Assembly: GCA_965659025.1 (NCBI GenBank)
Contig: CBFHTW010000001.1
Coordinates: 1-56,442 of the forward strand
From: Minisyncoccia bacterium
Lineage (GTDB): Bacteria > Patescibacteriota > Minisyncoccia > Phycocordibacterales > UBA2100
Direction: 5' to 3'
Length of the DNA stretch: 56,442 nucleotides
In this document: positions 1 through 56,442 of the stretch, piece by piece
Numbering within the stretch: position 1 is the stretch's first letter
Layout of the letters: every line of letters begins with the position of its first letter
Notes under the pieces: model-generated
What the model was told of the DNA's origin: nothing
What the model saw: the letters and a program-made list of their open reading frames with translations, nothing else
Databases searched by the model: none
Position numbers and translations under genes: made by a program

Positions 1-54
1 ATGTCCAAACCCCCGGTCCCGATCGGGTACTGGGGATTACTCTTCCACTGACGA

Positions 55-2667
55 CTACGCAGAACGTTTTGCCTTTTTAAGCGCCCGTTTGAGGTAGTAC
101 CCAGTATGCGAGCCTTCGGCGCGGGAGATATCTTCTGGAGTACCCTTTGCCACGATGCTTCCGCCACCAGAGCCTCCTTCCGGACCCATGTCTATAATCC
201 AATCGGCACATTTGAGCACGTCAAGATTATGCTCAATCACGATGACCGTGTTGCCGTGATCTACAAGCTTCTGAAGTATATGGATGAGTTTATCCACATC
301 GTCGTAGTGAAGTCCCACAGTAGGTTCATCCAAAAGATATACCGTTTTACTCTGGTGCGGACGATACAGTTCACTCGCAATCTTCACGCGTTGGGCCTCG
401 CCGCCAGAGAGCGTCGTCGCGCTTTGTCCGAGTTCAAGGTACCCAAGGCCAACATCATCAAGGGTCTTGAGGCGATCGTAAATGGAGGGGATGTCCTCAA
501 AGAAACGAATACCCTCTTCCACTGTCATGCTAAGAATGTCATGAATATTCTTTTTCTTGTAGGTTACGTCTAGCGTCTCTTTCATAAAACGTTTGCCGTT
601 GCACACGTCGCAGGTTACATACACTGTCGGCAAGAAGTGCATCTCCACAGCCACAAGCCCGTTGCCTTGGCAGGCCTCACAGCGTCCACCCTTTACGTTG
701 AAGCTAAAACGTCCCGGCCCCCAGCCGCGAGCACGCGCCTCATCGCTCATAGCGAAGAGATCACGGATGTGCGTCCATGCGCCGGTGTATGTGGCGGGGT
801 TTGAGCGCGGCGTGCGGCCGATCGGCGATTGATCTATAAGTATTGCTCTGCCAAGTCCTTCAGTGCCAGAAAATTCATCGCAGTTATATGTCTTCGCACT
901 GCGGTACCGAGCGTCAAATCGCGCCTGCAGGTTGCGATGGATGATTTCATACAGAAACGTGGATTTACCGGAGCCAGACACGCCGGATATAACTACCAAT
1001 TTACCCAGTGGGATGTCAGCGTGCTGCTTTTTGATATTAAATTTGGACGCGCCGCGAATCTTGATAGCACCTTTGTTTGCCGTGCGCCGTCTTTCGGGCA
1101 ATTCTATGCGCGCTTCATCGCGCAGATAGCTCAGAGTGCGCGAGCCGCTTGTGTTGCGCTTTGCGGTGAGTAAATCCTCCAGGTAGCCCGAGACAACAAT
1201 GTTCCCTCCGTGCACGCCTGCGCCTGGCCCGATGTCTACAATGTAATCGGACGCAAAGATAGTGTCTTCATCGTGTTCCACCACAAGCACCGTGTTGCCG
1301 AGACTCCGCAGGTGTTTGAGTGTCGCAATAAGTTTGTCGTTGTCGCGCTGGTGCAGGCCGATAGTCGGTTCATCCAGCACATACAACGCCCCCACGAGTC
1401 CGCTTCCTAGTTGCGACGCAAGTCGGATGCGCTGGGCCTCGCCGCCGGAAAGTGTGTTTGCCGTGCGGTTGAGGGTGAGGTATTCAATCCCCACGTCCAA
1501 CATAAAGGTGAGGCGGTTGGTGATTTCTTTGATCACCACCCGGGAGATTTCTTCTTCCTTTTTTGTAAGTTTCAGAGACGCAAAAAACGCCGCCGCCTCC
1601 TCTATGGAAAGTGAGGCCACCTCTACGATATTGAGTCCTTTCTTTTCACCTTTGCCGCCAAGAAACACATGCAGAGCCTCAGGCCGCAGGCGCGCGCCCT
1701 GACACACTTCACATACCTCGTCGGAGAAGAGATACTTCGTGCCGAGCCCTTTACACTCCGGACACGCGCCATAAGGAGAATTGAATGAGAACAGGCGTGG
1801 TTCCACCTCTGGGAAAGAGAACCCATCATGCGGGCACATAAACTTGGCCGATACGATGTGGGCCACGCCTGAAGCATCTGTTATTCTCACGAGCCCGTCG
1901 CTCTCATGAAGCGCTCTTTCAATCGCCTCGCTCGCGCGCTCGCGCGTGGCCTTCGGATCATCAACGAATTCCGAGACAAACAATTCGTCCACCACGATAT
2001 CAATGTCGTGCTTGATATTCTTTTCCAAGATAATTCTCTCTCGGAGCGAGCGTACCGCACCATCTATGACGGCCTTCTCAAATCCTTTGCCAAGCATGTC
2101 GTAGAGCATTTGGTAATACTCACCCTTGCGTCCCACCACTAGCGGCGCGGCAATCCTCACCATCGCCTGCGAGACACCACTCGTGAGCGCGCGTTTTGCT
2201 TGCGTAGTGTGAGATCCACTTTTGCGCGCCTCTTCCACAATACGCAACACTGTGTCTAAAATTTCATCGTTGGAGAGCTTCCTCACCTCACGGCCACAAG
2301 TGAGACAGTGGGGTTTGCCGATGCGTGCGTACAAGACGCGCAGGTAATCGTATATTTCGGTGATGGTGGCGACGGTGGAACGCGGATTGTTGGAGCGGCT
2401 CTTTTGATCTATAGAAATTGCCGGAGAGAGCCCACTGATTTCGTCCACATCGGGCTTCTGCATTTGCCGGAGAAATTGGCGGGCGTATGCGGAAAGCGAT
2501 TCCACATACTTGCGCTGTCCTTCGGCGAAGATAGTATCAAACGCCAACGACGATTTGCCACTGCCGGAGAGTCCGGTGCACACGATCATTTTGCCGCGCG
2601 GCATCTCCACGTGTACATTTTTCAGATTATGGGTCCTCGCCCCCTTTATGATGATTTTGTCTTCCAT
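55..2667 (-). CDS. uvrA: Excinuclease ABC subunit A (UvrA)
   Basis: 870-aa ORF. N-terminus [11 protein letters not shown]...[35 protein letters not shown]. Second ABC module GVSGSGKST, two LSGGEAQR signatures and CxxC zinc modules. Confidence 0.95.
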
Positions 2668-2727
2668 ACAAATCCGTCCCCGCGCTGGCGCGTGGGGTAG
2701 GTATAGAGGACTATAACAGAACGATGT

Positions 2728-3651
2728 TTAGAGCACCACCACCTCTTCTTGCAGTTCAATCCCGAATTGCTCCAAGACAGCCTGTCGCACCCTCCTTGCG
2801 AGTTCTCGCACATCCTTTGATGTGGCGGTACCCATATTCACCAAGTAATTCGGATGTTGCTCACTCGCTTGTGCGTCACCTACGATCGCACCCTTCATAC
2901 CCGCCTTCTCAATAAGCCAACCGGCGGGAACCCTACCCTCGCGGGCAAATAACCCCTTTTCGCGTTTAAAAATCTCTTGTATTTCCTTTGGTACAACAGG
3001 ATTCATGAAGTAGGAGCCGGCCGCCCGCACATTCTGTAGATGCCGCTTCTCGCGCTCTGCGATAGTCTTTGTAATAAGACGTTCACTCTCAGCGCGGGCA
3101 GTTTGCTTTAGCTTTATATACACACGCGTAATCATCCATCCAAAGTTTTGTTTAAAGAAGCTTTGTCTATATGCAAATGTACATTCGGTATTTCCAAACT
3201 CGCATATTTCTCCTGTATAGATGTTGAGCGCACGTATGCGCGTAATTACATCTTTCATTTCCATCCCAAAGGCCCCGGCATTACCACGAGCCGCACCGCC
3301 GACGGTACCAGGAATGCCAGAAAGCTTTTCCCAACCACCGAGTTCTTGTTTCGCGGTATCGCGGATAAGCGAAAGCAGATTACAGCCTGCGTCGGCCGAG
3401 AGTTCCGTCCCCGCAAATGAGTGTGTACCATCAACAAGACGAATCACCATTGCATCTAGACCTTCATCCGGCACAAGCACATTACTTCCGCCCGCAAGAA
3501 TGATGAACGGTACATCTTTATCCTTGGCAAACTTGAGGGCCTCCAGAATATTGTCTTCCGTTTTGACTTCTGCAAAATATCGGGCCGGGCCGCCGATCTT
3601 GAATGTAGTCAGCGGCGCAAGTGCAACGTGTTCCTGGACAAAAAGCGTCAT
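2728..3651 (-). CDS. murB: UDP-N-acetylenolpyruvoylglucosamine reductase (MurB)
   Basis: 307 aa. LAPLTTFKIGGPARYF...ILAGGSNVLV FAD-binding N-terminus typical of MurB. The ATG overlaps the uvrB stop (ATGA). Confidence 0.9.
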   Translation of the reverse strand: MTLFVQEHVALAPLTTFKIGGPARYFAEVKTEDNILEALKFAKDKDVPFIILAGGSNVLVPDEGLDAMVIRLVDGTHSFAGTELSADAGCNLLSLIRDTAKQELGGWEKLSGIPGTVGGAARGNAGAFGMEMKDVITRIRALNIYTGEICEFGNTECTFAYRQSFFKQNFGWMITRVYIKLKQTARAESERLITKTIAEREKRHLQNVRAAGSYFMNPVVPKEIQEIFKREKGLFAREGRVPAGWLIEKAGMKGAIVGDAQASEQHPNYLVNMGTATSKDVRELARRVRQAVLEQFGIELQEEVVVL

Positions 3652-5690
3652 GCCTGTTTTTTCTTTGTAGCATGCTCCTGGACCATGCTTTCTTCAAGTT
3701 TACGAATTTCGTCGCGCAGGATGGCCGCGGTCTCAAAGTCCAGTTCATCTGCGGCGGCGTGCATTTCTCGCCGCTTCTGTGCGATGACTTTCTTTACATC
3801 GCCGCCAAAAGCGGCGGTATCGTCGCGCACCAGCCGAGACACCGCGCGCTCGCGCGCTCTCTGAATATCCCCGACAATGTCGTGAATTTTCTTCTTGATG
3901 GTCTGCGGAGTAATGCCATGCTCCGTGTTATAGGCCATTTGAATGGTGCGGCGGCGGTTGGTTTCTGCAATTGCTCGCTCAAGCGAGCCTGTCATGGTGT
4001 CGGCATACACCACGACCCGCCCAAGCACATTGCGCGCCGCGCGACCGATAGTCTGGATGAGCGATGTCTCACTGCGCAAAAATCCTTCCTTGTCCGCGTC
4101 CAGAATGCCCACAAGCTCAACTTCGGGCAAGTCCAGCCCCTCGCGCAGAAGGTTGACCCCCACAAGCACGTCAAACGCCCCACGACGAAATTCCGTGAGA
4201 ATCTCTATGCGCTCTATGGTCTTTATGTCGCTGTGAATGTACCTGGCGCGCACCTGCCTTTCTTTGAGAAATTCTGCAAGGTCCTCCGCCATTTTCTTGG
4301 TGAGCACCGTCACGAGTGAGCGGCCGCCGCGCTTCGTTACCATCTCGGCTTCTTTGATAAAGTCGCGCACCTGCCCTTCATATGAGTCGCTAGAGACAAC
4401 ATGGCGCACCAAAATCTCCGGATCAATGAGCCCCGTCGGTCTAATCACTTGTTCTATCGGAATGCCGCTGTGTTCTAGCTCATACCGGCCCGGTGTTGCG
4501 GAGGTGTATATGACAGGACCCACACGCGCTTCAAATTCCGCAAACATGAGCGGTCTGTTGTCTACCGCGCTCGGCAAGCGAAACCCGTGCTCCACAAGCA
4601 CGTTTTTGCGCGACCTGTCTCCGGCATACATTGCTCCGATCTGCGAAACCGTCACATGGGACTCATCAATCACGGTAAGAAAATCCGGCTTTCCATCTGC
4701 AGTATGTGGAAAATAATCTAAAAGCGAATACGGCGGTTCGCCGCTTTTGCGGCGGTCAAAGTGGCGAGAGTAATTTTCAATGCCGTTGCAGTATCCAAAC
4801 TCGCGAATCATGGAGATGTCCTGCCTCGTACGGCGCTTCAACCGCTCGGCTTCAAGAATTTTTCCGGATGCCTCAAACTCCTTAAGTTGCTGTTTTAATT
4901 CGGCCTCAATGTCAGAGAGTGCGGCTTCTTGTACCTCCTTCGGCGCCACATAATGCCGCGCGGGAAAAATAAACAACGTATCGCGAGTGGCCTTGATTTC
5001 GCGAGTCACATCGTCCAGCTCTTCTATCTTTGAGATATTTCCACCGGAGAGATCCACGCGATAAATCGCGCGCTCGTTGGCGGGCATGATCTCCACGCTA
5101 CCGCCAAGAGCGCGAAACGTACCCGGGCGTAAATCACCGGCCACTCTCTTGAACTGCATGGAAACAAGCCGACGCGTGATCGCGGCGCGGGTCATCACTT
5201 CTCCGCGCGTAAGTTTGAGATTTATCTTCTCGTATTCCGTGGGAGAGCCAAGCCCGTAAATGCATGAGACCGATGCGACGATGATGACGTCACCGCGCGT
5301 GAGGAGCGCCTGCGTAGCGGCATGCCGCAGGCGTTCAATGTCTTCATTGATCATCGCCTCCTTTTCTATAAACGTATCCGTAATCGGCACATAGGCCTCC
5401 GGCTGATAGTAGTCGTAGTATGAGACAAAATAGTGGACTGCCGCATCCGGAAAAAACTCTCTGTATTCCGCCGCAAGCTGTGCGGCGAGGGTTTTGTTGT
5501 GTGCGATGACAAGCGTCGGCTTGCCTGTCTGTGCAATGACATTTGCGATGGTAAACGTCTTACCTGAGCCTGTTACCCCAAGAAGCGTCTGATCGCGTTT
5601 GCCTGCGCGCAATCCAGAGACCAGCGAGTCAATCGCTTTCGGCTGATCGCCCGCCGGGGCATATCCAGAGGTAAGCGTAAACGTGGCCAT
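3648..5690 (-). CDS. uvrB: Excinuclease ABC subunit B (UvrB)
   Basis: The ORF-track start at 5735 is TTG. The ATG at 5690 gives MATFTLTSGYAPAGDQPKAI...LLGVTGSGKTFT, matching the canonical UvrB N-terminus. Also has YYDYYQPEAY and a C-terminal UVR motif (ELDFETAAILRDEI). Confidence 0.93.
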   Translation of the reverse strand: MATFTLTSGYAPAGDQPKAIDSLVSGLRAGKRDQTLLGVTGSGKTFTIANVIAQTGKPTLVIAHNKTLAAQLAAEYREFFPDAAVHYFVSYYDYYQPEAYVPITDTFIEKEAMINEDIERLRHAATQALLTRGDVIIVASVSCIYGLGSPTEYEKINLKLTRGEVMTRAAITRRLVSMQFKRVAGDLRPGTFRALGGSVEIMPANERAIYRVDLSGGNISKIEELDDVTREIKATRDTLFIFPARHYVAPKEVQEAALSDIEAELKQQLKEFEASGKILEAERLKRRTRQDISMIREFGYCNGIENYSRHFDRRKSGEPPYSLLDYFPHTADGKPDFLTVIDESHVTVSQIGAMYAGDRSRKNVLVEHGFRLPSAVDNRPLMFAEFEARVGPVIYTSATPGRYELEHSGIPIEQVIRPTGLIDPEILVRHVVSSDSYEGQVRDFIKEAEMVTKRGGRSLVTVLTKKMAEDLAEFLKERQVRARYIHSDIKTIERIEILTEFRRGAFDVLVGVNLLREGLDLPEVELVGILDADKEGFLRSETSLIQTIGRAARNVLGRVVVYADTMTGSLERAIAETNRRRTIQMAYNTEHGITPQTIKKKIHDIVGDIQRARERAVSRLVRDDTAAFGGDVKKVIAQKRREMHAAADELDFETAAILRDEIRKLEESMVQEHATKKKQA

Positions 5691-5735
5691 GCCAGACACT
5701 CTAACAGGAACGTGCCTGACCTGCGAGATTTCCAA

Positions 5736-6992
5736 TTATTCCAGTGTGAGCACCGCAATAAAACGTTTTCCGCGTTTGAGAAGCGCTATGGGAGACGTCT
5801 GAAAATCTTCCTGCATCAATTCCCTGTTTGCGTCAGAGACTTTTGCGCCGTTTAGCGTAACCGCGCCATCGTCTATAAACTGACGCGCTTCGCGCTTTGA
5901 CGTGGCAAGAGCGGCGCGCACAAGCACGTCACTGAGCACCTCGCCGCGGCGCACAGCGCAAGAAGGCGCTTCGCGCGTAATGACGTCGCGCTCCGCCGGG
6001 CCAAGCGTCGCAAGATCCGCACTACCAAAGAGGGCTTCAGACACCTTCTCCACAGATACCGCGACGGATTCTCCGTGAACCAGCGCCGTCACTGTGCGCG
6101 CGAGAAGCCGTTGTGCCGCGCGCCTGCCTTTGTCTGTATTGTGCACCTCCATTGCCGATGCGATGTCCGATGCAGGGAGCGCGGTCATCTTGAGCAAATA
6201 TTCCTCCACTGCCTCGTCATCAGTATTGAGCCAAAACTGATAGAACTGAAATGGCGACGTCTTCTTCGCATCCAGCCATACCGCGCCGCCCTCGCTTTTG
6301 CCAAACTTCTTTCCTGTCGCGGCGTTGATGAGAAGTGGTAAAGAAAACGCGTACGCAACGCGGCCGGTCTTTCGTCGGATCAGATCAATGCCAGAGACCA
6401 TGTTGCCCCACTGGTCGGACGCCCCAATCTGCACATCGCACTGCTTTTCTTGATGCAGGTGCAGGAAATCGTACGCTTGCAAAAGCATGTAGGAAAATTC
6501 CGTATATGAGATACCCTGCTCCTGGTTTTGTAATCGTTCGCGCACCGAGTCGCGCTGGAGCATTGCATTCACAGAAAAATATTTTCCAACGTCGCGTAAA
6601 AACGATATGAGATCAAGTTTGCCAAGCCACTCTAAATTATTGACCATCGTGAATGATCCTCCGGCAAAGAGCGTCTGTGCTTGGGCCGAGACGGCCGCGG
6701 CGTTATTGGCGATTGTCTCCGCATCTAACAGATTTCTCTCTTCGCTCTTCCCGGAGGGGTCGCCAATCATCCCCGTACCGCCGCCCACAAGCAAAATGAC
6801 CGCGTGTCCATCTTCTGCAAAACGCCGCAAGACAAGCATCGCCTGCAAGTGCCCTACATGGAGAGAATCAGCCGAAGGATCAATGCCCAGGTACACGGTA
6901 CGCTTGGGACCGTCGGTTATCTCTTCAAGCGTCTCGCTTGAAAACTGATACACGTACCCGCGTTCGCGTAAGACTTCAGACAGCGTTTGCAT
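5736..6992 (-). CDS. tyrS: Tyrosine--tRNA ligase
   Basis: 418 aa. Class I HIGH-type motif (DSLHVGHL), KFGKS (KMSKS-type) motif and a C-terminal S4-like domain. Confidence 0.93.
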   Translation of the reverse strand: MQTLSEVLRERGYVYQFSSETLEEITDGPKRTVYLGIDPSADSLHVGHLQAMLVLRRFAEDGHAVILLVGGGTGMIGDPSGKSEERNLLDAETIANNAAAVSAQAQTLFAGGSFTMVNNLEWLGKLDLISFLRDVGKYFSVNAMLQRDSVRERLQNQEQGISYTEFSYMLLQAYDFLHLHQEKQCDVQIGASDQWGNMVSGIDLIRRKTGRVAYAFSLPLLINAATGKKFGKSEGGAVWLDAKKTSPFQFYQFWLNTDDEAVEEYLLKMTALPASDIASAMEVHNTDKGRRAAQRLLARTVTALVHGESVAVSVEKVSEALFGSADLATLGPAERDVITREAPSCAVRRGEVLSDVLVRAALATSKREARQFIDDGAVTLNGAKVSDANRELMQEDFQTSPIALLKRGKRFIAVLTLE

Positions 6993-6999
6993 GACGATA

Positions 7000-7764
7000 C
7001 TATACCATTTTGCGCGCCGAGAGCATCAAAAACAGGGGGAATTCTTTTCGCGCCTCGTCTTCTGCGTGGGCGCGCGGCCCTTTCTCGCTTTTCTTGTGTG
7101 AAATCCATTCTTCCAAAGCGGTTATTGCAAACCCTGCCTTTGCAAGCGCTTTACAATATACCTGAAGCGGCCGGTGGAAGGATGTGGTCGTGGGCGCGCC
7201 TGCGCGCGCACCCGGATTCATCTCTATGTCCGCACTGCTTTCAGACATGTATCCATCCAGGCGACGGTACTGAACCTTCCCCTCGTCATCCCAACCCCAT
7301 GAAGAGCGTTTTGGGATTCTAAGTACAGGATGATTGAGCACGATAAGAAAACGCCCGCCAGGGACAAGCACGCGCGCGGCCTCGCCTATCGCCTCCGCCA
7401 CGCGCGCAATGTTTTGGAGCGCAAGTACGCACACCACTGCATCAAACGATTTTTCTTCGTACGGAAGAGCGTCAGCACTCGCCACTTGAAACTCCACTTC
7501 GTTTCCGTCTTGTGTGTTCGCCTGTTCTATCATCTCCGGCGCGATGTCCACTCCGCATACTTGTGCGCCAGATTCCGCAATTGCCTGTGCAAAAAAACCA
7601 TTACCACAACCAACCTCCAGCACGCGCATGTCGGAAGTGGGCGCGAGTACGCGAAGCACATTCGGCAAAAGTACCTTCACATGATATGAATCTGGCGCAT
7701 GCACAAACGAGGCATCGTACACCTCGGCCACACGCCCCCATGATTCCTGCCGTCTCTTACTCAT
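7000..7764 (-). CDS. Class I SAM-dependent methyltransferase (Methyltransf_11-like)
   Basis: VLEVGCGNGFFAQAI...GVDIAPEMIEQA SAM-binding motif. Start moved to the ATG at 7764 (MSKRRQESW), which overlaps the upstream stop by 8 nt (ATGAGTAA). The longer ORF-track N-terminus overlaps the neighbouring gene. Confidence 0.8.
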   Translation of the reverse strand: MSKRRQESWGRVAEVYDASFVHAPDSYHVKVLLPNVLRVLAPTSDMRVLEVGCGNGFFAQAIAESGAQVCGVDIAPEMIEQANTQDGNEVEFQVASADALPYEEKSFDAVVCVLALQNIARVAEAIGEAARVLVPGGRFLIVLNHPVLRIPKRSSWGWDDEGKVQYRRLDGYMSESSADIEMNPGARAGAPTTTSFHRPLQVYCKALAKAGFAITALEEWISHKKSEKGPRAHAEDEARKEFPLFLMLSARKMV

Positions 7765-8173
7765 AGGATTCTCTAAAATCTCCAATGCCCTTTTCTTCCT
7801 CTTTCGCACGCACGCCTTCTTCGTCAAGTCCGAGATAGTGTCCCACCTCGTGCCACACGGTATCCGCGACGATGGTGCGTATCTTTTCCACATCCCCGTC
7901 CGCGGCCTCCTCAATGGGCTGTTTAAAGAGAGTGATGGAATCAGGAAGCGGCATACCCACGCCATACGCTTCTCCGCGCGCCGTCAAAGGAATGCCTCGG
8001 TACAACCCGAGCAATGTCTCACCAGAATCCGGATCTATACCCTGCTCTTTGAGATCCTCTCTACCCGGCCTATCTTCAATCAGAATAGCGACATTGTTGA
8101 TGCGTTCGCGCACCCAGCTTGGCAGACGCTCGTACCCCTCCTCTACCAACTTCTCAAACTCTTCCGTAGGCAT
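7757..8173 (-). CDS. Zincin-like metallopeptidase family protein (HExxH, Zincin_1/DUF1025-like)
   Basis: 138 aa with a HEVGH motif near the C-terminus and an acidic N-terminal half. Resembles small possible-zinc-metallopeptidase proteins. Confidence 0.7.
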   Translation of the reverse strand: MPTEEFEKLVEEGYERLPSWVRERINNVAILIEDRPGREDLKEQGIDPDSGETLLGLYRGIPLTARGEAYGVGMPLPDSITLFKQPIEEAADGDVEKIRTIVADTVWHEVGHYLGLDEEGVRAKEEEKGIGDFRESYE

Positions 8174-8237
8174 GAAGCTATCCTACGTCTTTTTTCCGCA
8201 ATCCGCACGCCCGCGGCATCTGTGCTTAAATGGATAC

Positions 8238-8804
8238 ATGCGCACCGATGATGAGCTTATTGTTGCGATACGACACGGGGAAACCGCCGCTCTTGAGGAA
8301 TTGGTACAACGGCACATAGACTCCGTGTATCGTGTGGCCTTGCGAGTTACGGGCAATCGCGACGACGCCGAAGATGTGGCGCAACATGCGTTTGTGAATG
8401 CATGGAAGGCAATCGGCTCATTTCGCCTTGGAGAAAATTTCCGAGTATGGATTGCTCAAATCACTCGCAACGCGGCCATAGACAGTCTTCGCAAAAAGCG
8501 GGACGTGCCGCTTTCATCTTTTACCCAGGGCGATGATGAGGCGGAGCCGTTTGCGATCGTTGACGACGCACCATCCCCGGAAGAACACGCGGTGCAGTAT
8601 GAGTCGCAACGACACGTGCAGAAATTGCTTTCAATACTGCCGAAAGACGATCAAGAAATACTCCTTTTGCACTACAGCGATGGGCTGACATTTCGCGAGA
8701 TAGGTGAGGTACTTGGCGCGCCTCTACATACCGTCAAGAGCCGACACCGACGGGCACTCAAACGCATGCAGGAAGAATGGGAGCGGACACATGCACCAAA
8801 ATAA
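8238..8804 (+). CDS. ECF-type RNA polymerase sigma-70 family factor
   Basis: Start set at the ATG at 8238 (MRTDDELIVAI...). Region 2 (DAEDVAQHAFVNAWK) and region 4 HTH (LTFREIGEVLGAPLHTVKSRHRRALKRM). The upstream part of the 310-aa ORF is antisense to the neighbouring gene. Confidence 0.85.
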   Translation: MRTDDELIVAIRHGETAALEELVQRHIDSVYRVALRVTGNRDDAEDVAQHAFVNAWKAIGSFRLGENFRVWIAQITRNAAIDSLRKKRDVPLSSFTQGDDEAEPFAIVDDAPSPEEHAVQYESQRHVQKLLSILPKDDQEILLLHYSDGLTFREIGEVLGAPLHTVKSRHRRALKRMQEEWERTHAPK

Positions 8805-9246
8805 GCTTCTGATACGTACAACGCATATGACCGAGCATATAGAACATCTCCTGCGAAATATTGCCGCCCCACACGCTTCGGAGGGTCTCTCGGCGCGCAT
8901 CATACGCACCCTCATTGCCCTAGAAAGACGACGTGCACGAGCTCGCGCATGGCTGGCGCTCTCTGCAACAACACTGTGTCTCGGGGTGGGTATTCCTGCC
9001 CTGCAGTTACTCATCACCGACGTGTCCGCTTCTGGTCTTGCCACATATCTCTCACTGGCTATGTCAGATACACAGGCTATTGCTTCATCGTGGTATGCAT
9101 TCTTTCAGCTCGTAGCAGAAACTCTTCCCCTTTTGGACATCGCGGCCGCAACCGCCGCACTCTTCGCACTTGTACTGCTCGTACCAGTCACTTTCCGCAA
9201 TGTTCGCACGGGATATCTCTCTCCACTGCCACGCGCCGCATCCTAA
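8791..9246 (+). CDS. Putative membrane anti-sigma factor
   Basis: Overlaps the sigma gene end by 14 nt. Two or more predicted TM helices (WLALSATTLCLGVGIPALQLL; AAATAALFALVLLVPV). The call rests on position only. An alternative start is 8827. Confidence 0.4.
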   Translation: MHQNKLLIRTTHMTEHIEHLLRNIAAPHASEGLSARIIRTLIALERRRARARAWLALSATTLCLGVGIPALQLLITDVSASGLATYLSLAMSDTQAIASSWYAFFQLVAETLPLLDIAAATAALFALVLLVPVTFRNVRTGYLSPLPRAAS

Positions 9247-9255
9247 TCCACACAT

Positions 9256-9738
9256 ATGAACACAAAAATCTACACGACACTTATTGGCTCCAAGAAGGCG
9301 CACGTTGCGCTCATCACGCTCGGAACGGTATTTGTGCTTGTGGTTGTGTTTCAGGCAGGGGTAAGCGTTGGCTACCAGCAAGCCTCTTTTGCGTACAAAT
9401 CCGGAGACAACTATTACAAAGTGTTTGGCGTGGACGAACGTCGTGCCCCCAAAACCCCTGGCATGATGCAGATGATGCAAGGACGCATGCCGGCATCCCA
9501 CGGAGCGCTCGGAAGTATCGTGCAAATTACCCTCCCCACGCTCGTAGTTGCGAGCGAAGACGGCACAGAAAAGGTGGTGCGACTGCAAAATTCCACTCTG
9601 GTGCGCGAAGGACGCAACACGCTAAAACCATCCGATCTGAAGATTGGTGATTTTGTGGTGATTGTCGGAGAGCCGAATGCCGAAGCGGAGATAGACGCAC
9701 GCTTCGTGCGCATCATGCCAAAGCCGGTGCAGAATTAG
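9256..9738 (+). CDS. Hypothetical membrane-anchored protein
   Basis: 160 aa with an N-terminal TM helix (VALITLGTVFVLVVVF) and a beta-rich C-terminal part. Third gene of the sigma cluster. Confidence 0.55.
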   Translation: MNTKIYTTLIGSKKAHVALITLGTVFVLVVVFQAGVSVGYQQASFAYKSGDNYYKVFGVDERRAPKTPGMMQMMQGRMPASHGALGSIVQITLPTLVVASEDGTEKVVRLQNSTLVREGRNTLKPSDLKIGDFVVIVGEPNAEAEIDARFVRIMPKPVQN

Positions 9739-11288
9739 TGCGCCGCGGGAAGTTGAATGAAAAATGTGGAGCCCTTACCGGCGCCTGGCGATTCCACCCA
9801 TACGCGTCCGTGCATCCCTTCAATAAGATTCTTGGCGAGATAGAGGCCAACGCCAGTGCCTAAGAGATTCGCCTTTGCCGCATCAGCTCTGGAAAACTTT
9901 TTAAAGAGATTCGGAATCGTTTCCGCGGGGATTCCCACACCCGTATCAGTGATTGCCACGGTGAACGTATCATCAGTGTGCTGTTCTACGGATACGGTGA
10001 CAGACCCTTCTTTCGTGTATTTGAGGGAGTTGTCTATAAAGATACCTATCACCTCTTTTACCTTTTGGGCATCACCTAGTACGCAGTAGTCTTTGCTCAG
10101 ATCAATATGCGAAATGAGCTTGAGCCCGTGTTGTGACGCGTGTGGTTGGAATTCACCGACCACAGTTGCGGCACATGAGCCAACATCAAATGAAGTGAGA
10201 GAATACTGCAACTGTCCAAGCTCCAGCTTGGACTTATTGAGAAATTGCGTAATGAGCGAAAGTACATCGTGCGTGGATACTTGTATCTTCTCCACCGTCC
10301 CCTTCGCCGCGGTATCTAGCGTGCCCGCATCACCCTCCAAAAGTAGGGTCGCAAAATTTTGGATGCGTGTAATTGGATTGCGTATTTCATGCGAAGCAAA
10401 GGTCATAAACTCGGACTTGTCATTGCTGAGTTGCTCAATACGCTCTCTTTGTTCCACCTCGCGGTATTCAGCTTTGATAAGTACCACGCTTGCCACGGCA
10501 ACAGCGATGAAGAATACCGATCTGAAGAATAATTCCAACGTCCCATCCGATAGGCCAACCTGTATCAAAAGTACCACGTTTATGAACGTAACAAGCAATT
10601 CCGTTGAAAGCGCCCTAAGATTAAAGAGACGATGTTTAAGCGCCGCGTATGAAAGAAGGAAAGGAAATACTGCCACTAAGATATTCCCATACGGCAGGAC
10701 CGGAATATCATACCAAAGCAAAAAATTACTGAATCCACCACCAAAACCAAAGAGTGCGCCTATGAGAATGTATACAGCCTGGCCCCTCTTGGACGAGGAG
10801 TGGTTCTTGAGTTCCGAGAATAACAGATGTAACGCAAGTATGAGACATCCGGAATAAATAATAAAAAGATAAAAAGTGTACGCAGGCCCGGCATCGGGCC
10901 AAAATGGAAAGATTAGTTTTGGCCTGATGTCAGCTATTACATACTGTGTACGACTTAACAGTATGACTGCAACAGCTGAAATATGGATAAAGGTCCGAAA
11001 TACGTAAAAACGATGACTTTGACCGAGGATTGTGAGAGTCCACTCAAGAAATAATGTGGGTATAAGCACAGATGCCGCAGCGAGCAACTGTATCCACAAC
11101 AGTGCAGTGGCTTCGTCGGAGGCGGACAACCAACGCCAATACGAGAGCGCCCAAATACCCAGGGCAATCGCCATCAAGAGAAAGAGACGATTTGAAACAT
11201 CTTTCCAATTCTTCAGTATCACTATTAAACCAAAAGCAAGCGCAATGACGCCCACAACAAGTCCGGACACTGCAAAGAGTTCAAGCAT
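9735..11288 (-). CDS. Sensor histidine kinase with a polytopic N-terminal membrane domain
   Basis: HisKA H-box (FASHEIRNPIT) and HATPase_c (GTGVGLYLAKNLIEGMHGRVWVES). Roughly 7 TM helices at the N-terminus. Start at the ATG at 11288 overlaps the upstream stop by 8 nt. No response regulator lies in the window. Confidence 0.85.
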   Translation of the reverse strand: MLELFAVSGLVVGVIALAFGLIVILKNWKDVSNRLFLLMAIALGIWALSYWRWLSASDEATALLWIQLLAAASVLIPTLFLEWTLTILGQSHRFYVFRTFIHISAVAVILLSRTQYVIADIRPKLIFPFWPDAGPAYTFYLFIIYSGCLILALHLLFSELKNHSSSKRGQAVYILIGALFGFGGGFSNFLLWYDIPVLPYGNILVAVFPFLLSYAALKHRLFNLRALSTELLVTFINVVLLIQVGLSDGTLELFFRSVFFIAVAVASVVLIKAEYREVEQRERIEQLSNDKSEFMTFASHEIRNPITRIQNFATLLLEGDAGTLDTAAKGTVEKIQVSTHDVLSLITQFLNKSKLELGQLQYSLTSFDVGSCAATVVGEFQPHASQHGLKLISHIDLSKDYCVLGDAQKVKEVIGIFIDNSLKYTKEGSVTVSVEQHTDDTFTVAITDTGVGIPAETIPNLFKKFSRADAAKANLLGTGVGLYLAKNLIEGMHGRVWVESPGAGKGSTFFIQLPAAH

Positions 11289-12174
11289 GGTCCTTTTGGG
11301 CAACAACAATTGTGTGTATATTCAGTGGCTCTACATAGCCGGTAATGTTGTGTTCCTTAAATGCACTCGCCGCGACCAACCCCACAATCTCCTCCGGAGT
11401 ACGGTAAATCATGTCCCAGCCAACTACATTCTTAACGAATCGTTTTTCTTTGTTGTGATTGATGTTCGCGGTAATAAATACACCGTCATCTTCCAACACA
11501 TTGTATATGAGGTCAAAAAGCCCAATGGCCTTAATGTCAGTAAAATAATCCATCAGACCAACCATTTCAACAACAGTGAACTTCTCATTAGCATGCTTGC
11601 CACGTAAATGCTCTCCCGCAGTAGAACATACCCACTCAAGACCACAGGTTAAGTTGCGTTCGCTTGCCAAGATGCGGCTGTACGCAAGCGCCGCCTCATC
11701 TTTATCAAGGAACGTGAGCTTGACACTCGGATTATCTTTCAGACCGAGAGCTACGACTGATTCTATGATGGCGCGCGATGAGCCGGCGGCAATACTCAAG
11801 ATGTGCACTCGCTTTCCATCACGAATTCGGCGATGGATTGCTTTCTTCACTTCTCTTTCAACAATTCTAAGGCGGTTACGAACTGCCCTTGCATTTAAGG
11901 TACCAAACCACACCCGAGCAAAAATCTTTTGCAACAATCCATGTGATGTCTCTGGATATCCATAGTTATATAGCGCCTCTAGTGCTCTGTATTGTGTGGC
12001 ATAGCGCACAACCGTCTCTGCCGATTTATGCGTCCTTCGAATCATAGAGCGAGACGATGCCGGAAGCGCATTGAGAAAAGGAACCAAAAAAATATTCAAG
12101 GTGCGGCGGCGCACTGACGGATACTCAAAGACAAGCTCTTTATCAGAGTCTTGAAATACAGTGTGCGATGCCAT
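11281..12174 (-). CDS. Putative class I SAM-dependent methyltransferase-like protein
   Basis: 297 aa. ILSIAAGSSRAIIE...FLDKDEAAL...VEMVGLMDYF...DDGVFITANI resembles a Rossmann-fold methyltransferase. The region is visibly AT-richer than its flanks. Confidence 0.45.
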   Translation of the reverse strand: MASHTVFQDSDKELVFEYPSVRRRTLNIFLVPFLNALPASSRSMIRRTHKSAETVVRYATQYRALEALYNYGYPETSHGLLQKIFARVWFGTLNARAVRNRLRIVEREVKKAIHRRIRDGKRVHILSIAAGSSRAIIESVVALGLKDNPSVKLTFLDKDEAALAYSRILASERNLTCGLEWVCSTAGEHLRGKHANEKFTVVEMVGLMDYFTDIKAIGLFDLIYNVLEDDGVFITANINHNKEKRFVKNVVGWDMIYRTPEEIVGLVAASAFKEHNITGYVEPLNIHTIVVAQKDHA

Positions 12175-12182
12175 GGTACTTA

Positions 12183-12869
12183 TTATTTTAACCCACCTAT
12201 AGCCGCCATCGCTAATTGCACGGCATTTTTGTATTTTGATGCATCATCTATATATTGTTCGGTGAATAGACTATCTACATATAGGGGTTGGCCGAATGTT
12301 AATGTCATGTGCCTTTTGAACCCAAGAAATGTAGCTGGACGGATACCAAATACTCCACCAATATACACCGGAACTATTGGTACACGGGTTGCGTCACATA
12401 AAAACGCGACTCCTCCCCGCCCCTCTTGTAGTGAACCATCTTTGGTGATGCGCCCTTCCGGAAAGATACAAATACTTCCTCCGTCCTTCAATATCTCAAC
12501 ATGTTGATTAAGAGCTAATGCATAATTTTTGTGTCCCGCTGTATATGTGTACGCCCCCCATGCGGGAAAAAACCATGCTGTGGTGTAGAGAAATCTGCGC
12601 CACCCAAATGAAACGTCATCAAAAAATTTATTCGGAGCGGCAACATAAAAAAGGGGTGCAAATCGCCCGAGTGGATTAAGAGCGGCGGTGAGTATGATTG
12701 AATCAAGTTCACTTGTGTGATTGACGGCAAAAATTGCTTGACGTATGTCGCGTAAATTTTCAATACCACGCACTTCAAATCTACAAAATATATTAAATAA
12801 CAAGCGTGTAGGTCCCCATGCAAGCGTTTGCAGAATGCGCGGTGGCCACGAGTAGAATTTTTTATACAT
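12183..12869 (-). CDS. plsC: 1-acyl-sn-glycerol-3-phosphate acyltransferase family (PlsC-like)
   Basis: HX4D motif (NHTSELD) and FPEGRITKDG motif. Confidence 0.8.
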   Translation of the reverse strand: MYKKFYSWPPRILQTLAWGPTRLLFNIFCRFEVRGIENLRDIRQAIFAVNHTSELDSIILTAALNPLGRFAPLFYVAAPNKFFDDVSFGWRRFLYTTAWFFPAWGAYTYTAGHKNYALALNQHVEILKDGGSICIFPEGRITKDGSLQEGRGGVAFLCDATRVPIVPVYIGGVFGIRPATFLGFKRHMTLTFGQPLYVDSLFTEQYIDDASKYKNAVQLAMAAIGGLK

Positions 12870-12871
12870 AT

Positions 12872-15070
12872 TTATTTCGCCACGCGGACGGCTTCGTCAA
12901 ACTTCACCGACAAAATCTTAGAGACCCCGTCGGTATCCATAGTAACACCATACAGCTCCCCCGCCGCCGTCATCGTCGCGCGATTGTGCGTGATAACGAT
13001 AAGCTGGGATTTGGAGGAAAGTTCACGAATCATGTCCGCGTACCGACGACTATTGGCCTCATCAAGCGCGGCGTCCGTCTCATCCAATATGAGAAACGGC
13101 GGAGGATTCACCTGAGACATCGCAAAAATAAGCGCGATTGAGGTAAGCGCTCGCTCACCGCCAGAGAGCACCTCCAAGCCGCGCACTTTTTTGCGCGGCA
13201 AAGATACGAAAATGGAAACCCCTGCGTACAGCTCGTCTTCTTCATCTTCCGGCATTTCATCATCTTCATCACCATCGCGCACCGCGCGCGCCCGCGGCTT
13301 TTCTACAGAAAGTTTTGCACTGCCGCCGCCGAAGAGCTTGGTGAAAAAAAGGTGAAGCGCTTCATTGATCCGAACCAGGCCTTCGGTAAATTTGGTGTCC
13401 ATCGTCTCTTCAAGTTCCGCGATGATGTGGCGAAGTTTTTCAATGGAAGCCTCCAAATCACTGACCTCCCGCGCAAGGAATTCGTCGCGCTCTGTGGTAT
13501 GACGAAATTCGCGTACCACTTCGTCGCCGTTTCCGACCCCCGATTCCTCAATCTTTATCTTGAGGCGTTCAATCGCCCGGCGCCGTTTTTCTTGCTCACT
13601 CCTGCTTTCGCTGAGCGCACCTTCAGGAATACCCGCCTTTTGCCAGCCATGCACACCTGCGCCGATAAGGGTGATGCCCTCGCGCACCTCCTCTTCAAAT
13701 GATTGACGTGCCGCGGATATTTCACTTTGGCGGCGCTCCAGAGAAGCGAGTCTCGTCGCCACCTCTTTTCTTTGCGACTCATGCACCATGATGGTGCGCT
13801 GTGCCTCGTGTTGTGCCTCGCGCAAATCCTCGCCGGCCTTCCGCACAGTCGCAAGCTCCTGTTCAATGCGCTCTTCTTCGGCAGTTGCCTGTGCAAGCTT
13901 TTCAGTGAGAGCGGCGACCTGTTGCGCGTCGCCTTTTGGTGCGGCGTGATCGGCTGATGGAAGGACTGCGCGAAACGCGACAATCTCGCGGCGGGCGTCG
14001 TCATACCGACCGGCCGCGATATGCGCTTCAATTGTCTCAAGCAACGAACGAACGCGGGCCGCAGAAACCTGCGTCTCCACGCCTTCCTGCGTCGTCTTGA
14101 ATTCCATCATCGCCTCGGCTCGTCCGAGCTCGCGCATTGTCTCTTCGCGAATGCGCCGCGCCGATGCTCGCCTATCTTCAAGAGCGCGGAGTCTATTCGC
14201 GTGTTCTGCGCTCTCATCTGGCGTACCTGGATTGTGTTTTTGTACGTGTGCGCGAACCTGCGCAATGCGCTCGTCTGCTTCTTTCAGCTCCGCACGCACC
14301 GCCGCCGTCTCTGCGGCAACAAGCGTGCTCTCTTGTTCTATGTACGCGTGTTCTCGCGAGAGATACTCAGAGAGACGCACCGAGAGATCTTCTTTGACTT
14401 CTCTCGCCTTCTCTATCTTTTCCACCTGCGCGCGCAAAAAATGCAGATGCGGCGCAAGTTCGCGCCGCAGTGATTTTGCCTTATCCAAATTTGTCTCTGT
14501 TTCTACCAACTGGCGTTCGCTCTCCATTTTCTTGTGCTGGTAGAGCTTTAGGCCGAGCGCATCTTCTATCATCTCCCGACGCTGACGCGGCGAAGCGCCG
14601 AGGATTCTGTCTGCCTCGCCTTGCGAGATGATCTGATACCCAGAACCGCCGATGTTGGCCCCCGCAAGCAAACGAATGACATCCTTAAGGCGTACTTGCG
14701 AACCGTTGAGTAGGTATTCGTTTTGCCCGTCGCGATGCACGACGCGCTCAATCACTACTTCCTTAAACTCTAAATCTAACAATGGCTTGCCCGATCGGCC
14801 GGGTGTGTTGTCAAAAGTCACTTTGACGGCCGCTCTATTCTGTCGCGCCATGGCGGGCGAACCACCCCAAATGAGATCTTCACCGCGCTTACTGCGTAAT
14901 GATTTCATGGACTGCTCACCGAGTACAAAACGAAACGCCTCCGCCACGTTGGATTTTCCAGAGCCGTTTGGCCCGACAACCGCAGAAATAGGCGAGGTAA
15001 AGGCAAGTGTCGCCTTTTTGCCAAACGACTTAAAACCAGTGAGCTCTATGGATTTCAACGCCAAAAACAT
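12872..15070 (-). CDS. smc: SMC-family chromosome segregation ATPase, short form without a recognisable hinge
   Basis: SMC N-terminal head (LTGFKSFGKK...VVGPNGSGKSNVAEAFRFVLGEQS) and C-terminal head (LSGGERALTSIALIFA...LILDETDAALD). The middle is E/A/R-rich coiled coil. It lies downstream of rnc, as in the Bacillus rnc-smc arrangement. Confidence 0.85.
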   Translation of the reverse strand: MFLALKSIELTGFKSFGKKATLAFTSPISAVVGPNGSGKSNVAEAFRFVLGEQSMKSLRSKRGEDLIWGGSPAMARQNRAAVKVTFDNTPGRSGKPLLDLEFKEVVIERVVHRDGQNEYLLNGSQVRLKDVIRLLAGANIGGSGYQIISQGEADRILGASPRQRREMIEDALGLKLYQHKKMESERQLVETETNLDKAKSLRRELAPHLHFLRAQVEKIEKAREVKEDLSVRLSEYLSREHAYIEQESTLVAAETAAVRAELKEADERIAQVRAHVQKHNPGTPDESAEHANRLRALEDRRASARRIREETMRELGRAEAMMEFKTTQEGVETQVSAARVRSLLETIEAHIAAGRYDDARREIVAFRAVLPSADHAAPKGDAQQVAALTEKLAQATAEEERIEQELATVRKAGEDLREAQHEAQRTIMVHESQRKEVATRLASLERRQSEISAARQSFEEEVREGITLIGAGVHGWQKAGIPEGALSESRSEQEKRRRAIERLKIKIEESGVGNGDEVVREFRHTTERDEFLAREVSDLEASIEKLRHIIAELEETMDTKFTEGLVRINEALHLFFTKLFGGGSAKLSVEKPRARAVRDGDEDDEMPEDEEDELYAGVSIFVSLPRKKVRGLEVLSGGERALTSIALIFAMSQVNPPPFLILDETDAALDEANSRRYADMIRELSSKSQLIVITHNRATMTAAGELYGVTMDTDGVSKILSVKFDEAVRVAK

Positions 15071-15123
15071 TGGTGTTCAGTATATCAAACAAAACAAGGC
15101 TGTGAGCGAAAAGTGGGAGGACT

Positions 15124-15175
15124 GTAATTAAAATCCAAGCGAGGAACGGCATTCGCTATGTGGGGCTTGCGGAGC
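15124..15175. repeat. 52-bp direct repeat, copy 1 (rnc-smc intergenic region)
   Basis: GTAATTAAAATCCAAGCGAGGAACGGCATTCGCTATGTGGGGCTTGCGGAGC. 49/52 identical to copy 2 by eye. Confidence 0.85.
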
Positions 15176-15269
15176 ATTATTCAAAGACAGCGAGAGAGCA
15201 CACCCAATATTGGAGTCTCGCGCAGGGCGTCGCCTGCCTGCCGGCAGGCAGGGCCCGATTGAAGGGGTT

Positions 15270-15321
15270 GTAATTAAAATCCAAGCGAGGGGTGGCATTC
15301 GCTATGTGGGGCTTGCGGAGC
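15270..15321. repeat. 52-bp direct repeat, copy 2
   Basis: GTAATTAAAATCCAAGCGAGGGGTGGCATTCGCTATGTGGGGCTTGCGGAGC, 146 bp downstream of copy 1. Confidence 0.85.
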
Positions 15322-15385
15322 GCGCTGAGCGCGAGCAGGAAGGTCCGGCCAGCAGGCCGGAACCTGTACCCACATAGTGAATGCC
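15294..15385 (-). terminator. Long compound hairpin just downstream of the rnc stop
   Basis: GGCATTCGCTATGTGGG (15294-15310) pairs with CCCACATAGTGAATGCC (15369-15385). The stem encloses the inner hairpins GGTCCGGCC-AGCA-GGCCGGAACC and GCGCTGAGCGC. On the minus strand it is followed by GGATTTTAATT. Confidence 0.4.
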
Positions 15386-15400
15386 GCACTGAGCGCCCCT

Positions 15401-16090
15401 CTACCACCCACGCACCTCCAACGCCTTCTCCGCGGCCGCCTGTTGTGCCTCTTGTTTTGAGTTCCCATCCCCCTTGGCGATGAGTTCCTGTCGGAGATAC
15501 ACCCCCGCGGTAAAGCGCTTGTCATGATCCGGCCCCGACTGCGCCAAGAGCTCATACGATGGCGTTACCCCCTCGTGCTCTTGCGCCGCCTCTTGAAAAC
15601 GACTCTTCGCGTCTTGCCAGAGACGCTTCGCGACCACGTCGTCTGTTTTATGAAAAAGCTGAGCGGCGATAAAATCTCGCGCCGCGCCGTACCCATGATC
15701 CAAATACAAAGCGCCGATGAGCGCCTCAAACGCATTGGCGAGGATTATTTGCCGCGCGCGACCGGTATCCTTTGCCTCGCCGCGAGAGAGCAGAAGAAAA
15801 TCATTGATGCCGAGCCGCGTCCCCGCATCGGCGATAGACTGCGTGTTCACCAGCGCGGCTCGGTAGGCCGTCAGCTCGCCCTCCTGTTTTTCCGGATACT
15901 TCGCATACAAAAATTCCGTAACGACAAGTTCAAGCACCGCATCACCAAGAAACTCCAGGCGCTCGTTGTGCCCGGCTTTTAATTCGCGATGCTCGTTGAT
16001 GTAGGAGCGATGCGTAAAGGCTTGCTGTAGCAACCCCTTATCGTTGAATGAAACGCCGATGCGCTCCTCAAAACGGGACAGATCACTCAT
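15401..16090 (-). CDS. rnc: Ribonuclease III
   Basis: 229 aa. RNase III signature ERLEFLGDAVLELVV and a C-terminal dsRBD. Confidence 0.93.
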   Translation of the reverse strand: MSDLSRFEERIGVSFNDKGLLQQAFTHRSYINEHRELKAGHNERLEFLGDAVLELVVTEFLYAKYPEKQEGELTAYRAALVNTQSIADAGTRLGINDFLLLSRGEAKDTGRARQIILANAFEALIGALYLDHGYGAARDFIAAQLFHKTDDVVAKRLWQDAKSRFQEAAQEHEGVTPSYELLAQSGPDHDKRFTAGVYLRQELIAKGDGNSKQEAQQAAAEKALEVRGW

Positions 16091-16099
16091 ATGCCAAAA

Positions 16100-17023
16100 T
16101 TACACGGTCGCCTTTTTGGCGAGAATGTTTATCGCCTTGGTAACAACCGGCAGGATGTCATCATAAAAATTCAGATCGCCCACACTGGCAAGCGGAAACC
16201 ACTGCGCGTCATCCAGCCCTCCTTCGCGCTTAAGCTGGAGGTCGTCAAACGCCGCCCGCGCTAAAAAGTATGTAGCATGCCGGCGCTTCTTCCCCTGCGG
16301 GTTGCTCGCGTCTTTGTCGTTGGCGATGTATTCATTTTCTCCGAGCGTGTCCTCCACAGAGACAGACAGGCCGATTTCTTCCTGCACCTTCCGCTTCACG
16401 CCGTCCTCGTGTTTCTCGTCCTGTTGAAGGCGACCTTTGGAAAGCGTCCAATGGCCGAAGATGTCATGCACGAGTGCGAGGTACACTCCGTCGTCTGAGC
16501 GCGCATACACCACAGCTCCGACAAGTTTTTCCACCGGCATCTTGCTCGGGTCAACGGTCACGCGTTTCTTGCGCTCCCCGCCGTCTTGTTTGCCTGGCTC
16601 ACCAAGCTCCACATACACGGCCCCAAGCACGCCGTTGACGAAACGAGATGAGGACGAACCGCCAAAGGCCTTGGCGAGCTCTATTGCCTCATTGATAGCC
16701 ACCTTGGCAGGCACTTGCACACGGTCTGCATACAAAAGCTCCGCCAATCCAATGCGGAGTATGTTGCGGTCTATCGCCGCGATTTTCTCCAGGGGCCATT
16801 CCGGTGCCGCCTTTGCGATCACGGCATCTATCTCTTTTTGTTTAGCGACGACCGTGCGTACCAGCGACTGCATAAAAGACGTGTCGTTGTCGCGCGCACC
16901 GAATTCGCTTGCATAGAGTGCGATGCGCTCCAGCATCGTTTCTTCCGACATCGGCTGATCCGATGCATCTCTCTCAAAAAGCACTTGCAGGACGACCGAA
17001 CGCGCAATGTGTCTGTTTGCCAT
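16100..17023 (-). CDS. nusB: NusB-like antitermination domain fused to a NUDIX hydrolase domain
   Basis: N-terminal roughly 145 aa are NusB-like (ARSVVLQVLFERD...AIDRNILRIGLAELLY...INEAIELAKAFGG..SRFVNGVLG). The C-terminal half carries a Nudix box, GRLQQDEKHEDGVKRKVQEEIGL. The ATG at 17023 is preferred because the ORF-track start at 17035 is TTG. Confidence 0.85.
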   Translation of the reverse strand: MANRHIARSVVLQVLFERDASDQPMSEETMLERIALYASEFGARDNDTSFMQSLVRTVVAKQKEIDAVIAKAAPEWPLEKIAAIDRNILRIGLAELLYADRVQVPAKVAINEAIELAKAFGGSSSSRFVNGVLGAVYVELGEPGKQDGGERKKRVTVDPSKMPVEKLVGAVVYARSDDGVYLALVHDIFGHWTLSKGRLQQDEKHEDGVKRKVQEEIGLSVSVEDTLGENEYIANDKDASNPQGKKRRHATYFLARAAFDDLQLKREGGLDDAQWFPLASVGDLNFYDDILPVVTKAINILAKKATV

Positions 17024-17077
17024 ACAAAAGATCAAAAAGAACGGCGGATATCGCCGTATCGTAGCACAATGATGCGC

Positions 17078-17344
17078 TTATTCGGCGGCGTTATCCCCAC
17101 CACGCTTTTGCTTGCCGCTTCCTGCGAGCGCCTTTTCCTTGCGTGCCGAGCGGCGTTCTTTGCGCTTTGCTCCGGCAACGACGTCAATAACGACTGTCTC
17201 GCCGTATTTGCCACAGGAGGCACAGGCACGGTGTGGGAGCTTTTCCGCGCCGCATGCACAGCGGGAAACGCGTACCGCCGAGAGACCGTGGTGGCTCCGG
17301 CGTTTTCTTGTCTTTGAGCGGTTTGCCCGCATTCGTACAACCAT
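17078..17344 (-). CDS. rpmF: 50S ribosomal protein L32 with a basic C-terminal extension
   Basis: MVVRMRANRSKTRKRRSHHGLS...CACGAEKLPHRACASCGKY is L32. It is followed by a roughly 30-aa K/R-rich tail. The ORF-track start is an upstream TTG. Confidence 0.85.
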   Translation of the reverse strand: MVVRMRANRSKTRKRRSHHGLSAVRVSRCACGAEKLPHRACASCGKYGETVVIDVVAGAKRKERRSARKEKALAGSGKQKRGGDNAAE

Positions 17345-17352
17345 GGGCGCGA

Positions 17353-17955
17353 TTATACTGATTTTCCAGCCGAGCGCAATCCCCTGCAAAACGAGGTGCG
17401 ATGCTCCGGCGAGAGACCGTGTTTCTTGATGGCGGCAATGTGCGCCGCCGTGCCATACCCCTTGTGTACGTCAAATCCATACGCGAGGTGCTTTTCGGCA
17501 AGACGCACCATCTTTTTGTCGCGCTCTACCTTGGCCGCAATGGAGGCAAGTGAAATCACCGGTTCACTCACGTCGCCGCGGATGATGGTCTTTTGGGTCC
17601 GCCAAACTGTTGGTGCCTTCAGTGAACCATCTAAGCGCACGTCACTTTTTTCTGGCGATACTGCAAGCTTTTCAAGAGCCGTACTTAGCGCATCATGCAC
17701 CGCCGCGACGATGCCAATGCGATCTATGGTCTTTGCCGAGGCAAACGAGACTGTGTATCGCAAGGAGCCCGCGCGAGAAAGCGCGCACATGCGTTCATAC
17801 ACACGCTCGCGCTGAAGCGGGGTCATTTTTTTAGAATCGCGTACGCCGGGAATCTGCGCCCAATCAAAACCCTTCGGCACAGCCACCGCACCCACAGCCA
17901 CCGGCCCGGCCAAGGGCCCGCGCCCGGCTTCGTCTACGCCAATGGTATAGCTCAT
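17353..17955 (-). CDS. rnhB: Ribonuclease HII
   Basis: MSYTIGVDEAGRGPLAGPVAVGAV N-terminus at the ATG at 17955, with DSKK and HKGYGT motifs. Confidence 0.9.
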   Translation of the reverse strand: MSYTIGVDEAGRGPLAGPVAVGAVAVPKGFDWAQIPGVRDSKKMTPLQRERVYERMCALSRAGSLRYTVSFASAKTIDRIGIVAAVHDALSTALEKLAVSPEKSDVRLDGSLKAPTVWRTQKTIIRGDVSEPVISLASIAAKVERDKKMVRLAEKHLAYGFDVHKGYGTAAHIAAIKKHGLSPEHRTSFCRGLRSAGKSV

Positions 17956-17973
17956 CGGAGTATTAAAACATAT

Positions 17974-17995
17974 GGGCCGCGCATCCGCGCGGCCC
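17974..17995 (-). terminator. Hairpin GGGCCGCGC-GGAT-GCGCGGCCC followed by a T-rich tract
   Basis: Lies between the stop of the 18011-18415 gene and the rnhB start. On the minus strand it is followed by ATATGTTTTAAT. Confidence 0.5.
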
Positions 17996-18010
17996 ATCTC
18001 TTTTGGCAAC

Positions 18011-18415
18011 TTACGTTGCCTTCATATTGGTTTGGAGGTCTTTAAAATCGGCCTCACGCGCCACACGTCTCATTCGCGCAACTTTATACTCTGTGCTGTT
18101 TCGCACGATGTAGAAGTCCCATGCGTCCGGATATCGGACAGATGATTCACTTACACCCATCGCGCGTAGCGTATTGCGTTCCCGCATCATCATTTCCTGC
18201 GCGACGGAAAATCTGGACCACCACGATCCATCGCCTCGCTTCTCATATGCAACGAGGTCGGGATGCCGCCGGCGATTCTCACGGACGCGCCGATTCCATG
18301 CTGCACGTTCGGCATGTTTGCCCACGCGCAGCGCAATCAACACGAGTATCGCTACCAAAAAGATGTATGGGGACACAGAGTTCAGAAACTGCCATGTATA
18401 TTCAAGCGCGGCCAT
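18011..18415 (-). CDS. Hypothetical small membrane protein
   Basis: Start chosen at the ATG at 18415, preceded by AAGGAGGATAC (strong SD). One TM helix (SPYIFLVAILVLIALRV) and a basic C-terminal part. Confidence 0.6.
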   Translation of the reverse strand: MAALEYTWQFLNSVSPYIFLVAILVLIALRVGKHAERAAWNRRVRENRRRHPDLVAYEKRGDGSWWSRFSVAQEMMMRERNTLRAMGVSESSVRYPDAWDFYIVRNSTEYKVARMRRVAREADFKDLQTNMKAT

Positions 18416-18586
18416 GTATCCTCCTTTTTTCAAGTGCCTACCGGCGAGCATACACCCTTGTACGAAAGTAACGCAAGCGGCTTTGCCATGCCTACATTCC
18501 ATACGTCCAACATGTCCGTTTTTTGAAATTATCCGTCCACATTGGCGATTCATGCCAAATGTTGGTGTGGGGGTATACTGGGTGCC

Positions 18587-21500
18587 ATGTCCCGTGCGCA
18601 GTCATTTGTCCATTTGCATACCCACTCGCACTACTCCCTGCTTGAAGCGCTTCCAAAAATTCACGAGCTTGTCGTCACCGCCAAGGCAGATGGCCAGCAG
18701 GCGCTCGCTCTCACCGACACCGGCAACCTCTACGCCGCGATTGATTTTTACAAAGAGGCAAAAAAACACGACATAAAACCCATCATCGGCGTGGATCTCG
18801 CGGTTGCTCCGCACACCAGGCACGACAAAGAACACGGCAAAGACGACCGCGCCAGCCGCGTGGTACTGCTCGCAAAAAACGAAACTGGGTACAAAAATCT
18901 TCTCGCGCTCGTCTCTCGCGCTCATCTTGAAGGATTTCATCATCAGGCACGCGCGGATCGGGAACTTTTGGAACAATACAAAGGGGGACTCGTGGCGATT
19001 CTTCCGGCATACCATGGCGAGGCGGCCACAGACGTGCGAGACGGCCAAAGAGAAAAAGCTCGCGAATCATACGCGTGGTATCGCTCTCTCTTTGGCGATG
19101 ATGTATACCAAGAAATAACGCGGCACCCCGAGTCGCCGAGTCACGAAAGTGCCATGCGCGCTCTTCTCACCTTTGCGCGCGAGTGCGGTGTGCCGCTTCT
19201 TGCCGCGCACGAAAGCTACTACCTACAGCCCGACGACGCACTCGCGCGCGAACTCGTCAACAAAATCCGCACCGGCTCCACTCTAAGCAGAGAATTCGGC
19301 GGCGCGGGGACGTTTGACCTCTCTTTCATCTCACAAGAGCGCGCACTGGAGCTCTTCGCCGATATGCCGGAGGCGCTAGACAACACGCAAAAAGTCGCCG
19401 ACATGTGCAATCTGGAACTTACGCTCGGCGCGTGGGTGTTTCCGGATTTCCCTATTCCCGCAGGCTCCACGCACGACGAAGAACTGCGCAAAAAGACCTA
19501 CGCTGGTATTGCAAAACGCGGCATGGAGGAAACACCCGCACTGCGTGAGCGTATTGAATATGAACTCGGCGTCATTTGCGGCAAGGGGTACTCGCCGTAT
19601 TTCCTCGTTGTCGCCGACCTGCTCAAACACGCCCGCGAAGCCAACATCTACACCAACACTCGTGGCTCCGCCGCCGGTTCTCTCGTGTCCTATCTCTGCG
19701 GCATCACCACGGTGGATCCCATCAGCTTCAACATGCCCTTTGAGCGTTTTCTCAATCCGGAACGTCCGTCGCCACCGGATATTGACATGGACATCGCCGA
19801 CAATCGTCGCGACGACATGATTGACTACGCGCGCGCGAAGTACGGCGAGGAAAAAGTGGCGCAGATCGGCACCTTCGGCACCATGCTCGCGCGCGCGGCC
19901 GTGCGCGACGTCGCGCGCGCGCTCGGCCATTCATACGGCGTGGGCGACCGCATCGCCAAACTCATTCCATTTCCCAAACAGGGATTCCCCGTGTTTATCA
20001 AAGGCGCACTAGAAGACGTACCCGAGCTGAAGGCACTGTACGAAAGCGACGCCGACGCGCGCGAAATTCTTGATCTCGCACAGCGCATAGAGGGCAACGC
20101 GCGCCACATGGGCGTGCATGCCGCAGGCGTGGTGATCTCTCCGAGCTTGGTTACAGACTATGTCCCCGTGCAAAACGACCCAAAGGGCGGCAAGACAGTT
20201 ACTCAATACGACATGCACGCGGTAGAAGAAGCCGGACTCCTCAAATACGATTTTCTCGGTCTGAAGAATCTCTCCGTTCTTGCAGATGCTGTCGCACGCG
20301 TAGAAAAGCGCCTTGGCGTGAAGGTGGATTTGGACACCGTCCCCTTGGACGACAAAAACGTGTACGCGATGCTCACGCGCGGCGAGACACTCGGCGTCTT
20401 TCAATTCGCCTCTTCAGGCATGACGAGCTATCTGAAGGAACTGCGCCCGACCAGCATACACGATCTCAACGCCATGGTTGCGCTCTACCGCCCGGGCCCG
20501 ATGGCATTTATTCCCGAATACATCAAACGCAAACGCAACCCCGCGTTCGTAAAATATTTGGACCCGCGCATGGAACCAATCCTCAAGCCCACTTACGGCA
20601 TTCTTATCTATCAGGATGACCTTCTGATGATTACGGTGCAACTCGCCGGATACTCGTGGGGCCAAGCCGACAAATTCCGCAAGGCCGTCGGCAAAAAGAT
20701 TCCGGAAGAAATGGCGAAGCAAAAAACGCCGTTTATTGAAGGATGCATCAAGCACGGCATGAAGGAGTCCGTCGTACACACGCTGTGGGAACAAATAGAA
20801 ACATTCGCCGCGTACGGCTTCAACAAAGCGCACGCTGTTTCCTACGGCGGCCTCGCCTACAAGACCGCCTACATGAAAGCCAATTTTCCGGTGGACTACA
20901 TGGCGGCCGTGCTCACCGCCGACGCGGGTGATGTAGAAAAGATTTCTGACATCGTCGCGGAATGCACCCGCATGGGAATCTCCGTATTGCCGCCGGATGT
21001 CAACGCGAGCTTCGGCAATTTCACCGTTACAGAACATTTGACGCCAAGCAACTTCGGAGGACCCTCGCAGCCCGACGGGGCGAGAGTGAGTGCCGCGCTA
21101 GCAGGCGCGGACACGACCTCCGAAGTTGCTGTGCTCCATAGTTCTACAATTCGCTTCGGTTTGTACTCCATCAAAAATTTCGGCACAGGAGTCGCCGATG
21201 AAATCATCACCGCGCGAGAAAAAGGCGGGGCGTTTTCCTCCATCACCGACTTTTGCACGCGGGTGGACAGTAAAAATCTCAACAAAAAGGCATTTGAGGC
21301 GCTCATCAAATCCGGCGCATTGGATTCGCTCGGTGAGCGCGGCGAACTTCTCGCCAACATAGACACGCTTCTGCAGTACCGAAAAGAAAGCGGCGCGCAA
21401 AGCGGCACCGCATCACTCTTCGGCACTCTAAGTGCCGCGCCAGCGAGCGCCATGCGCCTTACTCCCGCACCGCCGGCAGGACAAGACGAACGCCTCGCGT

Positions 21501-21856
21501 GGGAAAAAGAGTTGCTCGGTCTCTACGTATCCGGCCACCCGCTTGATAAACACCGCGAGAAACTCTCCGCACAAAAGGTGAGTATCAGGGCGACCGTTGC
21601 CAACCTCAAAGGCGTGGAAACGGTCATCGCGGGGTTCATAGAAAACCTCCAAACAATTCTTACCAAAAATGGCGAGCGTATGGCGTTTATGCGCTTGGCC
21701 GATCTCTCCGGAAGCGTGGAGGCAGTCGCCTTTCCGCGCACTCTAAAAGAGTTTGGGACAATGCTTACGCCGGGACAATGCGTGATGCTAAAGGGGCGCA
21801 TATCAGAACGCAAGGGCGAGCCGTCGTTTGTGATTAACAAAGTGAAGTTGTTGTGA
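18587..21856 (+). CDS. dnaE: DNA polymerase III subunit alpha
   Basis: PHP domain start FVHLHTHSHYSLLEA, polymerase core and a C-terminal OB fold. The ATG at 18587 is preceded by TATACT plus 7 nt. Confidence 0.95.
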   Translation: MSRAQSFVHLHTHSHYSLLEALPKIHELVVTAKADGQQALALTDTGNLYAAIDFYKEAKKHDIKPIIGVDLAVAPHTRHDKEHGKDDRASRVVLLAKNETGYKNLLALVSRAHLEGFHHQARADRELLEQYKGGLVAILPAYHGEAATDVRDGQREKARESYAWYRSLFGDDVYQEITRHPESPSHESAMRALLTFARECGVPLLAAHESYYLQPDDALARELVNKIRTGSTLSREFGGAGTFDLSFISQERALELFADMPEALDNTQKVADMCNLELTLGAWVFPDFPIPAGSTHDEELRKKTYAGIAKRGMEETPALRERIEYELGVICGKGYSPYFLVVADLLKHAREANIYTNTRGSAAGSLVSYLCGITTVDPISFNMPFERFLNPERPSPPDIDMDIADNRRDDMIDYARAKYGEEKVAQIGTFGTMLARAAVRDVARALGHSYGVGDRIAKLIPFPKQGFPVFIKGALEDVPELKALYESDADAREILDLAQRIEGNARHMGVHAAGVVISPSLVTDYVPVQNDPKGGKTVTQYDMHAVEEAGLLKYDFLGLKNLSVLADAVARVEKRLGVKVDLDTVPLDDKNVYAMLTRGETLGVFQFASSGMTSYLKELRPTSIHDLNAMVALYRPGPMAFIPEYIKRKRNPAFVKYLDPRMEPILKPTYGILIYQDDLLMITVQLAGYSWGQADKFRKAVGKKIPEEMAKQKTPFIEGCIKHGMKESVVHTLWEQIETFAAYGFNKAHAVSYGGLAYKTAYMKANFPVDYMAAVLTADAGDVEKISDIVAECTRMGISVLPPDVNASFGNFTVTEHLTPSNFGGPSQPDGARVSAALAGADTTSEVAVLHSSTIRFGLYSIKNFGTGVADEIITAREKGGAFSSITDFCTRVDSKNLNKKAFEALIKSGALDSLGERGELLANIDTLLQYRKESGAQSGTASLFGTLSAAPASAMRLTPAPPAGQDERLAWEKELLGLYVSGHPLDKHREKLSAQKVSIRATVANLKGVETVIAGFIENLQTILTKNGERMAFMRLADLSGSVEAVAFPRTLKEFGTMLTPGQCVMLKGRISERKGEPSFVINKVKLL

Positions 21857-21891
21857 TAGCATAGTACTTGGAAAAAACTGGAGGGATACCA

Positions 21892-22083
21892 ATGATGATC
21901 GCACATGTATTGAAAGTGGCCTCGCGACCCGAGGCCAAATGGGTCAAGCTCAATTGGACCAACAAGATGGTTGGTCCGCATTGGGTGCAGGTACCGCCGG
22001 AATTATTCCAGCACCTGTACGAGGCCGAATCCGACCCGGCTTCCCTGCTCCGCCGCCTGCGTGAGCACTATCGGCGCTACTGA
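21892..22083 (+). CDS. Hypothetical small protein (63 aa)
   Basis: GGAGGG SD 7 nt upstream of the ATG at 21892, and a terminator follows. I recognise no family. Confidence 0.5.
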   Translation: MMIAHVLKVASRPEAKWVKLNWTNKMVGPHWVQVPPELFQHLYEAESDPASLLRRLREHYRRY

Positions 22084-22098
22084 GCGCCCGCGCGTTTC

Positions 22099-22133
22099 AA
22101 GCGGCCCGCCCCACGGCGAGCCGCTTTCTTTTC
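22099..22133 (+). terminator. Rho-independent terminator
   Basis: AAGCGGCCCGCC-CCAC-GGCGAGCCGCTT followed by TCTTTTC. Confidence 0.7.
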
Positions 22134-22161
22134 TAACTCGCTTGTGATGAGGTCCTATTTT

Positions 22162-22190
22162 TTGCCTGACTTACAAGTTCTTGCTACTAT
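22162..22190 (+). promoter_or_regulatory. thrS promoter, TTGCCT-17-TACTAT, with the -10 ending 7 nt before the ATG
   Basis: TTGCCT (22162-22167), a 17-nt spacer, TACTAT (22185-22190), then GTGCACC and ATG at 22198. No SD is present. Confidence 0.55.
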
Positions 22191-22197
22191 GTGCACC

Positions 22198-23454
22198 ATG
22201 ACACAAGATGAAAACATAAAGGACCACGACCACAAGAAACTCGGGCGAGAACTAGACCTTTATTATATTGATGAGATTGTTGGAAAAGGTCTTCCCCTTT
22301 TTACACCCAAAGGATCTGTTATACGTCGCGAGCTTGAACGCTTTATTGTTGATGAAGAAATTAAACGTGGATATTTGCATGTCTATACCCCAGACATCGC
22401 AAAACTAGATTTATATATAAAGTCAGGACACTACCCGCACTATAAGGACTCCATGTATGCGCCTATCGTCATTGATGACGAGCAGTTCATGCTCCGCCCA
22501 ATGACTTGCCCGCATCATTTTCGCCTCTTCCAATCAAAGCCTCATAGTTATCGCGAGCTCCCAATGCGCATAGCTGAACTCGCACAACTCTACCGCTATG
22601 AACAATCAGGTGAATTGATGGGCCTTCAACGTGTGCGCACATTCTGTCTCGCTGACGCACATATTATATGCGCTTCCGAAGAACAGGCGGCGGCGGAGGT
22701 TGGGGAAGCCCTAGACCTCATTGAGTATGTCGCTGGAGTGTTTGGCCTCAAACTCGGTACCGACTATCGCTACCGCCTCTCACTCGGCGATCGCGCAAAC
22801 ACCGAAAAGTACTACAAAAACGATGACGCGTGGGAAAAGAGCGAAGGCCTCCTTCGTACACTCATGCAAAAGCGTGGGTGTCAATTTGAGGAGGCAAAAG
22901 ATGAAGCGGCATTCTACGGCCCCAAGATAGACATCCAGATGAAAAATGTAAATGGCAAGGAGGACACGGCGTTCACTGTGCAGTACGACTTCTGTATGCC
23001 AGATCGTTTTGACATTTCGTATGTGGGGCCAGACGGCACACTCCAACGTGCTTTTGTCGTGCATCGCTCCTCTATCGGCGCGATTGAACGCATCATGGCG
23101 TTTCTTATTGAACATTATGGGGGTGCATTTCCCGTGTGGCTCTCGCCAGTGCAAGTAAAAGTGCTCCCCATATCCGAAAAACACGCCCAATATGCGCAAA
23201 CATGTGTTGAGACACTCAAGGGTGCAAAGGTCCGTGCGGAATGCGATAATTCAAACGAAACCCTCGGCAAAAAGGTGCGCAACGCAAAGACAGAGAAGAT
23301 TCCATATATCATTATTGTGGGCGATGAAGAAATAAAGAACAGCACGGTGTCAGTGGAAAGCCGCGATGACGGCGCGCTTGGCGCGATTGCACTTCCCACG
23401 TTCACCAAACGCATCGGCGAAGAAATCTCATCAAGAAAAGACTCTCCAAGATAA
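22198..23454 (+). CDS. thrS: Threonine--tRNA ligase, catalytic core plus anticodon-binding domain only
   Basis: Begins directly at the class II core (HDHKKLGRELDLY...FMLRPMTCPHH...LQRVRTFCLADAH...). No TGS or N2 editing region. AT-richer than its neighbours. Confidence 0.9.
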   Translation: MTQDENIKDHDHKKLGRELDLYYIDEIVGKGLPLFTPKGSVIRRELERFIVDEEIKRGYLHVYTPDIAKLDLYIKSGHYPHYKDSMYAPIVIDDEQFMLRPMTCPHHFRLFQSKPHSYRELPMRIAELAQLYRYEQSGELMGLQRVRTFCLADAHIICASEEQAAAEVGEALDLIEYVAGVFGLKLGTDYRYRLSLGDRANTEKYYKNDDAWEKSEGLLRTLMQKRGCQFEEAKDEAAFYGPKIDIQMKNVNGKEDTAFTVQYDFCMPDRFDISYVGPDGTLQRAFVVHRSSIGAIERIMAFLIEHYGGAFPVWLSPVQVKVLPISEKHAQYAQTCVETLKGAKVRAECDNSNETLGKKVRNAKTEKIPYIIIVGDEEIKNSTVSVESRDDGALGAIALPTFTKRIGEEISSRKDSPR

Positions 23455-23457
23455 CAA

Positions 23458-23523
23458 TAGGACCTACGCAATTGGATGCAATGAACGAAGCAACGAGGAA
23501 GTGCGCCGATTGCGTAATTCCTA
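23458..23523. repeat. Imperfect inverted repeat in the thrS 3' UTR; the right arm is one copy of a dispersed 26-bp element
   Basis: TAGGACCTACGCAATTGG (23458-23475) pairs with CCGATTGCGTAATTCCTA (23506-23523). 15/18 positions are complementary by eye. Confidence 0.7.
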
Positions 23524-23537
23524 AACGATACACGGCG

Positions 23538-23568
23538 AAACCCCGCCTATACGGCGGGGTTTCTTTTG
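23538..23568 (+). terminator. Rho-independent terminator of thrS
   Basis: AAACCCCGCC-TATAC-GGCGGGGTTT followed by CTTTTG. Confidence 0.8.
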
Positions 23569-23585
23569 ACTTTCTTTTTTGGAGC

Positions 23586-23640
23586 CCTGCCTACCGGCAG
23601 GCAGGCCTGCCTGCCGACAGGCTTGCCTGCGTATGCAGGC
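23586..23640. repeat. Cluster of GC-rich palindromes (CCTGCCTACCGGCAGGCAGG, CCTGCCTGCCGACAGGC, GCCTGC-GTAT-GCAGGC)
   Basis: Lies between convergent gene ends. The first palindrome is 19/20 identical to one at 15233-15252. Confidence 0.7.
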
Positions 23641-23653
23641 ATGCACCCGTCCG

Positions 23654-25141
23654 TTATCCGCGAGAGATAACAATCTTTGTGCCTTCCATCTGCATGGTGT
23701 CGGCAGTCTGTGAGACCGTCGGCACAAATGCTGGCGCAAAGACTGTACGCTGTGTGATAACAGGCTCCTCACGCTGTTCTTTCTTGACAACGGCCGCCAC
23801 TTCCGAAGAAGCCGCAACTGGTGTTACGAAGAGCGGTGATTGTGCCTTGCGCATGGTGGTGCGGCGCGGGAGTGTCCCGGCGAAACCGCCAAGAGCACCG
23901 GCCACAAGACCAAGAGCCGAAGAGCGAGCGTACACGATAAGGTACGCGGCAGAGGCGGCGAAGGCCGCAAGCAATACCCAGTAGAGTGTGTTGCCCACGA
24001 TGCCGAGATCAAAGCCTGTGTACGGCACCGAAGAGAGCGCCACGTACTGAGAGGCAGAAACCTGAAGCGACACACTGCATGTAGCAGAACCGTTCGGGCC
24101 ATACACGGTGAGCGCGTACACGCGGCTTGCCTCTGGCTCTACCGAGAGCGTGCCGGAAGTCTGTACCGCGCCGATGCCGTCGGAAAGCGTTGCGCTTGTT
24201 GCGCCGTAGCTCGTCCAAGAGAGGGTTGCGTTGTCACCATCGCGGATAGCCGTCGGATTGGCAGAGATACTGCACGAAGGCGTCTGGCTTTGGTAATACG
24301 TCGGCTGATACACCGGGTATGTGTTGTTGTAGTTGTACACATACGGGTACGAGGTCTGGTAGTTGGTGTATGTCGTCGGGTACACCGGGTACGTCTGCGG
24401 GTAGGTGTACTGCACGGTGTACTGCGGCGTCGCGTACGCAAGGTGCGTTACATTGGTGTTGCCGCTATTTACCACATTGGTGTTACAGCTGTTGCCTGTG
24501 CATGTGTTGATGACCGAAGAACCACCACCCGTAGGATACGAAGGGTAGCTTGGGTACGAAGGGTAGCTTGGCGTCGTCGGGCGCGCGATCTGCACAGGCT
24601 GTGCGATCTGCACCGGGCGGGCAATGCTCGCCGTGGAGACGCTGTAGCCGTATGACGGTGTGGACACCGAGATCGGCGTGGAGTAGGAGTAGGTCGTGTC
24701 GTAGCCATACGTGTCGGCGTAGCCATCGTAGAAGGACGAGCATGTGTAGCACGAGCCATCTGCGGCGTAGCCGTCAAAGCCATCGTAGGCGTAACCGTCA
24801 AAGCCAGTGCCAGCATATCCGTCGTAGCCATTGTAGGCGTAGCCGTCAAAGCCCGTGCCAGCATATCCGTCGTAGCCATCGTAGGCGTAGCCGTCAAAGC
24901 CCGTGCCCGCATAACCGTCAAAACCATTGTAGGCGTAGCCATCGTAGCCAGAGTAGCCGTCGTAGCCGGAGTAGCCATCGAAGCCGGAGTATCCGTCAAA
25001 ACCGGAATACCCATCAAAGCCCGAGTAGCCGTCAAAGCCACTGTAGCCGTCAAACTCCTGCGCATACGCAATAGGAGCAACTGCAAGTACAGCTACAACC
25101 ACAAGTGCGAGCACATTTCCTTTCGTAATGAGATTTTTCAT
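23654..25141 (-). CDS. Secreted Tyr/Gly/Asp-rich tandem-repeat surface protein with an Ig-like domain, a VPYTG motif and C-terminal TM segments
   Basis: Start at the ATG at 25141 (MKNLITKG...). Signal peptide LAVAPIAYA-QE. 14 [FY]DGY repeat units, then PVQIA x2 and PSY x4 repeats. A beta-rich domain (CSISANPTAIRDGDNATLSWTS...), then LSSVPYTGFD followed by the hydrophobic stretch LYWVLLAAFAASAAYLIVYA. Confidence 0.8.
   Translation of the reverse strand: MKNLITKGNVLALVVVAVLAVAPIAYAQEFDGYSGFDGYSGFDGYSGFDGYSGFDGYSGYDGYSGYDGYAYNGFDGYAGTGFDGYAYDGYDGYAGTGFDGYAYNGYDGYAGTGFDGYAYDGFDGYAADGSCYTCSSFYDGYADTYGYDTTYSYSTPISVSTPSYGYSVSTASIARPVQIAQPVQIARPTTPSYPSYPSYPSYPTGGGSSVINTCTGNSCNTNVVNSGNTNVTHLAYATPQYTVQYTYPQTYPVYPTTYTNYQTSYPYVYNYNNTYPVYQPTYYQSQTPSCSISANPTAIRDGDNATLSWTSYGATSATLSDGIGAVQTSGTLSVEPEASRVYALTVYGPNGSATCSVSLQVSASQYVALSSVPYTGFDLGIVGNTLYWVLLAAFAASAAYLIVYARSSALGLVAGALGGFAGTLPRRTTMRKAQSPLFVTPVAASSEVAAVVKKEQREEPVITQRTVFAPAFVPTVSQTADTMQMEGTKIVISRG
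24755..25054 (-). repeat. In-frame tandem coding repeats (18-nt units, then 24-nt units)
   Basis: Encodes FDGYSG x5, YDGYSG, then eight 8-aa units ([FY]DGYA[YG][NDT]G). These repeats produce the spurious alternative-frame ORFs in the track. Confidence 0.85.
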
Positions 25142-25265
25142 ACGATGTTTGATAAAAATAGTAAAAACAAACACGACCTGATAACGTTGGTAGTATACCA
25201 ATGAAGAAGCCGCGTGTCAAGTGGTGGTAAAACCACTCAACACGCGGCGTATTTTTTCCGAATCG

Positions 25266-25634
25266 CTACTTTTCGGTGCCGACCCAGCAGCCGAGGCGCT
25301 TCGCGATCGGGTCCATCTTCCAGATACCGGGCTTGCCGGTAGTCTGGCCGGTGCACGCGGCACCTTCAACGGCGCCGGCACCGAAGGCAACGACATCTGC
25401 CACTGCCTTTTGGGCGGGTGCAGAGGTCGGAGCCGGGGCCGGAGCTGAGGTGGACGCAGGCGCCGTGACGGGCGGCGGTGTCATCACCGACTCCACCTTT
25501 GTCTTGGTGGCATCGGCGAAGTCCTTGATCGCCGTCGGATTCGCCTTGTAGGCGTAGTAGCCCACATAGACGAGAACGGCGGCGAGGACGACGGCGATGA
25601 TGCCACCAAAAATGATCTTGAATGCTTGGCCCAT
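25266..25634 (-). CDS. Small membrane-anchored protein, paralog 1 of the two-Cys C-terminal module family
   Basis: AGGAGG SD 6 nt upstream. N-terminal TM (IIFGGIIAVVLAAVLVYVGYYAYK), a Pro/Ala/Thr linker, and the C-terminus GAVEGAACTGQTTGKPGIWKMDPIAKRLGCWVG. Confidence 0.75.
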   Translation of the reverse strand: MGQAFKIIFGGIIAVVLAAVLVYVGYYAYKANPTAIKDFADATKTKVESVMTPPPVTAPASTSAPAPAPTSAPAQKAVADVVAFGAGAVEGAACTGQTTGKPGIWKMDPIAKRLGCWVGTEK

Positions 25635-25664
25635 GATTTCCTCCTGGGTTATGGACTGCCTGTG

Positions 25665-25692
25665 AGTATAACAGATAGAATATAAAAGTCAA
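25665..25692 (-). promoter_or_regulatory. Promoter TTGACT-16-TATACT for paralog 1
   Basis: On the minus strand TTGACT (25687-25692) and TATACT (25665-25670), directly after the upstream terminator hairpin. Confidence 0.6.
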
Positions 25693-25718
25693 GGGGCGCG
25701 GATTTTCATCCGCGCCCC
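25693..25718 (-). terminator. Hairpin GGGGCGCGGAT-GAAA-ATCCGCGCCCC
   Basis: 13 nt downstream of the stop of the 4-TM gene. Followed by TTGACTTTTAT on the minus strand. Confidence 0.65.
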
Positions 25719-25730
25719 AGTAAAAAAGAG

Positions 25731-26189
25731 CTACATCCTCGTTTCGCCACGCTCCTTGCCCGCGAAGGCAATGCGTTGCGAGAAGAGTAAGCCCCAGAGA
25801 AGGTCGCTGAGACTGAACGCAGTACACTGCATCAGAATCAGTTTTTCGTTGGCCCCGAGATCCCGAAACCCCGGGAGCAGTAGCAGGAAGAGTCCCGAGA
25901 ATGACGCGACGAGGGCGAGAAGGTTGTCTATGAACCATTGCCCCATGTCGGTTGACTCGCGAGTGCTCGTCCCCCAGAGCTGGACGTTGAAGTAGATGAG
26001 AAGCGGCAGCCACATGAATTTGGCCAACCACCCCATCCCACCATCGCCGATCACGTATTTGAGCACCGGGAAACCAATTCCCAGCATAAATACGATAAGA
26101 ATGCCGGTGGTCACCCAGCTGACGAGCGAGGCGACATCTTCCACATTCCATTCGGAAGTCTCGCCGAAGTAATCTTTACGCTTTGACAT
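25731..26189 (-). CDS. Hypothetical 4-TM integral membrane protein
   Basis: 152 aa with a GGAGGAGGA SD and four hydrophobic segments. I recognise no family. Confidence 0.7.
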   Translation of the reverse strand: MSKRKDYFGETSEWNVEDVASLVSWVTTGILIVFMLGIGFPVLKYVIGDGGMGWLAKFMWLPLLIYFNVQLWGTSTRESTDMGQWFIDNLLALVASFSGLFLLLLPGFRDLGANEKLILMQCTAFSLSDLLWGLLFSQRIAFAGKERGETRM

Positions 26190-26215
26190 TTCTCATCCTC
26201 CTCCTGAAAGGTTGT

Positions 26216-26243
26216 GGGCGGTGCGCACTAGTGCGCACCGCCC
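26216..26243 (-). terminator. Perfect palindromic hairpin GGGCGGTGCGCAC-TA-GTGCGCACCGCCC
   Basis: 8 nt downstream of the paralog 2 stop. No clear T-tract follows. Confidence 0.5.
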
Positions 26244-26250
26244 GTTGGAA

Positions 26251-26778
26251 TCAGTTGCCGACGAAACAGCCAAGACGGCCGCTCGGGTCAGTCTTCCAGA
26301 CGCCGGGTTTGCCGGTCATCTGGCCGGTGCACGCGGCACCTTCGACGGCGCCGGAGCCATAGACCGAAACCATCGCGACCGATGAGCCACACGTCCCGCA
26401 AGGGGCGCGAGTGACAGGCGGTGCGATAACCGGAGCCGGGCACGGAGCCGGAGCAACACGAACCTGCGCCGGCGGCAGATAGGTAACCTGCGGCACCTGC
26501 CGCACGATCACCCGTTGCGGTACCTCCACCACACGAGGCGGCGGGGTCTGCACGACGACCGGCGCGGACGCCGCGATCGGCGCGCATCCGGGCGCATTGC
26601 ACACGGCCCGAACAGTGCGGTAAATCGGCTTGCGCACCGTGACGGTGCGGTAGCCGATGACGCGCTTCTGTGTCATGCATCCGCCCTGATGGGCGTATGT
26701 CTGACAGCCAGCCTCGGCGGCCGGCGCGAAAGCAAAAATACCAACCGCGGCAAGCGCGGCAACGATCAGATTGCGCAT
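26251..26778 (-). CDS. Secreted Cys/Pro-rich protein, paralog 2 of the two-Cys C-terminal module family
   Basis: ATG at 26778 preceded by AAGGAGG. Signal peptide MRNLIVAALAAVGIFAFAPAAEA-G. A Pro/Val/Gln-rich linker, and the C-terminus GAVEGAACTGQMTGKPGVWKTDPSGRLGCFVGN. Confidence 0.75.
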   Translation of the reverse strand: MRNLIVAALAAVGIFAFAPAAEAGCQTYAHQGGCMTQKRVIGYRTVTVRKPIYRTVRAVCNAPGCAPIAASAPVVVQTPPPRVVEVPQRVIVRQVPQVTYLPPAQVRVAPAPCPAPVIAPPVTRAPCGTCGSSVAMVSVYGSGAVEGAACTGQMTGKPGVWKTDPSGRLGCFVGN

Positions 26779-26888
26779 GGCAACCTCCTTTTTGCGCCGC
26801 CGCGAGGCGGCTTTGTTAAAGATCAGTGGCTTGTGAAAGCCATCTAGGTACAGATTTGCACCCAGAATTACATTCACAAAAAGTTGGA

Positions 26889-26919
26889 GGAAGCGGCCGG
26901 CCATTGCGCGGCCGCTTCC
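26889..26919 (-). terminator. Hairpin GGAAGCGGCCG-(9 nt)-CGGCCGCTTCC followed by a T-tract
   Basis: Just downstream of the paralog 3 stop. On the minus strand it is followed by TCCAACTTTTTG. Confidence 0.65.
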
Positions 26920-26926
26920 AAAAAGA

Positions 26927-27184
26927 TCATGGCCCCACCCAACAACCGAGTTTGCCATTGGGGGCAAGCTTCCAGACGCCGGGCTTTCCGGTGGTCGCAC
27001 CGACGCACGATGCGCCAGCCACTAGGGGACCTTCCTGTGTCTGGAACTTCACCGCAGGCACAATAATGCCCGGCGATGCCGTGGATTGGATTCCCTTGTA
27101 GGTGTAGTAGCCGAGGTTCGCCCCGACCACAACGACAACAAGGATAATAATAATCCACCCCAACGATTCCGCAATTTTTGCCAT
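26927..27184 (-). CDS. Small membrane-anchored protein, paralog 3 of the two-Cys C-terminal module family
   Basis: ATG at 27184 with a GGAGGG SD. TM helix (LGWIIIILVVVVVGANLGYYTYK). C-terminus GPLVAGASCVGATTGKPGVWKLAPNGKLGCWVGP. Confidence 0.75.
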   Translation of the reverse strand: MAKIAESLGWIIIILVVVVVGANLGYYTYKGIQSTASPGIIVPAVKFQTQEGPLVAGASCVGATTGKPGVWKLAPNGKLGCWVGP

Positions 27185-27253
27185 CTGTATACCCTCCGCG
27201 CTCGTTACCCCGAGCAATGGGCCGCACGAAGCGGTATCTTTTTATCCTCCGCC

Positions 27254-27281
27254 ATTATATCAGAAAGAATACCCTTGTCAA
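27254..27281 (-). promoter_or_regulatory. Consensus sigma-70 promoter TTGACA-16-(TGA)TATAAT upstream of paralog 3
   Basis: On the minus strand CCCTTGACAAGGGTATTCTTTCTGATATAATGG. Perfect -35 and -10 hexamers plus a TGn extended -10. Confidence 0.7.
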
Positions 27282-27308
27282 GGGCATGTAGTCATCTCGG
27301 CCAAAGCG

Positions 27309-27569
27309 CTATACAGCGCCCTCTTTTATTTCTTCTTGCAAGGCTTCAAGCGCTTCCAGTGCTTCTATTCCCTCCTCTTGTGCTTGTAGCAGTGGGTCAC
27401 CGCCGCTTGCCTCTTTGCTTACCGCATCCGTGTAAAACCACAGAAGCGCAGTCCCTTTTACATCATCCGGCAATTCGGCAAAGTGCTTCACGACAAATTC
27501 CTCGGCAGCCTGTTCGCCTTCTGTCTTCAAGACTCGCTCCATCTCCTGCAATAGTTCTTCGCGTGTCAT
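27309..27569 (-). CDS. Hypothetical small acidic protein (86 aa)
   Basis: Glu-rich and predicted helical. Separated by 3 nt from the upstream gene. I recognise no family. Confidence 0.5.
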   Translation of the reverse strand: MTREELLQEMERVLKTEGEQAAEEFVVKHFAELPDDVKGTALLWFYTDAVSKEASGGDPLLQAQEEGIEALEALEALQEEIKEGAV

Positions 27570-27572
27570 ATG

Positions 27573-28763
27573 TTATGGAAGCAAACTTTTAATGTCGTCT
27601 TTCGTGGCGGGAGTAGAACCAAACAATAGCATCAACAGTATACTGAAGACACCGCGCCCCTTGTATTTCCGGCGTTGCGCCACCTCCCGTTTGGCAAATT
27701 CTTCTTTGAGAGAATCGCGGAGCGCTGGCTGTTTGGATATGTTTTTTATATTGCGGCGCTTGCACTCTTCTTTTTCATACGCCTCGTACCGCGCAACGAC
27801 TGCCGCTGGGCTCGGGTCGGACTCTTTCTTTATGTGTTCGTACTCATCTATGGTCTTTACGGTGTCCGGATTCTTACGCTCTACACTCTCTACCAGCGAA
27901 GACCCACTGCGCATGTACGACTGAATGCCATGAATATCATCGGGGGTGATCGTCGCATGTAAAAATCTCGCGATGGTGACACGGTGCACATCACACTTCT
28001 TCATGAGCCCTTCTTGTTCCTCTAGATTCCTGAAGATCTTCCGTCCACGGTGCGATGAAAGAGCGTGGAATGTAACAAAATCAACCGATTTTCTAAACCA
28101 GCCATATTCCTTTGAGGCCGCTTCGCGAAGATTTTTAAGCGTCTGTGATCGTCCGGCGTCAAGACCAAGTCGTGTCGCCTCGGAGAGTTCTTCATGCGAC
28201 ACACTATATTTGGAAAGTATGGCGGTAAGGCGATCGTCAAGTTTTTCTGCCTCTTTACCTGTCTCTATCTCGTGTATTGATTTGAGTGCGTGAGTGATCA
28301 TGGTGAGTGCGGTTGGGTCTGAGTGTCCAAAATCCTGCATCTTTGCGCGCATGAGCCGCGCCATTTCCCCCTCTCCAGTCTGGCCAACAAGTGTCGCCAA
28401 ACGAGTGTCTGTTTTTGCAATACGCTTCATCTCGTCGGCAGTGAGTGCTTGAGAAACTATCTCTATTTCCCTAGAGCGCAGATTGTATAATTTACGCATA
28501 GACTCAAGCTCATTTGACTGCTCTGGAGTGAGACGTCCTTCTCTGACCGCATCGGCAACATCAACGGCAAAATCAGGCCTATGCGTATACAGGAATTCAT
28601 TTAGAAACCTGTTCTGCTGCTTGGGGTCCTGCAATATGTCTTTGAGAGTGCGATTATTTTCGGGAAAAGATACCTCCTCATCCTTATGAAATGGGTGTTT
28701 AATCGTTTCTTCGTGCGAAGCGTGTAGCCGCTTTATTCGGCTCAATCTATCAAGTCTTTCCAT
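27573..28763 (-). CDS. Hypothetical helical protein with a C-terminal TM tail anchor
   Basis: Start at the ATG at 28763 (MERLDRLSRIK...). Charged and helical throughout, with a C-terminal GVFSILLMLLFGS hydrophobic segment. I recognise no family. The region is AT-richer. Confidence 0.65.
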   Translation of the reverse strand: MERLDRLSRIKRLHASHEETIKHPFHKDEEVSFPENNRTLKDILQDPKQQNRFLNEFLYTHRPDFAVDVADAVREGRLTPEQSNELESMRKLYNLRSREIEIVSQALTADEMKRIAKTDTRLATLVGQTGEGEMARLMRAKMQDFGHSDPTALTMITHALKSIHEIETGKEAEKLDDRLTAILSKYSVSHEELSEATRLGLDAGRSQTLKNLREAASKEYGWFRKSVDFVTFHALSSHRGRKIFRNLEEQEGLMKKCDVHRVTIARFLHATITPDDIHGIQSYMRSGSSLVESVERKNPDTVKTIDEYEHIKKESDPSPAAVVARYEAYEKEECKRRNIKNISKQPALRDSLKEEFAKREVAQRRKYKGRGVFSILLMLLFGSTPATKDDIKSLLP

Positions 28764-28782
28764 GACAGTATTGTGCCATGGC

Positions 28783-28803
28783 AAAAAAGCCGCGCAAGGC
28801 GGC
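28783..28803 (-). terminator. Short GC hairpin GCCGC-CTTGC-GCGGC followed by T6
   Basis: Downstream of the sortase stop on the minus strand. Confidence 0.5.
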
Positions 28804-28823
28804 ATTTGGATAACAAAAGACTC

Positions 28824-29468
28824 CTATTGAGCCGAAATGATCTCCGCCTCAACCACCCAGCGGGCGGTTTTTTTGCCAAAGGTGTCGCAAGTGGAAAGCA
28901 CAAGCTTGCCCGCGCCGCCCGAGGCGAGGTCTATCATTTCTTCGCTTGCGTCGGTGTGGCGCACGGATGTGACGCGATACGTGTCAGTGCGACTCGCGCC
29001 AGAGACGACGATGGTGTCGCCCACGCCGAGCTCATTGATACGATTGAACGCCTGGTACATTTTGTTATGCACGATAGGCAGATGCGAGCTGTGCGCAAAA
29101 ACAAACATCGTACCGCCTTCGCCGAGCAGTGCGGAATCAGGATACCGAACAGGCCCCGCAGAGAGCAGCACGTCCAACGCGTCGGCATCTTTGGTGGCTG
29201 GGTTTTGTATGAGCAGATCCAAACCGATCGCGGATGCGGTGATGCGCTCCGGTACCACGCCACGCACGACTATGGACGCCGCCGACTCTTCGCCAAGCTG
29301 GGGAATGGAAGAAAGCGCCACGCGATCATGCGCCGGTGAAGAGCCGTCCACATAGTATGGGACAAACCCCACAGACTCCGCCGCAGAGAGCGACAACACA
29401 AACATGACGACAGTCGTCGCCAGAAAGATGCCCTTGGGCGCTGTGTGTTGTGTGTTGGGCGTATTCAT
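28824..29468 (-). CDS. Sortase family transpeptidase
   Basis: N-terminal TM anchor. Catalytic His region (MFVFAHSSH), the TLxTC-like Cys motif (KLVLSTCD) and a downstream Arg (ARWVVEA). An alternative start is 29486. Confidence 0.8.
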   Translation of the reverse strand: MNTPNTQHTAPKGIFLATTVVMFVLSLSAAESVGFVPYYVDGSSPAHDRVALSSIPQLGEESAASIVVRGVVPERITASAIGLDLLIQNPATKDADALDVLLSAGPVRYPDSALLGEGGTMFVFAHSSHLPIVHNKMYQAFNRINELGVGDTIVVSGASRTDTYRVTSVRHTDASEEMIDLASGGAGKLVLSTCDTFGKKTARWVVEAEIISAQ

Positions 29469-29563
29469 GGTCTTACTATTATACACTATTCTTGCTTGCT
29501 GTCAACTTGACTAAATAGCGCCTTGGCTGTATAGTTTTGCCGTTATAGGATATCACACCTCGT

Positions 29564-30283
29564 ATGCCTACACCGGAAGAAAAGAATAGCTTGCTCTCCG
29601 ATACTATTGCGGCAATTGGTTTTTTTGCCGTCATTACCGTGGCTCTATGGGGCACGGGGAATGTTATTCGTGTTGCTCCTTCTATCTTTAGTGCGCTTGT
29701 CCCCTCTTCTACGACAGTCGCCACAAAAGCGACCACAAGCAATGTGATAGTAAAACCCAACCTCTCGCCCGCGGCATTGGTGACGGCAGAGCGCAGACAA
29801 CAGCAAACCGCTTTGCAAAAGATTGACTTCTCTCGCTACCACGCCACTACCACGCTCGTGCAGAAAAAGGCACCAGCCGTCGCAACGTCAAAAAAGTCCA
29901 CCACTAAGACAGCGGCACCTGTGGGACGCCCGGATCTTTCTGTGTCTATTACCGCGGTTGGTATGATTGATCCGACGACAGGCATATTCATTGAACGAAT
30001 GCCTATGGACAGAGCGGAGATTGGCGCCGTGCGGTTTGTCGTGCGCAATGTAGGCTCCGCCGCTTCAGGCTCATGGCGCTTCAGTGCGTCGCTCCCTGTT
30101 TCCACCGATGAATCTTCATACTCATCCGTATCCCAGCCTTCGCTAAGTCCCGGCGGGTATGTGTCATACACCCTGCGCTTCAACAACACCGTCCCAGGTG
30201 ATGACTTCATCGTGCGCGTGGATCCGGGTGGACACGTAAACGAATCTCGCACCTCCAACAACACCGCTTCGGTGAGGTTTTAA
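29564..30283 (+). CDS. Membrane-anchored CARDB-like (Ig-fold) domain protein
   Basis: N-terminal TM helix and a Thr/Ala/Lys-rich linker. The C-terminal PDLSVSITAV...VRNVGSAASGSWRFSASLP...VDPGGHVNESRTSNN resembles CARDB. Confidence 0.65.
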   Translation: MPTPEEKNSLLSDTIAAIGFFAVITVALWGTGNVIRVAPSIFSALVPSSTTVATKATTSNVIVKPNLSPAALVTAERRQQQTALQKIDFSRYHATTTLVQKKAPAVATSKKSTTKTAAPVGRPDLSVSITAVGMIDPTTGIFIERMPMDRAEIGAVRFVVRNVGSAASGSWRFSASLPVSTDESSYSSVSQPSLSPGGYVSYTLRFNNTVPGDDFIVRVDPGGHVNESRTSNNTASVRF

Positions 30284-30290
30284 CCGTGCG

Positions 30291-32324
30291 TTAGATATCC
30301 AACGTCGCCTCTTTCGCGTGCGACTGGATGAATGACTTGCGCGCCGAGACGTCGGTGCCCATGAGCATGTCAAAGACGATGTCGGCATCCTGCGCGTCTT
30401 CAATCGTAACGCGTTTGAGAATGCGGCGCGCCGGATCCATGGTCGTCTCCCACAGTTCGCTGTCGTTCATTTCACCCAAACCCTTGTAGCGTTGCACAGA
30501 AATCTTGGCAACGCGCTTTTTGGTTGTCTCCTCTTCTTCCTCGCCGCCCTCCGCCTCTTCTGTGTTGGTTTCTTCTTCTATAGGGGTGTCGGAGCCCGCG
30601 ATGGCAATCTTCTCTTCCTCGGAATATGCGTAGGCAACATCCTTCCCTTTCTTTATCTTAAAAAGCGGCGGCTGTGCAATGTAAAGGAAGCCACCGTCAA
30701 TCACAGGACGGAAGTGGCGGTAGAAGAGCGTGAGTAGAAGCGTGCGGATGTGCGCGCCGTCTACGTCGGCATCGGTGGCGATGATGATTTTGTGATAACG
30801 CAGTTTGCTGACGTCAAAGATATCCCCAATCGCCGTACCAAGCGCCACAACGAGATTTCTTATTTGCTCTGAAGCAAGGATCTTGTCCACGCGGGCGCGT
30901 TCAATGTTGAGTATCTTGCCGCGCAACGGCAAAATAGCCTGCGTGCGGCGGTCGCGCCCCATCTTAGCGGTGCCGCCAGCGGAGTCACCCTCTACAATAA
31001 AGAGTTCTGATTCTCCCGCGTCTTTAGTCTGACAGTCGGCAAGCTTGCCCGGAAGAGTCATACCCTCCAGCGCACCTTTGCGTAAAATAGAATCTTTGGC
31101 GGCTTTGGCGGCTTTGCGCGCCTTCATGGCGAGAGCAGCCTTTGCGACGATTGCCTTCGCGTCGTCCGGTTTCTCTTCTAGAAAAGCGGCAAACGCTTCA
31201 CCGAAGACGCTCTCCACGGCACTGCGCGCCTCCACACTACCGAGCTTGCCTTTGGTTTGTCCTTCAAACTGCACCTCGCGCATCTTTACCGAAATAACCG
31301 CGGTGAGACCTTCAAGCACGTCGTCGCCAGTGAAGCTGTCGCCGTCTTTTCCGTTGCCGTTCTTCATTTGCGCGTTTAGCGTGCGTGTGAGGGCCGTCTT
31401 GAATCCCGTCACATGCATGCCGCCTTCGGCGTTGTAGATGTTGTTGGCAAACGCAGAGAGGCGCGATGAGACGTCGTCTACATACTGCAGGGCCACTTCC
31501 ACCTGCACGCCCTCCTGCTCTTTCTCTACATAAAAAATATTTTTGTGGACCGGCTCCAGGTGGTGATTTTGGAACGCGACGAGCGAACGCAAGCCACCCT
31601 CAAAATAAAAGGTGAACGACGGGACGTCGGCGCCGAGTTCACGTAGGTAAAAGGCATCGGATTCTTCCACACTTTTCTCATTGCGAAAATCAAGCACGGA
31701 GATGCGCAAGCCGCGCACAAGGTAGGCTTGCTGGCGCAGGTGCGAGACAATCGTTTCCCAGTTGAAGGTGCGGATCGGGAAGATGGTTTCGTCGGGAAGG
31801 AAGCGGATGATGGTGCCGTGTTTGTCGGAACTGCCGATCTTCTTCGTCTTGCCCTGCGGTTTGCCGCCGTTTTTGTATGACTGCTCATGCGCGTCGCCGT
31901 CGCGATGTACTTCTGCGCGCACATACGAAGAAAGCGCGTTGACGACAGAGACGCCGACGCCGTGGAGACCGCCGGAGACCTTGTACCCCTCTCCGCCAAA
32001 TTTACCACCCGCATGCAGGACGGTCATGACTGTCTCCAGTGCGGAGACTTTTGTTTTCGGATGAATATCCACCGGGATACCACGGCCGTTGTCTACCACG
32101 CGCACACTGCCGTCGGGCAAAAGCGCGACCTCAATGTCGTCGGCAAATCCGCCCATGGCCTCGTCGCGCGAGTTATCAAATACTTCCCAAATGAGGTGGT
32201 GCAAACCGGCGCTGTCGGTGGTGCCGATGTACATACCCGGGCGCTTGCGCACCGCCTCAAGTCCTTCAAGGACCGTAATCTGCTCTGCGCCATAGGTGCT
32301 CTTTTTTGCTTTGGAATCGGCCAT
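30291..32324 (-). CDS. gyrB: DNA gyrase subunit B
   Basis: 677 aa. GLEAVRKRPGMYIGT, the GHKL ATPase, the TOPRIM motif (ELFIVEGDSAGG) and a C-terminal tail. Confidence 0.95.
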   Translation of the reverse strand: MADSKAKKSTYGAEQITVLEGLEAVRKRPGMYIGTTDSAGLHHLIWEVFDNSRDEAMGGFADDIEVALLPDGSVRVVDNGRGIPVDIHPKTKVSALETVMTVLHAGGKFGGEGYKVSGGLHGVGVSVVNALSSYVRAEVHRDGDAHEQSYKNGGKPQGKTKKIGSSDKHGTIIRFLPDETIFPIRTFNWETIVSHLRQQAYLVRGLRISVLDFRNEKSVEESDAFYLRELGADVPSFTFYFEGGLRSLVAFQNHHLEPVHKNIFYVEKEQEGVQVEVALQYVDDVSSRLSAFANNIYNAEGGMHVTGFKTALTRTLNAQMKNGNGKDGDSFTGDDVLEGLTAVISVKMREVQFEGQTKGKLGSVEARSAVESVFGEAFAAFLEEKPDDAKAIVAKAALAMKARKAAKAAKDSILRKGALEGMTLPGKLADCQTKDAGESELFIVEGDSAGGTAKMGRDRRTQAILPLRGKILNIERARVDKILASEQIRNLVVALGTAIGDIFDVSKLRYHKIIIATDADVDGAHIRTLLLTLFYRHFRPVIDGGFLYIAQPPLFKIKKGKDVAYAYSEEEKIAIAGSDTPIEEETNTEEAEGGEEEEETTKKRVAKISVQRYKGLGEMNDSELWETTMDPARRILKRVTIEDAQDADIVFDMLMGTDVSARKSFIQSHAKEATLDI

Positions 32325-32380
32325 ATAGAGTGGGTACAGTATAGCAGAAAACCCGCTAAAACAAAAGGTTTTCTGTGGAA

Positions 32381-32406
32381 GAAGTGCGCCGATTGCGTAA
32401 GTCCTA
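32381..32406. repeat. Second copy of the 26-bp dispersed element (GAAGTGCGCCGATTGCGTAAGTCCTA)
   Basis: 25/26 identical by eye to 23498-23523. It starts 2 nt past the pheT stop codon on the minus strand. Confidence 0.75.
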
Positions 32407-32408
32407 TG

Positions 32409-34766
32409 TTACCTAATGCGGTAACCCTTCCCCTCTAGCGCCGCAGTGATGCCTTCCATAAGCACCTGGGCATCGGTGTCGGAGAGTGTTTTGTCGTGCG
32501 ACTGAAACACAAGATGAAATGCGTACGATATGTTGTCGTCTTTTTGGAATGTATCAAACAAAAACACGCGAGAGAGGAGCGGGCCGGCGACAGATCGGAT
32601 GAGCGCCTCTACCTCTGAAGCCGACACAGATGCCGGAACCCACAATGCAATATCGCGCAGAAGGTAGGGAAACGCTGAGATGGGAGTGTACGCCGCGTGC
32701 ACATCCACGCGCGGTGCGGGTGGATACGGCGTCTCTGGAGCGGGCAGGGTGTCCGCAATCGCACCAAGGTCGCACTCAATGATGTCCGCTGTTTCCGTAA
32801 ACGACACGGAAACCCCAAGGGCGGATTCCACCGTACTGCGCGCCAGGGCAAGCGCACTGGCATGCACCTCGCTCTCATGTTTGCCGGGCGGAGCGTATAC
32901 ACCGATCGCGAGCGCAAGCACTTCTTCCTCTTCTTCCGAAAACACATTGCCTATCTCAAACACCCGCACCGTATCACCGCCAAGAAGCGGAAGTTGCTTT
33001 TCGTTGCGCGCGAGCACGTCGGCGAGCGCGCCGCGCAGATCCTTACGCAAAGTGCTTTTGTCAGATGCGAGCGGATTCGCAAGATGCACCACTCCGTCCT
33101 CACGAAGAGCGTACGTAGACACTTCGCAAAAGCCGAGTGCCGAAAGCGCGGCGCGCACGCGCTCGGAGTAGTAAAAACGATTGTCCGGAACCGACACTGC
33201 ATCTTCCGTAAGCGCGGCGATGCCGATTTTTTCATATCCATACACGCGCCCTATCTCTTCTATGAGATCCGCCGGTATGCGCAAATCAAGACGCTCAAAG
33301 GGCACGGTAACGACCGCGCGCAGAGAGGTGTCGTCAAGCACGCGACGATACCCGATCGTGTTGCGGAACGACGGACTCTCATCAAGCGGCTCTATAACCA
33401 CGCGGCCTGGATCGCGCGTGGCATGCAAGACAAGGTTGTTGCCAATGTACAAACCCACATGGTCAATACCCTCGGGTACGGACGTGCCGGGAATGAATTG
33501 TTTTGTCTCGTAATGAATGTTGCCGCGGTTGCTGTTGGAAAAGACGAGATCACCCAGTGTCAGCGCTTCACGAGTAATCGGCGTGCCCCAGACATACTGA
33601 TCAATGGAAATGCTCGGCATGGCGATACCCACCTGCACAAAAAGATAATTCGTGAGCGAAGAACAGCTGAATGTGTGCGGCGCATCAAAACGAATGGCGC
33701 TGTCCCCCTTGTACTGCGCGCCCACGAGCGTCTGCGCCACCTTGAGCACTTTCTCCTGCGGCTGTACCACCTCATACGGAAGTCCCAGTTGCACAAGAAT
33801 GCGCGTGATGTCTTCCAGGGTGAGTTGTGTGCCCAAAAGACGATTAACCTCGCGCGCGGAGACTCCAAGCTTAAACGGCGCTCCGGCCTTGCGGCGCACT
33901 ACGTCAACATCACGAAGCGTTCCTCCTGCGATGTCTGAAATGAGCGCTGTAACGGCGCGCAGGCCGTAGAGCGGCAAGTCGTCGGCGATTTCGTTTTCAA
34001 AGCGTTTGGAGGCGTCGGTGCGAAGCTGGAGTCTTTGTGCGGCGCGACGCGTTACCACCGGATGAAACTTCGCCGCTTCTATCACAATCGTGGACGTCTC
34101 GCCGGTAAGCTCGGCGTGCGCGCCGCCTTTGACTCCCGCGATGGCGATCGGGGTGTCAGACATGGTGTCGATGATAACCATTTCTGCCGGAGAAAGTTCC
34201 AGGCTCTCTCCTCCGAGAATTCCAATGTTCTCTCCCTCGCGAGCATCGCGCACGCCGATAGAGACAACTCCGTCGTGGGAGAGCTTGTTTGCGTCAAACA
34301 CGTGGAGCGGCGTCCCGAGCTCAAACATCACGTAATTTGTCGCGTCAACGATGTTGTTGATAGAGCGTTGCCCTACCGCAGAGAGTCGCTCCACGAGCCA
34401 CGCGGGTGATGGTCCTACTTTCACGTCTTCCATAATTGCCGCGCAGTAGATAGGACAGCGGCTCGTGTCGTGGACGGAGACGCGCACGGAACCCGATGAC
34501 TCGGGAAACACCGGTATATCCCCAGAGAGCGGGTCGCGAGAAAGCGGCACGTCAAGCAGAGAAGAAAGTTCCCTCGCCACTCCGCGGTGAGAGAGACAAT
34601 CGTGCGCGCGATTGGGAAGCACTTTCACATCAAACACATGGTCTGCGCCTGCTTTAGAAACACCTTCTACTTCAAAAGCTCCAAGTGTGAGACGGCTCGC
34701 AAGCTCCTCTGCCGAAGGGAGTGGTTCCTTGAAAAACGTTTTGAGCCATTCGTAGCTGATTAACAT
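32409..34766 (-). CDS. pheT: Phenylalanine--tRNA ligase beta subunit with an inserted NlpC/P60-like domain
   Basis: B3_4 editing domain (CPIYCAAIM...INNIVDATNYVMFELGTPLHVFD), B5 domain, core and FDX-ACB C-terminus. A roughly 145-aa insert at aa 335-480 is described in the findings. No N-terminal OB (tRNA_bind) domain. Confidence 0.93.
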   Translation of the reverse strand: MLISYEWLKTFFKEPLPSAEELASRLTLGAFEVEGVSKAGADHVFDVKVLPNRAHDCLSHRGVARELSSLLDVPLSRDPLSGDIPVFPESSGSVRVSVHDTSRCPIYCAAIMEDVKVGPSPAWLVERLSAVGQRSINNIVDATNYVMFELGTPLHVFDANKLSHDGVVSIGVRDAREGENIGILGGESLELSPAEMVIIDTMSDTPIAIAGVKGGAHAELTGETSTIVIEAAKFHPVVTRRAAQRLQLRTDASKRFENEIADDLPLYGLRAVTALISDIAGGTLRDVDVVRRKAGAPFKLGVSAREVNRLLGTQLTLEDITRILVQLGLPYEVVQPQEKVLKVAQTLVGAQYKGDSAIRFDAPHTFSCSSLTNYLFVQVGIAMPSISIDQYVWGTPITREALTLGDLVFSNSNRGNIHYETKQFIPGTSVPEGIDHVGLYIGNNLVLHATRDPGRVVIEPLDESPSFRNTIGYRRVLDDTSLRAVVTVPFERLDLRIPADLIEEIGRVYGYEKIGIAALTEDAVSVPDNRFYYSERVRAALSALGFCEVSTYALREDGVVHLANPLASDKSTLRKDLRGALADVLARNEKQLPLLGGDTVRVFEIGNVFSEEEEEVLALAIGVYAPPGKHESEVHASALALARSTVESALGVSVSFTETADIIECDLGAIADTLPAPETPYPPAPRVDVHAAYTPISAFPYLLRDIALWVPASVSASEVEALIRSVAGPLLSRVFLFDTFQKDDNISYAFHLVFQSHDKTLSDTDAQVLMEGITAALEGKGYRIR

Positions 34767-35509
34767 AGTGGCGTTGTGGAAGGGTCTGCAGAAAATTGCT
34801 GAACAAAACGCAAATCGCCGTTGTGAAAGAGTCGGAGCTCGTCAATGCCCCATTTGAGCATGGCGAGTCGCTCAATACCGGCTCCAAAGGCAAACCCTTG
34901 GTTGCGCTTCGGATCTATGCCGCAGTTGGAAAGCACTTTGGGGTGCACCATGCCCGCGCCGAGCACCTCCACCCAGCGATCCCTAAGCTTCTCCGGTACC
35001 GAACCCCCGGAGAGACGCATGTCCACCTCCACCGACGGCTCGGTAAATCCAAAGAACGACGGACGCAAACGCACTTCTACATCGCCGCGGAAAAATTCTG
35101 TTACGAAGCGCGCGATGGTGCCCTTCAAATGCGCGAGGGTGATGTCTGGGCCGACAACGAGACCCTCCAGCTGGTAGAACTGCGCCTCGTGCGTCATGTC
35201 GGTGGCTTCGTTGCGATAGACGCGGCCGGGCGCGATGATTCGGATTGGCGGCTCGTGCGTCTCCATCCAGCGCGTTTGCACTGCGGATGTATGCGTGCGC
35301 AATACGCGGCCATCGGGAAGCCAGAAGGTGTCCTGCATATCGCGCGAGGGGTGATCTGGCGGAACATTGAGTGCGGTAAAATTGTGCCACTCGTCTTCTA
35401 TCTCTGGACCACGGGCAATGGAGAATCCCATCGCCGAAAAGATGTGTGCTATTTCACGAATGGCACCGGAGAGGGGGTGGATGTACTGCGCCGGTGTCTC
35501 GGATTGCAT
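34760..35509 (-). CDS. pheS: Phenylalanine--tRNA ligase alpha subunit, short form
   Basis: 249 aa. Class II core (HPSRDMQDTFWL, FRNE-like VYRNEATDMTHEAQFYQLEG, GFAFGAGIERLAMLK). Lacks the N-terminal coiled-coil arm. Overlaps pheT by 7 nt. Confidence 0.9.
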   Translation of the reverse strand: MQSETPAQYIHPLSGAIREIAHIFSAMGFSIARGPEIEDEWHNFTALNVPPDHPSRDMQDTFWLPDGRVLRTHTSAVQTRWMETHEPPIRIIAPGRVYRNEATDMTHEAQFYQLEGLVVGPDITLAHLKGTIARFVTEFFRGDVEVRLRPSFFGFTEPSVEVDMRLSGGSVPEKLRDRWVEVLGAGMVHPKVLSNCGIDPKRNQGFAFGAGIERLAMLKWGIDELRLFHNGDLRFVQQFSADPSTTPLC

Positions 35510-35516
35510 GTTCGCG

Positions 35517-35565
35517 ATTATACCTCATGGATCACCAGAGCCAAAAAGTGCTCCTGTGGTATAAT
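35517..35565. promoter_or_regulatory. Back-to-back divergent -10 boxes for pheS and the glycosyltransferase
   Basis: Minus strand GGTATAATCGCGAAC-ATG (pheS) and plus strand GGTATAATCGCGCCT-ATG (GT2). Each TATAAT lies 7 nt from its ATG, and the two form a 12-bp inverted repeat. Confidence 0.6.
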
Positions 35566-35572
35566 CGCGCCT

Positions 35573-36808
35573 ATGGAAATTGGCGAAATTATTACCTATT
35601 CCCTGCTTTTTCTCTCACTGTACTTTGAGATGTTCCTCTTGGTTACGTTTTTGGATCGCCGCCGAAACGCGCCACCGCGCGTCGCCGCCGAAGAACATGC
35701 AAATTTGCCGCGCGTGGCGATTATCGTTCCCTGCTTCAACGAAGAAAAAACGGTCGCGGGCACAATGCTTTCGCTTCTCAACTTGCAATACCCGAAAGAG
35801 AAACTGGAAATCATCGTCGTTGACGACGGCTCCGCAGACAACACGCTCGCGATCGCGCGCGAATTTTTGCATGACGCGCGCGTGCGCGTATTTTCCAAAG
35901 AAAACGGCGGCAAACATTCCGCGATGAACTTTGCGCTCGCGCACACCGAGGCCGATCTGGTGGGTTGTCTGGATGCCGACTCCGAGGCGGCGCCAGACGC
36001 GCTCCTCAACATCACCCCGGCATTTGAGAATTCACGAATCGCGGCCGTAACCCCCGGCATCCACGTCAAACAACCGCGCACAACGCTCCAACACATGCAG
36101 AAGGTTGAATACCGTCTCTCGGTCTTTAATCGTTTCGCTATGGCGGCGCTTGGGTCTGTATTTATCACGCCGGGGCCATTTTCCATATTCCGCGCCTCTG
36201 TGGTTAGAGAACTTGGCGGGTGGCGCTATGCGCATTCCACTGAAGATTTGGAACTCGCTTTGCGTATCCAAAAGGCCGGGCACCTGATTGCGAATGCGCC
36301 CGCCGCCTCCATCCACACCGCCACCCCGCAGACTCTCCGCGCACTCTTCAGGCAAAGGGTGCGTTGGACATACGGATTCTTGCGCAATGCGTTTGAGTAT
36401 CGTTCCATGATAGGCAACAGAGCCTACGGCAACCTCAGCATCATCGTGCTTCCGCTTGCGCTTATCTCCATAGGCGCGGGCATTTATTTTTTCCTGCGCA
36501 TTGTGTGGTTTGGTATCCGAGCCATTGCCGACGAATACACAAAAATCGCCATAACAGGGACGCTTCCCCACCCCTCATTTTCATTTGAATTTTTCTACAT
36601 CAACACGAGCGTCATGTGGTTTGTCATCTTCATTGCCGTCGGGCTCATTCTTGTGCTCATTTCCGCCGGAGCATACATCTCCACCGGTTCGCGCAAACTC
36701 CCCCTGGGCACGCCTCTCTTTGTGCTCTTTTATAGTTTCTTGGTGCCCCTGTGGCTCGGCGCGGCTGTTATAAGAGCAATCTTCAGAACAGGCGTCCGCT
36801 GGCGCTAA
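35573..36808 (+). CDS. Processive family-2 glycosyltransferase (PgaC/NodC/cellulose-synthase-like)
   Basis: ATG at 35573. N-terminal TM, the GT2 core (VAIIVPCFNEE...VVDDGSADN...LDADS) and the QxxRW motif (FRQRVRWTYG). Three or four C-terminal TM helices. The first 259 codons of the 670-aa track ORF are antisense to pheS. Confidence 0.85.
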   Translation: MEIGEIITYSLLFLSLYFEMFLLVTFLDRRRNAPPRVAAEEHANLPRVAIIVPCFNEEKTVAGTMLSLLNLQYPKEKLEIIVVDDGSADNTLAIAREFLHDARVRVFSKENGGKHSAMNFALAHTEADLVGCLDADSEAAPDALLNITPAFENSRIAAVTPGIHVKQPRTTLQHMQKVEYRLSVFNRFAMAALGSVFITPGPFSIFRASVVRELGGWRYAHSTEDLELALRIQKAGHLIANAPAASIHTATPQTLRALFRQRVRWTYGFLRNAFEYRSMIGNRAYGNLSIIVLPLALISIGAGIYFFLRIVWFGIRAIADEYTKIAITGTLPHPSFSFEFFYINTSVMWFVIFIAVGLILVLISAGAYISTGSRKLPLGTPLFVLFYSFLVPLWLGAAVIRAIFRTGVRWR

Positions 36809-37539
36809 TGGAACAGAGCGGATATAGTAGCGAGCATATGGAAGGTCCTGTAGTGAGTAATCGCAACGCGCGTTGGAGCACATACGGCATCTCGTTTCTT
36901 ATCACCGCGGCCATATTCGCGACCGCGATTCTTGTCTCAAATTATTTCAACGCCAAGCGCGCGGCGGTCATTCGCTCCACCCAAGACAGCATTTCGGTGG
37001 ACATTCTTTCTCTAGAGACACAATTTGAACTTCTCGCCGAACACTCCTGCGCTGATATTTCGGAAAGCTCTGTGCTCTCAAGAGAAATTTATCCACTCGC
37101 ACAACGGCTCAGTTATCTTGAAGGGCAAAGCAATGTAAACCAAGAAGAGCTCACGCGCCTCAAACGCTATTACTCCCTGCTACAAATCAAAGACTTACTG
37201 CTCATGAAGCAAGTGGCGGCAAAGTGCCGCCTACGTCCGGTAGTCATCCTGTACTTCTACTCCAATGCCGGAGACTGCAAAGACTGCGAAGCCCAGGGGT
37301 ACGCCCTCACCTCTCTTTCAGAACAATACCCTGCACTACGCATCTACTCATTTGACTCCAACCTAGACCTCTCGGCGCTCCAGACGCTTGTCCAAATCAA
37401 CAACGTTTCCAGCCCGCTTCCCGCTCTCGTCATAAAGGGCACGGCGTATCACGGGCTCAAATCCGTTGACGATATCAAGAAGATCCTGCCCGAGCTCGCA
37501 AAACTCCCCACGGCAACATCCACGGCCTCTGGCCGCTGA
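36808..37539 (+). CDS. Membrane-anchored thioredoxin-fold-like protein with a CxxC motif
   Basis: Its start overlaps the GT2 stop (TAATG). One TM helix. The C-terminal part has VVILYFYSNAGDCKDCEAQG and a downstream LPALVI (cis-Pro-like) segment. Confidence 0.55.
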   Translation: MEQSGYSSEHMEGPVVSNRNARWSTYGISFLITAAIFATAILVSNYFNAKRAAVIRSTQDSISVDILSLETQFELLAEHSCADISESSVLSREIYPLAQRLSYLEGQSNVNQEELTRLKRYYSLLQIKDLLLMKQVAAKCRLRPVVILYFYSNAGDCKDCEAQGYALTSLSEQYPALRIYSFDSNLDLSALQTLVQINNVSSPLPALVIKGTAYHGLKSVDDIKKILPELAKLPTATSTASGR

Positions 37540-37552
37540 TACACTGGAGGTC

Positions 37553-38188
37553 ATGCGCGACTTCCCCTATCGTGCCGCCCCGGAGTTTTCCGCCTTTAAG
37601 AAACTGCGCACGCCGCGGCAAGTGCAAGATTTTCTTGACGCCATACCGATCAATTTTGAACAAGAGGGGCAGACGTATCACTCCCCGCTGGTAACACTGC
37701 AGCGCCGGCGCGCACACTGTATGGAGGGTGCGATGCTCGCCGCCGCGATATTTTGGTATCACGGACGAAAGCCCCTTCTCTTGGACCTGAAAACAACACC
37801 AAGCGACGACGACCACGTCGTGGCACTTTTTCAAGAACACGGATTATGGGGCGCGGTCAGTAAGACAAACCACCCCGTACTGCGATACCGCGACCCGATA
37901 TACCGCACGGTGCGTGAGCTTGTTCTCTCGTATTTCAATGAATATTTTCTAGACGACGGCAAAAAGACACTGCGTCAATATTCGCGCCCGTTTAGTATGC
38001 TTGGGTTTGAGGATGACTGGATCGTCTCTACGGACAATCTGTGGAACGTTGCCGTGCTCCTAGACGAATCCCCGCACTACGACATCGCACCAAAAAAGAC
38101 GTTGAAGCTACTGCGCCCGGCCGACGCGCTGGAAATCAAAGCCACAAAGGCCACACAGTGGCAACGCAAAACGAAACGCACTTCTTGA
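37553..38188 (+). CDS. Putative transglutaminase/papain-fold cysteine peptidase-like protein
   Basis: GGAGG SD 3 nt upstream. A candidate Cys-His pair in RRRAHCMEGAMLAAAIFWY ... DDDHVVALFQEHGLWGAV. The family assignment is tentative. Confidence 0.45.
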   Translation: MRDFPYRAAPEFSAFKKLRTPRQVQDFLDAIPINFEQEGQTYHSPLVTLQRRRAHCMEGAMLAAAIFWYHGRKPLLLDLKTTPSDDDHVVALFQEHGLWGAVSKTNHPVLRYRDPIYRTVRELVLSYFNEYFLDDGKKTLRQYSRPFSMLGFEDDWIVSTDNLWNVAVLLDESPHYDIAPKKTLKLLRPADALEIKATKATQWQRKTKRTS

Positions 38189-38198
38189 CTCTCTTATG

Positions 38199-38271
38199 AG
38201 CCGCCTCCCGGACTTGAACCGGGGACCTTCGCTTTACAAAAGCGTTGCTCTACCAACTGAGCTAAGGCGGC
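38199..38271 (-). tRNA. tRNA-Thr (anticodon UGU)
   Basis: GCCGCCTTAGCTCAGTTGGTAGAGCAACGCTTTTGTAAAGCGAAGGTCCCCGGTTCAAGTCCGGGAGGCGGCT folds as a cloverleaf with a TTCAAGT T-loop. No CCA is encoded. Confidence 0.9.
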
Positions 38272-38325
38272 AATTCACAGCACAAGCGCTTGTAATCCTA
38301 CATCGTAGCGGGCACGTCATGCAAG

Positions 38326-38718
38326 TTATTCCACGCTAGGACTGTTGGGAGTATCAACCCTGTGCTCACTTACCTGTTTGAGAAAATCAGAACGCGTCTC
38401 TCGTACTTGAAGCGAGTGTTTGTGAGACACAAAATCCGCAAGGTCGTGCGCCCACGCCTCAATGCGGCGAGCGCCATACGCCACAAGAAGCGCCATCTCA
38501 TGCACAAGGTAGCGCAAAAAGCGTGCGGCGATGCTTGGCAGTGTTTCTAGCAAGTCTGCGTGAGAAAGCGTCCACGCGCGCAGTGTAACAACACGTTCGT
38601 CTGCCACTTTGCGCTGACGCGCGCACCACACCACTCCGGTATTCGTTTCGTAGTGTTTGAGTGCGAAAAAAGCCACGAGAAGCGTGAGAGCAACCAAAAA
38701 TGCAACGCTCGCGATCAT
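38326..38718 (-). CDS. Hypothetical membrane protein (130 aa)
   Basis: N-terminal TM helix (IASVAFLVALTLLVAFFAL). Immediately downstream of tsf. I recognise no family. Confidence 0.5.
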   Translation of the reverse strand: MIASVAFLVALTLLVAFFALKHYETNTGVVWCARQRKVADERVVTLRAWTLSHADLLETLPSIAARFLRYLVHEMALLVAYGARRIEAWAHDLADFVSHKHSLQVRETRSDFLKQVSEHRVDTPNSPSVE

Positions 38719-38721
38719 GGC

Positions 38722-39303
38722 TTATTTCACCGAATACCTGCCAAATGATGTAACTGCAATGTTCTCTCCAAATTTCTGGGTGGCGCCTTCCAAGAGCTGA
38801 CGTATGGTGAGCTCCGGCTGTTTGATGAATGGCTGTTCCAAAAGTACGAAGTCCTGCAAGTATTTGTCCATCTTGCCCTGTATGGCCGCCGCGCGCGCCT
38901 TCTCTGGCACAGATGCCGCCTCCTCTTCAAACACTGCTTTGGCGGCGGCAACGTCAGATTCCTGTACGTCGTCGCGGGTGATGAATTTCGGGGCCGTTGC
39001 CGCAATGTGCATGGCAACGTTGCGTGCAAGCGCTACAAAGTCTTCGTTGCGCGCCACGAAGTCAGTCTCGCACGAGAGCACGACAACCGCCGCGACAGTA
39101 TTGCCCGCGTGCACATATGCCTGTGTCACTCCCGCGCCAAGCGCGCGTTCGGATTTCTTTGCCGCAGTGGCGGCAGAAATTTTACGGAGAATCACTTTGG
39201 CTTTCTCCATGTCGCCGCCGGCCTCTTCAAGTGCTTTCTTGCACTGCATGATTGAGACTCCCGTCTCGTCGCGCAGTGTCTTAATCTCTTCTGTTGTCGC
39301 CAT
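38722..39303 (-). CDS. tsf: Translation elongation factor Ts (short form)
   Basis: UBA-like N-terminus IKTLRDETGVSIMQCKKALEEAGGDMEKA and ETDFVARNEDF. Confidence 0.9.
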   Translation of the reverse strand: MATTEEIKTLRDETGVSIMQCKKALEEAGGDMEKAKVILRKISAATAAKKSERALGAGVTQAYVHAGNTVAAVVVLSCETDFVARNEDFVALARNVAMHIAATAPKFITRDDVQESDVAAAKAVFEEEAASVPEKARAAAIQGKMDKYLQDFVLLEQPFIKQPELTIRQLLEGATQKFGENIAVTSFGRYSVK

Positions 39304-39338
39304 AGTCGCACCAGTATATCAAACAACCACCAGCGCGG

Positions 39339-40037
39339 CTATTTTTTGGTAGGGCGTTTGCCCTCTTCGTATGCGTTGGCAAGCGCATTGAGGAAGAAGC
39401 GGATGCTCTTCACCACGCCTTCGTTGGCAGGAATCGGATATGTGATGCGGGAGAAATCGCAGTCGGAGTTTGCAATGCCAACAATCGGAATGTTGAGCTG
39501 GTTGGCCTCGGCTACAGCGGTCTCCTCATGGCGCGTATCAACAATGATGAGTGCCGCCGGAAGATCAGTAAGGCTAAGGAGCCCGCCAAAACGTCCCTGG
39601 AGTTCTTCAATTTCGCGGTCAATGAGGAGGCGCTCTTTCTTGGTGTATTTTTCAAGCGCGCCAGTCTCGCGTTCTTCTGTAAGCTTCTGAAGGCGATCAA
39701 GGCGCTTACGAATATTCTTGAAATTGGTGAGGGTGCCGCCGATCCAGCGCCCCGCGACAAACGGTACGCCAAGCTTCTCGGCAGTGTCGCGTACCAAGTG
39801 CGCCGCTTCGTTCTTACCGCCCACAAGCACTATCGTGCGGCCGGTGGCGGAGAGTGACGACACGAACGCGCGAGCCGCTTCAAGACGGCGCGCTGTCTCC
39901 TCAAGATTGAAAATGTCGCTTCGGTCTTTGGTGCCGAAAATGAAAGGGTCTGCAGACGGATGACGGCGTGAACGCTTGGAGCCGTACTGGGCGCCAACGG
40001 AAAGGAGTGCCTGAATGTCTGTTTCTGCGGTGGTCAT
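39339..40037 (-). CDS. rpsB: 30S ribosomal protein S2
   Basis: LLSVGAQYGSKRSRRHPS...GGKNEA...WIGGTLTNF...IVDTRHEETAVAEANQLNIPIVGIANSD. Confidence 0.93.
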   Translation of the reverse strand: MTTAETDIQALLSVGAQYGSKRSRRHPSADPFIFGTKDRSDIFNLEETARRLEAARAFVSSLSATGRTIVLVGGKNEAAHLVRDTAEKLGVPFVAGRWIGGTLTNFKNIRKRLDRLQKLTEERETGALEKYTKKERLLIDREIEELQGRFGGLLSLTDLPAALIIVDTRHEETAVAEANQLNIPIVGIANSDCDFSRITYPIPANEGVVKSIRFFLNALANAYEEGKRPTKK

Positions 40038-40063
40038 ATGTGTGCGCGGGATTGTAGCACAGC

Positions 40064-41056
40064 TTAAGCCCCTTGTGCAATATCGCCTCCCTCGCCGGCC
40101 TCTGCCTTCTCAAGAGCCTCCAAAATTGGCTTTAGCTCGCCACTGAGTATTTTGGGGATATTTGACCATGATTCTTTGATGCGGTGGTCGGTCACGCGAT
40201 CTTGTGGGAAATTGTATGTGCGAATTTTTTCACTGCGGTCTCCGGTACCCACCTGCGCCTTGCGCTCCGCGGCGCGAGAGCGCGCTTCTTCCTCATCTTT
40301 GGCCTGCTGAAGGCGGGAGGCGAGCAACTGCATCGCCTTCTCGCGATTTTGTTGTTGACTGCGTTCTGACGTCACCCGTACATCAATACCCGTGGGCTTG
40401 TGTACGAGCCGCACTGCCGTCTCTACCTTGTTGACGTTCTGCCCGCCTTTGCCGCCGGCGCGCGAGAATTCCATTTCTATGTCGCCGGGGTTGATGACAA
40501 ATTCCGTTCGTTCATATACCGGCATGATGGCCACCGAGGCAGTGGAGGTGTGAATGCGCCCCTGCTTCTCTGTTTCCGGAATACGTTGCACGCGATGCAC
40601 TCCCGTCTCAAAACGAAGCTCCTTGTAGCAATGCTTGCCCTTGATTTCAAATTGCACTTCTTTGATGCCGCCGAGTGCCGCACGGGATTCGTCTAGGGTG
40701 CGTACTTTCCATCCTCGTATTTCCGTATATTTGCGATACATGCTGGCGAGCTCTTCTGCAAAGAGAGACGCTTCCTCGCCTCCCACGCCGGCTCGCACTT
40801 CCAACACGGCTTCGTTTGGCCACTCGTGAGATGATGCGCCGCCCACCACCCGTTCTATTTCCTGCATAACGGCTTCTTTCTGGGCACCGATATCCGCGAG
40901 TTCGCGCTGTGCAAGCGGAAGCATCGCCGCATCCAATTCCATGAGTTCCTCTGTGTCTTCCTCCGCGCGCGAGAGGCGCTCCCACTCTTGCACCAAATGC
41001 ATCACCCGCCGGTCGTCGGCGTATTTGGAAGGGTCAATGCCTGATGGGTTTGTCAT
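40064..41056 (-). CDS. prfA: Peptide chain release factor 1
   Basis: GGQ motif ([19 protein letters not shown]) and an RF1-type PxT tripeptide ([17 protein letters not shown]). Confidence 0.88.
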
Positions 41057-41066
41057 ATGGATATAG

Positions 41067-41100
41067 TATAGCCGCGCCGCAATATTGCGGCGCGGCTATA
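41067..41100 (-). terminator. Perfect 34-bp palindrome between rpmE and prfA
   Basis: TATAGCCGCGCCGCAATATTGCGGCGCGGCTATA. Its promoter-proximal end overlaps a TATACT box 8 nt upstream of the prfA ATG. Confidence 0.6.
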
Positions 41101-41112
41101 CGGGCACAACAG

Positions 41113-41400
41113 TTACTTACCTGTCTTCTTCTTTGTCGTTGCGGCCGCGGCCTGTCCAGCCAAGGCACGCTTCTTAAACTTGTCCACACGTCCGGCAGTG
41201 TCAATAACCTTTGACTGTCCGGTGTAAAACGGGTGCGAAGCAGATGAAATCTCCACCTTGTACAGCGGGTACTCTTTTTTGTCGTCCCACGTGGCCGTAG
41301 CCGAGGTACGAACCGTTGACGTAATGAGAAAACGCGCCCCGGAAGTGGAGTCCTCAAAAATGACCGGCCGAAAATCCTTTGGGTGAAGATCCTTTTTCAT
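41113..41400 (-). CDS. rpmE: 50S ribosomal protein L31 (type B, no Zn-binding Cys motif)
   Basis: [17 protein letters not shown]...[20 protein letters not shown]. Confidence 0.9.
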
Positions 41401-41409
41401 AGTGCGAGC

Positions 41410-41438
41410 ACTATACGAAAAAAGCCGCTATTGCGCAA
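41410..41438 (-). promoter_or_regulatory. rpmE promoter TTGCGC-17-TATAGT, with the -10 ending 9 nt before the ATG
   Basis: On the minus strand TTGCGCAATAGCGGCTTTTTTCGTATAGTGCTCGCACTATG. No SD is present. Confidence 0.55.
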
Positions 41439-41463
41439 GCTATTTGGCACTGTATAAGAAATG

Positions 41464-41491
41464 GGCCCAGGCATCCAATGATGCCTGGGCC
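41464..41491 (-). terminator. Hairpin GGCCCAGGCATC-CAAT-GATGCCTGGGCC
   Basis: A 12-bp stem 6 nt downstream of the HAD gene stop. Followed by CATTTCTTAT on the minus strand. Confidence 0.7.
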
Positions 41492-41497
41492 TACGTG

Positions 41498-42142
41498 CTA
41501 CCTTCCGAACAATCCCAGCGGAATCTCTGCGAGACTACGTACGATACTATCCGCAGGGTATTCCTTCCCGCCGCCATCGTCCGCAACAAGCCCAATGCAA
41601 TACATACCCGCAGACCGAGCCGCATGCATTCCGTTGATTCCATCCTCAATGACAACACACGAGCTTGGTGGCACACCAAGCCGCGCTGCGGCGAGCAGAA
41701 AGACGTCCGGAGCTGGTTTCCCGTACACAACCTCCTGGGAACTGGCAATGGCCATGAAGTGTTCCTTGAGCACAAGCGTGGTAAGAACACGTTCAATAAA
41801 CACTAAACGTGATCCGGATGCTACGGCAAGTGGAACATCACGCTCCCGCAACATAGAGATGAGCCTCGACGCTCCAGAGATTTCGGTAATCTCTTCAAGC
41901 GGGCGATCAAGCATCCTCTGCCACACTCGATTGGAGAGTTCTTGTGGTGGCGGACACGCCTTTCTCGCTTCATGAAATATTTCGGGCCACATATCTCTCC
42001 CAGAGACACCGGAGAAACGGCGAGTGATTTCTGCTGGTGGCATGTGAATGCCATACTCCCGCAAAAGCTCCGATTCCACAGACGAGTATATTTTCTGTGT
42101 GTCGGAGATGACACCATCCATGTCAAAGATACATGCAACCAT
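41498..42142 (-). CDS. HAD-superfamily hydrolase (beta-phosphoglucomutase-like subfamily IA)
   Basis: DMDGV motif I, VASGS motif II, and GKPAPD...IEDGINGMHAA motifs III/IV. AGGAGG SD. Confidence 0.8.
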   Translation of the reverse strand: MVACIFDMDGVISDTQKIYSSVESELLREYGIHMPPAEITRRFSGVSGRDMWPEIFHEARKACPPPQELSNRVWQRMLDRPLEEITEISGASRLISMLRERDVPLAVASGSRLVFIERVLTTLVLKEHFMAIASSQEVVYGKPAPDVFLLAAARLGVPPSSCVVIEDGINGMHAARSAGMYCIGLVADDGGGKEYPADSIVRSLAEIPLGLFGR

Positions 42143-42208
42143 TAGTACCTCCTATATTGCTATCCTGTCCGAAACGTACCTAAAGTAGAACAGGTATGCA
42201 AGCGTCTG

Positions 42209-43570
42209 TTATTTCTGCTCCAGAATGTTTATGTCGGCTTGGTAGCGATCGGCAATAGCCATCACATTATCACCATAGAACGCGACCGAGGATTTGTACC
42301 AATTTCCCCCCGCGAAGTATTTGAGTGCCGCCTTTCGCTCCTCTGCGCGCACGCCAGTGTCGGCACCGTTGTCGGCCATGAGAAGCGATGTGGCAAACAC
42401 AGCCGTGCGCCCATCCCAAGGATTCGGCGTGGTAACACCAAGCATTCCCGCCAAACGCTTCTGATATAACACCCATGTAGAAGGAATGAATTGCGCCGGA
42501 CCCATGGCTCCGCCATAGCCGCCAGTTCCCTGTGGGCACGAAACAAGAGTCGTGAACCAGTCTAGTCCGAGCGCCTCTGTGACCTGCTGAAACGGCACAG
42601 TATCGCGCGGGGCCTTCATCACGGTAGCAAATACACGACCGGTATTTTTGCCGACACCACCGCCTGTCTGCAAGTTCTGCACATAGCAAGAACCAACATT
42701 AGCTCCGAGATTCGTTTCCTGAGTGAGAATCGCGAGTGTGACAGCCGGGCGAACGCCGGTTTTTTGTGATGCCTCCTTGGCATATTGATATGCCGTACCA
42801 AAGGGAATTGCGGCCGAGTCACGCAGACCGAAGAGTGCGGTGCGGATTTGCGCCGCTTGTTTTTCTCGTTCGGCGATGAGTTGTTGGTACGTCTTTTCCT
42901 CTCCCTTAGTTGTAGAAAGTAGTTTATTTTTCTCTTTTTGATCGTCCTGGATTGCTTGTTTCGCCAATACCTGCACACTCTTCACCTTTTGCACTTCCTC
43001 CTGTTTGTCTTCAAGCTCCATCTTTTTTGAAGAAAGATTTGTGCGGAGCTCCGCAAGTGTGTCAAAGGATTCCTGAAGAGCCGACTGCACCTGCGCCGCG
43101 TGGTCAAATTCTTGAAATGTTTCGGGAATACCGCCGGTCAGGGCAAGAGCAATGAGCGGCGTGTCATCTATCGCCCGCTGGCGACGAATCAACTGCGCAA
43201 GCGTGCGCTCACCATCAGAGACACGCCGATCTACTTGGATAATCTCTGTCTTCTTTTCTGCAATGTCACCCCCTAGCTGTGCAATTGCGATATCGCTCTT
43301 TTTGATCTGCAGTTGTGCGGTTTTGATTTTTGTATTGAGTATGGATATGTCACGCTCCAGTGTCGCGCGCTGCTGTTGTAAATCGCCGAGTACCCCCTTT
43401 TTTTGCGCAATGTCGCTCTCTATTTGCGCAAGCTGTGCCTGCAATGCCGCTCTTTGATCGGTGAGCGTCTGTGCATGAGCAATCGCCCACGAGCTATGCT
43501 GTATAGGAAGCAGTGCCGCGCCACACACGAGCGCCACAAGAAAAATCTGCGCGTGCCTGCGCCATGTCAT
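42209..43570 (-). CDS. Secreted coiled-coil protein with a C-terminal lytic transglycosylase (SLT_2/MltB-like) domain
   Basis: Signal/TM segment, then a roughly 200-aa Q/L/A coiled coil. The C-terminal domain has LAILTQETNLG (catalytic Glu context) and GGAMGPAQFIPSTW. The ATG at 43570 is preferred because the ORF-track start at 43576 is GTG. Confidence 0.65.
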   Translation of the reverse strand: MTWRRHAQIFLVALVCGAALLPIQHSSWAIAHAQTLTDQRAALQAQLAQIESDIAQKKGVLGDLQQQRATLERDISILNTKIKTAQLQIKKSDIAIAQLGGDIAEKKTEIIQVDRRVSDGERTLAQLIRRQRAIDDTPLIALALTGGIPETFQEFDHAAQVQSALQESFDTLAELRTNLSSKKMELEDKQEEVQKVKSVQVLAKQAIQDDQKEKNKLLSTTKGEEKTYQQLIAEREKQAAQIRTALFGLRDSAAIPFGTAYQYAKEASQKTGVRPAVTLAILTQETNLGANVGSCYVQNLQTGGGVGKNTGRVFATVMKAPRDTVPFQQVTEALGLDWFTTLVSCPQGTGGYGGAMGPAQFIPSTWVLYQKRLAGMLGVTTPNPWDGRTAVFATSLLMADNGADTGVRAEERKAALKYFAGGNWYKSSVAFYGDNVMAIADRYQADINILEQK

Positions 43571-43601
43571 GCGCACTATTGTATCACCCCAAATAGAATT
43601 G

Positions 43602-44228
43602 TTAGGCGTTTTCTGTCGCCTCCGGAGACGACGCCTCCTTCGCTGGAGCAGTTTCTGGGACTGGCGCTACAGGCTCTGGCTTTTCTTCCTTGACGGCGGC
43701 AATAACGACAATCAACTCCTCCGGATCAATCTTAAGTGTTGCGCTCTTCGGCAATGCGATGTCCTTGGCAAAGATGTGGTCGCCGATTTGTTCAAGGGAA
43801 GAGAGATCAATGATGAGTGTGTGAGGGAGTTCGGCGGGAGACACTGAGATTTCCACTTCATGCACGGTCTTGACCACCACGCCGCCAGATTTCTCAGCCG
43901 GGGCAACGCCAATAAATTCAAGCGGGATAGAAACCTGTACCTTTTGGCCCTTGGCGATGGCGTAGAGATCTACATGCAAAGGAGTACCTGTTACCGGATG
44001 AAATTGCACCTCGTGGATGAGTACTTGCTTTTCGTCTCCGAGGCCCTGTACGGCGATGACCGTTGTCTCGCCCGCGGTCTTCCACACGCGTTCAAAGTCG
44101 CGCTGTACGAGTGCGACCGGCGTTGAAGTTTCTTTTGCACCGTAGACAACGGCAGGCAAAAGACCCTCCTCACGCAAGGTGGTCGGATTGGTGTCCTTAC
44201 TGCGCAGTTGCGCTACGATTGTTGGCAT
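43602..44228 (-). CDS. rplY: 50S ribosomal protein L25/general stress protein Ctc
   Basis: LREEGLLPAVVYG...VQFHPVTGTPLHVDL, with a C-terminal acidic/Pro tail. Confidence 0.9.
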   Translation of the reverse strand: MPTIVAQLRSKDTNPTTLREEGLLPAVVYGAKETSTPVALVQRDFERVWKTAGETTVIAVQGLGDEKQVLIHEVQFHPVTGTPLHVDLYAIAKGQKVQVSIPLEFIGVAPAEKSGGVVVKTVHEVEISVSPAELPHTLIIDLSSLEQIGDHIFAKDIALPKSATLKIDPEELIVVIAAVKEEKPEPVAPVPETAPAKEASSPEATENA

Positions 44229-44246
44229 GGTCGGAAGTATACGGAT

Positions 44247-45215
44247 TTATGCGCCGCTTGCAACTCCCTCGGCCTCTATGATGACCCGCGCTTCCGCCGA
44301 GGAGTGTGTATCCATAAGGCGGATGCGCATATCCTTTGCCCCATCAAAATCGCTACAGTACGCCTTGAAATGCTTTTTCATCACGGCGAAATTGGTCGTT
44401 CCCTCCAGTAATTCTTGAAACAATGCGAGGTGCTCTGCGAGCGCACGGAGGCGCTCTTGGCGAGTCGGAACCGTCGTTCTTTCTGAGAAAAGCCATGGAT
44501 TGCCATACAGCGCGCGGCCGAGCATAACACCGTCTGCACCGCTCTCTTTTGCCCTCGCGCGCGCGTCCGCAATAGTGCGCACGTCGCCATTGCCAATGAT
44601 GAGCGTGTCTGCTCCAAGCGCATCGCGGATAGACACCGCTTCGCGCACATGTTCCCAGCGCGCGGGTACTTCAGAGAGTTCGTTGCGCGTGCGCGCGTGA
44701 ATCGTTACCGCCGCCGGAGATGTTTCAAGCAGTGCCGGCAGCCAGGTGGAGAGATCGTTCTTTGCGTACCCGATGCGCGTCTTGACCGACACGGGCAACC
44801 CGCCGCCGCCTCGCTGTGCGGCGCGAATGATTTCCTGTGCGAGCTCTGGTGCCTTCATCATGGCGGCGCCGCAACCGCCACGCTCCGCCGCACGATCCGG
44901 ACATCCCATGTTGATATCAATGCCGTCAAACCCGAGTTCAGCGACAATGCGCGCGGCCTGCTCCATGCGCTCCGGATATGCACCAAAGAGCTGTGCCACA
45001 ATCGGCCGCTCCGATGGCCCGAAGAGAAGTTTTTTGCGCAATATTGCCTGCCCGCGCTCGGGCGCGAGCACAAGACCGTCGGCCGAGGTGAATTCTGTAT
45101 ACATGACGTGTGGTTTGCCATGGCGCGCGATGAGCGCGCGAAATGCCGCGTCAGTAACATCCTCCATGGGTGCTTGCGCAAAAAACGGCCGCGGCAGGCT
45201 CTTCCAGAAGTTCAT
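44247..45215 (-). CDS. dus: tRNA-dihydrouridine synthase
   Basis: FAQAPMEDVTDAAFR...GFDGIDINMGCP...VKTRIG FMN-binding TIM-barrel motifs. Confidence 0.88.
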   Translation of the reverse strand: MNFWKSLPRPFFAQAPMEDVTDAAFRALIARHGKPHVMYTEFTSADGLVLAPERGQAILRKKLLFGPSERPIVAQLFGAYPERMEQAARIVAELGFDGIDINMGCPDRAAERGGCGAAMMKAPELAQEIIRAAQRGGGGLPVSVKTRIGYAKNDLSTWLPALLETSPAAVTIHARTRNELSEVPARWEHVREAVSIRDALGADTLIIGNGDVRTIADARARAKESGADGVMLGRALYGNPWLFSERTTVPTRQERLRALAEHLALFQELLEGTTNFAVMKKHFKAYCSDFDGAKDMRIRLMDTHSSAEARVIIEAEGVASGA

Positions 45216-45272
45216 CTTGCAAGCATCGGAGTATGGGTGTTGAATGTCAATAGCAACAAAAGGGAGGGAGTC

Positions 45273-45458
45273 ATGTACGAACGCATTTCACCGCAAGCGC
45301 CGCATCCGGATTGGGTGGAAAAAATCCCCGATCCGAAGTGGCGCGAGAAGTTCGCCCGCATGGAGCAGGACGAAATGGCCGAAACCATTCCGGAGAATCC
45401 CATTGCTCGCTTCTTCCGCGTGTGGCGTGGATGGTGGGACAAACTCCTCGGCGACTGA
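45273..45458 (+). CDS. Hypothetical small protein (61 aa, Trp-rich)
   Basis: GGGAGGGAG SD upstream of the ATG, and a terminator follows. I recognise no family. Confidence 0.45.
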   Translation: MYERISPQAPHPDWVEKIPDPKWREKFARMEQDEMAETIPENPIARFFRVWRGWWDKLLGD

Positions 45459-45465
45459 CCTTTTA

Positions 45466-45489
45466 GCCGCGGGCGCATGCGCCCGCGGC
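45466..45489. terminator. Bidirectional palindromic terminator GCCGCGGGCGCATGCGCCCGCGGC
   Basis: Lies between convergent gene ends. Flanked by TTTT upstream and ATTTTTT downstream on the plus strand. Confidence 0.7.
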
Positions 45490-45497
45490 AACATTTT

Positions 45498-46424
45498 TTA
45501 CTCTACGTCGGTTGAAGTGGCGTGTTTTAGTTTGTAGTACACACGATTGCCGTATCTGAGATTTACATATTCCATATCGGCAATTCTCCCCTTGAGCGCA
45601 CCGGCGGCAAACACGCTTTCAAGATGTTTTACTACGGCACTCACATCTTCCCCAAACGCCAACCGCAATTCCGCGCCACCTTGCAAGGGAATACTGTAAT
45701 CGCGCTCCCCTTCCACGCGAGCACCGAGCGGAGCGTAGCCGCGCTGTGCGAGTACATCCAAAAGTTCTTTTGTGTCATGCAATCTGCCTGAGAGAAACAC
45801 CTGCCCAATCGGCGAGCGATTTCCATCAAGTCCACCCCAGTATACGTACTCCCCGGGAGCGCTTGGTGATGCCGCCTCGGCATAGATAAACCCGCCAGCA
45901 TCCATGAGGTAGCACGTGCCGCCAGTATCACACCAGCGAGACGCTTCAGTGCGCTCCGTAACCACAATACGCACCACTTGGCTAAAGAGTGGGTCTCGTT
46001 CTATGGCGACAGTGGCGATACGCGGTACGGAATCTTCTATTGTCCGAACAATCGCATGCTGTGGATAGAGAAATATATTAGTCCTTGAAAACAAGTGCAG
46101 TGAGCCGTCATACAACACCGATTCGGCATATCCGCGCACTAAAGACTCCGGAACATTACGATTTCCTGTGACGTCAATGCGCACTACCTGCAAACGATGC
46201 AGGCGCGTGAGTCCTGCCAGACCGGAGACGAGTCCCGCAACGATTAGAAAAATTGCTACAACAATGAGCGCCTGCATGCGACGGCGTCTGGATTTGAGAC
46301 GCGGCTTCGGATGTGTCGCAAGCGGCAGTCGCTCGGTGCGAAATTCCGCACGCTGTGCACTCTCTCGCCGCGCGCGTCCTGTCCGGCTAGGCGGACGTAG
46401 ATCACTAATTCGCTGTGATGACAT
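45498..46424 (-). CDS. ftsQ: FtsQ-type POTRA domain cell-division protein
   Basis: Basic N-terminus, a TM helix (ALIVVAIFLIVAGLVSGLAGL), then POTRA (VVRIDVTGNRNVPESLV). The start is uncertain: the ATG at 46424 overlaps the serS end by 20 nt, and 46277 is an alternative. Confidence 0.6.
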   Translation of the reverse strand: MSSQRISDLRPPSRTGRARRESAQRAEFRTERLPLATHPKPRLKSRRRRMQALIVVAIFLIVAGLVSGLAGLTRLHRLQVVRIDVTGNRNVPESLVRGYAESVLYDGSLHLFSRTNIFLYPQHAIVRTIEDSVPRIATVAIERDPLFSQVVRIVVTERTEASRWCDTGGTCYLMDAGGFIYAEAASPSAPGEYVYWGGLDGNRSPIGQVFLSGRLHDTKELLDVLAQRGYAPLGARVEGERDYSIPLQGGAELRLAFGEDVSAVVKHLESVFAAGALKGRIADMEYVNLRYGNRVYYKLKHATSTDVE

Positions 46425-47670
46425 CGGCCCCCATGTAACCCCGCAGTACCTCGGGGATCGCGACAGAACCATCAACTTGCTGATAGTTTTCAACGATGTG
46501 ACAAAGGATACGCGGGAGCGCAAGCGCGGTGTTGTTGAGAGAATGCGCATAGCGAAGCGTCCCGTCCGTGTCGCGATACCGAATATTGAGCCGACGAGTT
46601 TGGAAGTCATGGAAGTACGACGCCGAATGCGTCTCCCGATATTTCTTTTCAGACGGCATCCATACTTCAAGGTCGTACTTCTTCACCTGGCCGAGCCCCA
46701 GATCACCGCCGCAGTTAACCACCACATGATATGGAAGCTTCAACTCCTGCAGAAGCGCCTCGGCGTTGGCGGTGATTTCCTCATGCAGTCGCACCGACTC
46801 TTCATGATTCGCCCCGCACAAGACCACCTGTTCAAATTTTAGAAATTCATGGATGCGAAACACTCCCTTGGTATCTTTGCCGTGGCTTCCGGCTTCGCGC
46901 CTAAAGCAAGGTGAGAAAGAGAAAAACTTCAGAGGGAGTTGTGAACGATCAAGGGTCTCATTCATGTAATACCCCATGGTTGCCACTTCAGCGGTGCCGG
47001 CGAGGTACTCGCCGTCTTGTGTCTTGTACAAATCCTCCTCGCTCTGTGGCAAATAGCCGGTACCGATAAACGGCTCGCGACGCACAAGTGACGGCACGAT
47101 CATGGGAACGAAACCCTTGCCAGTGAATCGTTCAATGACAAACCTCTCCAAAGCCCATGCGAGCTGTGCGCCCGCGCCTTTCAAGAAATATCCGCGAAAG
47201 CCAGCCACCTTTGCTCCGCGTTCAAAATCGGCCATGCCGAGTGACACCATGAGATCAACATGGCTCTTGGGGGTAAACGTGAATGTAGTGGCCTCGCCCC
47301 ACACTTTCACCTCTTTGTTGTCAGCGTCACTATCGCCATCTGGCACGGAGATGTCGGGCACATTGGGCACCTGCACCATAAGCGCGCGCCATTCTGTCAT
47401 GACACCGACCATGCTCTCTTCCGCTGTTTTGAGTGTTTCTTTGGCCCCCTGCATCTGTGCGATGAGCGCGTCTCGTTCGGCTCCCTGCGCCGCGGCGATG
47501 CCTTGCGATGCGGCGTTTTGCGCGGCGCGCAACTCGTCAATGTTCTGTTGGAGCGCTTTGCGGGAATCGTCTAGCGAGATAAGCTTGTCAATGTCAATGG
47601 TGATGTGCTTCTTTTTTGCGCCGGCAATCACGATGTCCTTGTTCTCGCGGATGAATTTGATGTCTAGCAT
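46405..47670 (-). CDS. serS: Serine--tRNA ligase
   Basis: MLDIKFIRENKD..., an N-terminal coiled-coil arm and class II motifs (FRREAGSHGKDTKGVFRIHEF; GLGQ...). The ATG at 47670 is used. The ORF-track N-terminal extension has no homology. Confidence 0.93.
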   Translation of the reverse strand: MLDIKFIRENKDIVIAGAKKKHITIDIDKLISLDDSRKALQQNIDELRAAQNAASQGIAAAQGAERDALIAQMQGAKETLKTAEESMVGVMTEWRALMVQVPNVPDISVPDGDSDADNKEVKVWGEATTFTFTPKSHVDLMVSLGMADFERGAKVAGFRGYFLKGAGAQLAWALERFVIERFTGKGFVPMIVPSLVRREPFIGTGYLPQSEEDLYKTQDGEYLAGTAEVATMGYYMNETLDRSQLPLKFFSFSPCFRREAGSHGKDTKGVFRIHEFLKFEQVVLCGANHEESVRLHEEITANAEALLQELKLPYHVVVNCGGDLGLGQVKKYDLEVWMPSEKKYRETHSASYFHDFQTRRLNIRYRDTDGTLRYAHSLNNTALALPRILCHIVENYQQVDGSVAIPEVLRGYMGADVITAN

Positions 47671-47690
47671 AGTGTTAGAATTGTAGCATT

Positions 47691-48554
47691 GTGAACAGCG
47701 AGCTCCAACGAATCCCTGCTGAAGCGTTGCCACTGCGCTTGCGTGAAATACCGGACGCGCCAACACAGCTATATGTGCGTGGCACGCTTCCTAGTCAGGA
47801 GCGCCCCTACCTGGCTGTGGTAGGCAGCCGTGCGGCCACCCCTTACGGCAAGCAAGTCGTACGCGAGCTTTTGCATGGCCTGCAAGGCACGCAGGTTGTC
47901 ATTGTCTCGGGCCTCGCCTACGGCATTGATGCACTCGCGCATGCAACGGCTCTTGAAGTGGGCCTTACCACCGTGGCGGTACCAGGCAGTGGATTAGGAT
48001 GGAACGTGCTGTACCCGCGCGCCAACGTAAACCTCGCCCGCGAGATACTAAAAGCGGGTGGATCTCTTATATCTGAATTTGAACCAGAAATGAAGGCGGC
48101 CGATTGGACATTTCCCCAGCGCAATAGAATCATGGCGGGACTCTGCCAGGCCACGCTCGTGGTGGAAGCAAGAGAGCGTTCCGGCTCGCTCATCACCGCG
48201 CGTCTGACGGCTGAATACAATCGCGACCTGCTTGTGGTTCCTGGTTCTATCTTTAGCGAAGGGAGCCGCGGTACGCACCAATTTCTAAAACTTGGCGCGA
48301 CGCCAATTACGAGCGCGACGGATCTGCGCGTGGCGCTTGGCCTCCATGGGACACAATCTTCAGCGGCGTGTACAACACGCGAGGACCTTTCAGAGACAGA
48401 ACATGAAGTACTGCGCATCATCACCAGCCCTGTGTCGCGTGAAGCGCTTATCCAAGAGCTCGGTCTGTCCACTACCGAGGCAAATATTCTCCTCTCTGCA
48501 ATGGAGATAAAAGGACTCATCATTGAGGAGTTCGGATTTGTGCGCGAACTCTGA
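47691..48554 (+). CDS. dprA: DNA processing protein DprA (Smf)
   Basis: GTG start. AVVGSRAATPYG...IVSGLAYGIDALAH...VVPGSG Rossmann-like DprA core and a C-terminal winged helix. Confidence 0.88.
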   Translation: MNSELQRIPAEALPLRLREIPDAPTQLYVRGTLPSQERPYLAVVGSRAATPYGKQVVRELLHGLQGTQVVIVSGLAYGIDALAHATALEVGLTTVAVPGSGLGWNVLYPRANVNLAREILKAGGSLISEFEPEMKAADWTFPQRNRIMAGLCQATLVVEARERSGSLITARLTAEYNRDLLVVPGSIFSEGSRGTHQFLKLGATPITSATDLRVALGLHGTQSSAACTTREDLSETEHEVLRIITSPVSREALIQELGLSTTEANILLSAMEIKGLIIEEFGFVREL

Positions 48555-48635
48555 TTGTCGTATGCTCATGCGCGGCGACCTCATTGCGCGCAGTATTATG
48601 TGATCCCACGAGCGTGGAAACGATAGTGAACTTTT

Positions 48636-48675
48636 GCCGCCGGTGCGCTCGGCGCACCGGCGGCTTCTTTCTCTC
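48636..48675 (+). terminator. Rho-independent terminator of dprA
   Basis: GCCGCCGGTGCGC-TCG-GCGCACCGGCGGC followed by TTCTTTCTCTC. Confidence 0.8.
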
Positions 48676-48681
48676 ACCCCA

Positions 48682-48711
48682 TTGACATGTGGTACGCTTC
48701 TGGAGTATCAC
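48682..48711 (+). promoter_or_regulatory. topA promoter TTGACA-18-TATCAC
   Basis: A perfect -35 hexamer. The -10 ends 15 nt before the ATG at 48727. No SD is present. Confidence 0.5.
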
Positions 48712-48726
48712 TGCCGCTCACACCCT

Positions 48727-50934
48727 ATGAAGCTTGTTATCGTTGAATCACCAGCAAAGGCGAAGACCATTGAGAAGTACCTCGGCAAAGGGTTTTCCGT
48801 GCGCGCGTCTGTCGGCCACATCCGCGACCTCCCCAAGAGCAACAAAGACGCAGTGGATATTGAGGGCGGGTTCGTGCCGCGCTACCATATTGTGGCCGAA
48901 AAAAGGCATGTCATTGACGAACTCCAAAAAAACGCCGAACAATCTGACGAGGTAATTCTCGCGACAGACCCCGACCGCGAAGGTGAGGCAATCGCCTGGC
49001 ACCTTGCGGAGACCATCGGCCTCAAGAAACCGAAGCGCATCGTATTTCATGAGATCACCGAGCGCGCGGTGCAAGAAGCGCTCGCGCATCCGCGCACCAT
49101 TGATAAAAAACTCGTGCGCGCCCAAGAAGCCCGACGCGTCTTGGACCGTCTCTTTGGATACGAGCTCTCCGGGCTCGTGTGGAAAAAGGTGCGCTACGGC
49201 CTATCCGCCGGACGCGTGCAATCGCCAGCGCTTCGTATTTTGATGGAGCGCGAACGTGAAATACGCGCCTTCGTGCCAGAAAAATATTGGGTGCTTGAAG
49301 CCGATTTGAAACCAAAGCAAGGAAATGTCTTCACAGCCACCTGCACGGAAGAGCCAACGTCCGAAGCAGAAGCCGAGCGTATTCTCGCCGCCGCCAAGAA
49401 GGGTACGTGGTCGGTCATCTCTGTGGAGGAAACAGAGGTCTCCCGAGCGGCGCGCGCACCGTTTACCACTTCTACCCTGCAACAAGCGGCTTCAACGCGC
49501 CTCGGCTTCTCGCCGTCGCGCACCATGCGCGCCGCTCAAAAACTCTATGAAGCCGGTCTCATTACCTACATGCGTACCGACAGCACCAACCTCGCCAAAG
49601 AGGCGCAGGAAAATCTCGTCGGCGTCGTACGAAGCGAATTTGGAGACAGCTATGTCGCACCGCGGCAATATAAAACAAAATCAAAGAGCGCTCAGGAAGC
49701 GCACGAAGCTGTACGCCCGACAGACGCCCGCAAACGCAGCGCGGGTGGCAACGACGAGCAGAAGAAATTGTATGAGCTTATCCGCGCTCGCGCCCTCTCC
49801 AGCCAAATGGCCGACGCAAAAATGCTTCGCACCAAAGTGATTACAAACATAACTGGCGGTGCAATCCCAGACTTCGCCGCAAACGGCTCGCGAGTGGTCT
49901 TTGACGGATGGCTCCGCGCCGATCCGGACGCTCGCGGCGAAGAAACAGAGGTGCCAAAGGTGCAGGCTGGTGATTCCCTCACCCTCTCCGACGCGCGAGC
50001 AGAAGGAAAAGAGACGCAACCCCCCGCTCGGTATTCAGAGGCAGGGCTTGTGAAAGAGTTGGAAAAACGAGGTATCGGCCGACCATCCACCTACGCCTCC
50101 ATCATCAAGACGCTTGAGGACCGCGGGTATGTGGAAAAACAGGGCCGCACGCTGATCCCTACGCACACCGGTGATGTGGTATCCACGTTTATAGAGGATC
50201 ATTTTGGCAATTACATCAGCGACACGTTCACCGCAGAAATGGAAAACGAGTTGGACGAAATTGCCGAAGGTGCGCGCACCTATGAGAAAACACTCGGCGA
50301 TTTTTACGCTCCGTTTAAAAAAGCGGTGAAGGGGAAAGAAAGACTGGAAAAAATCACCACCATGGGTGATGCGCCGGAAGAATTCCCCTGCCCCACATGC
50401 GGCTCACCGATGGCATACAAACTCTCACGCACCGGGAGATTTATGAGTTGCAAACGTTTCCCCGAGTGTCTTGGAGCTCGCAAAGAAGACGGTTCCATCA
50501 TTGAACCTCCAAAGGAGCTTGACGAACCATGCCCCCAATGCGGCGGCACGCTCATTGAGCGCGAAGGACGGTTTGGCCGCTTCATTGCCTGTTCCAAGTA
50601 TCCAAAATGTAAGTTTGTGAAAAAAGATCCGGCGGAAGAAGCGCGCGCAAAGACAGGTGTCGCATGCCCAGTATGCCCGCCCGGAGAGGGCCTGCCCGGC
50701 CAGGGCAAACAAGGTGAAATGGTGGAGCGCCGAGGTCGTTTCGGCATATTCTTTTCTTGTTCCAATTATCCGGCATGCAAAAACGCAATCAAGGCACGAC
50801 CCACTGGAGCACTGTGCCCAGAATGCGGCTCTCTCATGATGGAAGGCACGAAAACCATACCAGAGAGGTGCAGCAATAAAACCTGCCCGAATCACAATCC
50901 GCACAAGCTCGCCGGTGTGACAAAGAAGAAATAA
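48727..50934 (+). CDS. topA: DNA topoisomerase I
   Basis: MKLVIVESPAKAKTIEKYLG (TOPRIM), the catalytic Tyr region (GLITYMRTDS) and four C-terminal C4 zinc-ribbon modules. Confidence 0.95.
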   Translation: MKLVIVESPAKAKTIEKYLGKGFSVRASVGHIRDLPKSNKDAVDIEGGFVPRYHIVAEKRHVIDELQKNAEQSDEVILATDPDREGEAIAWHLAETIGLKKPKRIVFHEITERAVQEALAHPRTIDKKLVRAQEARRVLDRLFGYELSGLVWKKVRYGLSAGRVQSPALRILMEREREIRAFVPEKYWVLEADLKPKQGNVFTATCTEEPTSEAEAERILAAAKKGTWSVISVEETEVSRAARAPFTTSTLQQAASTRLGFSPSRTMRAAQKLYEAGLITYMRTDSTNLAKEAQENLVGVVRSEFGDSYVAPRQYKTKSKSAQEAHEAVRPTDARKRSAGGNDEQKKLYELIRARALSSQMADAKMLRTKVITNITGGAIPDFAANGSRVVFDGWLRADPDARGEETEVPKVQAGDSLTLSDARAEGKETQPPARYSEAGLVKELEKRGIGRPSTYASIIKTLEDRGYVEKQGRTLIPTHTGDVVSTFIEDHFGNYISDTFTAEMENELDEIAEGARTYEKTLGDFYAPFKKAVKGKERLEKITTMGDAPEEFPCPTCGSPMAYKLSRTGRFMSCKRFPECLGARKEDGSIIEPPKELDEPCPQCGGTLIEREGRFGRFIACSKYPKCKFVKKDPAEEARAKTGVACPVCPPGEGLPGQGKQGEMVERRGRFGIFFSCSNYPACKNAIKARPTGALCPECGSLMMEGTKTIPERCSNKTCPNHNPHKLAGVTKKK

Positions 50935-50995
50935 TGCGCCGATTCACCCCACGCGTCGCTTGTGCATGCGCCCCACTCGGGTGTATATACATCAT

Positions 50996-52516
50996 ATGCG
51001 TACGCTCCAAGATATAACGACAGCGATGGGCGACAAGGACGACGCGAGTGTTTCGCTCGTCTCTCAGGCGTATGAATTTGCCAAAAACGTACACAAAGAC
51101 CAAAAACGATACTCAGGTGAACCATATTTCATACACCTAGCTGAAGTCGCGCACATGCTCGCCACCATGGGCATGGACGCGCCTGCTATTGCAGCCGGAC
51201 TCCTCCACGATTCGGTAGAAGACATGGGCGTGCTTCCTGCAACCATTGAAAAAGAGTTTGGCGCCGAGGTGCGATGCCTTGTAGACGGAGTAACGAAGCT
51301 CGGCACAGTGCGATACCGCGGCCTGGATAGGCACATTGAGTCGTTGCGCAAGTTCTTCGCGGCCACCGCCAATGATTTGCGCGTACTCATCATCAAGCTC
51401 ACCGACCGCTTGCATAACGTGCGCACGCTTTCCTTTGTGCCCGCACACAAGCAAAAGCGCATCGCCATGGAGACGTTGGAAATTTACGCGCCGATCGCCG
51501 ACAGGCTCGGTATGAGCGTGATGAAGACCGATCTGGAGGACGCGTCGTTTCCTTTCGCCTACCCAAAGGAATATGAGAAGGTGCGAGCCCTTGTAAAAGA
51601 GCGCAAAAAAGAGAACGACAAGCGCTTGCAGAAAATGGAACACGATCTGAAGCGTGAGCTTGCCGACGCGGGGTTGCGTAATTTTCGCGCCGAAGCGCGC
51701 ATCAAGGGCATATATAGTCTCTTCAGAAAGCTAGAGCGCAAAGACTGGGACATCACCACTATCTTTGACATTCTTGCGTTACGCGTGATTTTGCCGAGTA
51801 CATCAGACTGTTATGCGGCACTTGGCGTCATCCATGCACACTGGCGTCCGGTACCGGGAAAAATAAAAGACTACATCGCATTCCCCAAGCCCAATGGCTA
51901 CCAGTCCATTCATACCACTGTGTATTCCGGAGATGGCGGGGCGATAGAGATACAATTGCGCACGGAAAGCATGCATAAAGAAGCGCAGTATGGTATTGCC
52001 GCGCACCTCACCTACAAGGAACGTCAGGGTAGCGGAGGCGCAAGCGGACGCGCAATGGAATGGGTGCGGCAGTTTTTCTCTTCACGCAAACACACTGCCC
52101 CCGATACCACAGCCGAGCAAAATCCTGATGAAGTGGTTCCTCAATGGATGCAGGACCTCGCGCAAGTGCATACCGAGGCCCCAGAATCAGACGAATATTT
52201 GGACACGCTCAAGGCAGACTTCTTCAACCACCGAGTGTTTGTGTTCACGCCGCGGAGCGACGTTATAGATTTGCCACTGCATGCGACGCCTGTGGATTTC
52301 GCGTATTGTATCCACTCCGACGTGGGCAACCACATGGCCGGCGCGCGCGTCAATGGCAAGATGGTGAGCTTGGACACGCCGCTGAAAAACGGCGACTTGG
52401 TAGAGATTATTCAAAAGCCTTCCGCGAGGCCATCTCATAAGTGGCTGGACATGGCAAAGACGACCCTCGCAAAAAAACACATACGCACCGCCCTGGCAGA
52501 ACAGCGCAACAAGTAG
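50996..52516 (+). CDS. RelA/SpoT homolog (HD hydrolase, synthetase and TGS domains; no ACT domain)
   Basis: HD motif (LLHDSVED), synthetase domain (YIAFPKPNGYQSIHTTV) and TGS (VFVFTPRSDVIDLP...GDLVEII). The protein ends shortly after TGS. Confidence 0.9.
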   Translation: MRTLQDITTAMGDKDDASVSLVSQAYEFAKNVHKDQKRYSGEPYFIHLAEVAHMLATMGMDAPAIAAGLLHDSVEDMGVLPATIEKEFGAEVRCLVDGVTKLGTVRYRGLDRHIESLRKFFAATANDLRVLIIKLTDRLHNVRTLSFVPAHKQKRIAMETLEIYAPIADRLGMSVMKTDLEDASFPFAYPKEYEKVRALVKERKKENDKRLQKMEHDLKRELADAGLRNFRAEARIKGIYSLFRKLERKDWDITTIFDILALRVILPSTSDCYAALGVIHAHWRPVPGKIKDYIAFPKPNGYQSIHTTVYSGDGGAIEIQLRTESMHKEAQYGIAAHLTYKERQGSGGASGRAMEWVRQFFSSRKHTAPDTTAEQNPDEVVPQWMQDLAQVHTEAPESDEYLDTLKADFFNHRVFVFTPRSDVIDLPLHATPVDFAYCIHSDVGNHMAGARVNGKMVSLDTPLKNGDLVEIIQKPSARPSHKWLDMAKTTLAKKHIRTALAEQRNK

Positions 52517-52517
52517 G

Positions 52518-53471
52518 CTACAGAGAAAAGTTGTTTATTGAATAGAGGTCTTCGGCCGGCGTTTCCGGCTCTACGGGAGCGGGACTCTCTGGCACCTCAA
52601 CACCACCAGAGGCAAGTGCGGCCGCGGCATCGCCCCTTTGCTGTCTGCGAGCAAGCACCTCGCGCAACGCGGCGAGATCATCCGGTGAGAAGAAGTCAAT
52701 CAGCACCTTTCCTCCCACTTCTTTTTTCTCAATGCGCACGCGCGTACCCAGGGCTTCGGTGAGTTCTTTTTCTATAGAAATAAGGTCTGGAGTGAGATCG
52801 TGTCGGCGCACGCGATCCACCGCCACGCGGCGCGCGAGCCCCTCCGCTTCGCGCACGTTGAGTTTGCGCGTGATAATGTCTTTGAATAGCACTTGCTGTT
52901 CTTCGGGGCGATCAATGAGCATGAGAAGCGGACGCGTGTGTCCTTCGTTGATCTCCCCGTCTCCCAAGGCTTGGAGCATTTCTTCCGGCAAAAGAAGCAT
53001 GCGGAGTGTGTTGGAGACGTATTCGCGGCTCTTGCCGACTTTTGCGCCAATGTCTGTCTGCTTCATGTTGAATTCTTTGGCGAGCTTCTCAAATGCGCGC
53101 GCCCGATCCACCGGATTGAGATCTTCGCGCTGAAGGTTTTCAATAATCGCGAGCTCAAGCTTCATTTTGTCGCTCTCTTCGGGCGCGCGAATGACCACGG
53201 GTACCTGCTGGAGTCCGGCAAGCTTGGAGGCGCGCAAACGGCGCTCGCCGGCGATAAGCTCGTAGTCTACGCGAATCCCCTCGCCCGGCTGTTCTGTTTC
53301 CCGGCGCACCACCGTAAGCGGTTGAAGCACCCCATATTGGCGAATGGAGTCGGCGAGCGAGGCAAGCGCGGCTTCATCAAATGTTTTGCGCGGCTGGTAA
53401 GGATTTGGCTTGATGCGATCGGTCTCCACCCAGAAGATTGAATTGCTGTAGTATCCTCCCTGCTCTGTCAT
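52518..53471 (-). CDS. parB: Chromosome partitioning protein ParB/Spo0J
   Basis: ATG at 53471. IKPNPYQPRKTFDE...SIRQYGVLQPL...LIAGERRLRA ParB box and an HTH (QTDIGAKVGKSREYVSNTLRML). Confidence 0.9.
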   Translation of the reverse strand: MTEQGGYYSNSIFWVETDRIKPNPYQPRKTFDEAALASLADSIRQYGVLQPLTVVRRETEQPGEGIRVDYELIAGERRLRASKLAGLQQVPVVIRAPEESDKMKLELAIIENLQREDLNPVDRARAFEKLAKEFNMKQTDIGAKVGKSREYVSNTLRMLLLPEEMLQALGDGEINEGHTRPLLMLIDRPEEQQVLFKDIITRKLNVREAEGLARRVAVDRVRRHDLTPDLISIEKELTEALGTRVRIEKKEVGGKVLIDFFSPDDLAALREVLARRQQRGDAAAALASGGVEVPESPAPVEPETPAEDLYSINNFSL

Positions 53472-53526
53472 GGCGGATAGTATATCATGGTTGCGATGGA
53501 CACTTTTTCCTATACACTGGCCGGAG

Positions 53527-53610
53527 GGGCGAGTGTCGGAATTGGTAGACGACCGCGACTCAAAATCGCGTGAGCGCAAGCTCGTGGGGGTTCGATTCCC
53601 CCCTCGCCCA
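53527..53610 (+). tRNA. tRNA-Leu (anticodon CAA), class II with a long variable arm
   Basis: The GGGCGAG/CTCGCCC acceptor stem, anticodon loop CTCAAAA, variable arm TGAGCGCAAGCTCGT and T-arm GGGGGTTCGATTCCCCC. No CCA is encoded. Confidence 0.9.
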
Positions 53611-53611
53611 C

Positions 53612-54184
53612 ATGCACAATAGAAAGACATGGGCATATATTATTGGTGTTGCCCTCGGAGACGGAAATCTTTCTAATCCAAATGGAAGAGCAATACGTTT
53701 ACGTGTCACCTGTGATGCTCGGTACCCCATTCTTGCAAAAGACATTGTGAAAGCACTCAAAACAGTATTGCCCAAAAATGTTGTTTCTATAGTACAGGCA
53801 CCCAGAAAAACGTATTTCAATATAAGCGTGTATTCAAATCAATTAGGCAAATGGATACCCTGGAAAGTGGGAAAAGGGACCAAAGAAATACAACGAATCC
53901 GTGTCCCGATGTGGATACGTATACATCAACCATATAGAAAAGAGTGTTTGCGCGGTCTTCTGCAAACAGACGGTAGTATATACAAAGACCGCGGTTACCT
54001 CATGGTGAACTTTACAAACCACGTCCGAGGCCTCGCGATTGATACATATAACATGCTTGTGGCATCTGGGTACGCCCCAACCATATCAAAAACGACTGAA
54101 CGTAATGGAAAGACGAAATATACAATACGAATCGCGCGCCAAACGGAACGGCTCATTAAAGATATTGGATTGTTTAAATTATGA
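53612..54184 (+). CDS. Free-standing double-motif LAGLIDADG homing endonuclease
   Basis: Motif 1 WAYIIGVALGDGNL and motif 2 ECLRGLLQTDGSIY, about 100 aa apart. Markedly AT-richer than its flanks. The ATG lies 2 nt after the tRNA-Leu 3' end, and the stop overlaps the miaA start (ATGA). Confidence 0.85.
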   Translation: MHNRKTWAYIIGVALGDGNLSNPNGRAIRLRVTCDARYPILAKDIVKALKTVLPKNVVSIVQAPRKTYFNISVYSNQLGKWIPWKVGKGTKEIQRIRVPMWIRIHQPYRKECLRGLLQTDGSIYKDRGYLMVNFTNHVRGLAIDTYNMLVASGYAPTISKTTERNGKTKYTIRIARQTERLIKDIGLFKL

Positions 54185-55122
54185 ATTCACCTACCACCCG
54201 GAACGGAGCACTCGTGGAAAAACTGACTAAAATACTTATTGTTGTAGGGCCGACGGCCAGCGGCAAGAGCGCGCTGGGGGTGGAAATCGCCCGCGCGCTC
54301 GGCGGTGAAATTATCTCCGCCGATTCGCGGCAGGTGTACCGCGGTCTTGATATCGGCACGGGCAAGATCACCACGCGCGAAATGCGCGGCGTCCCCCATT
54401 ACCTACTTGATGTGTCCTCTCCCAAACGCATCTTCACGGCGCATGATTTTGTCACAAAGGGACGCCGTGCGATCGCAGATATTGCCGCCCGGCGCAACAT
54501 ACCGATTATTGTGGGAGGTACCGGATTTTACATTGACGCGCTTGTAGGACGCATATCATTGCCTGATGTGCCTCCGGATACTGCGTTTCGCACAAAGATG
54601 CGCACGAAGACGGCAAAACAGCTTTTTGCGCTCCTGAAACAAAAGGACCCTGTGCGCGCTCGGAGCATGAATGAAAGTGAACGTGGCAATCCTGTGCGCC
54701 TCATTCGCGCTCTTGAAATCGCTCGCTCGCTCGGGAAAAACCCGAAGCCGCGAAACAATACCGCCTATTCCGCGCAGTGGATTGGAATCCAGCCAAGCGA
54801 TAATGTGATACAAAAGAACATCTCACGGCGTCTGGACGCTCGCCTGCGACAAGGAATGATCGCCGAGGGACGCCGCCTGCACGCTGGCGGACTTTCATAC
54901 AAGCGCATGGAACATCTTGGGCTTGAGTACCGCGCACTCGCCCGACACCTGCAAGGGAAGACCAACCGCGCACAGATGCGCGAGGAACTCCTGTGCGACA
55001 TCCTCGCCTATGCGAAACGGCAAAAAACCTACTGGAAACGCAACAAAAACATCCGCTGGTTTTCCGATGCCAAAGCGGCGCTCCGGTGGGCTATAGCTTC
55101 TTCCAGCGCGACATCCTCTTGA
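54181..55122 (+). CDS. miaA: tRNA dimethylallyltransferase
   Basis: P-loop VVGPTASGKS, then ISADSRQVYRGLDIGTGK. Confidence 0.92.
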   Translation: MNSPTTRNGALVEKLTKILIVVGPTASGKSALGVEIARALGGEIISADSRQVYRGLDIGTGKITTREMRGVPHYLLDVSSPKRIFTAHDFVTKGRRAIADIAARRNIPIIVGGTGFYIDALVGRISLPDVPPDTAFRTKMRTKTAKQLFALLKQKDPVRARSMNESERGNPVRLIRALEIARSLGKNPKPRNNTAYSAQWIGIQPSDNVIQKNISRRLDARLRQGMIAEGRRLHAGGLSYKRMEHLGLEYRALARHLQGKTNRAQMREELLCDILAYAKRQKTYWKRNKNIRWFSDAKAALRWAIASSSATSS

Positions 55123-55175
55123 CAAAGTCAAAAATGAGCATACAATGCGTTCAGTCAGTATTTTGGGAGTAACCA

Positions 55176-55847
55176 ATGAAAAAGCGGATGATGCTGTCCA
55201 GTGTCTTCTCGCGGCCCCTCGACGAGCTCGAGAAGTTGCCTGAAAAACAGTTTCAGCAAGCGGCCAACGAAGCGGGAGTCACCGCGGAGAAATTCCGTGA
55301 GATTCTTGCCCGAACCCGTGCAACATATCAGGCGTGCGAAGCAAAGAAAGCCGCCATCGCGAAAGCGGAGGCGGAGCTGAATGGCAAGTTCCGGTTCATA
55401 GAGTATCGTTTGCGAGTTATCTTGGCACGCATGGACCTCACACCGGAACGGAGACTTGTCTCTGAACAACTCAAGCAGAAAGCATATAATCTGCTGGAAC
55501 AACAAGGAGAAGGAAGAGAACCGACGAACAGGTTCATGGAATCTACGTTGATTATGTACGAAGGTCGCCTTTTTACTCTCTGTCAGTCTCGGTCTCTCCA
55601 AGAAGCACTTGAGGTACTTTTTGGCGAGTGCAAAACTCAGGTGGTAAATTTGAGCAACATTCCTTCTTTCGGAGAGGCTTGTTACCGTGCCTACCGCGCT
55701 GTTAAAAAACAACTGCGCGGAGATCGCGGTAGCTCTAACGGTCTTCCCATTGAAGGGCCGGCTCTCGTATACAGCGTAAACATTGGCCTCAACTTTCCAG
55801 CTCACCCGAGACCTCGTCGCTACAACGACGAACTCGAGCACTACTAG
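55176..55847 (+). CDS. Hypothetical protein (223 aa) inside the miaA 3'-end duplication
   Basis: GGGAG SD 7 nt upstream of the ATG, and a perfect terminator overlaps the stop codon. I recognise no family. The plus strand is chosen over the codon-aligned antisense ORF 55155-55841. Confidence 0.6.
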   Translation: MKKRMMLSSVFSRPLDELEKLPEKQFQQAANEAGVTAEKFREILARTRATYQACEAKKAAIAKAEAELNGKFRFIEYRLRVILARMDLTPERRLVSEQLKQKAYNLLEQQGEGREPTNRFMESTLIMYEGRLFTLCQSRSLQEALEVLFGECKTQVVNLSNIPSFGEACYRAYRAVKKQLRGDRGSSNGLPIEGPALVYSVNIGLNFPAHPRPRRYNDELEHY

Positions 55848-55876
55848 TCGGCATCCTTTAGGATGCCGACTTTTTT
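55847..55876 (+). terminator. Rho-independent terminator
   Basis: GTCGGCATCC-TTTA-GGATGCCGAC followed by TTTTTT. Confidence 0.85.
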
Positions 55877-55913
55877 AATTTGGAAATATTCTCAGTGAAG
55901 CCGAGGTTTTAGA

Positions 55914-56001
55914 CAACAAAAACATCCGCTGGTTCTTCGATGCCAAGGCGGCACTCCGATGGGCTACAACTTCTTCCAGCGCGGTGCGAAACGAATCATG
56001 A
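55914..56001 (+). pseudogene. Displaced 3' fragment of miaA
   Basis: Reads NKNIRWFFDAKAALRWATTSSSAVRNES-stop, against the live miaA C-terminus NKNIRWFSDAKAALRWAIASSSATSS-stop. A weak hairpin at 56011-56027 follows. Confidence 0.7.
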
Positions 56002-56042
56002 ATGAAAACAGCGGCCACAAGGGCCGCAATTTCCATTGGGTG

Positions 56043-56113
56043 CGGGCGCTGAGGGAATCGAACCCCCACTGGCGGTTTTGGAGACCGCTGTTCTACCACT
56101 AAACTAAGCGCCC
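56043..56113 (-). tRNA. tRNA-Trp (anticodon CCA)
   Basis: GGGCGCTTAGTTTAGTGGTAGAACAGCGGTCTCCAAAACCGCCAGTGGGGGTTCGATTCCCTCAGCGCCCG folds as a cloverleaf. It lies downstream of rpmG. Confidence 0.9.
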
Positions 56114-56152
56114 TGTGCGCTTGAGTATAGCCCAGCAGTGGCCACTGCGCGA

Positions 56153-56311
56153 CTATTTTTTGACCTCCTTGTGCTTGTTGTGCGCGCGGCACCAACGGCA
56201 AAACTTCTTGAGTTCTATTTTGCGCTCCACAAGCTTTCTGTTCGTGCGTGACCAATAATTGGTGCGGCCGCACTTGGTGCATGCCAGTTTGATGAGCTGA
56301 TCCTGCGACAT
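56153..56311 (-). CDS. rpmG: 50S ribosomal protein L33
   Basis: MSQDQLIKLACTKCGRTNYWSRTNRK...KKFCRWCRAHNKHKEVK, with two CxxC pairs. The ATG at 56311 is preceded by TATAGT plus 9 nt. Confidence 0.88.
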   Translation of the reverse strand: MSQDQLIKLACTKCGRTNYWSRTNRKLVERKIELKKFCRWCRAHNKHKEVKK

Positions 56312-56342
56312 AGTGGTGCGACTATACCCGATTTCTCCTAGA

Positions 56343-56442
56343 CTAGCAAATCTTGCTCCAGTCGTCCCCAAATTGCGTGCCTGTGAGCACATGCATGATG
56401 GTGTCTACCACAAGCCATGCCGCAAGCACAATAATGAACCCA
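56343..56442 (-). CDS. 3' end of a gene truncated by the window edge (hydrophobic C-terminus)
   Basis: The frame reads ...FIIVLAAWLVVDTIMHVLTGTQFGDDWSKIC-stop. It is too short to assign a family. Confidence 0.3.
   Translation of the reverse strand, partial: GFIIVLAAWLVVDTIMHVLTGTQFGDDWSKIC

Follow-up and report, generated by a model that had tools for sequence, protein, structure and literature searches.

Promoter-like -10 boxes directly before start codons and putative leaderless mRNAs in a Kaiserbacteria-like genome whose 16S rRNA lacks CCUCC

About four in ten genes of a tiny uncultured groundwater-type bacterium – a Kaiserbacteria-like member of the Candidate Phyla Radiation (CPR) with a 533 kb genome – lack a ribosome-binding site and carry a -10 box 6-9 nt upstream of the ATG, and their messages thus probably begin at or beside the start codon. 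Leaderless or near-leaderless mRNAs made from sigma-70-type -10 boxes are by a wide margin the most probable explanation of the sequence patterns described here, and the 16S rRNA 3' tail of the same genome is GGAUUCAUUCC rather than CCUCC. The analysis covers a 56,442-nucleotide window, meaning the whole stretch of DNA under study, together with the 533 kb genome.

Boxes at gene starts in the window

The first-pass annotation had reported particular hexamers at particular distances from the ATGs of 21 named genes. All 21 are present in the window sequence with that spacing, among them the boxes 13 nt upstream of gyrB and rpsB, and the gene names hold in profile and family checks. The boxes are as follows, with coordinates, strand, gene, hexamer (lower case, the preceding three bases), spacer and ATG position.

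5688..5706, minus: uvrB, tgtTAGAGT, 7 nt, ATG 5690; TIGR00631 profile starts 2 residues past the ATG
6990..7007, minus: tyrS, tggTATAGT, 6 nt, ATG 6992; start agrees with NCBIfam profile
8171..8188, minus: Zincin_1 protein, TAGGAT, 6 nt, ATG 8173
8223..8240, plus: ECF sigma factor, tgcTTAAAT, 6 nt, ATG 8238; sigma profiles start at this ATG
15068..15087, minus: smc, tgaTATACT, 8 nt, ATG 15070; profile-supported start
16088..16105, minus: rnc (RNase III), TAATTT, 6 nt, ATG 16090; profile-supported start
17342..17360, minus: rpmF (L32), TATAAT, 7 nt, ATG 17344
18571..18589, plus: dnaE, TATACT, 7 nt, ATG 18587; NF004226 profile starts 1 residue past the ATG
22182..22200, plus: thrS (N-terminally short), tgcTACTAT, 7 nt, candidate ATG 22198
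29466..29486, minus: sortase, TTGACA-N17-TATAAT, 9 nt, ATG 29468
32322..32346, minus: gyrB, tgcTATACT, 13 nt, ATG 32324; profile-supported start
35507..35525, minus: pheS, TATAAT, 7 nt, ATG 35509
35557..35575, plus: GT2 glycosyltransferase, tggTATAAT, 7 nt, ATG 35573; profile-supported start
36820..36840, plus: hypothetical 233-aa gene, TATAGT, 9 nt, ATG 36838
39301..39321, minus: tsf, tgaTATACT, 9 nt, ATG 39303; profile-supported start
40035..40059, minus: rpsB, tgcTACAAT, 13 nt, ATG 40037; NF008966 profile position 1 is the ATG
41054..41073, minus: prfA, TATACT, 8 nt, ATG 41056
41398..41418, minus: rpmE, TATAGT, 9 nt, ATG 41400; position 1 of L31 profiles is the ATG
43568..43586, minus: SLT-domain lytic transglycosylase, tgaTACAAT, 7 nt, ATG 43570
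44226..44244, minus: rplY, TATACT, 7 nt, ATG 44228; profile-supported start
47668..47688, minus: serS, tgcTACAAT, 9 nt, ATG 47670; TIGR00414 position 1 is the ATG
50981..50998, plus: RelA/SpoT homologue (RSH), TATATA, 6 nt, ATG 50996; profile-supported start
53469..53487, minus: parB, tgaTATACT, 7 nt, ATG 53471; profile-supported start
56309..56329, minus: rpmG, TATAGT, 9 nt, ATG 56311; profile-supported start

The rnc and rpmF boxes are additions to the earlier list. The GT2 glycosyltransferase and pheS genes are divergent and 63 bp apart, and the serS box overlaps one on the opposite strand that belongs to a divergent gene with a GTG start at 47691. The uvrB hexamer is low-scoring, and that of RSH, without a final T, is weak.

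Start codons lying elsewhere would have undone the pattern, and about 17 of the window starts are borne out by NCBIfam profile coordinates (uvrB, tyrS, smc, dnaE, gyrB, tsf, rpsB, rpmE, ECF sigma, GT2, rplY, serS, RSH, parB, rpmG, topA and rnc). At serS there are GTG and TTG candidates upstream, yet the profile begins on ATG 47670; parB ATGs farther upstream would overlap tRNA-Leu; and for thrS the ATGs at 22147 and 22189 are also possible. The layout is also conserved. Of 17 tyrS orthologues from 11 genera with 47-66% identity, 14-15 have a box 6-7 nt upstream of the ATG, with differing spacer sequences; TGcTATACT followed by 12-14 nt is kept at gyrB in many of 80 relatives; and 27-31% of genes have the leaderless layout across 1.33 Mb of relatives' DNA.

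Genome-wide enrichment, promoter context and spacing

Genes were predicted genome-wide with our own simple caller, not GeneMarkS-2 or Prodigal, and for each start the first ATG to follow a stop was taken blindly (n=437), with 2043 internal in-frame ATGs and the genome average per position as controls. TANNNT occurs 6-9 nt before the first ATG in 130 genes (30%) as opposed to 2.5% at internal ATGs, and begins at -12, -13, -14 and -15 in 13.3, 7.1, 3.4 and 5.9% of genes, respectively, against a genome average of 0.77% per position. The enrichment proposed in the first-pass annotation is thus strong relative to both internal-ATG and shuffled controls. The earlier starts had been chosen by visual inspection, TAA/TAG stops could inflate TANNNT at position -12, which shares the reading frame of the ATG, and intergenic DNA is richer in AT than coding DNA; an artefact from start-codon choice, in-frame stops or AT-rich composition was tested, and is scarcely credible. 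The peak is the same with blindly picked starts; profile HMM coordinates support the starts in the window; the out-of-frame position -13 is enriched too; and the hexamers are mainly TATACT, TACAAT and TATAAT, which argues against a stop-codon origin. When TAA- and TAG-initial hexamers are excluded a 7-fold excess remains over the -50 to -21 interval of the same upstream regions, and stop-free TA[CT]NNT occurs in 91 of 459 genes, compared with 14.6±3.8 (maximum 31) when the upstream 40 nt are shuffled 1000 times. With cross-validated weight matrices, 38% and 37% of genes show a box 5-10 nt upstream of a candidate start, compared with 2.5-4.1% in a null of internal 300-nt blocks.

Hexamers selected by TANNNT and distance only also have the surroundings of promoters. 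TG at -3/-2 precedes 42% of them but 5.3% of coding-region hexamers, and a TTG lies 16-18 bp upstream, as a weak -35, in 22% of boxes and 4% of controls. They would accordingly be read as the -10 elements of sigma-70-type promoters, many of them in the extended form TGnTAnnnT, a role that forms part of the strongly favoured explanation. Could TAnnnT instead be an A/U-rich non-SD ribosome-binding or enhancer element on leadered mRNAs, like that of Bacteroidota 'group B'? The motif does lie at the position of a ribosome-binding site, and an SD-independent signal is expected where there is no usable anti-SD, but this reading is very improbable. The TGn and TTG elements flank the motif, and tRNA genes, which are untranslated, are preceded by it as well. 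A box precedes 49% of genes that have a divergent neighbour or more than 10 nt of upstream space and 14% of tightly coupled, operon-internal genes – 3-4 times rarer – a difference that a ribosome-binding motif would not produce; the GeneMarkS-2 group B motif occurs before internal genes too (PMC6028130). Moreover, just 25 other -10-like boxes lie between -80 and -17 upstream of the 182 leaderless-type genes, which would leave these genes otherwise promoterless.

With the boxes taken as promoters abutting the ATG, the leaderless type would account for about 38% of genes overall and for 49% of those without tight upstream coupling; roughly half of the uncoupled genes lack a box at such a distance. 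Spacers in the 182 genes are 6 nt (69 genes), 7 nt (52), 8 nt (16), 9 nt (31, a second peak) and 10 nt (10), and 88% of starts are ATG. RNA polymerase would begin on the A of the ATG or 1-3 nt before it. A competing reading is that most transcripts have leaders of about 2-7 nt, with 'short-leader, SD-independent' initiation. It draws on the 9-10 nt spacers of 41 of the 182 genes, on the 13 nt at gyrB and rpsB – the gyrB distance being conserved in relatives, and implying a putative leader of about 6 nt without an SD – and on the tRNA genes, where the box-to-mature-end preference of 10 nt would let polymerase start later than 6-7 nt. We consider it unlikely, because mRNA spacers cluster chiefly at 6-7 nt (121 of 182 genes), the canonical distance from -10 box to start site in E. 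coli-type promoters, and because tRNA and mRNA spacings differ by about 3-4 nt, as expected if only tRNAs keep a leader. Leaders of ≤5 nt are in any case reportedly classed as leaderless in mycobacterial studies, such as that of Cortes and colleagues in 2013, which PMC6028130 cites. The earlier proposal of pervasive leaderless mRNAs is favoured by every sequence-level test suggested along with it, with the amendment that spacers of 9-13 nt would give leaders of about 2-7 nt.

Both tRNA boxes described by the first-pass annotation are found in the window:

53510..53611, plus: tRNA-Leu(CAA), TACACT 8 nt before the mature 5' end
56042..56132, minus: tRNA-Trp(CCA), TATACT 10 nt before the mature 5' end

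Across the genome the same boxes stand 8-12 nt before the mature end in 24 of 40 tRNA genes, with 10 nt preferred, implying predicted leaders of 2-5 nt that RNase P would remove. The further suggestion of a reduced dependence on RNase P is not supported, because the genome has genes for RNase P RNA (126.9 bits) as well as RnpA.

Shine-Dalgarno sites and the 16S tail

Genes with boxes had been described as lacking SD sites, and this extends genome-wide: SD-core motifs are not enriched, preceding 7% of leaderless-type genes and 8.8% of internal ATGs, and the sequence before these genes is no more complementary than expected to the 16S tail of the same genome. Tightly coupled genes have the SD core in 4%, again against 8.8%. 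CCUCC is also absent from relatives: the tail is GGAWTWWTTCMAA in all 28 members of the order whose tails were examined, whereas it is GATCACCTCCTT in other CPR classes. Ribosomal protein uL1 was not found in the host genome. From the position of the boxes we infer where transcription starts, and with it a mode of initiation in which the ribosome would recognise the 5'-terminal AUG directly without SD pairing, which fits the loss of CCUCC in the host and in all order relatives with a tail examined. Genes ≤10 nt behind another gene, with neither box nor SD, would be translated by coupling or re-initiation.

About 27 accessory genes nevertheless carry well-placed canonical GGAGG sites. Eight window genes had been set apart as having SDs, and all eight have (A)GGAGG 5-8 nt before the ATG; one of them, at 37553, is ambiguous because it has a -10 box as well (tgaTACACT, 7 nt before the ATG). 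Six others of the eight are:

25266..27245, minus: cluster of four small genes (ATGs 25634, 26189, 26778 and 27184) without Pfam family, each with (A)GGAGG 5-8 nt before the ATG and a longer leader
41498..42165, minus: HAD-like hydrolase, ATG 42142, tAGGAGGtacta before the ATG; in 4 of 30 relatives only
18011..18435, minus: orphan 134-aa gene, ATG 18415, aaaGGAGGatac before the ATG; in 0 of 30 relatives

These genes are puzzling because the genome's own 16S pairs poorly with GGAGG, and an SD-like mechanism of some kind may persist although the tail has no CCUCC.

Comparison with known systems

In haloarchaea, Sulfolobus and mammalian mitochondria the initiation codon is where most transcription units begin, and SD pairing is either not needed or missing. 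In archaea the promoter's TATA box stands about 26 nt upstream and the initiation factors are different, and mitochondrial leaderless mRNAs arise via tRNA punctuation, whereas here bacterial extended -10 promoters would place the 5' end. Nanoarchaeum equitans, described by Randau and colleagues in 2008, reportedly makes leaderless tRNAs without RNase P. It resembles the host in having the tRNA's own promoter very near the mature 5' end, but the host box is about 10 nt away rather than 6-7 nt, a 2-5 nt leader is expected, and RNase P RNA and RnpA are encoded.

The archaeal leaderless cases are cited in the description of GeneMarkS-2 (Lomsadze et al. 2018, PMC6028130), whose 'group C' – Actinobacteria such as Mycobacterium tuberculosis and Streptomyces, and Deinococcus-Thermus – has a Pribnow box 6-8 nt before the starts of operon-first genes in 25-50% of operons. 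The host is similar in that 49% of uncoupled genes have a box, spacers are mainly 6-7 nt and ATG is strongly preferred. In group C, however, other genes are described as using SD-type ribosome-binding sites (PMC6028130) and the 16S keeps CCUCC, whereas here operon-internal genes lack SDs (4% against 8.8% in the control) and CCUCC is lost throughout the order relatives examined. The host lineage also differs, being Patescibacteria/CPR with genomes of 0.5-1 Mb, and the text of PMC6028130 names no CPR lineage. The SD-scarce Bacteroidota ('group B'; category ii of PMC10783764) likewise have most genes without an SD, but they keep CCUCC, have leadered mRNAs, and carry an A-rich motif upstream of every gene, inside operons too, whereas the host motif is a probable promoter limited to transcription-unit starts, and CCUCC is gone.

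A further close relation is to the anti-SD-less Parcubacteria subgroup of Tsurumaki, Saito, Tomita and Kanai (2022, RNA 28:1041, PMC9297842), in which loss of CCUCC from 16S is already published. The host fits the subgroup, sharing a 16S tail without CCUCCU, the apparent lack of uL1 and a Parcubacteria lineage. The article reports the rRNA loss and considers that SD helices are probably not formed, and as far as text searches show it does not describe how genes start; it was not found among literature matching 'leaderless', nor did we find a paper linking anti-SD loss to leaderless mRNAs. Leaderless starting is a known mode, met here in bacteria with a ribosome that no longer has the SD reader, and the promoter-abutting-ATG layout would supply the missing half of the picture of anti-SD loss given in PMC9297842.

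Start-proximal -10 hexamers in the window and across the genome

The window is contig C1 of a genome that comprises 533 kb in 39 contigs, is 88.9% complete and has a G+C content of 54%. Its nearest GyrB relatives (no more than 81% identity) carry the titles Candidatus Kaiserbacteria, Parcubacteria or Paceibacterota. They place it in the Parcubacteria (Paceibacteria), as a Kaiserbacteria-like organism within the Candidate Phyla Radiation (CPR). No cultured representative is known.

The first-pass annotation had described -10 hexamers (boxes) shortly before many start codons without a Shine-Dalgarno (SD) sequence, and had read them as a sign of leaderless mRNAs. We inspected the 45 nt in front of each candidate start for the strings listed; each hexamer and its spacer – the distance from box to ATG, or to the mature tRNA end – is present as described, at 21 of 21 protein genes and 2 of 2 tRNA genes. 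Family searches bear out the gene names, including pheS (35509), parB (53471), Zincin_1, the SLT transglycosylase and the ECF sigma factor, and the same layout is also found at genes not originally listed: rnc (16090), rpmF (17344) and a hypothetical gene (36838).

The start codons implied by the boxes were compared with homology by translating open reading frames from the upstream stop codon and reading off where full-length NCBIfam profiles begin. The box-predicted ATG lies at or within a few residues of profile position 1 for uvrB, tyrS, smc, dnaE, gyrB, tsf, rpsB, rpmE, rplY, serS, parB, rpmG, topA and rnc, and for the ECF sigma factor, GT2 and RelA/SpoT homologue genes; in serS, dnaE and uvrB the profile supports this ATG despite GTG or TTG candidates upstream. 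Several housekeeping proteins are N-terminally short, and the thrS start is ambiguous from homology coordinates because its product is without the N-terminal domains.

N-terminally short housekeeping proteins, from profile alignments
22084-23454: thrS, 418-436 aa, TIGR00418 alignment starting only at profile position 163
34760-35509: pheS, 249 aa, class II core only
40064-41056: prfA, profile alignment starting at position 34-42

In one divergent pair only 20 bp separate the two start codons; its boxes, TACAAT on one strand and TAGAAT on the other, overlap, and both -35 regions would fall inside the opposite gene. The genes pheS (35509) and GT2 (35573) form a comparable divergent pair, 63 bp apart.

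Divergent pair at 47668-47693
47670, minus strand: ATG of serS
47691, plus strand: GTG start of a gene encoding 287 aa

For genome-wide statistics we used 472 genes called by a simple codon-model ORF caller, each start being set at the first ATG to follow the preceding stop codon so that none was cherry-picked. TANNNT begins at -12, -13, -14 and -15 in 13.3, 7.1, 3.4 and 5.9% of 437 genes (30% summed). At 2043 internal in-frame ATGs these positions together give 2.5%, and the average over the genome is 0.77% per position. Most of the hexamers are TATACT, TACAAT or TATAAT, none of them common in this genome. Because position -12 is in frame with the ATG, the count was repeated with TA[CT]NNT only, which is found in 91 of 459 genes. 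Shuffling the 40 nt upstream 1000 times yields 14.6±3.8 genes (maximum 31), and relative to positions -50 to -21 within these upstream regions the excess is 7-fold. An artefact of stop codons at the in-frame -12 position is thus rejected: the hexamers begin mostly with TAT or TAC, and the excess survives dropping those that begin with TAA or TAG.

A weight matrix free to choose any ATG, GTG or TTG codon up to codon 100 places a box before the start of 182 of the 472 genes (39%), versus 3.7% of internal 300-nt blocks, and two-fold cross-validation over contigs, a check on the circularity of the matrix, gives 38% and 37% of genes. The chosen start codon is ATG in 88% of the 182 genes. Their spacers are 5 nt (4 genes), 6 nt (69), 7 nt (52), 8 nt (16), 9 nt (31) and 10 nt (10), such that 121 of the 182 have a spacer of 6 or 7 nt.

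Promoter character of the boxes, gene context and tRNA genes

Hexamers chosen by pattern and distance only carry T (46%) and G (63%) at -3/-2, and TT at -23/-22. The extended -10 element TGn precedes 42% of the start-proximal hexamers versus 5.3% of coding-DNA hexamers of the same pattern. A -35 signal is weak but present – TTG lies 16-18 bp upstream in 22% versus 4%, and at least four of six matches to a TTGACA-like -35 occur in 27% versus 9.6% – and the sortase gene provides a textbook example.

Gene context points the same way. Boxes stand before 158 of 320 genes (49%) that have a divergent neighbor or an upstream gap of more than 10 nt, ranging from 45 to 67% across such classes, but before only 14% of genes that follow their neighbor within 10 nt. 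Where same-strand gaps measure 11-40 nt, 67% of the downstream genes have a leaderless-type promoter of their own, which overlaps the upstream gene's end. Tightly coupled genes have preferred junctions, with 4-nt overlaps of the ATGA type in 16 cases and gaps of 2-10 nt in many, and are without an SD. The alternative that the boxes are a ribosome-binding motif has a precedent in 'group B' of GeneMarkS-2 (PMC6028130), in which such a motif stands before operon-internal genes too; it is contradicted here by TGn, by TTG, by the occurrence of the boxes before tRNA genes and by their scarcity before coupled genes. The properties of the boxes fit a promoter and not a ribosome-binding motif. With promoters so placed, transcription would begin on the AUG, the ribosome would recognize this 5′-terminal AUG, and operon-internal genes would be translated by coupling.

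The boxes first noted before two tRNA genes prove to be a feature of the whole genome: in 21-24 of 40 tRNA genes a box lies 8-12 nt, most often 10 nt, ahead of the mature 5′ end, and loci of relatives have a peak at 8-10 nt (17 of 52). A hint that these tRNAs might be independent of RNase P is not supported. In a Nanoarchaeum-type arrangement the promoter starts transcription at tRNA +1 and genes for both RNase P RNA and protein are absent; here the tRNA box peak is at 10 nt versus a peak of 6-7 nt for mRNAs, and tRNA primary transcripts should therefore carry leaders of ~2-5 nt. Both components of the enzyme are encoded, the RNA on contig C14 (RF00010, 126.9 bits) and RnpA on contig C4 (PF00825, 52.3 bits), and loss of RNase P is rejected.

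The 16S rRNA tail and the GGAGG minority

The scarcity of SD sequences at start-proximal boxes is confirmed across the genome: an SD core is found before 7% of leaderless-type genes and 4% of coupled genes, versus 8.8% at internal ATGs. The 16S rRNA gene likewise lacks the anti-SD. Both of its interruptions – an insertion of ~400 nt close to the equivalent of position ~1390, and a group I intron of 752 nt (RF00028, 54.8 bits) containing a LAGLIDADG-like ORF, situated between GUCGUA and ACAAGG just 5′ of helix 45 – are typical of the Kaiserbacteria-like/CPR group.

16S rRNA gene
Contig C23, L001 1501-4170 (outside the window): single-copy gene with two interruptions

The 3′ exon terminates in GGAUUCAUUCC, without CCUCC, and the tail after helix 45 reads GGATTCATTCCAAAC and not GGATCACCTCCTT. 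The tails that were read in 28 relatives of the order are GGAWTWWTTCMAA, never CCTCC, which is kept in 28 of the 30 genomes from other CPR classes. No match to TIGR01169 (uL1) was found in the genome searched, at its 88.9% completeness; a 375-aa S1-like protein is encoded on contig C6. A variant SD that would match the tail of the organism's own 16S rRNA (GGAAUGA-like) is rejected, as neither GGAAT nor GAATG is enriched and no gene class has an excess of duplex stability.

Eight genes of the window had been set apart as carrying strong SD sequences, and all eight do have (A)GGAGG 5-8 nt before the ATG. For one of them the assignment is ambiguous: gene 37553 has tGGAGGtc but also an extended -10 box 7 nt before its ATG, and may therefore belong to the leaderless class, with the GGAGG then lying in untranscribed spacer.

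Window genes with (A)GGAGG 5-8 nt before the ATG
18415, 25634, 26189, 26778, 27184, 42142 and 45273: accessory or orphan genes
37535-37555: strings before the ATG of gene 37553, SD and extended -10 box tgaTACACT

Canonical GGAGG precedes ~27 genes genome-wide. Its position is sharply defined, GGAG peaking at -10, and these genes have a -10 box 30-50 nt upstream. Pairing of GGAGG with the 16S tail of this organism reaches only about -4 kcal/mol versus -8.7 for a canonical tail, and upstream regions have no excess of complementarity to the organism's tail. Anti-SD-less relatives have the same GGAG peak (27 versus a background of 4.7). The genes concerned are shorter (median 180 versus 264 aa), have a higher GC3 (0.669 versus 0.596, p=4e-6), and gave no Pfam family in the five tested. 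They are orphan or patchy in occurrence: among 30 relatives, 18415 is found in none and 42142 in four, versus 29 for tyrS. The four homologues of 42142, a HAD gene, have GGGGAG- or GGGG-like purine runs, and are too few to judge conservation of the SD site. The GGAGG genes look like a separate gene pool, probably mobile or fast-evolving.

Conservation, distribution and relation to known systems

Of 17 tyrS orthologues, drawn from 11 genera of the family and 47-66% identical, 14-15 carry a box, in part preceded by TGn, at a distance of 6-7 and occasionally 9 nt from the ATG; the spacer sequences are unrelated to one another. At gyrB, TGcTATACT followed by 12-14 nt and ATG is kept in many of 80 relatives, and in 1.33 Mb of relatives' DNA around this gene TANNNT is found at a spacer of 6-9 nt in 27-31% of first ATGs versus 2.4-4.3% of internal ones. 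Restriction of the signature to anti-SD-less lineages is not supported: in 16 genomes of other CPR classes (within L158-L189) whose tail GATCACCTCCTT is intact, TA[CT]NNT also peaks at -12, 6 nt before first ATGs (7.5% versus about 1.5% per position, in a small sample of about 35 genes per genome), and SD use in these intact-tail genomes is low but variable, ranging from 3% to 40% of genes. The layout may therefore have arisen before the anti-SD was lost and extend beyond the lineages that lost it.

A broader, order-wide reading is that initiation has been rebuilt without SD and anti-SD – unit-first genes through a 5′-terminal AUG, operon-internal genes through SD-free re-initiation, and tRNAs with ultra-short leaders – while a compositionally distinct accessory minority keeps a well-placed GGAGG that its own 16S tail would be unable to read, which would imply either an unrecognized reader, be it a protein, a specialized ribosome or a further segment of rRNA, or a continual influx of foreign genes whose translation proceeds in another way. 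We regard this full scheme as unlikely. Promoters abutting ATGs, genome-wide and conserved across genera, do offer a concrete and testable answer to how anti-SD-less Parcubacteria initiate translation. Gene callers expecting a ribosome-binding site will misplace starts in these genomes, where the distance to the -10 box is the better start-site signal, as in serS, dnaE, uvrB and parB. For expression in CPR bacteria the layout would mean that almost all genes and short operons have a promoter of their own, in many cases one that overlaps the gene in front.

This kind of layout is already known from Actinobacteria, Deinococcus and archaea, and the window is a confirmation and not a new principle, although no published description was found for this phylum. 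Searches for 'leaderless' together with candidate phyla radiation, Patescibacteria, Saccharibacteria or Parcubacteria found no paper on the topic; the literature found on leaderless mRNAs contains no paper linking them to CPR and does not include PMC9297842. In that study, Tsurumaki et al. 2022 describe a subgroup of Parcubacteria without the anti-SD and without uL1, which the 16S tail without CCUCC matches. Loss of the anti-SD in part of the Parcubacteria is thus already published; how such organisms start translation is not. The closest parallel is 'group C' of GeneMarkS-2 (PMC6028130), in which a Pribnow box lies 6-8 nt before the first genes of 25-50% of operons and the other genes, whether internal or leadered, have an SD-type ribosome-binding site. 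The present genome resembles it in box position and in the fraction of transcription units affected (49% of uncoupled genes, 37-38% of all genes), but differs in that its operon-internal genes are without an SD, with a positioned GGAGG at only ~27 genes genome-wide, and its 16S rRNA is without an anti-SD.

Follow-up and report, generated by a model that had tools for sequence, protein, structure and literature searches.

A tyrosine-rich surface protein with a probable PYTG sorting signal and a conserved cytoplasmic tail in a Kaiserbacteria-type bacterium

The locus and its gene

The window analyzed here is a stretch of 56,442 nucleotides from the genome assembly of an ultra-small, uncultured Kaiserbacteria-type bacterium. 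The open reading frame at 23654-25141, on the minus strand, is a genuine gene of this organism and translates to 495 amino acids. The features of the gene and its surroundings are listed below, the promoter and the GC-rich hairpin having been recognized by direct reading of the sequence.

25192..25220, minus strand: sigma-70-type promoter, TTGACA - 17 nt - TGgTATACT, with an extended -10
25061..25141, minus strand: predicted Sec signal peptide, residues 1-27, with a basic n-region, a hydrophobic core and an AxA site
24947..25054, minus strand: six hexapeptide units [FY]DGYSG, residues 30-65, also readable as 12 Gly-X-Y triplets
24755..24946, minus strand: eight octapeptide units [FY]DGYA(Y/G/A)(N/T/D)G, residues 66-129, with a 48-nt period
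24281..24754, minus strand: Tyr/Pro/Thr/Asn/Ser-rich low-complexity stalk, residues 130-287, holding PSYPSYPSYPSYP and CTGNSCNTNV
24053..24280, minus strand: Ig/PKD-like beta-sandwich, residues 288-363 (AlphaFold pLDDT >90, Foldseek)
23978..24049, minus strand: 24-residue juxtamembrane block QYVALSSVPYTGFDLGIVGNTLYW, defined by conservation in homolog alignments
24014-24028, minus strand: VPYTG core of the block, a sortase-type motif
23930..24001, minus strand: transmembrane (TM) helix, residues 381-404 (AlphaFold helix, pLDDT about 85-90)
23657..23929, minus strand: basic cytoplasmic tail, residues 405-495, pI 10.9 (alignments A1, A3 and A4)
23657-23704, minus strand: conserved end of the tail, a terminal beta-hairpin D-[ST]-M...G..[PT][RK]IVIxR, residues 480-495
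23538..23561, no strand assigned: GC-rich hairpin ACCCCGCC-GTAT-AGGCGGGGTTT
28824..29486, minus strand: membrane-anchored sortase (PF04203, 57.9 bits against a threshold of 26.6, E 1e-15)
29564..30283, plus strand: N-terminally anchored CARDB-domain protein (PF07705, E 4.5e-8)

An alternative TTG start lies upstream at 25201, but it is overlapped by the promoter, so the ATG at 25141 is taken as the start codon. The GC-rich hairpin sits between the convergent thrS and PYTG-protein genes and is likely a terminator common to both. A preliminary description of this DNA, made from its letters alone, had proposed a secreted protein with a signal peptide. Such a peptide is present (MKNLITKGNVLALVVVAVLAVAPIAYA|QE), with cleavage predicted at AYA|QE and an AlphaFold helix at residues 3-21. 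Searches of Pfam and NCBIfam placed the protein in no curated family above threshold, and thus in no known family with another mode of anchoring, a possibility that the preliminary description had raised. When the same collections were applied to the target, its neighbours, its homologs, the gene B proteins described below and the long tails of sister families, Sortase and CARDB were the only models matched above threshold.

Tyrosine-rich repeats and stalk

The N-terminal part of the protein holds exactly the 14 consecutive units described beforehand: five copies of FDGYSG, one of YDGYSG and eight 8-residue units. Further Tyr-rich low-complexity sequence had also been described, and both PSYPSYPSYPSYP and long Y/P/T-rich tracts are found. 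A stalk block, NTCTGNSCNTNVNN in the alignment consensus, is common to the homologs. The stalk has a pLDDT of only 28-44 in the AlphaFold model and is therefore predicted to be disordered, as is the repeat region. The Tyr density, already singled out as unusual, amounts to 12.1% of the whole protein and 15.9% of the ectodomain, compared with 2.8% in the long ORFs of the genome, and the ectodomain contains no Lys and has a pI of 4.05. Among relatives the composition of the repeat region is kept and the repeat unit itself is not: the repeats are species-variable aromatic/Asp/Gly units of constant character (median 16.5% aromatic and 1.1% basic residues).

It has been considered that the repeat tract might have arisen in assembly or be a contingency locus prone to slippage, its Tyr residues serving covalent cross-linking or a collagen-like coat, but this is highly improbable. 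Tandem arrays with an 18-nt and a 48-nt period, and twelve Gly-X-Y triplets with a weak Collagen match, would speak for it. However, Tandem Repeats Finder scores the 18-nt array at only 81% matches and the 48-nt array (3.5 copies) at 90%, and the five protein-identical FDGYSG units differ synonymously from one another at 2 to 6 of 18 positions. The DNA repeats are thus not near-perfect, contrary to the earlier claim, and the different codons argue for old, selected repeats rather than recent slippage, so the slippage-prone tract expected in the preliminary description is not supported. Moreover, the architecture recurs in independent assemblies, built there from different aromatic/Asp/Gly units, which excludes an assembly artefact, and no peroxidase or cross-linking enzyme was seen in the island with Pfam or NCBIfam. 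The collagen triple helix (PF01391) was rejected at 18.9 bits against a threshold of 27.2, with a period that breaks after only 12 triplets and with predicted disorder, as was the SclB model at 14.6 bits against 325.

The Ig/PKD-like domain

An Ig-like beta domain had been suggested from the sequence, with structure prediction as the way to check it. The prediction gives a confident Ig/PKD-like fold for residues 288-363, whose best Foldseek match is a PKD domain of the archaeal S-layer protein 1l0q (E 3e-4, probability 1.00; rmsd 2.7 A over 82 columns, 20% identity). The domain has no Pfam match, and the likeness is one of fold, without membership in a sequence family. The residues C290 and C355 bracket the domain and are invariant in alignments A3 and A5; on this basis, it is predicted to be clamped by a disulfide.

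The PYTG block, membrane helix and tail

As described beforehand, LSSVPYTGFD leads into a hydrophobic helix and basic residues, here the TM helix at 381-404 followed by R406 and RRTTMRK, in agreement with the positive-inside rule. The predicted cut within the VPYTG core falls between T375 and G376. Conservation of the motif in homologs had been put forward as a test of the preliminary description, and among 147 cluster representatives, obtained by clustering at 50% identity, PYTG is invariant (147/147). The same holds for Y+14 (147/147), with L-4 in 146 and D+5 and G+7 each in 145 of the 147, and the conserved stretch spans positions -8 to +15. The residues P, Y, T and G are likewise invariant in the 35 and 39 relatives of alignments A3 and A4. 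The first position of the motif is I or V, not L. The target itself deviates from the family consensus in its motif (S-2, V-1) and in its shortened hairpin; its motif peptide takes the forms LSSVPYTGFDLG and ALSSVPYTGFDLGIV, with LSQIPYTGFDFG as the consensus counterpart. A profile of the anchor plus tail matched 998 representatives, at the C-terminus in every case.

The roughly 90 residues beyond the TM segment had been noted as atypical for LPXTG substrates. They number 91 in the target and are a conserved feature rather than noise. Tails of 60-130 conserved residues are found in the family, and in sister families the TM helix is followed by 300-460 residues; a PDB sequence search with these long cytoplasmic tails gave no match. 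The terminal hairpin motif closes the protein in 138 of the 147 representatives, and its strands are predicted by AlphaFold at residues 482-486 and 489-493 (pLDDT about 71).

A single-sortase cassette between gyrB and thrS

The sortase gene reported 3.7 kb away is confirmed as a PF04203 gene and is the single match in the whole assembly (59 bits in the genome search). Its catalytic residues H132 (FAHSSH), C200 (LSTCD) and R209 are shared, without exception, by a set of 12 island sortases. It falls below every NCBIfam class cut-off (bits/cut-off: class E 32.1/160, D 25.7/165, C 19.8/160, GN 22.6/158) and is, as judged from its sequence, unclassified among classes A-F and GN; by sequence, the PDB gives marginal sortase matches, with E 0.004 or weaker. 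The genome holds this one sortase and one ORF with PxTG plus a TM segment. A second 'PYTG', on contig C27, is a chance match, since it lies inside a multi-pass membrane protein. Peptidoglycan machinery is present in the genome (MraY and three PBPs). We infer that the sortase at 28824-29486 is the enzyme that processes the PYTG protein.

The CARDB gene, divergent from the sortase, is a conserved third member of the cassette. It is paired with the sortase in every inspected island that reaches far enough, and both are absent together. The order gyrB / CARDB / sortase / ... / PYTG protein / thrS recurs across six genera and extends to families f2, f6 and f7; the sortase is directly adjacent in f2 and f6. 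Of the 151 genomes of the family, 135 carry the anchor-plus-tail module and 136 the sortase. In a hand-counted table of these genomes, 127 have both, 7 neither, 9 the sortase only and 8 the module only, and the absences are mostly in incomplete genomes; both genes are near-universal and mutually linked, and the table carries no information on their association. The module and the sortase share a contig in 43 cases and lie within 10 kb of each other in 40 of these (median 5 kb). A sortase is lacking from five genomes of the same order whose completeness is 99-100%. Four of these were inspected, and in each the gyrB-thrS neighbourhood persists, with a gap of 63 bp to 2.6 kb that contains neither a CARDB nor a PYTG gene. 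Co-occurrence with the sortase, proposed earlier as a test, is thus seen in the linkage of the two genes, which holds for at least 40 genomes of the family and for three sister families, and in the absence of the whole cassette from the four sortase-less genomes. Part of this linkage is not independent, because gene order is shared among the relatives.

Canonical signals and a split locus in relatives

In genera g2, g8, g9 and g11, proteins stop 33-39 residues past [IV]PYTG, after a hydrophobic stretch and a basic tail, and the protein P0016 likewise has a short signal of this type. Since relatives end in such textbook signals of PYTG, TM segment and basic residues, PYTG is very probably the LPXTG-type sortase site of this lineage.

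What is new here is that in one genus, g8, the orthologous locus is split and the membrane remnant is a stand-alone gene. Gene A encodes Tyr repeats, an Ig domain and a canonical signal. Downstream of it lie a terminator and an extended -10 promoter, and then gene B, which reads 'M-(9 or 10 residues)-PYTGFDxG-TM-tail ... PKLLLTRE'. PYTG-bearing gene B is kept across four genomes at only 31-44% identity. The separate promotion of a leader-PYTGFDxG-TM-tail gene suggests that the membrane remnant is a functional unit. A fifth g8 genome, G015, has LQNM-GFDYG in gene B in place of LPYT-GFDYG, so that PYT does not appear indispensable to the remnant.

Several other candidates for stand-alone anchors were set aside. 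A 142-residue frame outside g8 (G038) is interrupted by a contig end, P0106 sits on a broken contig and extends into an Ig domain on its upstream side, P0086 lies on a contig too short to judge, and L061 could be a real split or a frameshift. Cleavage of gene B at G|F by a prepilin peptidase (class III signal) was rejected from its N-out, C-in topology and from the lack of a basic leader and of Glu5.

Probable sorting of the PYTG protein and alternative readings

The anatomy, conservation, linkage, co-absence and split-gene arrangement established in the preceding sections are best explained by a surface protein that is sorted through its PYTG signal by the cassette sortase and leaves a remnant conserved as a unit; a probability of about 0.6 is given to this reading as a whole. 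The protein would be exported by Sec, with its acidic, Lys-free, Tyr-rich and disordered [FY]DGY region placed distally, on the low-complexity stalk and the putatively disulfide-clamped Ig/PKD-like domain. The sequence ..L-S-S-V-P-Y-T-G-F-D-L-G.., with the TM helix and basic residues, would be the LPXTG-type sorting signal of the Kaiserbacteria lineage, and the one, unclassified sortase that the gyrB-thrS cassette contains would recognize it. With the precursor held in the membrane by its TM helix, the sortase would cleave the T375-G376 bond and attach the ectodomain to an amine, for which peptidoglycan or lipid II is the likeliest carrier. The remnant (GFDLG, the TM helix and the 91-residue tail with its terminal beta-hairpin) may be a conserved unit with a function of its own. 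The Tyr-rich tip probably serves adhesion or a surface coat. The sorting-signal reading of the preliminary description accordingly stands on the motif, the linkage, the co-absence, the lack of any other family and the textbook signals in relatives, while its slippage-prone repeats are not supported.

Some features of the target do not fit an ordinary sorting signal. The protein continues past the basic residues, so a defining feature of such signals fails: counted from the motif's P, the remaining sequence is 123 residues long, compared with 33-39 in paralogs and orthologs of other genera. None of the LPXTG anchor models of Pfam and NCBIfam is listed for the target at E up to 0.1. The conserved block from -8 to +15 also fits a structural juxtamembrane element, and a sortase normally needs far less conserved sequence. 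The protein could thus be an uncleaved type I membrane protein in which PYTGFDLG..YW plays a structural role or mediates an interaction on the external face of the membrane, for instance by docking to the wall, the CARDB protein or the sortase, with an intact bitopic link from the Tyr-rich ectodomain to the cytoplasmic tail. This would account for the very strong conservation of the whole 24-residue block rather than the pentapeptide alone, for the conserved tail and hairpin, for the long extensions beyond the TM helix in sister families, for a stand-alone gene B without cargo to sort and for a G015 gene B that lost PYT and kept GFDYG. It is nevertheless judged unlikely. The same PYTG occurs in canonical short signals of the same family and islands, the gene comes and goes with a sortase whose His/Cys/Arg triad is intact, and that sortase would have no other candidate substrate in the target genome.

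The split locus also allows a reading in which the sortase, besides anchoring proteins to the wall, ligates or exchanges ectodomains on a dedicated membrane protein: a cut at PYT|G would expose NH2-GFDxG on the TM-tail unit, and this glycine would accept PYT-acyl intermediates. Proteins A and B of g8 would then be joined after translation into the kind of sequence that the target gene encodes directly, with a predicted junction peptide SNVPYTGFDLGPIYN (...SNVPYT-GFDLGPIYN...) absent from the product of any single gene. Sortases can also catalyse the reverse reaction, in which the leaving glycine is able to act as the nucleophile, and this favours the reading in general terms. More specifically, the split and fused forms are orthologous in position and their junction coincides exactly with PYTG, gene B retains a cargo-less leader of 9 or 10 residues plus PYTG in four divergent genomes, the GFDxG right after the scissile bond is nearly invariant, and Met directly precedes GFDYG in the G015 gene B. 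However, the reading is purely inferential, and we know of no natural precedent for the N-terminal glycine of a membrane protein as a sortase acceptor. In G015, the promoter puts the start at an upstream Met, not at M-GFDYG; among the matches inspected, g2 and g9 seem to have only canonical signals, hence no such acceptor; and peptidoglycan synthesis supplies an ordinary one. Ligation is therefore considered quite improbable; if true, it would be a natural protein-protein ligation by a sortase, tying the surface to a cytoplasmic tail.

Significance and relation to known systems

Sortase signals are textbook disposable C-terminal tags. In a lineage of ultra-small, probably host-attached bacteria, a one-sortase cassette, an invariant PYTG block and a conserved cytoplasmic tail raise the question of whether sortase processing yields two functional products or even joins proteins. 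Host-contact molecules of Kaiserbacteria-type cells are, to our knowledge, essentially unknown, and the PYTG protein is the main candidate for a surface protein of these cells, in adhesion or as a coat. For annotation, the 24-residue block could provide a new sorting-signal model for about a thousand family-less protein clusters. A literature search on sortases in CPR, Patescibacteria and Kaiserbacteria, and on LPXTG and PYTG, found no description of a PYTG-plus-tail signal.

The closest general parallel is LPXTG sorting by housekeeping sortases (class A SrtA in Firmicutes; class E, with LAXTG, in Actinobacteria). A Sec signal, an ectodomain, x-P-x-T-G, about 20 hydrophobic residues with basic residues, a membrane-anchored His/Cys/Arg sortase and peptidoglycan are all common to both. 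In contrast, the target has [IV]PYTG within a 24-residue block, 91 further residues and a conserved terminal hairpin; anchor models are silent on it and its sortase stays below class thresholds. The 'marine' class GN sortase (TIGR03784) is dedicated to its own target protein. The present system resembles such one-sortase/one-target systems in its single sortase with one or few cognate targets, which share a locus and are passed on or lost as one cassette, and differs from class GN in its CPR/Patescibacteria lineage, motif and target architecture, as in its score of 22.6 bits against 158.

For a remnant with its own function, the best precedent is the C-terminal peptide left by sortase A in Streptococcus gordonii, which, as cited in PMC11502775, acts as a signal; that peptide is of the usual short, hydrophobic kind and is detected by a histidine kinase. 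The remnant described here carries, instead, a tail of 60-130 residues (up to 460 in sister families) and can be a free-standing gene, and a kinase partner is not evident for it. MSCRAMM-type and collagen-like Scl adhesins share distal low-complexity repeats, one or more Ig-like domains and a sortase signal with the PYTG protein, whose aromatic/Asp/Gly units vary by species and which belongs to neither family, the Collagen and SclB scores being sub-threshold. Finally, residues 288-363 have the fold of the PKD/Ig-like domains of prokaryotic surface-layer proteins such as 1l0q; at 20% identity and with no Pfam match, the domain of the target is set apart by the conserved Cys pair around it.

Anatomy of the tyrosine-rich protein

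The minus-strand ORF is translated into 495 residues from the ATG at 25141, which is taken as the start codon because the promoter overlaps the alternative upstream TTG.

23654-25141, minus strand, Tyr-rich PYTG protein
25192-25220, promoter of this gene, TTGACA - 17 nt - TGgTATACT
28824-29486, minus strand, sortase
29564-30283, plus strand, N-terminally anchored CARDB-domain protein, paired divergently with the sortase

At the protein level, the architecture given in the preliminary description is accurate: a signal peptide (ending AYA|QE), 14 [FY]DGY units (FDGYSG five times, YDGYSG once, then eight units of eight residues), Tyr-rich low-complexity sequence (including PSYPSYPSYPSYP and extended Tyr/Pro/Thr stretches), an Ig-like domain, and LSSVPYTGFD, after which come a hydrophobic helix, basic residues and a further 91 residues. 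Tyrosine content is 12.1% in the protein as a whole and 15.9% in its ectodomain, compared with 2.8% in the long ORFs of the genome. The ectodomain has zero lysine and a pI of 4.05, and the tail a pI of 10.9.

AlphaFold models were computed for the last 215 residues, using 35 relatives, and for the complete protein, using 12. Residues 22-282 are predicted to be disordered (pLDDT 28-44) and residues 288-363 to form a confident beta-sandwich (pLDDT >90) framed by a pair of invariant cysteines. The PYTG-bearing linker has low confidence; it precedes a TM helix (residues 381-404) and a disordered tail with a two-stranded hairpin at its terminus (residues 482-493, pLDDT ~71). Foldseek groups the sandwich with PKD/Ig domains, with 1l0q, a PKD domain from an archaeal S-layer protein, as the top match (E 3e-4).

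Between the gene and the convergent thrS (23538-23640) lie GC-rich palindromes of the CCTGCCTACCGACAGGCAGG type and a ACCCCGCC..GGCGGGGTTT hairpin, which is probably a two-way terminator. Three small paralogs (25266-27217, minus strand), located between the gene and the sortase and without blast matches in the islands of other genomes, have in common a C-terminal two-Cys module, GAVEGAACTGQxTGKPGxWK..LGCWVG.

Conservation of the PYTG block

Residues 295-495 used as query yielded 28 related proteins, of which two are labelled Candidatus Kaiserbacteria. Twenty-six of the 28 carry [LS][ST]Q[IV]PYTGFD[LF]G followed by a TM helix, and most have a tail of 60-100 residues past the helix, ending KD[ST]M...G..PRIVIxR. 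A profile of anchor and tail matched 998 cluster representatives among 1.84 billion (E up to 0.001; 453 reach 1e-10), and this module was C-terminal in 150/150 of the matches listed. Conservation of the motif in homologs had been proposed as a check, and PYTG was found in 147/147 newly found representatives. The block from -8 to +15, PYVSL[ST]QIPYTGFD[FL]GxxGNAxYW, is almost invariant among these, and their ectodomains are alike in composition, not in sequence (median 16.5% aromatic, 8.1% acidic and 1.1% basic). Neither in curated families (Pfam, NCBIfam) nor in the literature searched was a description found of a PYTG signal followed by a conserved extension into the cytoplasm.

Island proteins of four genera of the family (g2, g8, g9 and g11) stop 33-39 residues past [IV]PYTG, after a hydrophobic stretch followed by a basic tail (for example ..SNVPYTGASDYIYPAFLLTIVLTAGYVFATQRRRLFAR), as does the homologous protein P0016. 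This layout matches that of the textbook tripartite sorting signal, with the pentapeptide of the protein studied here.

A sortase cassette between gyrB and thrS

The genome (533 kb, 89% complete) contains a single sortase gene, and the gene studied here is its sole ORF combining PxTG with a TM helix. MraY and three PBP transpeptidases are encoded, so peptidoglycan would be available as acceptor. Two Ser/Thr-rich proteins on contigs C13 and C14 of this genome have C-termini with a common 'STQVAA..' stretch, then a TM helix and a basic tail; PxTG is absent from both, and they could be plain tail anchors or bearers of a different signal.

Within the family, the module is present in 135/151 genomes and the sortase in 136/151. 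The suggested check on co-occurrence of motif and sortase also came out positively: where both are on one contig, they lie within 10 kb in 40/43 genomes (median 5 kb), these being related genomes whose events are not independent. Gene maps give the order gyrB, divergent CARDB membrane protein, sortase, variable genes, one to four PYTG proteins and convergent thrS in genera g1, g4, g6, g8, g10 and g11 and in sister families f2, f6 and f7 of the same order; the sortase directly adjoins the PYTG protein in f2 and f6. A natural control is offered by five same-order genomes, 99-100% complete and again related, that have no sortase gene. In the four inspected, gyrB and thrS still adjoin, 63 bp to 2.6 kb apart, and none of the three cassette genes (sortase, CARDB, PYTG) is present; these genes are thus gained and lost as a set, with the flanks retained. 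The CARDB protein is probably a third component of the sortase system, because its gene disappears together with the sortase; the divergent pairing is seen in every inspected island long enough to show both. Across the class the long-tail module is rare (3/251 sampled genomes, all from the same order), and elsewhere in the order sortases adjoin ordinary FPTTG signals.

In the alignment, island sortases retain His, Cys and Arg; they reach no class threshold with the class models, and their similarity to solved sortases is marginal. Right after the TM anchor, those of the family have a conserved S[VI]GFVPYY[VI]DG (alignment A7; 29340-29370, sortase residues ~39-48), absent from genus g11 and the sister families in this alignment. 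This segment looks like the substrate motif [IV]PYTGFD; judged from sequence, it could be a pseudo-substrate or lid.

A split locus and a labile tail

At the orthologous position in genus g8, convergent with thrS, there are two genes (L044, G012:C17 9061-11266; also L039, L040, L041 and L042). Gene A encodes a signal peptide, YSDYSS-type Tyr repeats, an Asn/Thr tract, an Ig domain and a short canonical signal. Between it and gene B stand a terminator hairpin and, 6-12 nt ahead of the gene B ATG, an extended -10 promoter. In the gene B product (222-271 residues), Met and nine or ten further residues lead into [LV]PYTGFDxG; a TM helix follows, and the long charged tail closes with KDTLxLDKxGEYPKLLLTRE. 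Between the four genomes with PYTG in gene B, mutual identity is only 31-44%, with PYTGFDxG and the terminal motif kept, and in one genome gene B occurs without gene A upstream. In a fifth (G015, L042), LQNM-GFDYG replaces LPYT-GFDYG; PYT is lost, GFDxG is retained, and the promoter still puts the start at the upstream Met. The gene studied here thus corresponds to A and B joined precisely at PYTG, and what is left after PYT|G (GFDLG, TM helix and tail) appears to be a functional unit by itself.

In sister families, 300-460 residues of no known family follow the TM helix. Those of L056, L057 and L060 (f2, f6 and f7) are mostly helical, with a common 'LPREDGW' region and zero Pfam or PDB sequence matches; one of the three has a Gly/Ser and poly-Pro ectodomain, not Ig repeats. 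As its forms differ among genera and sister families (a long domain, a short tail with a hairpin, a gene of its own, or no tail at all), the tail is evolutionarily labile, and motif, TM helix and sortase persist. Locus L061 (GCA_016203585.1, contig JACQMN010000089.1, 175-1772) is a compact island in which the sortase is followed by a 161-residue secreted Tyr/Gly/Pro-repeat protein lacking an anchor and, 31 nt on in another frame, by a 132-residue 'MNSVTLSQIPYTGFDFG..PRIIVTRG', then thrS. The locus may be split in a second way, or the sequence may contain a frameshift error.

Proposed processing and alternatives

The favoured reading, given a confidence of 0.6, is that the protein is exported and held by its TM helix, and that the cassette's sortase would cut it at PYT|G. 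The acidic Tyr-rich ectodomain would then be attached to the wall, and the GFDLG-TM-tail would remain membrane-bound as another functional product, comparable to the C-peptide of S. gordonii, a precedent for a functional sortase remnant as cited in PMC11502775. An uncleaved bitopic protein, in which the PYTG block would be structural, is considered unlikely; recognition of PYTG by the sortase is argued for most strongly by the short canonical signals in relatives. Ligation or exchange by the sortase, with the exposed glycine of the TM-tail unit as acceptor, would explain why leader and PYTG are kept in a cargo-less gene B, and why the junction between fused and split forms falls precisely at the scissile bond; this reading is given about half the weight of the uncleaved one. 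The Tyr-rich tip may serve in adhesion to host or matrix, or as a surface coat, as suggested by its position, disorder and composition.

The contingency-locus and cross-linking ideas put forward earlier for the Tyr repeats are held to be the least probable. The repeats had been described as near-perfect in DNA, which was not borne out by Tandem Repeats Finder (81% matches at the 18-nt period, 90% at the 48-nt period). The five FDGYSG units, identical as protein, differ in codon use, which points to old repeats, maintained through selection on the peptide, rather than to recent slippage. The variation of units by species (WDNFASDG, FDYGPYGGGD, YSDYSSYSDSG and others) and the shared ectodomain composition speak for selection on composition and against an assembly artefact. 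In Pfam and NCBIfam the protein has only sub-threshold matches, to Collagen and SclB, which arise from twelve Gly-X-Y triplets in the hexapeptide array.

Follow-up and report, generated by a model that had tools for sequence, protein, structure and literature searches.

Type IV pilins are small, abundant envelope proteins that occur in paralogous sets, and they combine an N-terminal hydrophobic helix with an exported domain ending in a Cys-to-Cys loop of ~20 residues (the D-region). Their class III signal consists of a short basic leader with G at -1, F/M at +1 and E at +5. The foldon of T4 fibritin is a C-terminal beta-hairpin oligomerisation domain of ~27-30 aa that contains no cysteines. 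In class II bacteriocin/immunity pairs, small Gly-rich cationic peptides with a disulfide are encoded beside a small helical membrane protein; characteristic of them are a conserved N-terminal leader, cut at a double-glycine (or Sec) site to free the mature peptide, and a dedicated ABC transporter/C39 peptidase or accessory genes at the locus. Features of each recur at the locus analysed here, where three proteins with a common C-terminal module (P1, P2 and P3) and a 4-helix membrane protein are encoded within a stretch of 56,442 nucleotides (the window).

A module family with a narrow distribution

The three open reading frames of the original prediction have the sequences and coordinates that it described (Table 1), and they do share a C-terminal two-Cys module. 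The ~30-aa module follows the pattern G-x2-C-x-G-x3-G-x2-G-[VI]-W-K-x7-8-G-C; 18 of the ~44 columns in an alignment of the three C-termini are invariant, and the C-terminus has two invariant Cys with a spacing of 20-21 residues. When an HMM built from 15 modules was run on all six-frame ORFs of the 56 kb, the three ORFs matched with E = 6e-23, 7e-22 and 9e-20, and the fourth-ranked ORF scored E = 0.27. The window thus holds exactly three copies of the module, a result far beyond chance.

The module had been described as unrecognised, and the family searches agree. The best Pfam matches of the module proteins and the 4-helix protein reach 9-17 bits (cut-offs 23-30), and their NCBIfam matches do not exceed 15 bits. 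PHROGs gave just a partial match to TM/Pro-rich sequence (E ~1e-3) and no family for the module or 4-helix proteins; in PADLOC, PD-T4-6 matches P1 at 19 bits over the TM plus linker only, leaving the module uncovered, and again there is no family. A profile search of the PDB found no solved relative (best E = 1.4), and Foldseek with the module model returned nothing significant (best E = 2.2 in the PDB, 0.42 in BFVD). These results support the module as a genuine conserved family outside known ones.

Table 1. Features of the cluster, with coordinates in the window, strand and basis of assignment
Feature	Coordinates	Strand	Basis
P3 promoter TTGACA-16-(TG)TATAAT, extended TG, 12/12 match; -35 box within loop of short hairpin	27254..27281	-	conserved in L004, L005, L007
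P3, 85 aa: N-terminal signal-anchor helix, ~30-aa spacer, module; GGAGG SD	26927..27184	-	ORF, SD, hydrophobicity, orthologues
P3 module (GASCVGATTGKPGVWKLAPNGKLGCWVGP)	26930..27016	-	module alignment and HMM
Hairpin after P3, -26.8 kcal/mol, U-run starting 6 nt past stem	26889..26919	-	folding; conserved with compensatory changes
Structured P2 leader: long interrupted stem, then invariant GCCGCC-TCGC-GGCGGC hairpin abutting SD	26796..26881	-	covariation, folding
P2, 175 aa: signal peptide, Cys-rich N-domain, conserved Pro-rich segment, CxxC, module; AGGAGG SD	26251..26778	-	ORF, SD, hydrophobicity, orthologues
P2 module (GAACTGQMTGKPGVWKTDPSGRLGCFVGN)	26254..26340	-	module alignment and HMM
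P2/4-helix intergenic hairpin, -27.3 kcal/mol, without U-tract	26216..26243	-	folding; conserved in all orthologous loci
4-helix membrane protein, 152 aa, between P2 and P1; GGAGGAGG SD	25731..26189	-	ORF, AlphaFold model, conservation
Terminator after 4-helix gene, -25.4 kcal/mol, U-rich tail running into P1 -35 box	25693..25718	-	folding
P1 promoter TTGACT-16-(TG)TATACT	25665..25692	-	conserved in L004, L005, L007, L008
P1, 122 aa: N-terminal signal-anchor helix, ~60-aa Pro/Ala-rich spacer, module; AGGAGG SD	25266..25634	-	ORF, SD, hydrophobicity, orthologues
Gene-conversion tract in P1, identical to P2	25351-25380	-	comparison with strain L012
P1 module (GAACTGQTTGKPGIWKMDPIAKRLGCWVG)	25278..25364	-	module alignment and HMM
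Terminator after P1, -31.7 kcal/mol, overlapping -35 box of promoter of downstream gene for Tyr-rich surface protein	25209..25248	-	folding

P1 and P3 each have one N-terminal hydrophobic helix, and all of their Cys lie C-terminal of it. The proteins start differently (MGQAFKIIFGG... in P1, with a conserved N-terminus M-[GA]-K-[AV]-F-K-I, and MAKIAESLGW... in P3), and the shared GYYAYK/GYYTYK anchor reported for the two is present in the window and in L004 but does not extend to L005 and L007, where the N-terminus of P3 differs. The longest ORF for P2, starting from a GTG (27000), overlaps P3; orthologues conserve instead the ATG at 26778, which follows the SD and opens the predicted signal peptide. 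That peptide reads AEA|GC, and two orthologues have a lipobox-like LAGC or IAGC. The three proteins end in ...LGCWVGTEK, ...LGCFVGN and ...LGCWVGP, all without a helix. Because the signal peptide of P2 precedes the module, the best reading of the sequences is that the module is extracytoplasmic and disulfide-stabilised.

The membrane protein lies between P2 and P1 as predicted; its four helices rest on the AlphaFold model, and two of the four are strongly hydrophobic. It has the invariant motifs TSxRxS and SQRIAFAGKER, which are cytoplasmic on the model, and the polar intramembrane residues N, Q, D, N, Q, C and D. Its short, variable extracellular loops speak against its touching the module directly. 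Foldseek with the 4-helix model found generic helical bundles only (best E = 0.68). Two distant homologues (L006 and L009; 40% identity) have a signal-anchored exported protein encoded directly downstream, and these two proteins show no detectable relation to P1 or to one another. Since the downstream protein of the distant homologues lacks the module, the 4-helix protein is not module-specific.

An exhaustive hmmsearch of 1.84e9 protein representatives yielded 12 matches, 10 of them true. Nine of the ten are P1-, P2- or P3-type proteins from this organism, a close strain and three related lineages; the tenth (P0016) is a soil fragment in which the module is internal, which points to an autonomous domain and not a terminal tag. 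The other two matches, P0017 and P0018, were rejected as repeat or low-complexity artefacts. The sole match in 185,579 species genomes, from a Xanthobacteraceae MAG, proved to be an out-of-frame translation inside an ABC-ATPase gene and is spurious. Two scans of metagenome contigs gave chance matches only, and viral contigs contained relatives of neither the module nor the 4-helix protein. In all, the range is about half a dozen uncultured freshwater and soil lineages; a literature search on the accessions identified one related sample as freshwater.

Gene order is identical in L004, L005, L007, L008 and L012, and in the relatives the locus is always found between gyrB and dnaE, a fixed place in the core genome. 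The 4-helix gene, whose co-occurrence with the module genes the original prediction had proposed to test, is syntenic with them in every related locus recovered. This synteny is weak evidence of function, because the syntenic genomes are collinear across the whole gyrB to dnaE region. Homologues exist beyond this genome, and they are under purifying selection, as the original prediction had proposed to check. For the 4-helix gene at deep divergence, pN is 0.10-0.22 and pS is saturated at 0.66-0.89; P1-P3 have dN/dS 0.18-0.8 and in-frame indels. In close strains, P1 and P3 both give a pN/pS of 0.26. Genes for surface functions are also found nearby: those of a sortase, of a CARDB protein and of a Tyr-rich protein whose signal is sortase-like.

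Expression signals of the four genes

SD sites (AGGAGG or GGAGG) stand 6-9 nt 5' of all four ATGs, with a duplex dG of -10.0 to -12.3 kcal/mol. None of the other 32 window genes reaches -10 kcal/mol (best -7.2), so that among the 36 genes checked these four alone have a strong SD; the remaining genes look largely SD-less or leaderless, in line with the contrast drawn originally. The two near-consensus promoters that had been predicted are confirmed, at 27281-27254 upstream of P3 and at 25692-25665 upstream of P1. We found no sigma-70 promoter for P2, its conserved leader included, or for the 4-helix gene. The leader of P2 has 25 pairs, seven of which show double compensatory changes across five loci (z = -5.3), and it matches no Rfam covariance model at the gathering threshold or at E <= 1.

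Strong hairpins (-25 to -32 kcal/mol, z = -5.5 to -7.7) lie 3' of each of the four genes. The expectation of a separate terminator for every gene therefore holds as far as the hairpins go, but that of P2 has no U-tract, and it stands just 61 nt upstream of the 4-helix gene. The lack of a U-tract suggests that it is probably an attenuator or stabiliser within one transcript. Taken together with the 61-nt gap and the lack of own promoters, this means that separate transcription units, as predicted for the whole cluster, hold for P3 and P1 and probably not for P2 plus the 4-helix gene, which probably form one unit. The expression signals are conserved in orthologues. From their strong promoters and the only strong SD sites in the window, we predict that the products are abundant.

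These same signals bear on the possibility that the cluster is foreign and was acquired long ago, a prophage remnant or a host-derived set that persists without an envelope-structural role and keeps its SD sites and high GC3 as relics of the donor. P1, P2 and the 4-helix gene have the highest GC3 in the window (0.72-0.76) and, with their SD use, are set apart from its other genes; moreover, a block with zero differences between strains covers exactly this segment, which suggests recent recombination. However, the promoters are of the same type as those of neighbouring native genes, no integrase, repeats or tRNA were found at the cluster flanks, and no relatives exist in viral contigs, PHROGs or the 185,579 species genomes. 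Purifying selection across lineages whose synonymous sites are saturated also speaks against a foreign cassette, and we judge this origin very unlikely.

Gene conversion, predicted fold and proposed role

Copies of the module within a genome can be more alike than orthologous copies. The P2 and P3 modules of L005 share 94% of their nucleotides and 25 of 27 codons, and those of L004 are 86% identical; orthologous modules are 61-77% identical, except between L007 and L008 (86-90%). When the window is compared with strain L012, all seven differences in P1 fall inside a single tract (Table 1), and the window sequence there is that of P2. Between close strains no gene varies more than P3, which has 22 differences in ~310 bp against none in the adjacent 1.5 kb. 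By the module identities and the tract in P1, the modules have been homogenised within genomes by recurrent gene conversion. Gene conversion can proceed without any selective need for alike copies; a shared part kept identical in this way usually marks a common partner or mutual assembly.

AlphaFold2 with 12 sequences predicts that the module is a three-stranded beta mini-sheet of roughly 28 aa, with strands at residues 17-19, 26-32 and 37-41 and the Cys in strands 1 and 3; the alignment is shallow and confidence moderate (core pLDDT ~80, mean 72). The two invariant Cys most likely form a disulfide staple; a point against this is that a simple 1-2-3 meander sheet would keep strands 1 and 3 apart.

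The reading we favour, tentatively and at somewhat less than an even chance, is that of a clade-restricted, highly expressed envelope set, in which the shared module serves for binding or self-association outside the membrane and the 4-helix protein is a partner. The same C-terminal module would be placed outside the cytoplasmic membrane on three different supports: a short signal-anchored stalk in P3, a longer signal-anchored Pro/Ala-rich (or helical) stalk in P1, and a Sec-exported Cys-rich, Pro-rich polypeptide in P2. A unit of this size cannot enclose its conserved Ile/Val, Trp, Leu and Trp/Phe side chains, so the module probably works by docking, either to a common ligand or to other copies as a homo- or hetero-oligomeric tip. 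A shared docking need would explain why gene conversion keeps the copies alike and the stalks are free to diverge. The 4-helix protein, presumably co-transcribed with P2 and with its motifs facing the cytoplasm, probably supports the anchored proteins as a membrane partner or platform. We think it unlikely, though worth stating, that the P1, P2 and P3 modules, each stapled by a disulfide, join in one heteromeric tip which, with the 4-helix platform, makes up an abundant clade-specific envelope or attachment structure. The organism would then be a small-genome, possibly episymbiotic bacterium using a new kind of minimal oligomerisation or adhesion domain, whose copies gene conversion keeps compatible, and giving the cluster privileged SD-led translation in an otherwise largely leaderless genome.

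Homogenised C-termini could also reflect a sorting tag, read by an envelope machine (the neighbouring sortase or another system) that attaches or processes the three proteins. In sharing a C-terminal position on proteins that otherwise differ, and in co-evolving within genomes, the module behaves as sorting domains typically do, and the sortase gene, 1.6 kb distant, keeps its synteny in relatives. Yet the module is followed by no LPXTG-like motif, hydrophobic helix or basic tail, and in P0016 it is internal. The downstream Tyr-rich protein has a sortase-fitting VPYTG, TM and R and no module. Only three module proteins were found per genome, and besides the P0016 soil fragment the 1.84e9 representatives contain no other architectures. 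We think a sorting role very unlikely.

The original prediction had also raised a toxin or bacteriocin-like family, with the 4-helix protein in immunity or export; the C-terminal module would then be released as an active peptide. The proteins are indeed small, Gly-rich and basic, with a predicted disulfide loop and a small multi-helix membrane protein adjoining, the cluster has its own strong expression signals, and the variability of P3 between close strains would fit. Against release, P1 and P3 are signal-anchored and uncleaved on our reading, and no processing site, double-glycine or other, is conserved: the GG of P1 (residues 10-11) becomes GV, GA, GF or GS in orthologues. The scanned neighbours are housekeeping and surface-protein genes and a few without a family, and the L004 locus is similar; the only ABC-type match is UvrA, and an ABC/C39 exporter, a peptidase and a modification enzyme are absent among the scanned window proteins and in L004. 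Searches gave no match to a bacteriocin or immunity family. The locus has a fixed core position in all relatives and is not a variable island, its copies are homogenised and not diversified, and the invariant residues of the 4-helix protein are cytoplasmic on the model. On this evidence the suggestion is not supported, and we consider it quite unlikely.

If the favoured reading of a tethered envelope set is true, the module is a new, very small extracytoplasmic protein domain without detectable relatives, and the locus a clean natural case of three proteins, each tethered in its own way, that gene conversion keeps identical at their common tip. With 32 of 36 window genes lacking an SD, many of them apparently leaderless, and a strong SD on exactly four, the cluster is also a useful marker of how translation is organised and a natural test case for the allocation of high translation in such bacteria. 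The practical limit is the narrow distribution, and for now this is an orphan family and not a mechanism.

Comparison with known systems

The likeness to type IV pilins ends at the signal and the machinery. The G|FxxxE class III signal is absent from every orthologue, the proteins have no pilin match in Pfam, P2 has an ordinary signal peptide, and no pilus assembly genes are found among the scanned window proteins. From class II bacteriocin/immunity pairs the cluster differs in the membrane anchors of P1 and P3, the lack of a leader and of a dedicated transporter, and its core-genome location. The exported, Cys-bearing neighbours of the 4-helix protein also raise a comparison with DsbB/VKOR thiol oxidases, which have two redox-active Cys pairs in extracytoplasmic loops or at helix ends. 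Like them it is predicted to be a four-helix bundle encoded beside exported Cys-containing proteins, both here and in the distant homologues; unlike them it has a single invariant Cys (C122, in helix 4), no Cys pairs in loops and no CxxC.

Sorting families of the T9SS CTD type serve many diverse cargo, whereas the module is found on three architectures and one soil fragment. WW-like and propeller-blade hairpins of the pattern tG-x-x-x-[VI]-W-K-x-D offer a likeness in sequence, since the central strand-turn-strand of the module, TGKPGVWKxDPxG, resembles the repeats of P0018 (TGQACIWKIDPTG), which were picked up by the module HMM and are covered by no Pfam family; WW domains are also among the noise-level Foldseek matches of the module. 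These matches are non-significant or sum over repeats, and the hairpins have neither the flanking Cys nor the C-terminal single-copy context. The T4 fibritin foldon aligns with the module in hhalign at a probability of 0.6% over 8 columns, and BFVD and PDB yielded no significant structural match. The analogy with the foldon would be one of function, for the way in which three alike modules could associate: both are C-terminal beta-hairpin units that present exposed aromatic and hydrophobic residues at the ends of stalks.

The module family and its relatives

Four short minus-strand genes occupy 27281-25209 of the window: three paralogs (P1, P2 and P3), each ending in a common two-Cys module of ~30 aa, and a gene for a predicted membrane protein, the 4-helix protein, located between P2 and P1. 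The original observation that the three C-termini are alike is correct, and the likeness is real and far beyond chance, as their alignment holds 18 invariant columns and, with a profile of 15 modules, the window's three ORFs score E = 1e-19 to 1e-23, against 0.27 for the next best six-frame ORF in the 56 kb. Conserved frames and the selection signal leave no room for a non-coding or artefactual origin. An exhaustive hmmsearch of 1.84 billion representatives with the module returned 12 proteins at E ≤ 1e-3, ten of which are genuine (nine P1-, P2- or P3-type proteins and P0016, a 151-aa soil fragment where 28 or more further residues come after an internal module), so that the module is present outside this genome. 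Searches of 185,579 species genomes, JGI metagenomes and viral contigs gave chance or out-of-frame matches only. There is but a slight chance that the module is a sorting tag, given that it lacks a motif/helix/tail, is limited to three proteins and, in P0016, is internal.

Features of the window discussed in the text
Feature	Position	Strand	Description
P3	26927-27184	minus	85 aa, single N-terminal hydrophobic helix
P2	26251-26778	minus	175 aa counted from ATG; N-terminal signal-peptide-like segment ending AEA|GC
4-helix protein	25731-26189	minus	152 aa; four-helix bundle in AlphaFold2 model
P1	25266-25634	minus	122 aa, single N-terminal hydrophobic helix
P2 leader	26796-26881	minus	Structured, between P3 and P2; long interrupted stem
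Terminator-like hairpins	27269-27287, 25693-25718, 25209-25248	minus	Overlap the following promoter's -35 box or directly adjoin it
Tyr-rich surface protein	23654-25141	minus	Directly downstream of cluster; many GFDGYS/GYDGYA repeats
410-aa protein	27573-28805	minus	Tail-anchored
Examples of starts without SD	6992, 15070, 32324, 35509, 41056		TyrRS, SMC, GyrB, PheS and RF, respectively

Seven homologues of the 4-helix protein were found. The closer ones are 64%–79% identical (environmental loci L004, L005, L007 and L008); in these four loci and in a close strain (L012, 96%–97% identical to the window) the gene is syntenic with the module genes, in the order sortase, ~400-aa protein, ~85-aa acidic protein, P3, P2, 4-helix gene, P1, Tyr-rich protein. 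By itself this is weak evidence of functional linkage, because the genomes concerned share collinearity over the whole gyrB–dnaE stretch. In two distant homologue loci (L006 and L009, 40% identity), the gene directly after the 4-helix gene encodes a signal-anchored exported protein without the module; the pairing of a 4-helix protein with a bitopic exported protein therefore predates the module. Two PF18895 T4SS_pilin-like genes also adjoin the distant homologue (40% identity) on the L006 soil contig (1128-1728, minus strand), the only hint of a conjectural CPR/Patescibacteria affiliation.

Expression signals and transcription units

All four cluster genes have an AGGAGG/GGAGG SD at 6–9 nt, with duplex dG of -10.0 to -12.3 kcal/mol, whereas none of 32 other window genes, some with mechanical ORF starts, reaches -10, a contrast that is robust. 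Most window genes have no SD at all, strong SDs being confined to the cluster. Several housekeeping genes look leaderless, because a TATAAT/TATACT-like box sits 6–8 nt before the ATG, which suggests that leaderless mRNAs are widespread in the window. The SD use of the cluster would fit a foreign cassette, as would the GC3 of P1, P2 and the 4-helix gene, the highest in the window; however, no donor, mobile-element feature or viral relative was found and the cluster is of long standing and under constraint, so we regard this origin as very unlikely.

Promoter scanning identified one promoter for P3, a perfect TTGACA-16-TATAAT that also has the TG, and one for P1, TTGACT-16-TATACT, but recognised none for P2 or the 4-helix gene. 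A strong hairpin lies 3' of each gene (-25 to -32 kcal/mol, z = -5.5 to -7.7); the one after P2 lacks a U-tract, and 61 nt separate it from the 4-helix gene. We thus read the cluster as three putative transcription units, not four: the separate units originally proposed stand for P3 and P1, which have their own promoters, while P2 and the 4-helix gene would form one. Promoters, SDs and hairpins are all kept in orthologous loci with saturated synonymous sites, and all orthologous loci keep the hairpin/promoter overlaps, in which TTGACA lies in the loop or at the 3' foot of the stem. The conserved P2 leader contains an invariant GCCGCC-TCGC-GGCGGC hairpin abutting the P2 SD and shows double compensatory changes in 7 of 25 pairs over five loci (z = -5.3). 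It matches no Rfam family and may act either in regulation, as a 5' UTR, or as a processing element.

Selection, gene conversion and genomic context

Across lineages, pN lies at 0.10–0.22 in the 4-helix gene, where pS is saturated, and P1-P3 have dN/dS of 0.18–0.8, with in-frame indels confined to spacers and the module conserved. Modules of one genome are more alike than orthologous modules: P2 and P3 modules share 94% nucleotide identity in L005 (25 of 27 codons equal) and 86% in L004 (with a 45-nt identical run), compared to mostly 61%–77% for orthologous pairs. In P1, all seven differences between the window and L012 fall in 25351-25380, where the window P1 equals P2, and none in the remaining ~340 nt. 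Judged from this alignment, 25351-25380 is a recent conversion tract, and this explains the P1/P2 identity at the DNA level that had been noted originally and is borne out here. A 1,564-bp block (25381-26944), comprising the leader, P2, the 4-helix gene and the greater part of P1, is identical to L012, while the flanking P3 has 22 differences and neighboring genes differ by 3%–7%. This contrast suggests recent recombination or a sweep, and inter-strain recombination is therefore also active here. P2 is identical in L013 and L014 too.

The window is part of a bacterial chromosome and encodes UvrA/B, TyrRS, SMC, RNase III, DnaE, GyrB, PheST, S2, EF-Ts, TopA, RelA and ParB. In PheT, the phenylalanyl-tRNA synthetase beta chain (32409-34766, minus strand), residues 363–475 are an NlpC/P60 peptidase-like insertion between the B3/4 and B5 domains, and a NusB-NUDIX hydrolase domain fusion is found at 16100-17035 (minus strand). 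The low-GC region 10001-13000 (45%–46% versus ~54%; GC3 0.34–0.49), possibly acquired, has genes for a 7TM histidine kinase, a methyltransferase and an acyltransferase. Directly upstream of the cluster are a sortase, a CARDB protein, the 410-aa protein and an 86-aa acidic protein. The 410-aa protein has no family match; over its residues ~1–330 the window and L012 versions share just 53% identity, whereas the last 80 aa are identical and the flanks 96%–97%, which looks like allelic replacement or a hypervariable domain. The downstream Tyr-rich protein has an Ig-like Cys-flanked domain and, ahead of a ~90-aa tail, a sortase-type signal (VPYTG + TM + R); its gene is served by a separate TTGACA-17-TATACT promoter and has a conserved U-rich leader that lacks an SD, and repeat number varies between strains (36-bp gap at 24945-24980). 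One of the possibilities raised originally, a toxin or bacteriocin with the 4-helix protein as an immunity- or export-type partner, is improbable, as there is no processing motif, no exporter among the window proteins scanned and no family match, and the context is not a variable island.

Proposed role and novelty

The module is almost certainly extracytoplasmic, because a signal peptide precedes it in P2 and all cysteines of P1 and P3 follow the anchor helix; an exported envelope module is accordingly the probable identity. Its AlphaFold2 model (mean pLDDT 72, core about 80) has three strands with the two cysteines in strands 1 and 3, and the invariant pair most plausibly forms a disulfide. 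Since a 28-residue sheet is too small to bury the conserved Ile/Val, Trp, Leu and Trp/Phe residues, the module should dock on a common ligand or on sister modules, and such docking would select for module likeness, consistent with homogenisation; shared docking or oligomerisation is possible, if on the doubtful side. Retention of all three distinct tethers in every locus covering the three positions argues for non-redundant roles of P1, P2 and P3. Invariant positions of the 4-helix protein (a cytoplasmic TSxRxS loop, a SQRIAFAGKER tail and polar residues within helices, from model and alignment) agree better with a platform or partner in the membrane than with a module receptor. The overall picture, a clade-restricted envelope set with alike modules on three tethers, shared docking and a 4-helix partner, is put forward tentatively, at a little under even confidence.

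That the module belongs to no named family, as originally supposed, agrees with all searches: Pfam, NCBIfam, PHROGs and PADLOC gave no match near cut-offs, the best PDB profile match has E = 1.4, Foldseek of the module model against PDB and BFVD found nothing significant (and only generic helical bundles for the 4-helix model), and the module motifs are absent from the literature searched. P0018 (572 aa), a rejected match from the exhaustive scan, is an unrelated fn3-containing protein; its about six ~47-aa repeats with TGQACIWKIDPTG, for which there is no Pfam family, bear only a superficial likeness to the module's central hairpin. What emerges is a real and conserved small-domain family, not described before, of a narrow uncultured clade; the regulatory and gene-conversion signature of its cluster is unusually clear. 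The domain is new, but its kind, that of small exported Cys-stapled envelope proteins, is ordinary.

Follow-up and report, generated by a model that had tools for sequence, protein, structure and literature searches.

Phage morons are autonomous promoter-gene-terminator units, and to our knowledge long flanking target duplications are not a described feature of these elements. The prophage e14 lies as foreign DNA inside the housekeeping gene icd, at its 3' end; the proximal copy of the gene end completes icd and the distal copy, icdC, is an orphaned C-terminal fragment (PMC13626634, citing Hill et al. 1989). Decayed ICEs or IMEs that keep attL and attR form the cis-mobilizable elements, or CIMEs (PMC5704250). 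In T4-type phages, the ORFans of PeSL cassettes lie between direct repeats; homologous recombination can release them as small circles, which may then insert at other places with no dedicated recombinase (PMC2839356).

Here, we describe a locus that shares features with all of these systems. The window, which is the whole analysed stretch of 56,442 nucleotides, comes from an uncultured Kaiserbacteria bacterium and carries a single-gene cassette at the end of the tRNA-modification gene miaA. As in e14 or phage 21 in the icd gene of E. coli, a housekeeping gene has its end duplicated, and the two imperfect direct copies enclose foreign DNA. However, the e14 prophage (~15 kb) encodes an integrase and an excisionase, and its gene copy runs through the stop codon, whereas the insert in the window is 0.8 kb long, contains one gene and encodes no recombinase. 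Moreover, the homology in the window ends 12 nt before the new stop (TSS and stop versus VRNES and stop), and a related cassette uses a different repeat. The icd type of integration is thus matched in the 3'-end repeat and in the unoccupied site of relatives, but neither in the recombinase nor in the replacement through the stop. The insert resembles a CIME in being a repeat-bounded segment at a gene 3' end without integration or transfer genes (PMC5704250). It differs in that no parental ICE or IME using this att site turned up; the window repeat and that of the related cassette are candidate att sites at most, unrelated in the two genomes, and no integrase-bearing insert was present at the miaA/tRNA-Trp site in the related loci examined.

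With PeSL cassettes, the locus shares a single ORFan gene between direct repeats and the lack of a dedicated recombinase. PeSL repeats are nevertheless promoter-terminator modules that recur genome-wide, whereas the window repeats consist of coding sequence from the local target and enclose the promoter and terminator, and no circular form has been observed. The cassette resembles a moron in its anatomy, one gene between resident genes that brings both a sigma-70 promoter and an intrinsic terminator, a layout of one autonomous ORF that is common to the family members. Unlike a moron, the cassette resides in a CPR chromosome and not in a recognisable prophage.

The miaA end and its orphaned copy

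The current miaA ORF (54181-55122, + strand, 313 aa; ORF list) matches the Pfam IPPT family over residues 51-287 (E = 5e-55). Its final segment, which encodes NKNIRWFSDAKAALRWAIASSSA and is contiguous with the miaA body, forms copy 1 of the direct repeat (55041-55110, + strand). Copy 2 (55914-55983, + strand) is identical to it at 63/70 positions without gaps, at a spacing of 873 nt, and no other such repeat exists in the region. The local alignment scores 105, against a mean of 20 and a maximum of 26 for shuffled flanks, and the repeat edges are sharp, with perfect blocks of 21 nt at the left end and 14 nt at the right end. The two copies have no 31-mer in common. The same arrangement was found in an independent Logan contig of 11.3 kb (L001, 99.95% identical) and in a second Logan contig, 975 nt long, which came up in three samples (L002, 100% identical). 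The first-pass annotation had described a 63/70 duplication of the miaA 3' end around an inserted gene and had named an assembly artefact as the finding that would undo it; the alignment and the independent contigs confirm the former and make the latter unlikely. A simple tandem duplication was ruled out, as the sequences 3' of copy 1 and copy 2 are unrelated. A diversity-generating retroelement (VR/TR) was rejected as well, since the differences are not at adenines and the region has no reverse transcriptase.

Close relatives indicate which copy is the older one. In L084, L085/86 and L087, whose miaA products are 89%, 79% and 75% identical to that of the window, the segment is single-copy and is followed by GTGCGAA.CG.ATCAT, which is what follows copy 2 in the window. 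Read in the miaA frame, copy 2 continues into the ancestral tail VRNES and stop (55984-56001, + strand), to which the miaA ends of L084, L085 and L087 are collinear, and stops at the TGA at 55999-56001 (...RWATTSSSAVRNES). Because these relatives possess one copy with a copy-2-type tail, copy 2 and the following 18 nt represent the orphaned ancestral miaA terminus, as had been proposed for a displaced original end adjoining tRNA-Trp. The miaA body is ancestral too, and only its final four codons (TSS and stop, 55111-55122) come from the inserted DNA, as judged from the tail translation.

Convergent with miaA and overlapping it lies the relic of a Zn-ribbon gene, identified by translation and by comparison with relatives, of which the last 14 codons and the stop are left (FSFMIRFAPRWKKL; 55964-56008, - strand). 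The gene is intact in L084, L085, L086 and L087 (69-75 aa), and ~170 nt of it have been deleted in the window lineage. At the deletion site, a GC-rich hairpin (GCGGCC-ACAAG-GGCCGC, 56011-56027) is terminator-like on the - strand. Beside it lies tRNA-Trp(cca) (56042-56113, - strand), which is conserved next to the 3' end of miaA throughout Parcubacteria and abuts or overlaps the miaA stop in many relatives. The relative L087 also carries partial copies of the tRNA-Trp 3' end that are typical of att scars. The ancestral order was tRNA-Leu, miaA (+), a small Zn-ribbon gene (-), tRNA-Trp (-) and L33 (-), with overlapping miaA and Zn-ribbon tails, and a cassette of ~0.8 kb now sits within this overlap, between two direct copies of a 70-bp target segment. 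Copy 2 would also have left the 3' end of the Zn-ribbon gene intact, the gene being lost later except for its 14 codons. The GC-rich hairpin past copy 2, the tRNA-Trp and a LAGLIDADG ORF upstream of miaA (53612-54184) all agree with their earlier description; this ORF (41% GC) is clearly foreign and lies 0.9 kb from the repeat. The only structured RNAs detected in the region were two tRNAs.

The inserted cassette and its relatives

The inserted segment (55111-55913, + strand, 803 bp) is absent from L084, L085 and L087, is homologous to a cassette on contig L003, and has a GC content of 49% against a window mean of 54%. The core common to the window and L003 cassettes spans ~55118-55888, with unrelated filler to its left (7 nt) and right (25 nt). 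It constitutes a complete transcription unit of ~0.8 kb, comprising a sigma-70-type promoter (TTGACA-16 nt-TACAAT, 11/12; 55119-55146, + strand), the Shine-Dalgarno sequence GGGAG, an ORF of 223 aa (orf223; 55176-55847, + strand; ORF list) and an intrinsic terminator (55846-55881, + strand) with an 11-bp stem, a 4-nt loop (hairpin 55846-55871) and a T-run. The new miaA stop, TGA, falls within the -35 box. The terminator hairpin and tail are kept in the L003 cassette, and the TTGACA box is also present upstream of the family members in L003, L096, L089, L090, L097 and L098. The view of the insert as a foreign, self-contained gene without an integrase is supported. An IS or transposon was rejected: Pfam reported no transposase domain, terminal inverted repeats scored no higher than shuffled background in both the window and L003, and the duplications measure 70 and 88-113 nt.

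The orf223 protein is all-alpha, with a conserved C-terminal tail that is predicted to be disordered (...GPAL.YSVN.GLNFP.HPRPRRYNDELEHY). An AF2 model built from 20 sequences reached a pLDDT of 82.9, compared with 50 for a model from three sequences. No sequence or fold match was found in PDB, BFVD, Pfam, PHROGs or PADLOC, nor by Foldseek, and a role of orf223 as a recombinase was discarded on these grounds. The protein had no match in 50,697 phage records, 72,556 plasmid records or IMG/VR, and alignment searches of IMG/VR and JGI metagenomes yielded no further copies of the cassette. A JGI homologue (P0002), on a 1423-bp contig of JGI 3300045391, is 75% identical, and a scan with a degenerate C-terminal DNA pattern recovered a single JGI contig (L096), whose flanks are short and whose 130-nt downstream flank shows no repeat. 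The 264-aa insert of L087 is unrelated to orf223. The L33 protein of the window, looked up as a lead to sister strains, gave no match.

The closest homologue whose flanking DNA was readable is located on L003 (ENA ERZ27280223 k141_419853). This cassette, 57% identical at the amino acid level, has promoter, ORF and terminator in the same layout. It belongs to a different genome, where the genes around it are unrelated to those of the window and include a DUF7768 gene and one encoding 136 aa, and it is flanked by an imperfect direct repeat of local sequence (9764-9851 and 10705-10792; 88 nt, 92%), with decaying similarity out to ~113 nt. The repeats of the window and L003 are unrelated in sequence, differ in length and share no att-like core. 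The L003 cassette adjoins no miaA fragment, contrary to the idea that the 223-aa gene might always accompany one, and since the repeat around it is another one, the cassette is not specific to miaA. Between the two repeat copies of L003 there are 7 nt differences but a single amino acid change (E/D) in one reading frame (p ~0.0004-0.005 per frame). This is the pattern of homologous coding copies and not of decay, although it could also arise in place if a functional peptide of ~34 aa were made from both copies. The L003 contig also carries a large serine recombinase, a D12 methylase and an HTH_17 protein. Members further out in the family whose flanks were long enough to judge (L088, L089, L090-95) had no flanking repeat.

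Routes of insertion

Very probably, the cassette was inserted with duplication of its target, copy 2 is the ancestral miaA end, and the cassette exists in more than one genomic context. Both findings that could have spoken against mobility, a lack of empty sites in related genomes and the confinement of the gene to one arrangement, turned out otherwise: L084, L085/86 and L087 are unoccupied and L003 carries a homologue of orf223. The bracketing of both the window and the L003 cassette by unrelated repeats hints that the cassette is a mobile, moron-like unit and that the bracketing repeat is the join signature of its insertion.

The most likely route, to which we assign a probability of about 0.4, is a small circle carrying the cassette and one copy of the target segment, which would enter the chromosome by a Campbell-type single crossover within that segment. 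The recombination function could be host homologous recombination or could be supplied in trans. Conversely, recombination between the repeat copies would release an 873-bp circle with the modelled junction ...GGTTTTAGA, repeat, ACATCCTCTTGACA..., and the modelled deletion product would consist of the miaA body, one hybrid repeat and GTGCGAAACGAATCAT. Unrelated repeats of differing length fit recombination through any homology that the circle happens to carry and do not fit a fixed-stagger transposase. The single-copy miaA ends of relatives, the conserved synteny with tRNA-Trp, the Zn-ribbon gene that is intact there and a relic here, the agreement of independent assemblies, the complete promoter and terminator, the bracketing and the coding-like pattern in L003 and the lack of a recombinase all count for a single crossover. 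On the other hand, the bracketed cases known are two, more distant family members are unbracketed, and we found no circular junction, no read of an empty site and no second copy of the same cassette with its repeat. The model also needs an earlier step that places the cassette beside a copy of each target. Finally, a 70-base repeat of 90% identity in which no perfect block exceeds 21 nt is marginal for RecA-type recombination.

The seven differences between the window copies (T/C, C/T, A/G, G/A, G/A, T/C and G/A) are all transitions. It had been noted that four of them are synonymous in the miaA frame, which is correct, and concluded that the copies diverged as functional sequence in different lineages. 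The latter conclusion is weakened, as the split of four synonymous to three non-synonymous changes lacks significance (p = 0.05-0.2) and the two copies carry interleaved derived states (three on copy 1, four on copy 2), all of which polarise GC>AT (p ~0.001-0.09, varying with two ambiguous sites), while the rest of miaA is balanced. Such interleaved GC>AT states look more like unfiltered in-place mutation of an identical duplication than like an imported, diverged orthologue, a point against the single crossover. The synonymous/non-synonymous and polarity tests on these seven positions gave weak and conflicting signals.

This brings in a somewhat less probable explanation, a de novo target duplication, in which a linear cassette fragment was joined at a long-staggered break or template switching re-copied 70 nt, so that the copies were identical at birth and diverged in place. 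The interleaved changes and their uniform direction, as expected of recent unfiltered mutation, agree with such an origin, as do the 4:3 ratio, which is compatible with one neutral copy (p = 0.2), the sharp repeat edges, the short unrelated filler at the cassette ends and a repeat sequence that varies by locus, as target duplications do. However, the copies share no derived state against L084, the lengths differ between the two cases and the L003 copies differ almost only synonymously. A rough branch-length calculation of our own, made without a dedicated tool, predicts ~16 changes in copy 2 had it been neutral for the whole branch, against the 4 observed, and leans toward two constrained copies by ~18 to 1 (from dS = 0.47). 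We also know of no bacterial mechanism that produces target duplications of 70-113 nt.

It is rather unlikely that the structure is the scar of an integrase-type element (phage, ICE or IME) with a mimic of the miaA 3' end in its attP, be it one that lost all but one cargo gene in the manner of a CIME or a mini-element mobilised in trans. Large serine recombinases, such as the one on the L003 contig, are not known to make long repeats. The duplication of a gene 3' end around foreign DNA, the gene-proximal position of the perfect 21-nt block, where a core would lie, the presence of that recombinase, the D12 methylase and the HTH_17 protein on the L003 contig, the partial tRNA-Trp copies in L087, and the precedents of e14 with icd/icdC (PMC13626634) and of CIMEs (PMC5704250) would suit it. 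Nevertheless, there is no integrase in or near the insert, none among the L001 gene calls covering 10 kb upstream of orf223, and no integrase-bearing element at the miaA/tRNA-Trp site among the >80 related loci fetched. An integrase hotspot between miaA and tRNA-Trp in more distant relatives was likewise rejected: the inserts of the ten relatives scanned against Pfam at this position are ordinary cellular genes, including those for an acyltransferase, methyltransferase/NUDIX proteins, an MFS transporter, a Mur ligase and a subtilase. The substitute 3' end, which had been called typical of site-specific integration, is no true mimic, as homology stops 12 nt before the new stop and the tail is not homologous. 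One att specificity cannot account for two unrelated repeats, and two independent decays to the same tightly trimmed transcription unit are improbable.

Break repair or co-conversion driven by the upstream LAGLIDADG gene, raised in the first-pass annotation on account of this foreign ORF near the repeat, is very improbable as the source of the arrangement: L014 and L087 have LAGLIDADG remnants at the tRNA-Leu/miaA position without a miaA duplication, L084 and L085 lack both, and the L003 cassette has its own repeat, yet no such gene among the Pfam-annotated calls of its locus. Least probable of all is an assembly artefact in which the miaA-end alleles of two strains were fused, for although the contig is metagenome-derived, the copy differences are SNP-like and the ends of the L002 contig suggest strain heterogeneity, the identical structure occurs in three independent assemblies from different runs, the 975-nt contig spans both junctions, the copies share no 31-mer and an unrelated ENA assembly (L003) shows an analogous structure.

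Implications for gene flow in CPR bacteria

The genomes of CPR bacteria are tiny and contain few recognisable mobile elements, and genetic tools are lacking for these organisms, so that their acquisition of accessory genes is poorly understood. It is tempting, if speculative, to suggest that orf223 cassettes represent an undescribed kind of single-gene movement in CPR/Patescibacteria, which would proceed without a recombinase and with a duplication of 70-113 bp of any target, via a mini-circle with a captured segment or a new long-stagger insertion, and through which overlapping gene ends could be entered without inactivation. If the miaA locus instead reflects a single isolated rearrangement, the structure is no more than an ordinary scar of insertion. 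The competence gene DprA lies ~6 kb upstream, according to the gene calls of the near-identical contig L001, and because of this proximity transformation may contribute to gene flow. If movement by a single crossover is true, a cassette that enters gene ends yet preserves them and needs host recombination alone would provide a simple route of gene flow, one that is invisible to searches based on integrases or transposases. It would also leave a signature that can be scanned for, a single transcription unit bracketed by imperfect repeats of 50-150 nt of the neighbouring gene end.

The insertion site at the end of miaA

The direct repeat described in the first-pass annotation was recovered at exactly the same coordinates, 55041-55110 (copy 1) and 55914-55983 (copy 2), as an ungapped alignment with 63/70 identical positions and sharp edges (score 105 versus a maximum of 26 for shuffled flanks). 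Elsewhere in the 56-kb window, direct repeats of 30 nt or longer are limited to a pair of paralogues, a short pair with 77% identity, an intergenic pair of 53 nt (15123-15175 and 15269-15321; 94% identical, 146 nt apart) and, inside a long minus-strand ORF, a tandem array with a 24-nt period and about 8 or more units (24717-24973). Copy 2 stays open in the miaA frame up to a TGA at 55999-56001, and the 12 nt following copy 1 supply miaA with a new tail, TSS*. The new stop lies within the -35 box of a promoter (TTGACA-16-TACAAT, 55119-55146), followed by a Shine-Dalgarno sequence (SD), orf223 (55176-55847; 223 aa) and a terminator with an 11-bp stem and a T-run. An assembly artefact is ruled out, since the structure recurs in two Logan contigs, one of 11.3 kb assembled from a different run (L001, 99.95% identical) and one of 975 nt present in three samples (L002, 100% identical). 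L002 corresponds to window positions 55025-55999, covering the two repeat copies and, beyond them, precisely 16 nt at either end; on the right it stops where the sequences of the window and of its closest relative, L084, begin to differ. These contig ends suggest that strain variants co-occur at the locus.

The contig comes from an uncultured member of Candidatus Kaiserbacteria (Patescibacteria/CPR). Among species-representative genomes, a MiaA search placed Kaiserbacteria/Paceibacterota MAGs nearest (58-63% amino acid identity); these conserve the order RelA - ParB(-) - tRNA-Leu(caa) - miaA - tRNA-Trp(cca,-) - L33(-), the miaA stop being abutted or even overlapped by tRNA-Trp in many of them. 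A protein search with MiaA gave closer relatives (89%, 79% and 75% amino acid identity), whose contigs (L084, L085/L086 and L087, respectively) were fetched. Empty sites, for which the first-pass annotation had proposed to look, do exist: the 70-nt segment is single-copy in all three identity classes, preceded by the miaA body, like copy 1, and followed by GTGCGAA.CG.ATCAT, like copy 2. The MiaA C-terminus of the closest relative, ...SSSAVRNESYR, matches the copy-2 reading ...SSSAVRNES*. Copy 2 and its 18-nt tail thus represent the orphaned original miaA terminus, and 55111-55913 (803 nt) an insertion. The earlier proposal of a displaced terminus around an inserted gene lacking a recombinase is upheld.

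These relatives (L084-L087) also carry a Zn-ribbon gene of 69-75 aa on the opposite strand, convergent with miaA, whose last ~12 codons (about 38 nt) overlap the miaA end; the cassette therefore entered where two genes overlapped tail to tail. Both would have stayed whole thanks to the duplication, miaA ending in copy 1 and the Zn-ribbon gene in copy 2. Of the latter, the window retains just the final 14 codons on the minus strand (55964-56008, FSFMIRFAPRWKKL*), next to which lie a GC hairpin and tRNA-Trp. Comparison of window 55964-56041 with L084 (1340-1600) and L085 (4332-4600) indicates that ~170 nt of the gene have been deleted, the hairpin standing in their place. This loss probably followed cassette entry.

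We noticed that small duplications seem to recur at the miaA/tRNA-Trp junction, with a 22-nt partial tRNA-Trp duplicate in L029 (3562/3719) and a perfect 54-nt repeat, its copies 152 nt apart, in L022 (2951/3103). L087 carries a 1257-bp single-gene insert between the Zn-ribbon gene and tRNA-Trp (11131-12422, GCA_037963515.1), with a 264-aa ORF unrelated to orf223, its own terminator, a perfect flanking 19-nt direct repeat (TTCTCGCGGACATCTGCGG) overlapping the tRNA 3' end, and an extra 20-nt partial tRNA-Trp copy (12229-12248). The variable inserts between miaA and tRNA-Trp in more distant relatives, of which ten were scanned against Pfam, were rejected as integrative elements, being ordinary cellular genes.

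The free-standing LAGLIDADG ORF upstream of miaA (53612-54184) is a real and foreign gene, with a GC content of 41% against 54% genome-wide; it runs from the tRNA-Leu(caa) 3' end, which its start adjoins, to the miaA ATG, with which its stop overlaps. L084, L085 and L086 lack it. The suggestion that homing endonuclease activity produced the duplication found no support, as L014 and L087 lack any miaA duplication although both have LAGLIDADG remnants at this position, split over two frames in the former and reduced to a C-terminal fragment in the latter.

The orf223 family and a second bracketed cassette

The orf223 product has no match in Pfam, PHROG, PADLOC or PDB sequences, and searches of phage, plasmid and IMG/VR collections returned zero matches. 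A word-indexed search found two relatives only (75% and 57%), and an exhaustive HMMER search gave a family of 18 clusters (205-241 aa), from groundwater and other metagenomes, whose annotatable neighbours are CPR-like (S41 peptidase, T4SS-pilin-domain protein). Members share a C-terminal tail, GPAE.F...LNFP..PRPRR.NDELE.Y, of which the extreme end, PRPRR.NDELE.(Y/F/W), is strikingly conserved in the alignment after a predicted disordered linker, which suggests a docking motif. The AlphaFold model, built from 20 sequences (mean pLDDT 82.9 overall; confident over residues ~10-181), predicts an all-alpha bundle with a disordered tail and has no match in PDB or BFVD (best E = 0.7). Nothing in sequence or fold searches points to a recombinase, transposase or defence protein.

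On the ENA contig L003, the 57% homologue sits among small unannotated genes, about 10 kb from genes for a large serine recombinase, a D12 methylase and an HTH_17 protein. Its cassette has the same layout as in the window, with the terminator hairpin and T-run conserved at the DNA level, and is bracketed by an 88-nt direct repeat (9764-9851 and 10705-10792; 92% identical, spacing 941 nt) whose similarity decays outward, reaching about 113 nt. This repeat resembles that of the window in neither orientation, and L003 contains no miaA fragment; the cassette is thus not specific to miaA. Each L003 copy may encode a ~34-aa peptide on the minus strand (9754-9876 and 10698-10816), (V/L)LHSLDAFGTV(E/D)WKALEREMQWLMVAMPGL..., from a GTG or TTG start preceded by an SD; copy A lies immediately upstream of a DUF7768/nucleoside 2-deoxyribosyltransferase-like gene.

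Bracketing of the same cassette by a repeat in a second genome is the key new result, observed in two cases and with no direct sign of excision. Such long repeats are rare (roughly one to three per 56 kb in the window), and finding two closely related cassettes each within a different one is difficult to put down to chance; their bracketing seems tied to the insertion mode of the cassette. No flanking repeat was seen in more distant family members whose flanks are long enough (L088, L089, L090-95), or in L096 within its 130-nt downstream flank; two further members have flanks too short to judge.

Divergence of the repeat copies and routes of insertion

Read in one minus-strand frame, the seven differences between the L003 copies leave all but one amino acid (E/D) unchanged (dN/dS about 0.08; p about 0.0004-0.005 per frame), which argues that both evolved as coding sequence. 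This could have come about in separate genomes, or in situ, provided that each copy encodes its peptide with its own SD. In the window, four differences are synonymous and three non-synonymous, which is not significant (p = 0.05-0.2); two of the latter amount to a synonymous Leu CTA/TTG switch in the overlapping Zn-ribbon frame. Polarized against outgroups, the differences (55062-55096/55935-55969) are derived three times on copy 1 and four times on copy 2, interleaved, so that they form no simple crossover mosaic; no derived state is common to both copies when compared with L084. Our rough Poisson comparison, using a window-L084 dS of 0.47 and branch counts, favours two constrained copies of similar depth ~18 to 1 over a copy 2 neutral since a late duplication. 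Nevertheless, all seven differences polarize as G:C>A:T transitions (two sites ambiguous; p = 0.001-0.09), whereas the rest of miaA is balanced on the same branch (13 GC>AT versus 14 AT>GC), a bias that looks like unfiltered recent mutation. The two signals pull in opposite directions.

The first-pass annotation had likened the locus to a scar of site-specific integration in which the incoming element brings a substitute 3' end. The insertion and the displaced end stand, but the site-specific reading is not established, since miaA homology ends before the stop codon. The same point weighs against a decayed or trans-mobilized integrase element, which would also need unrelated att sites in the two cases and an independent decay in each down to the same closely trimmed unit; we consider it unlikely. 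De novo duplication of the target is somewhat more plausible, albeit still doubtful. A fixed-stagger transposase is unlikely given the differing duplication lengths, the absence of terminal inverted repeats and the lack of an enzyme, and a DGR VR/TR pair was rejected for the window repeat.

We tentatively prefer, with a probability of about 0.4, a Campbell-type single crossover, as it covers more of the facts than any other route: the repeats are arbitrary in sequence, variable in length and imperfectly identical, those of L003 diverge as coding sequence would, and no enzyme is encoded. Among known systems, the e14/icd-icdC arrangement (PMC13626634), CIMEs (PMC5704250) and the recombinase-free PeSL mini-circles of T4-type phages (PMC2839356) come closest. 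A small circle bearing the cassette and a copy of the target would have joined the chromosome, the recombination function coming from the host or from a trans-acting enzyme. Uptake of such DNA is plausible because DprA is encoded about 6 kb upstream, and a reverse crossover between the repeats would regenerate the circle.
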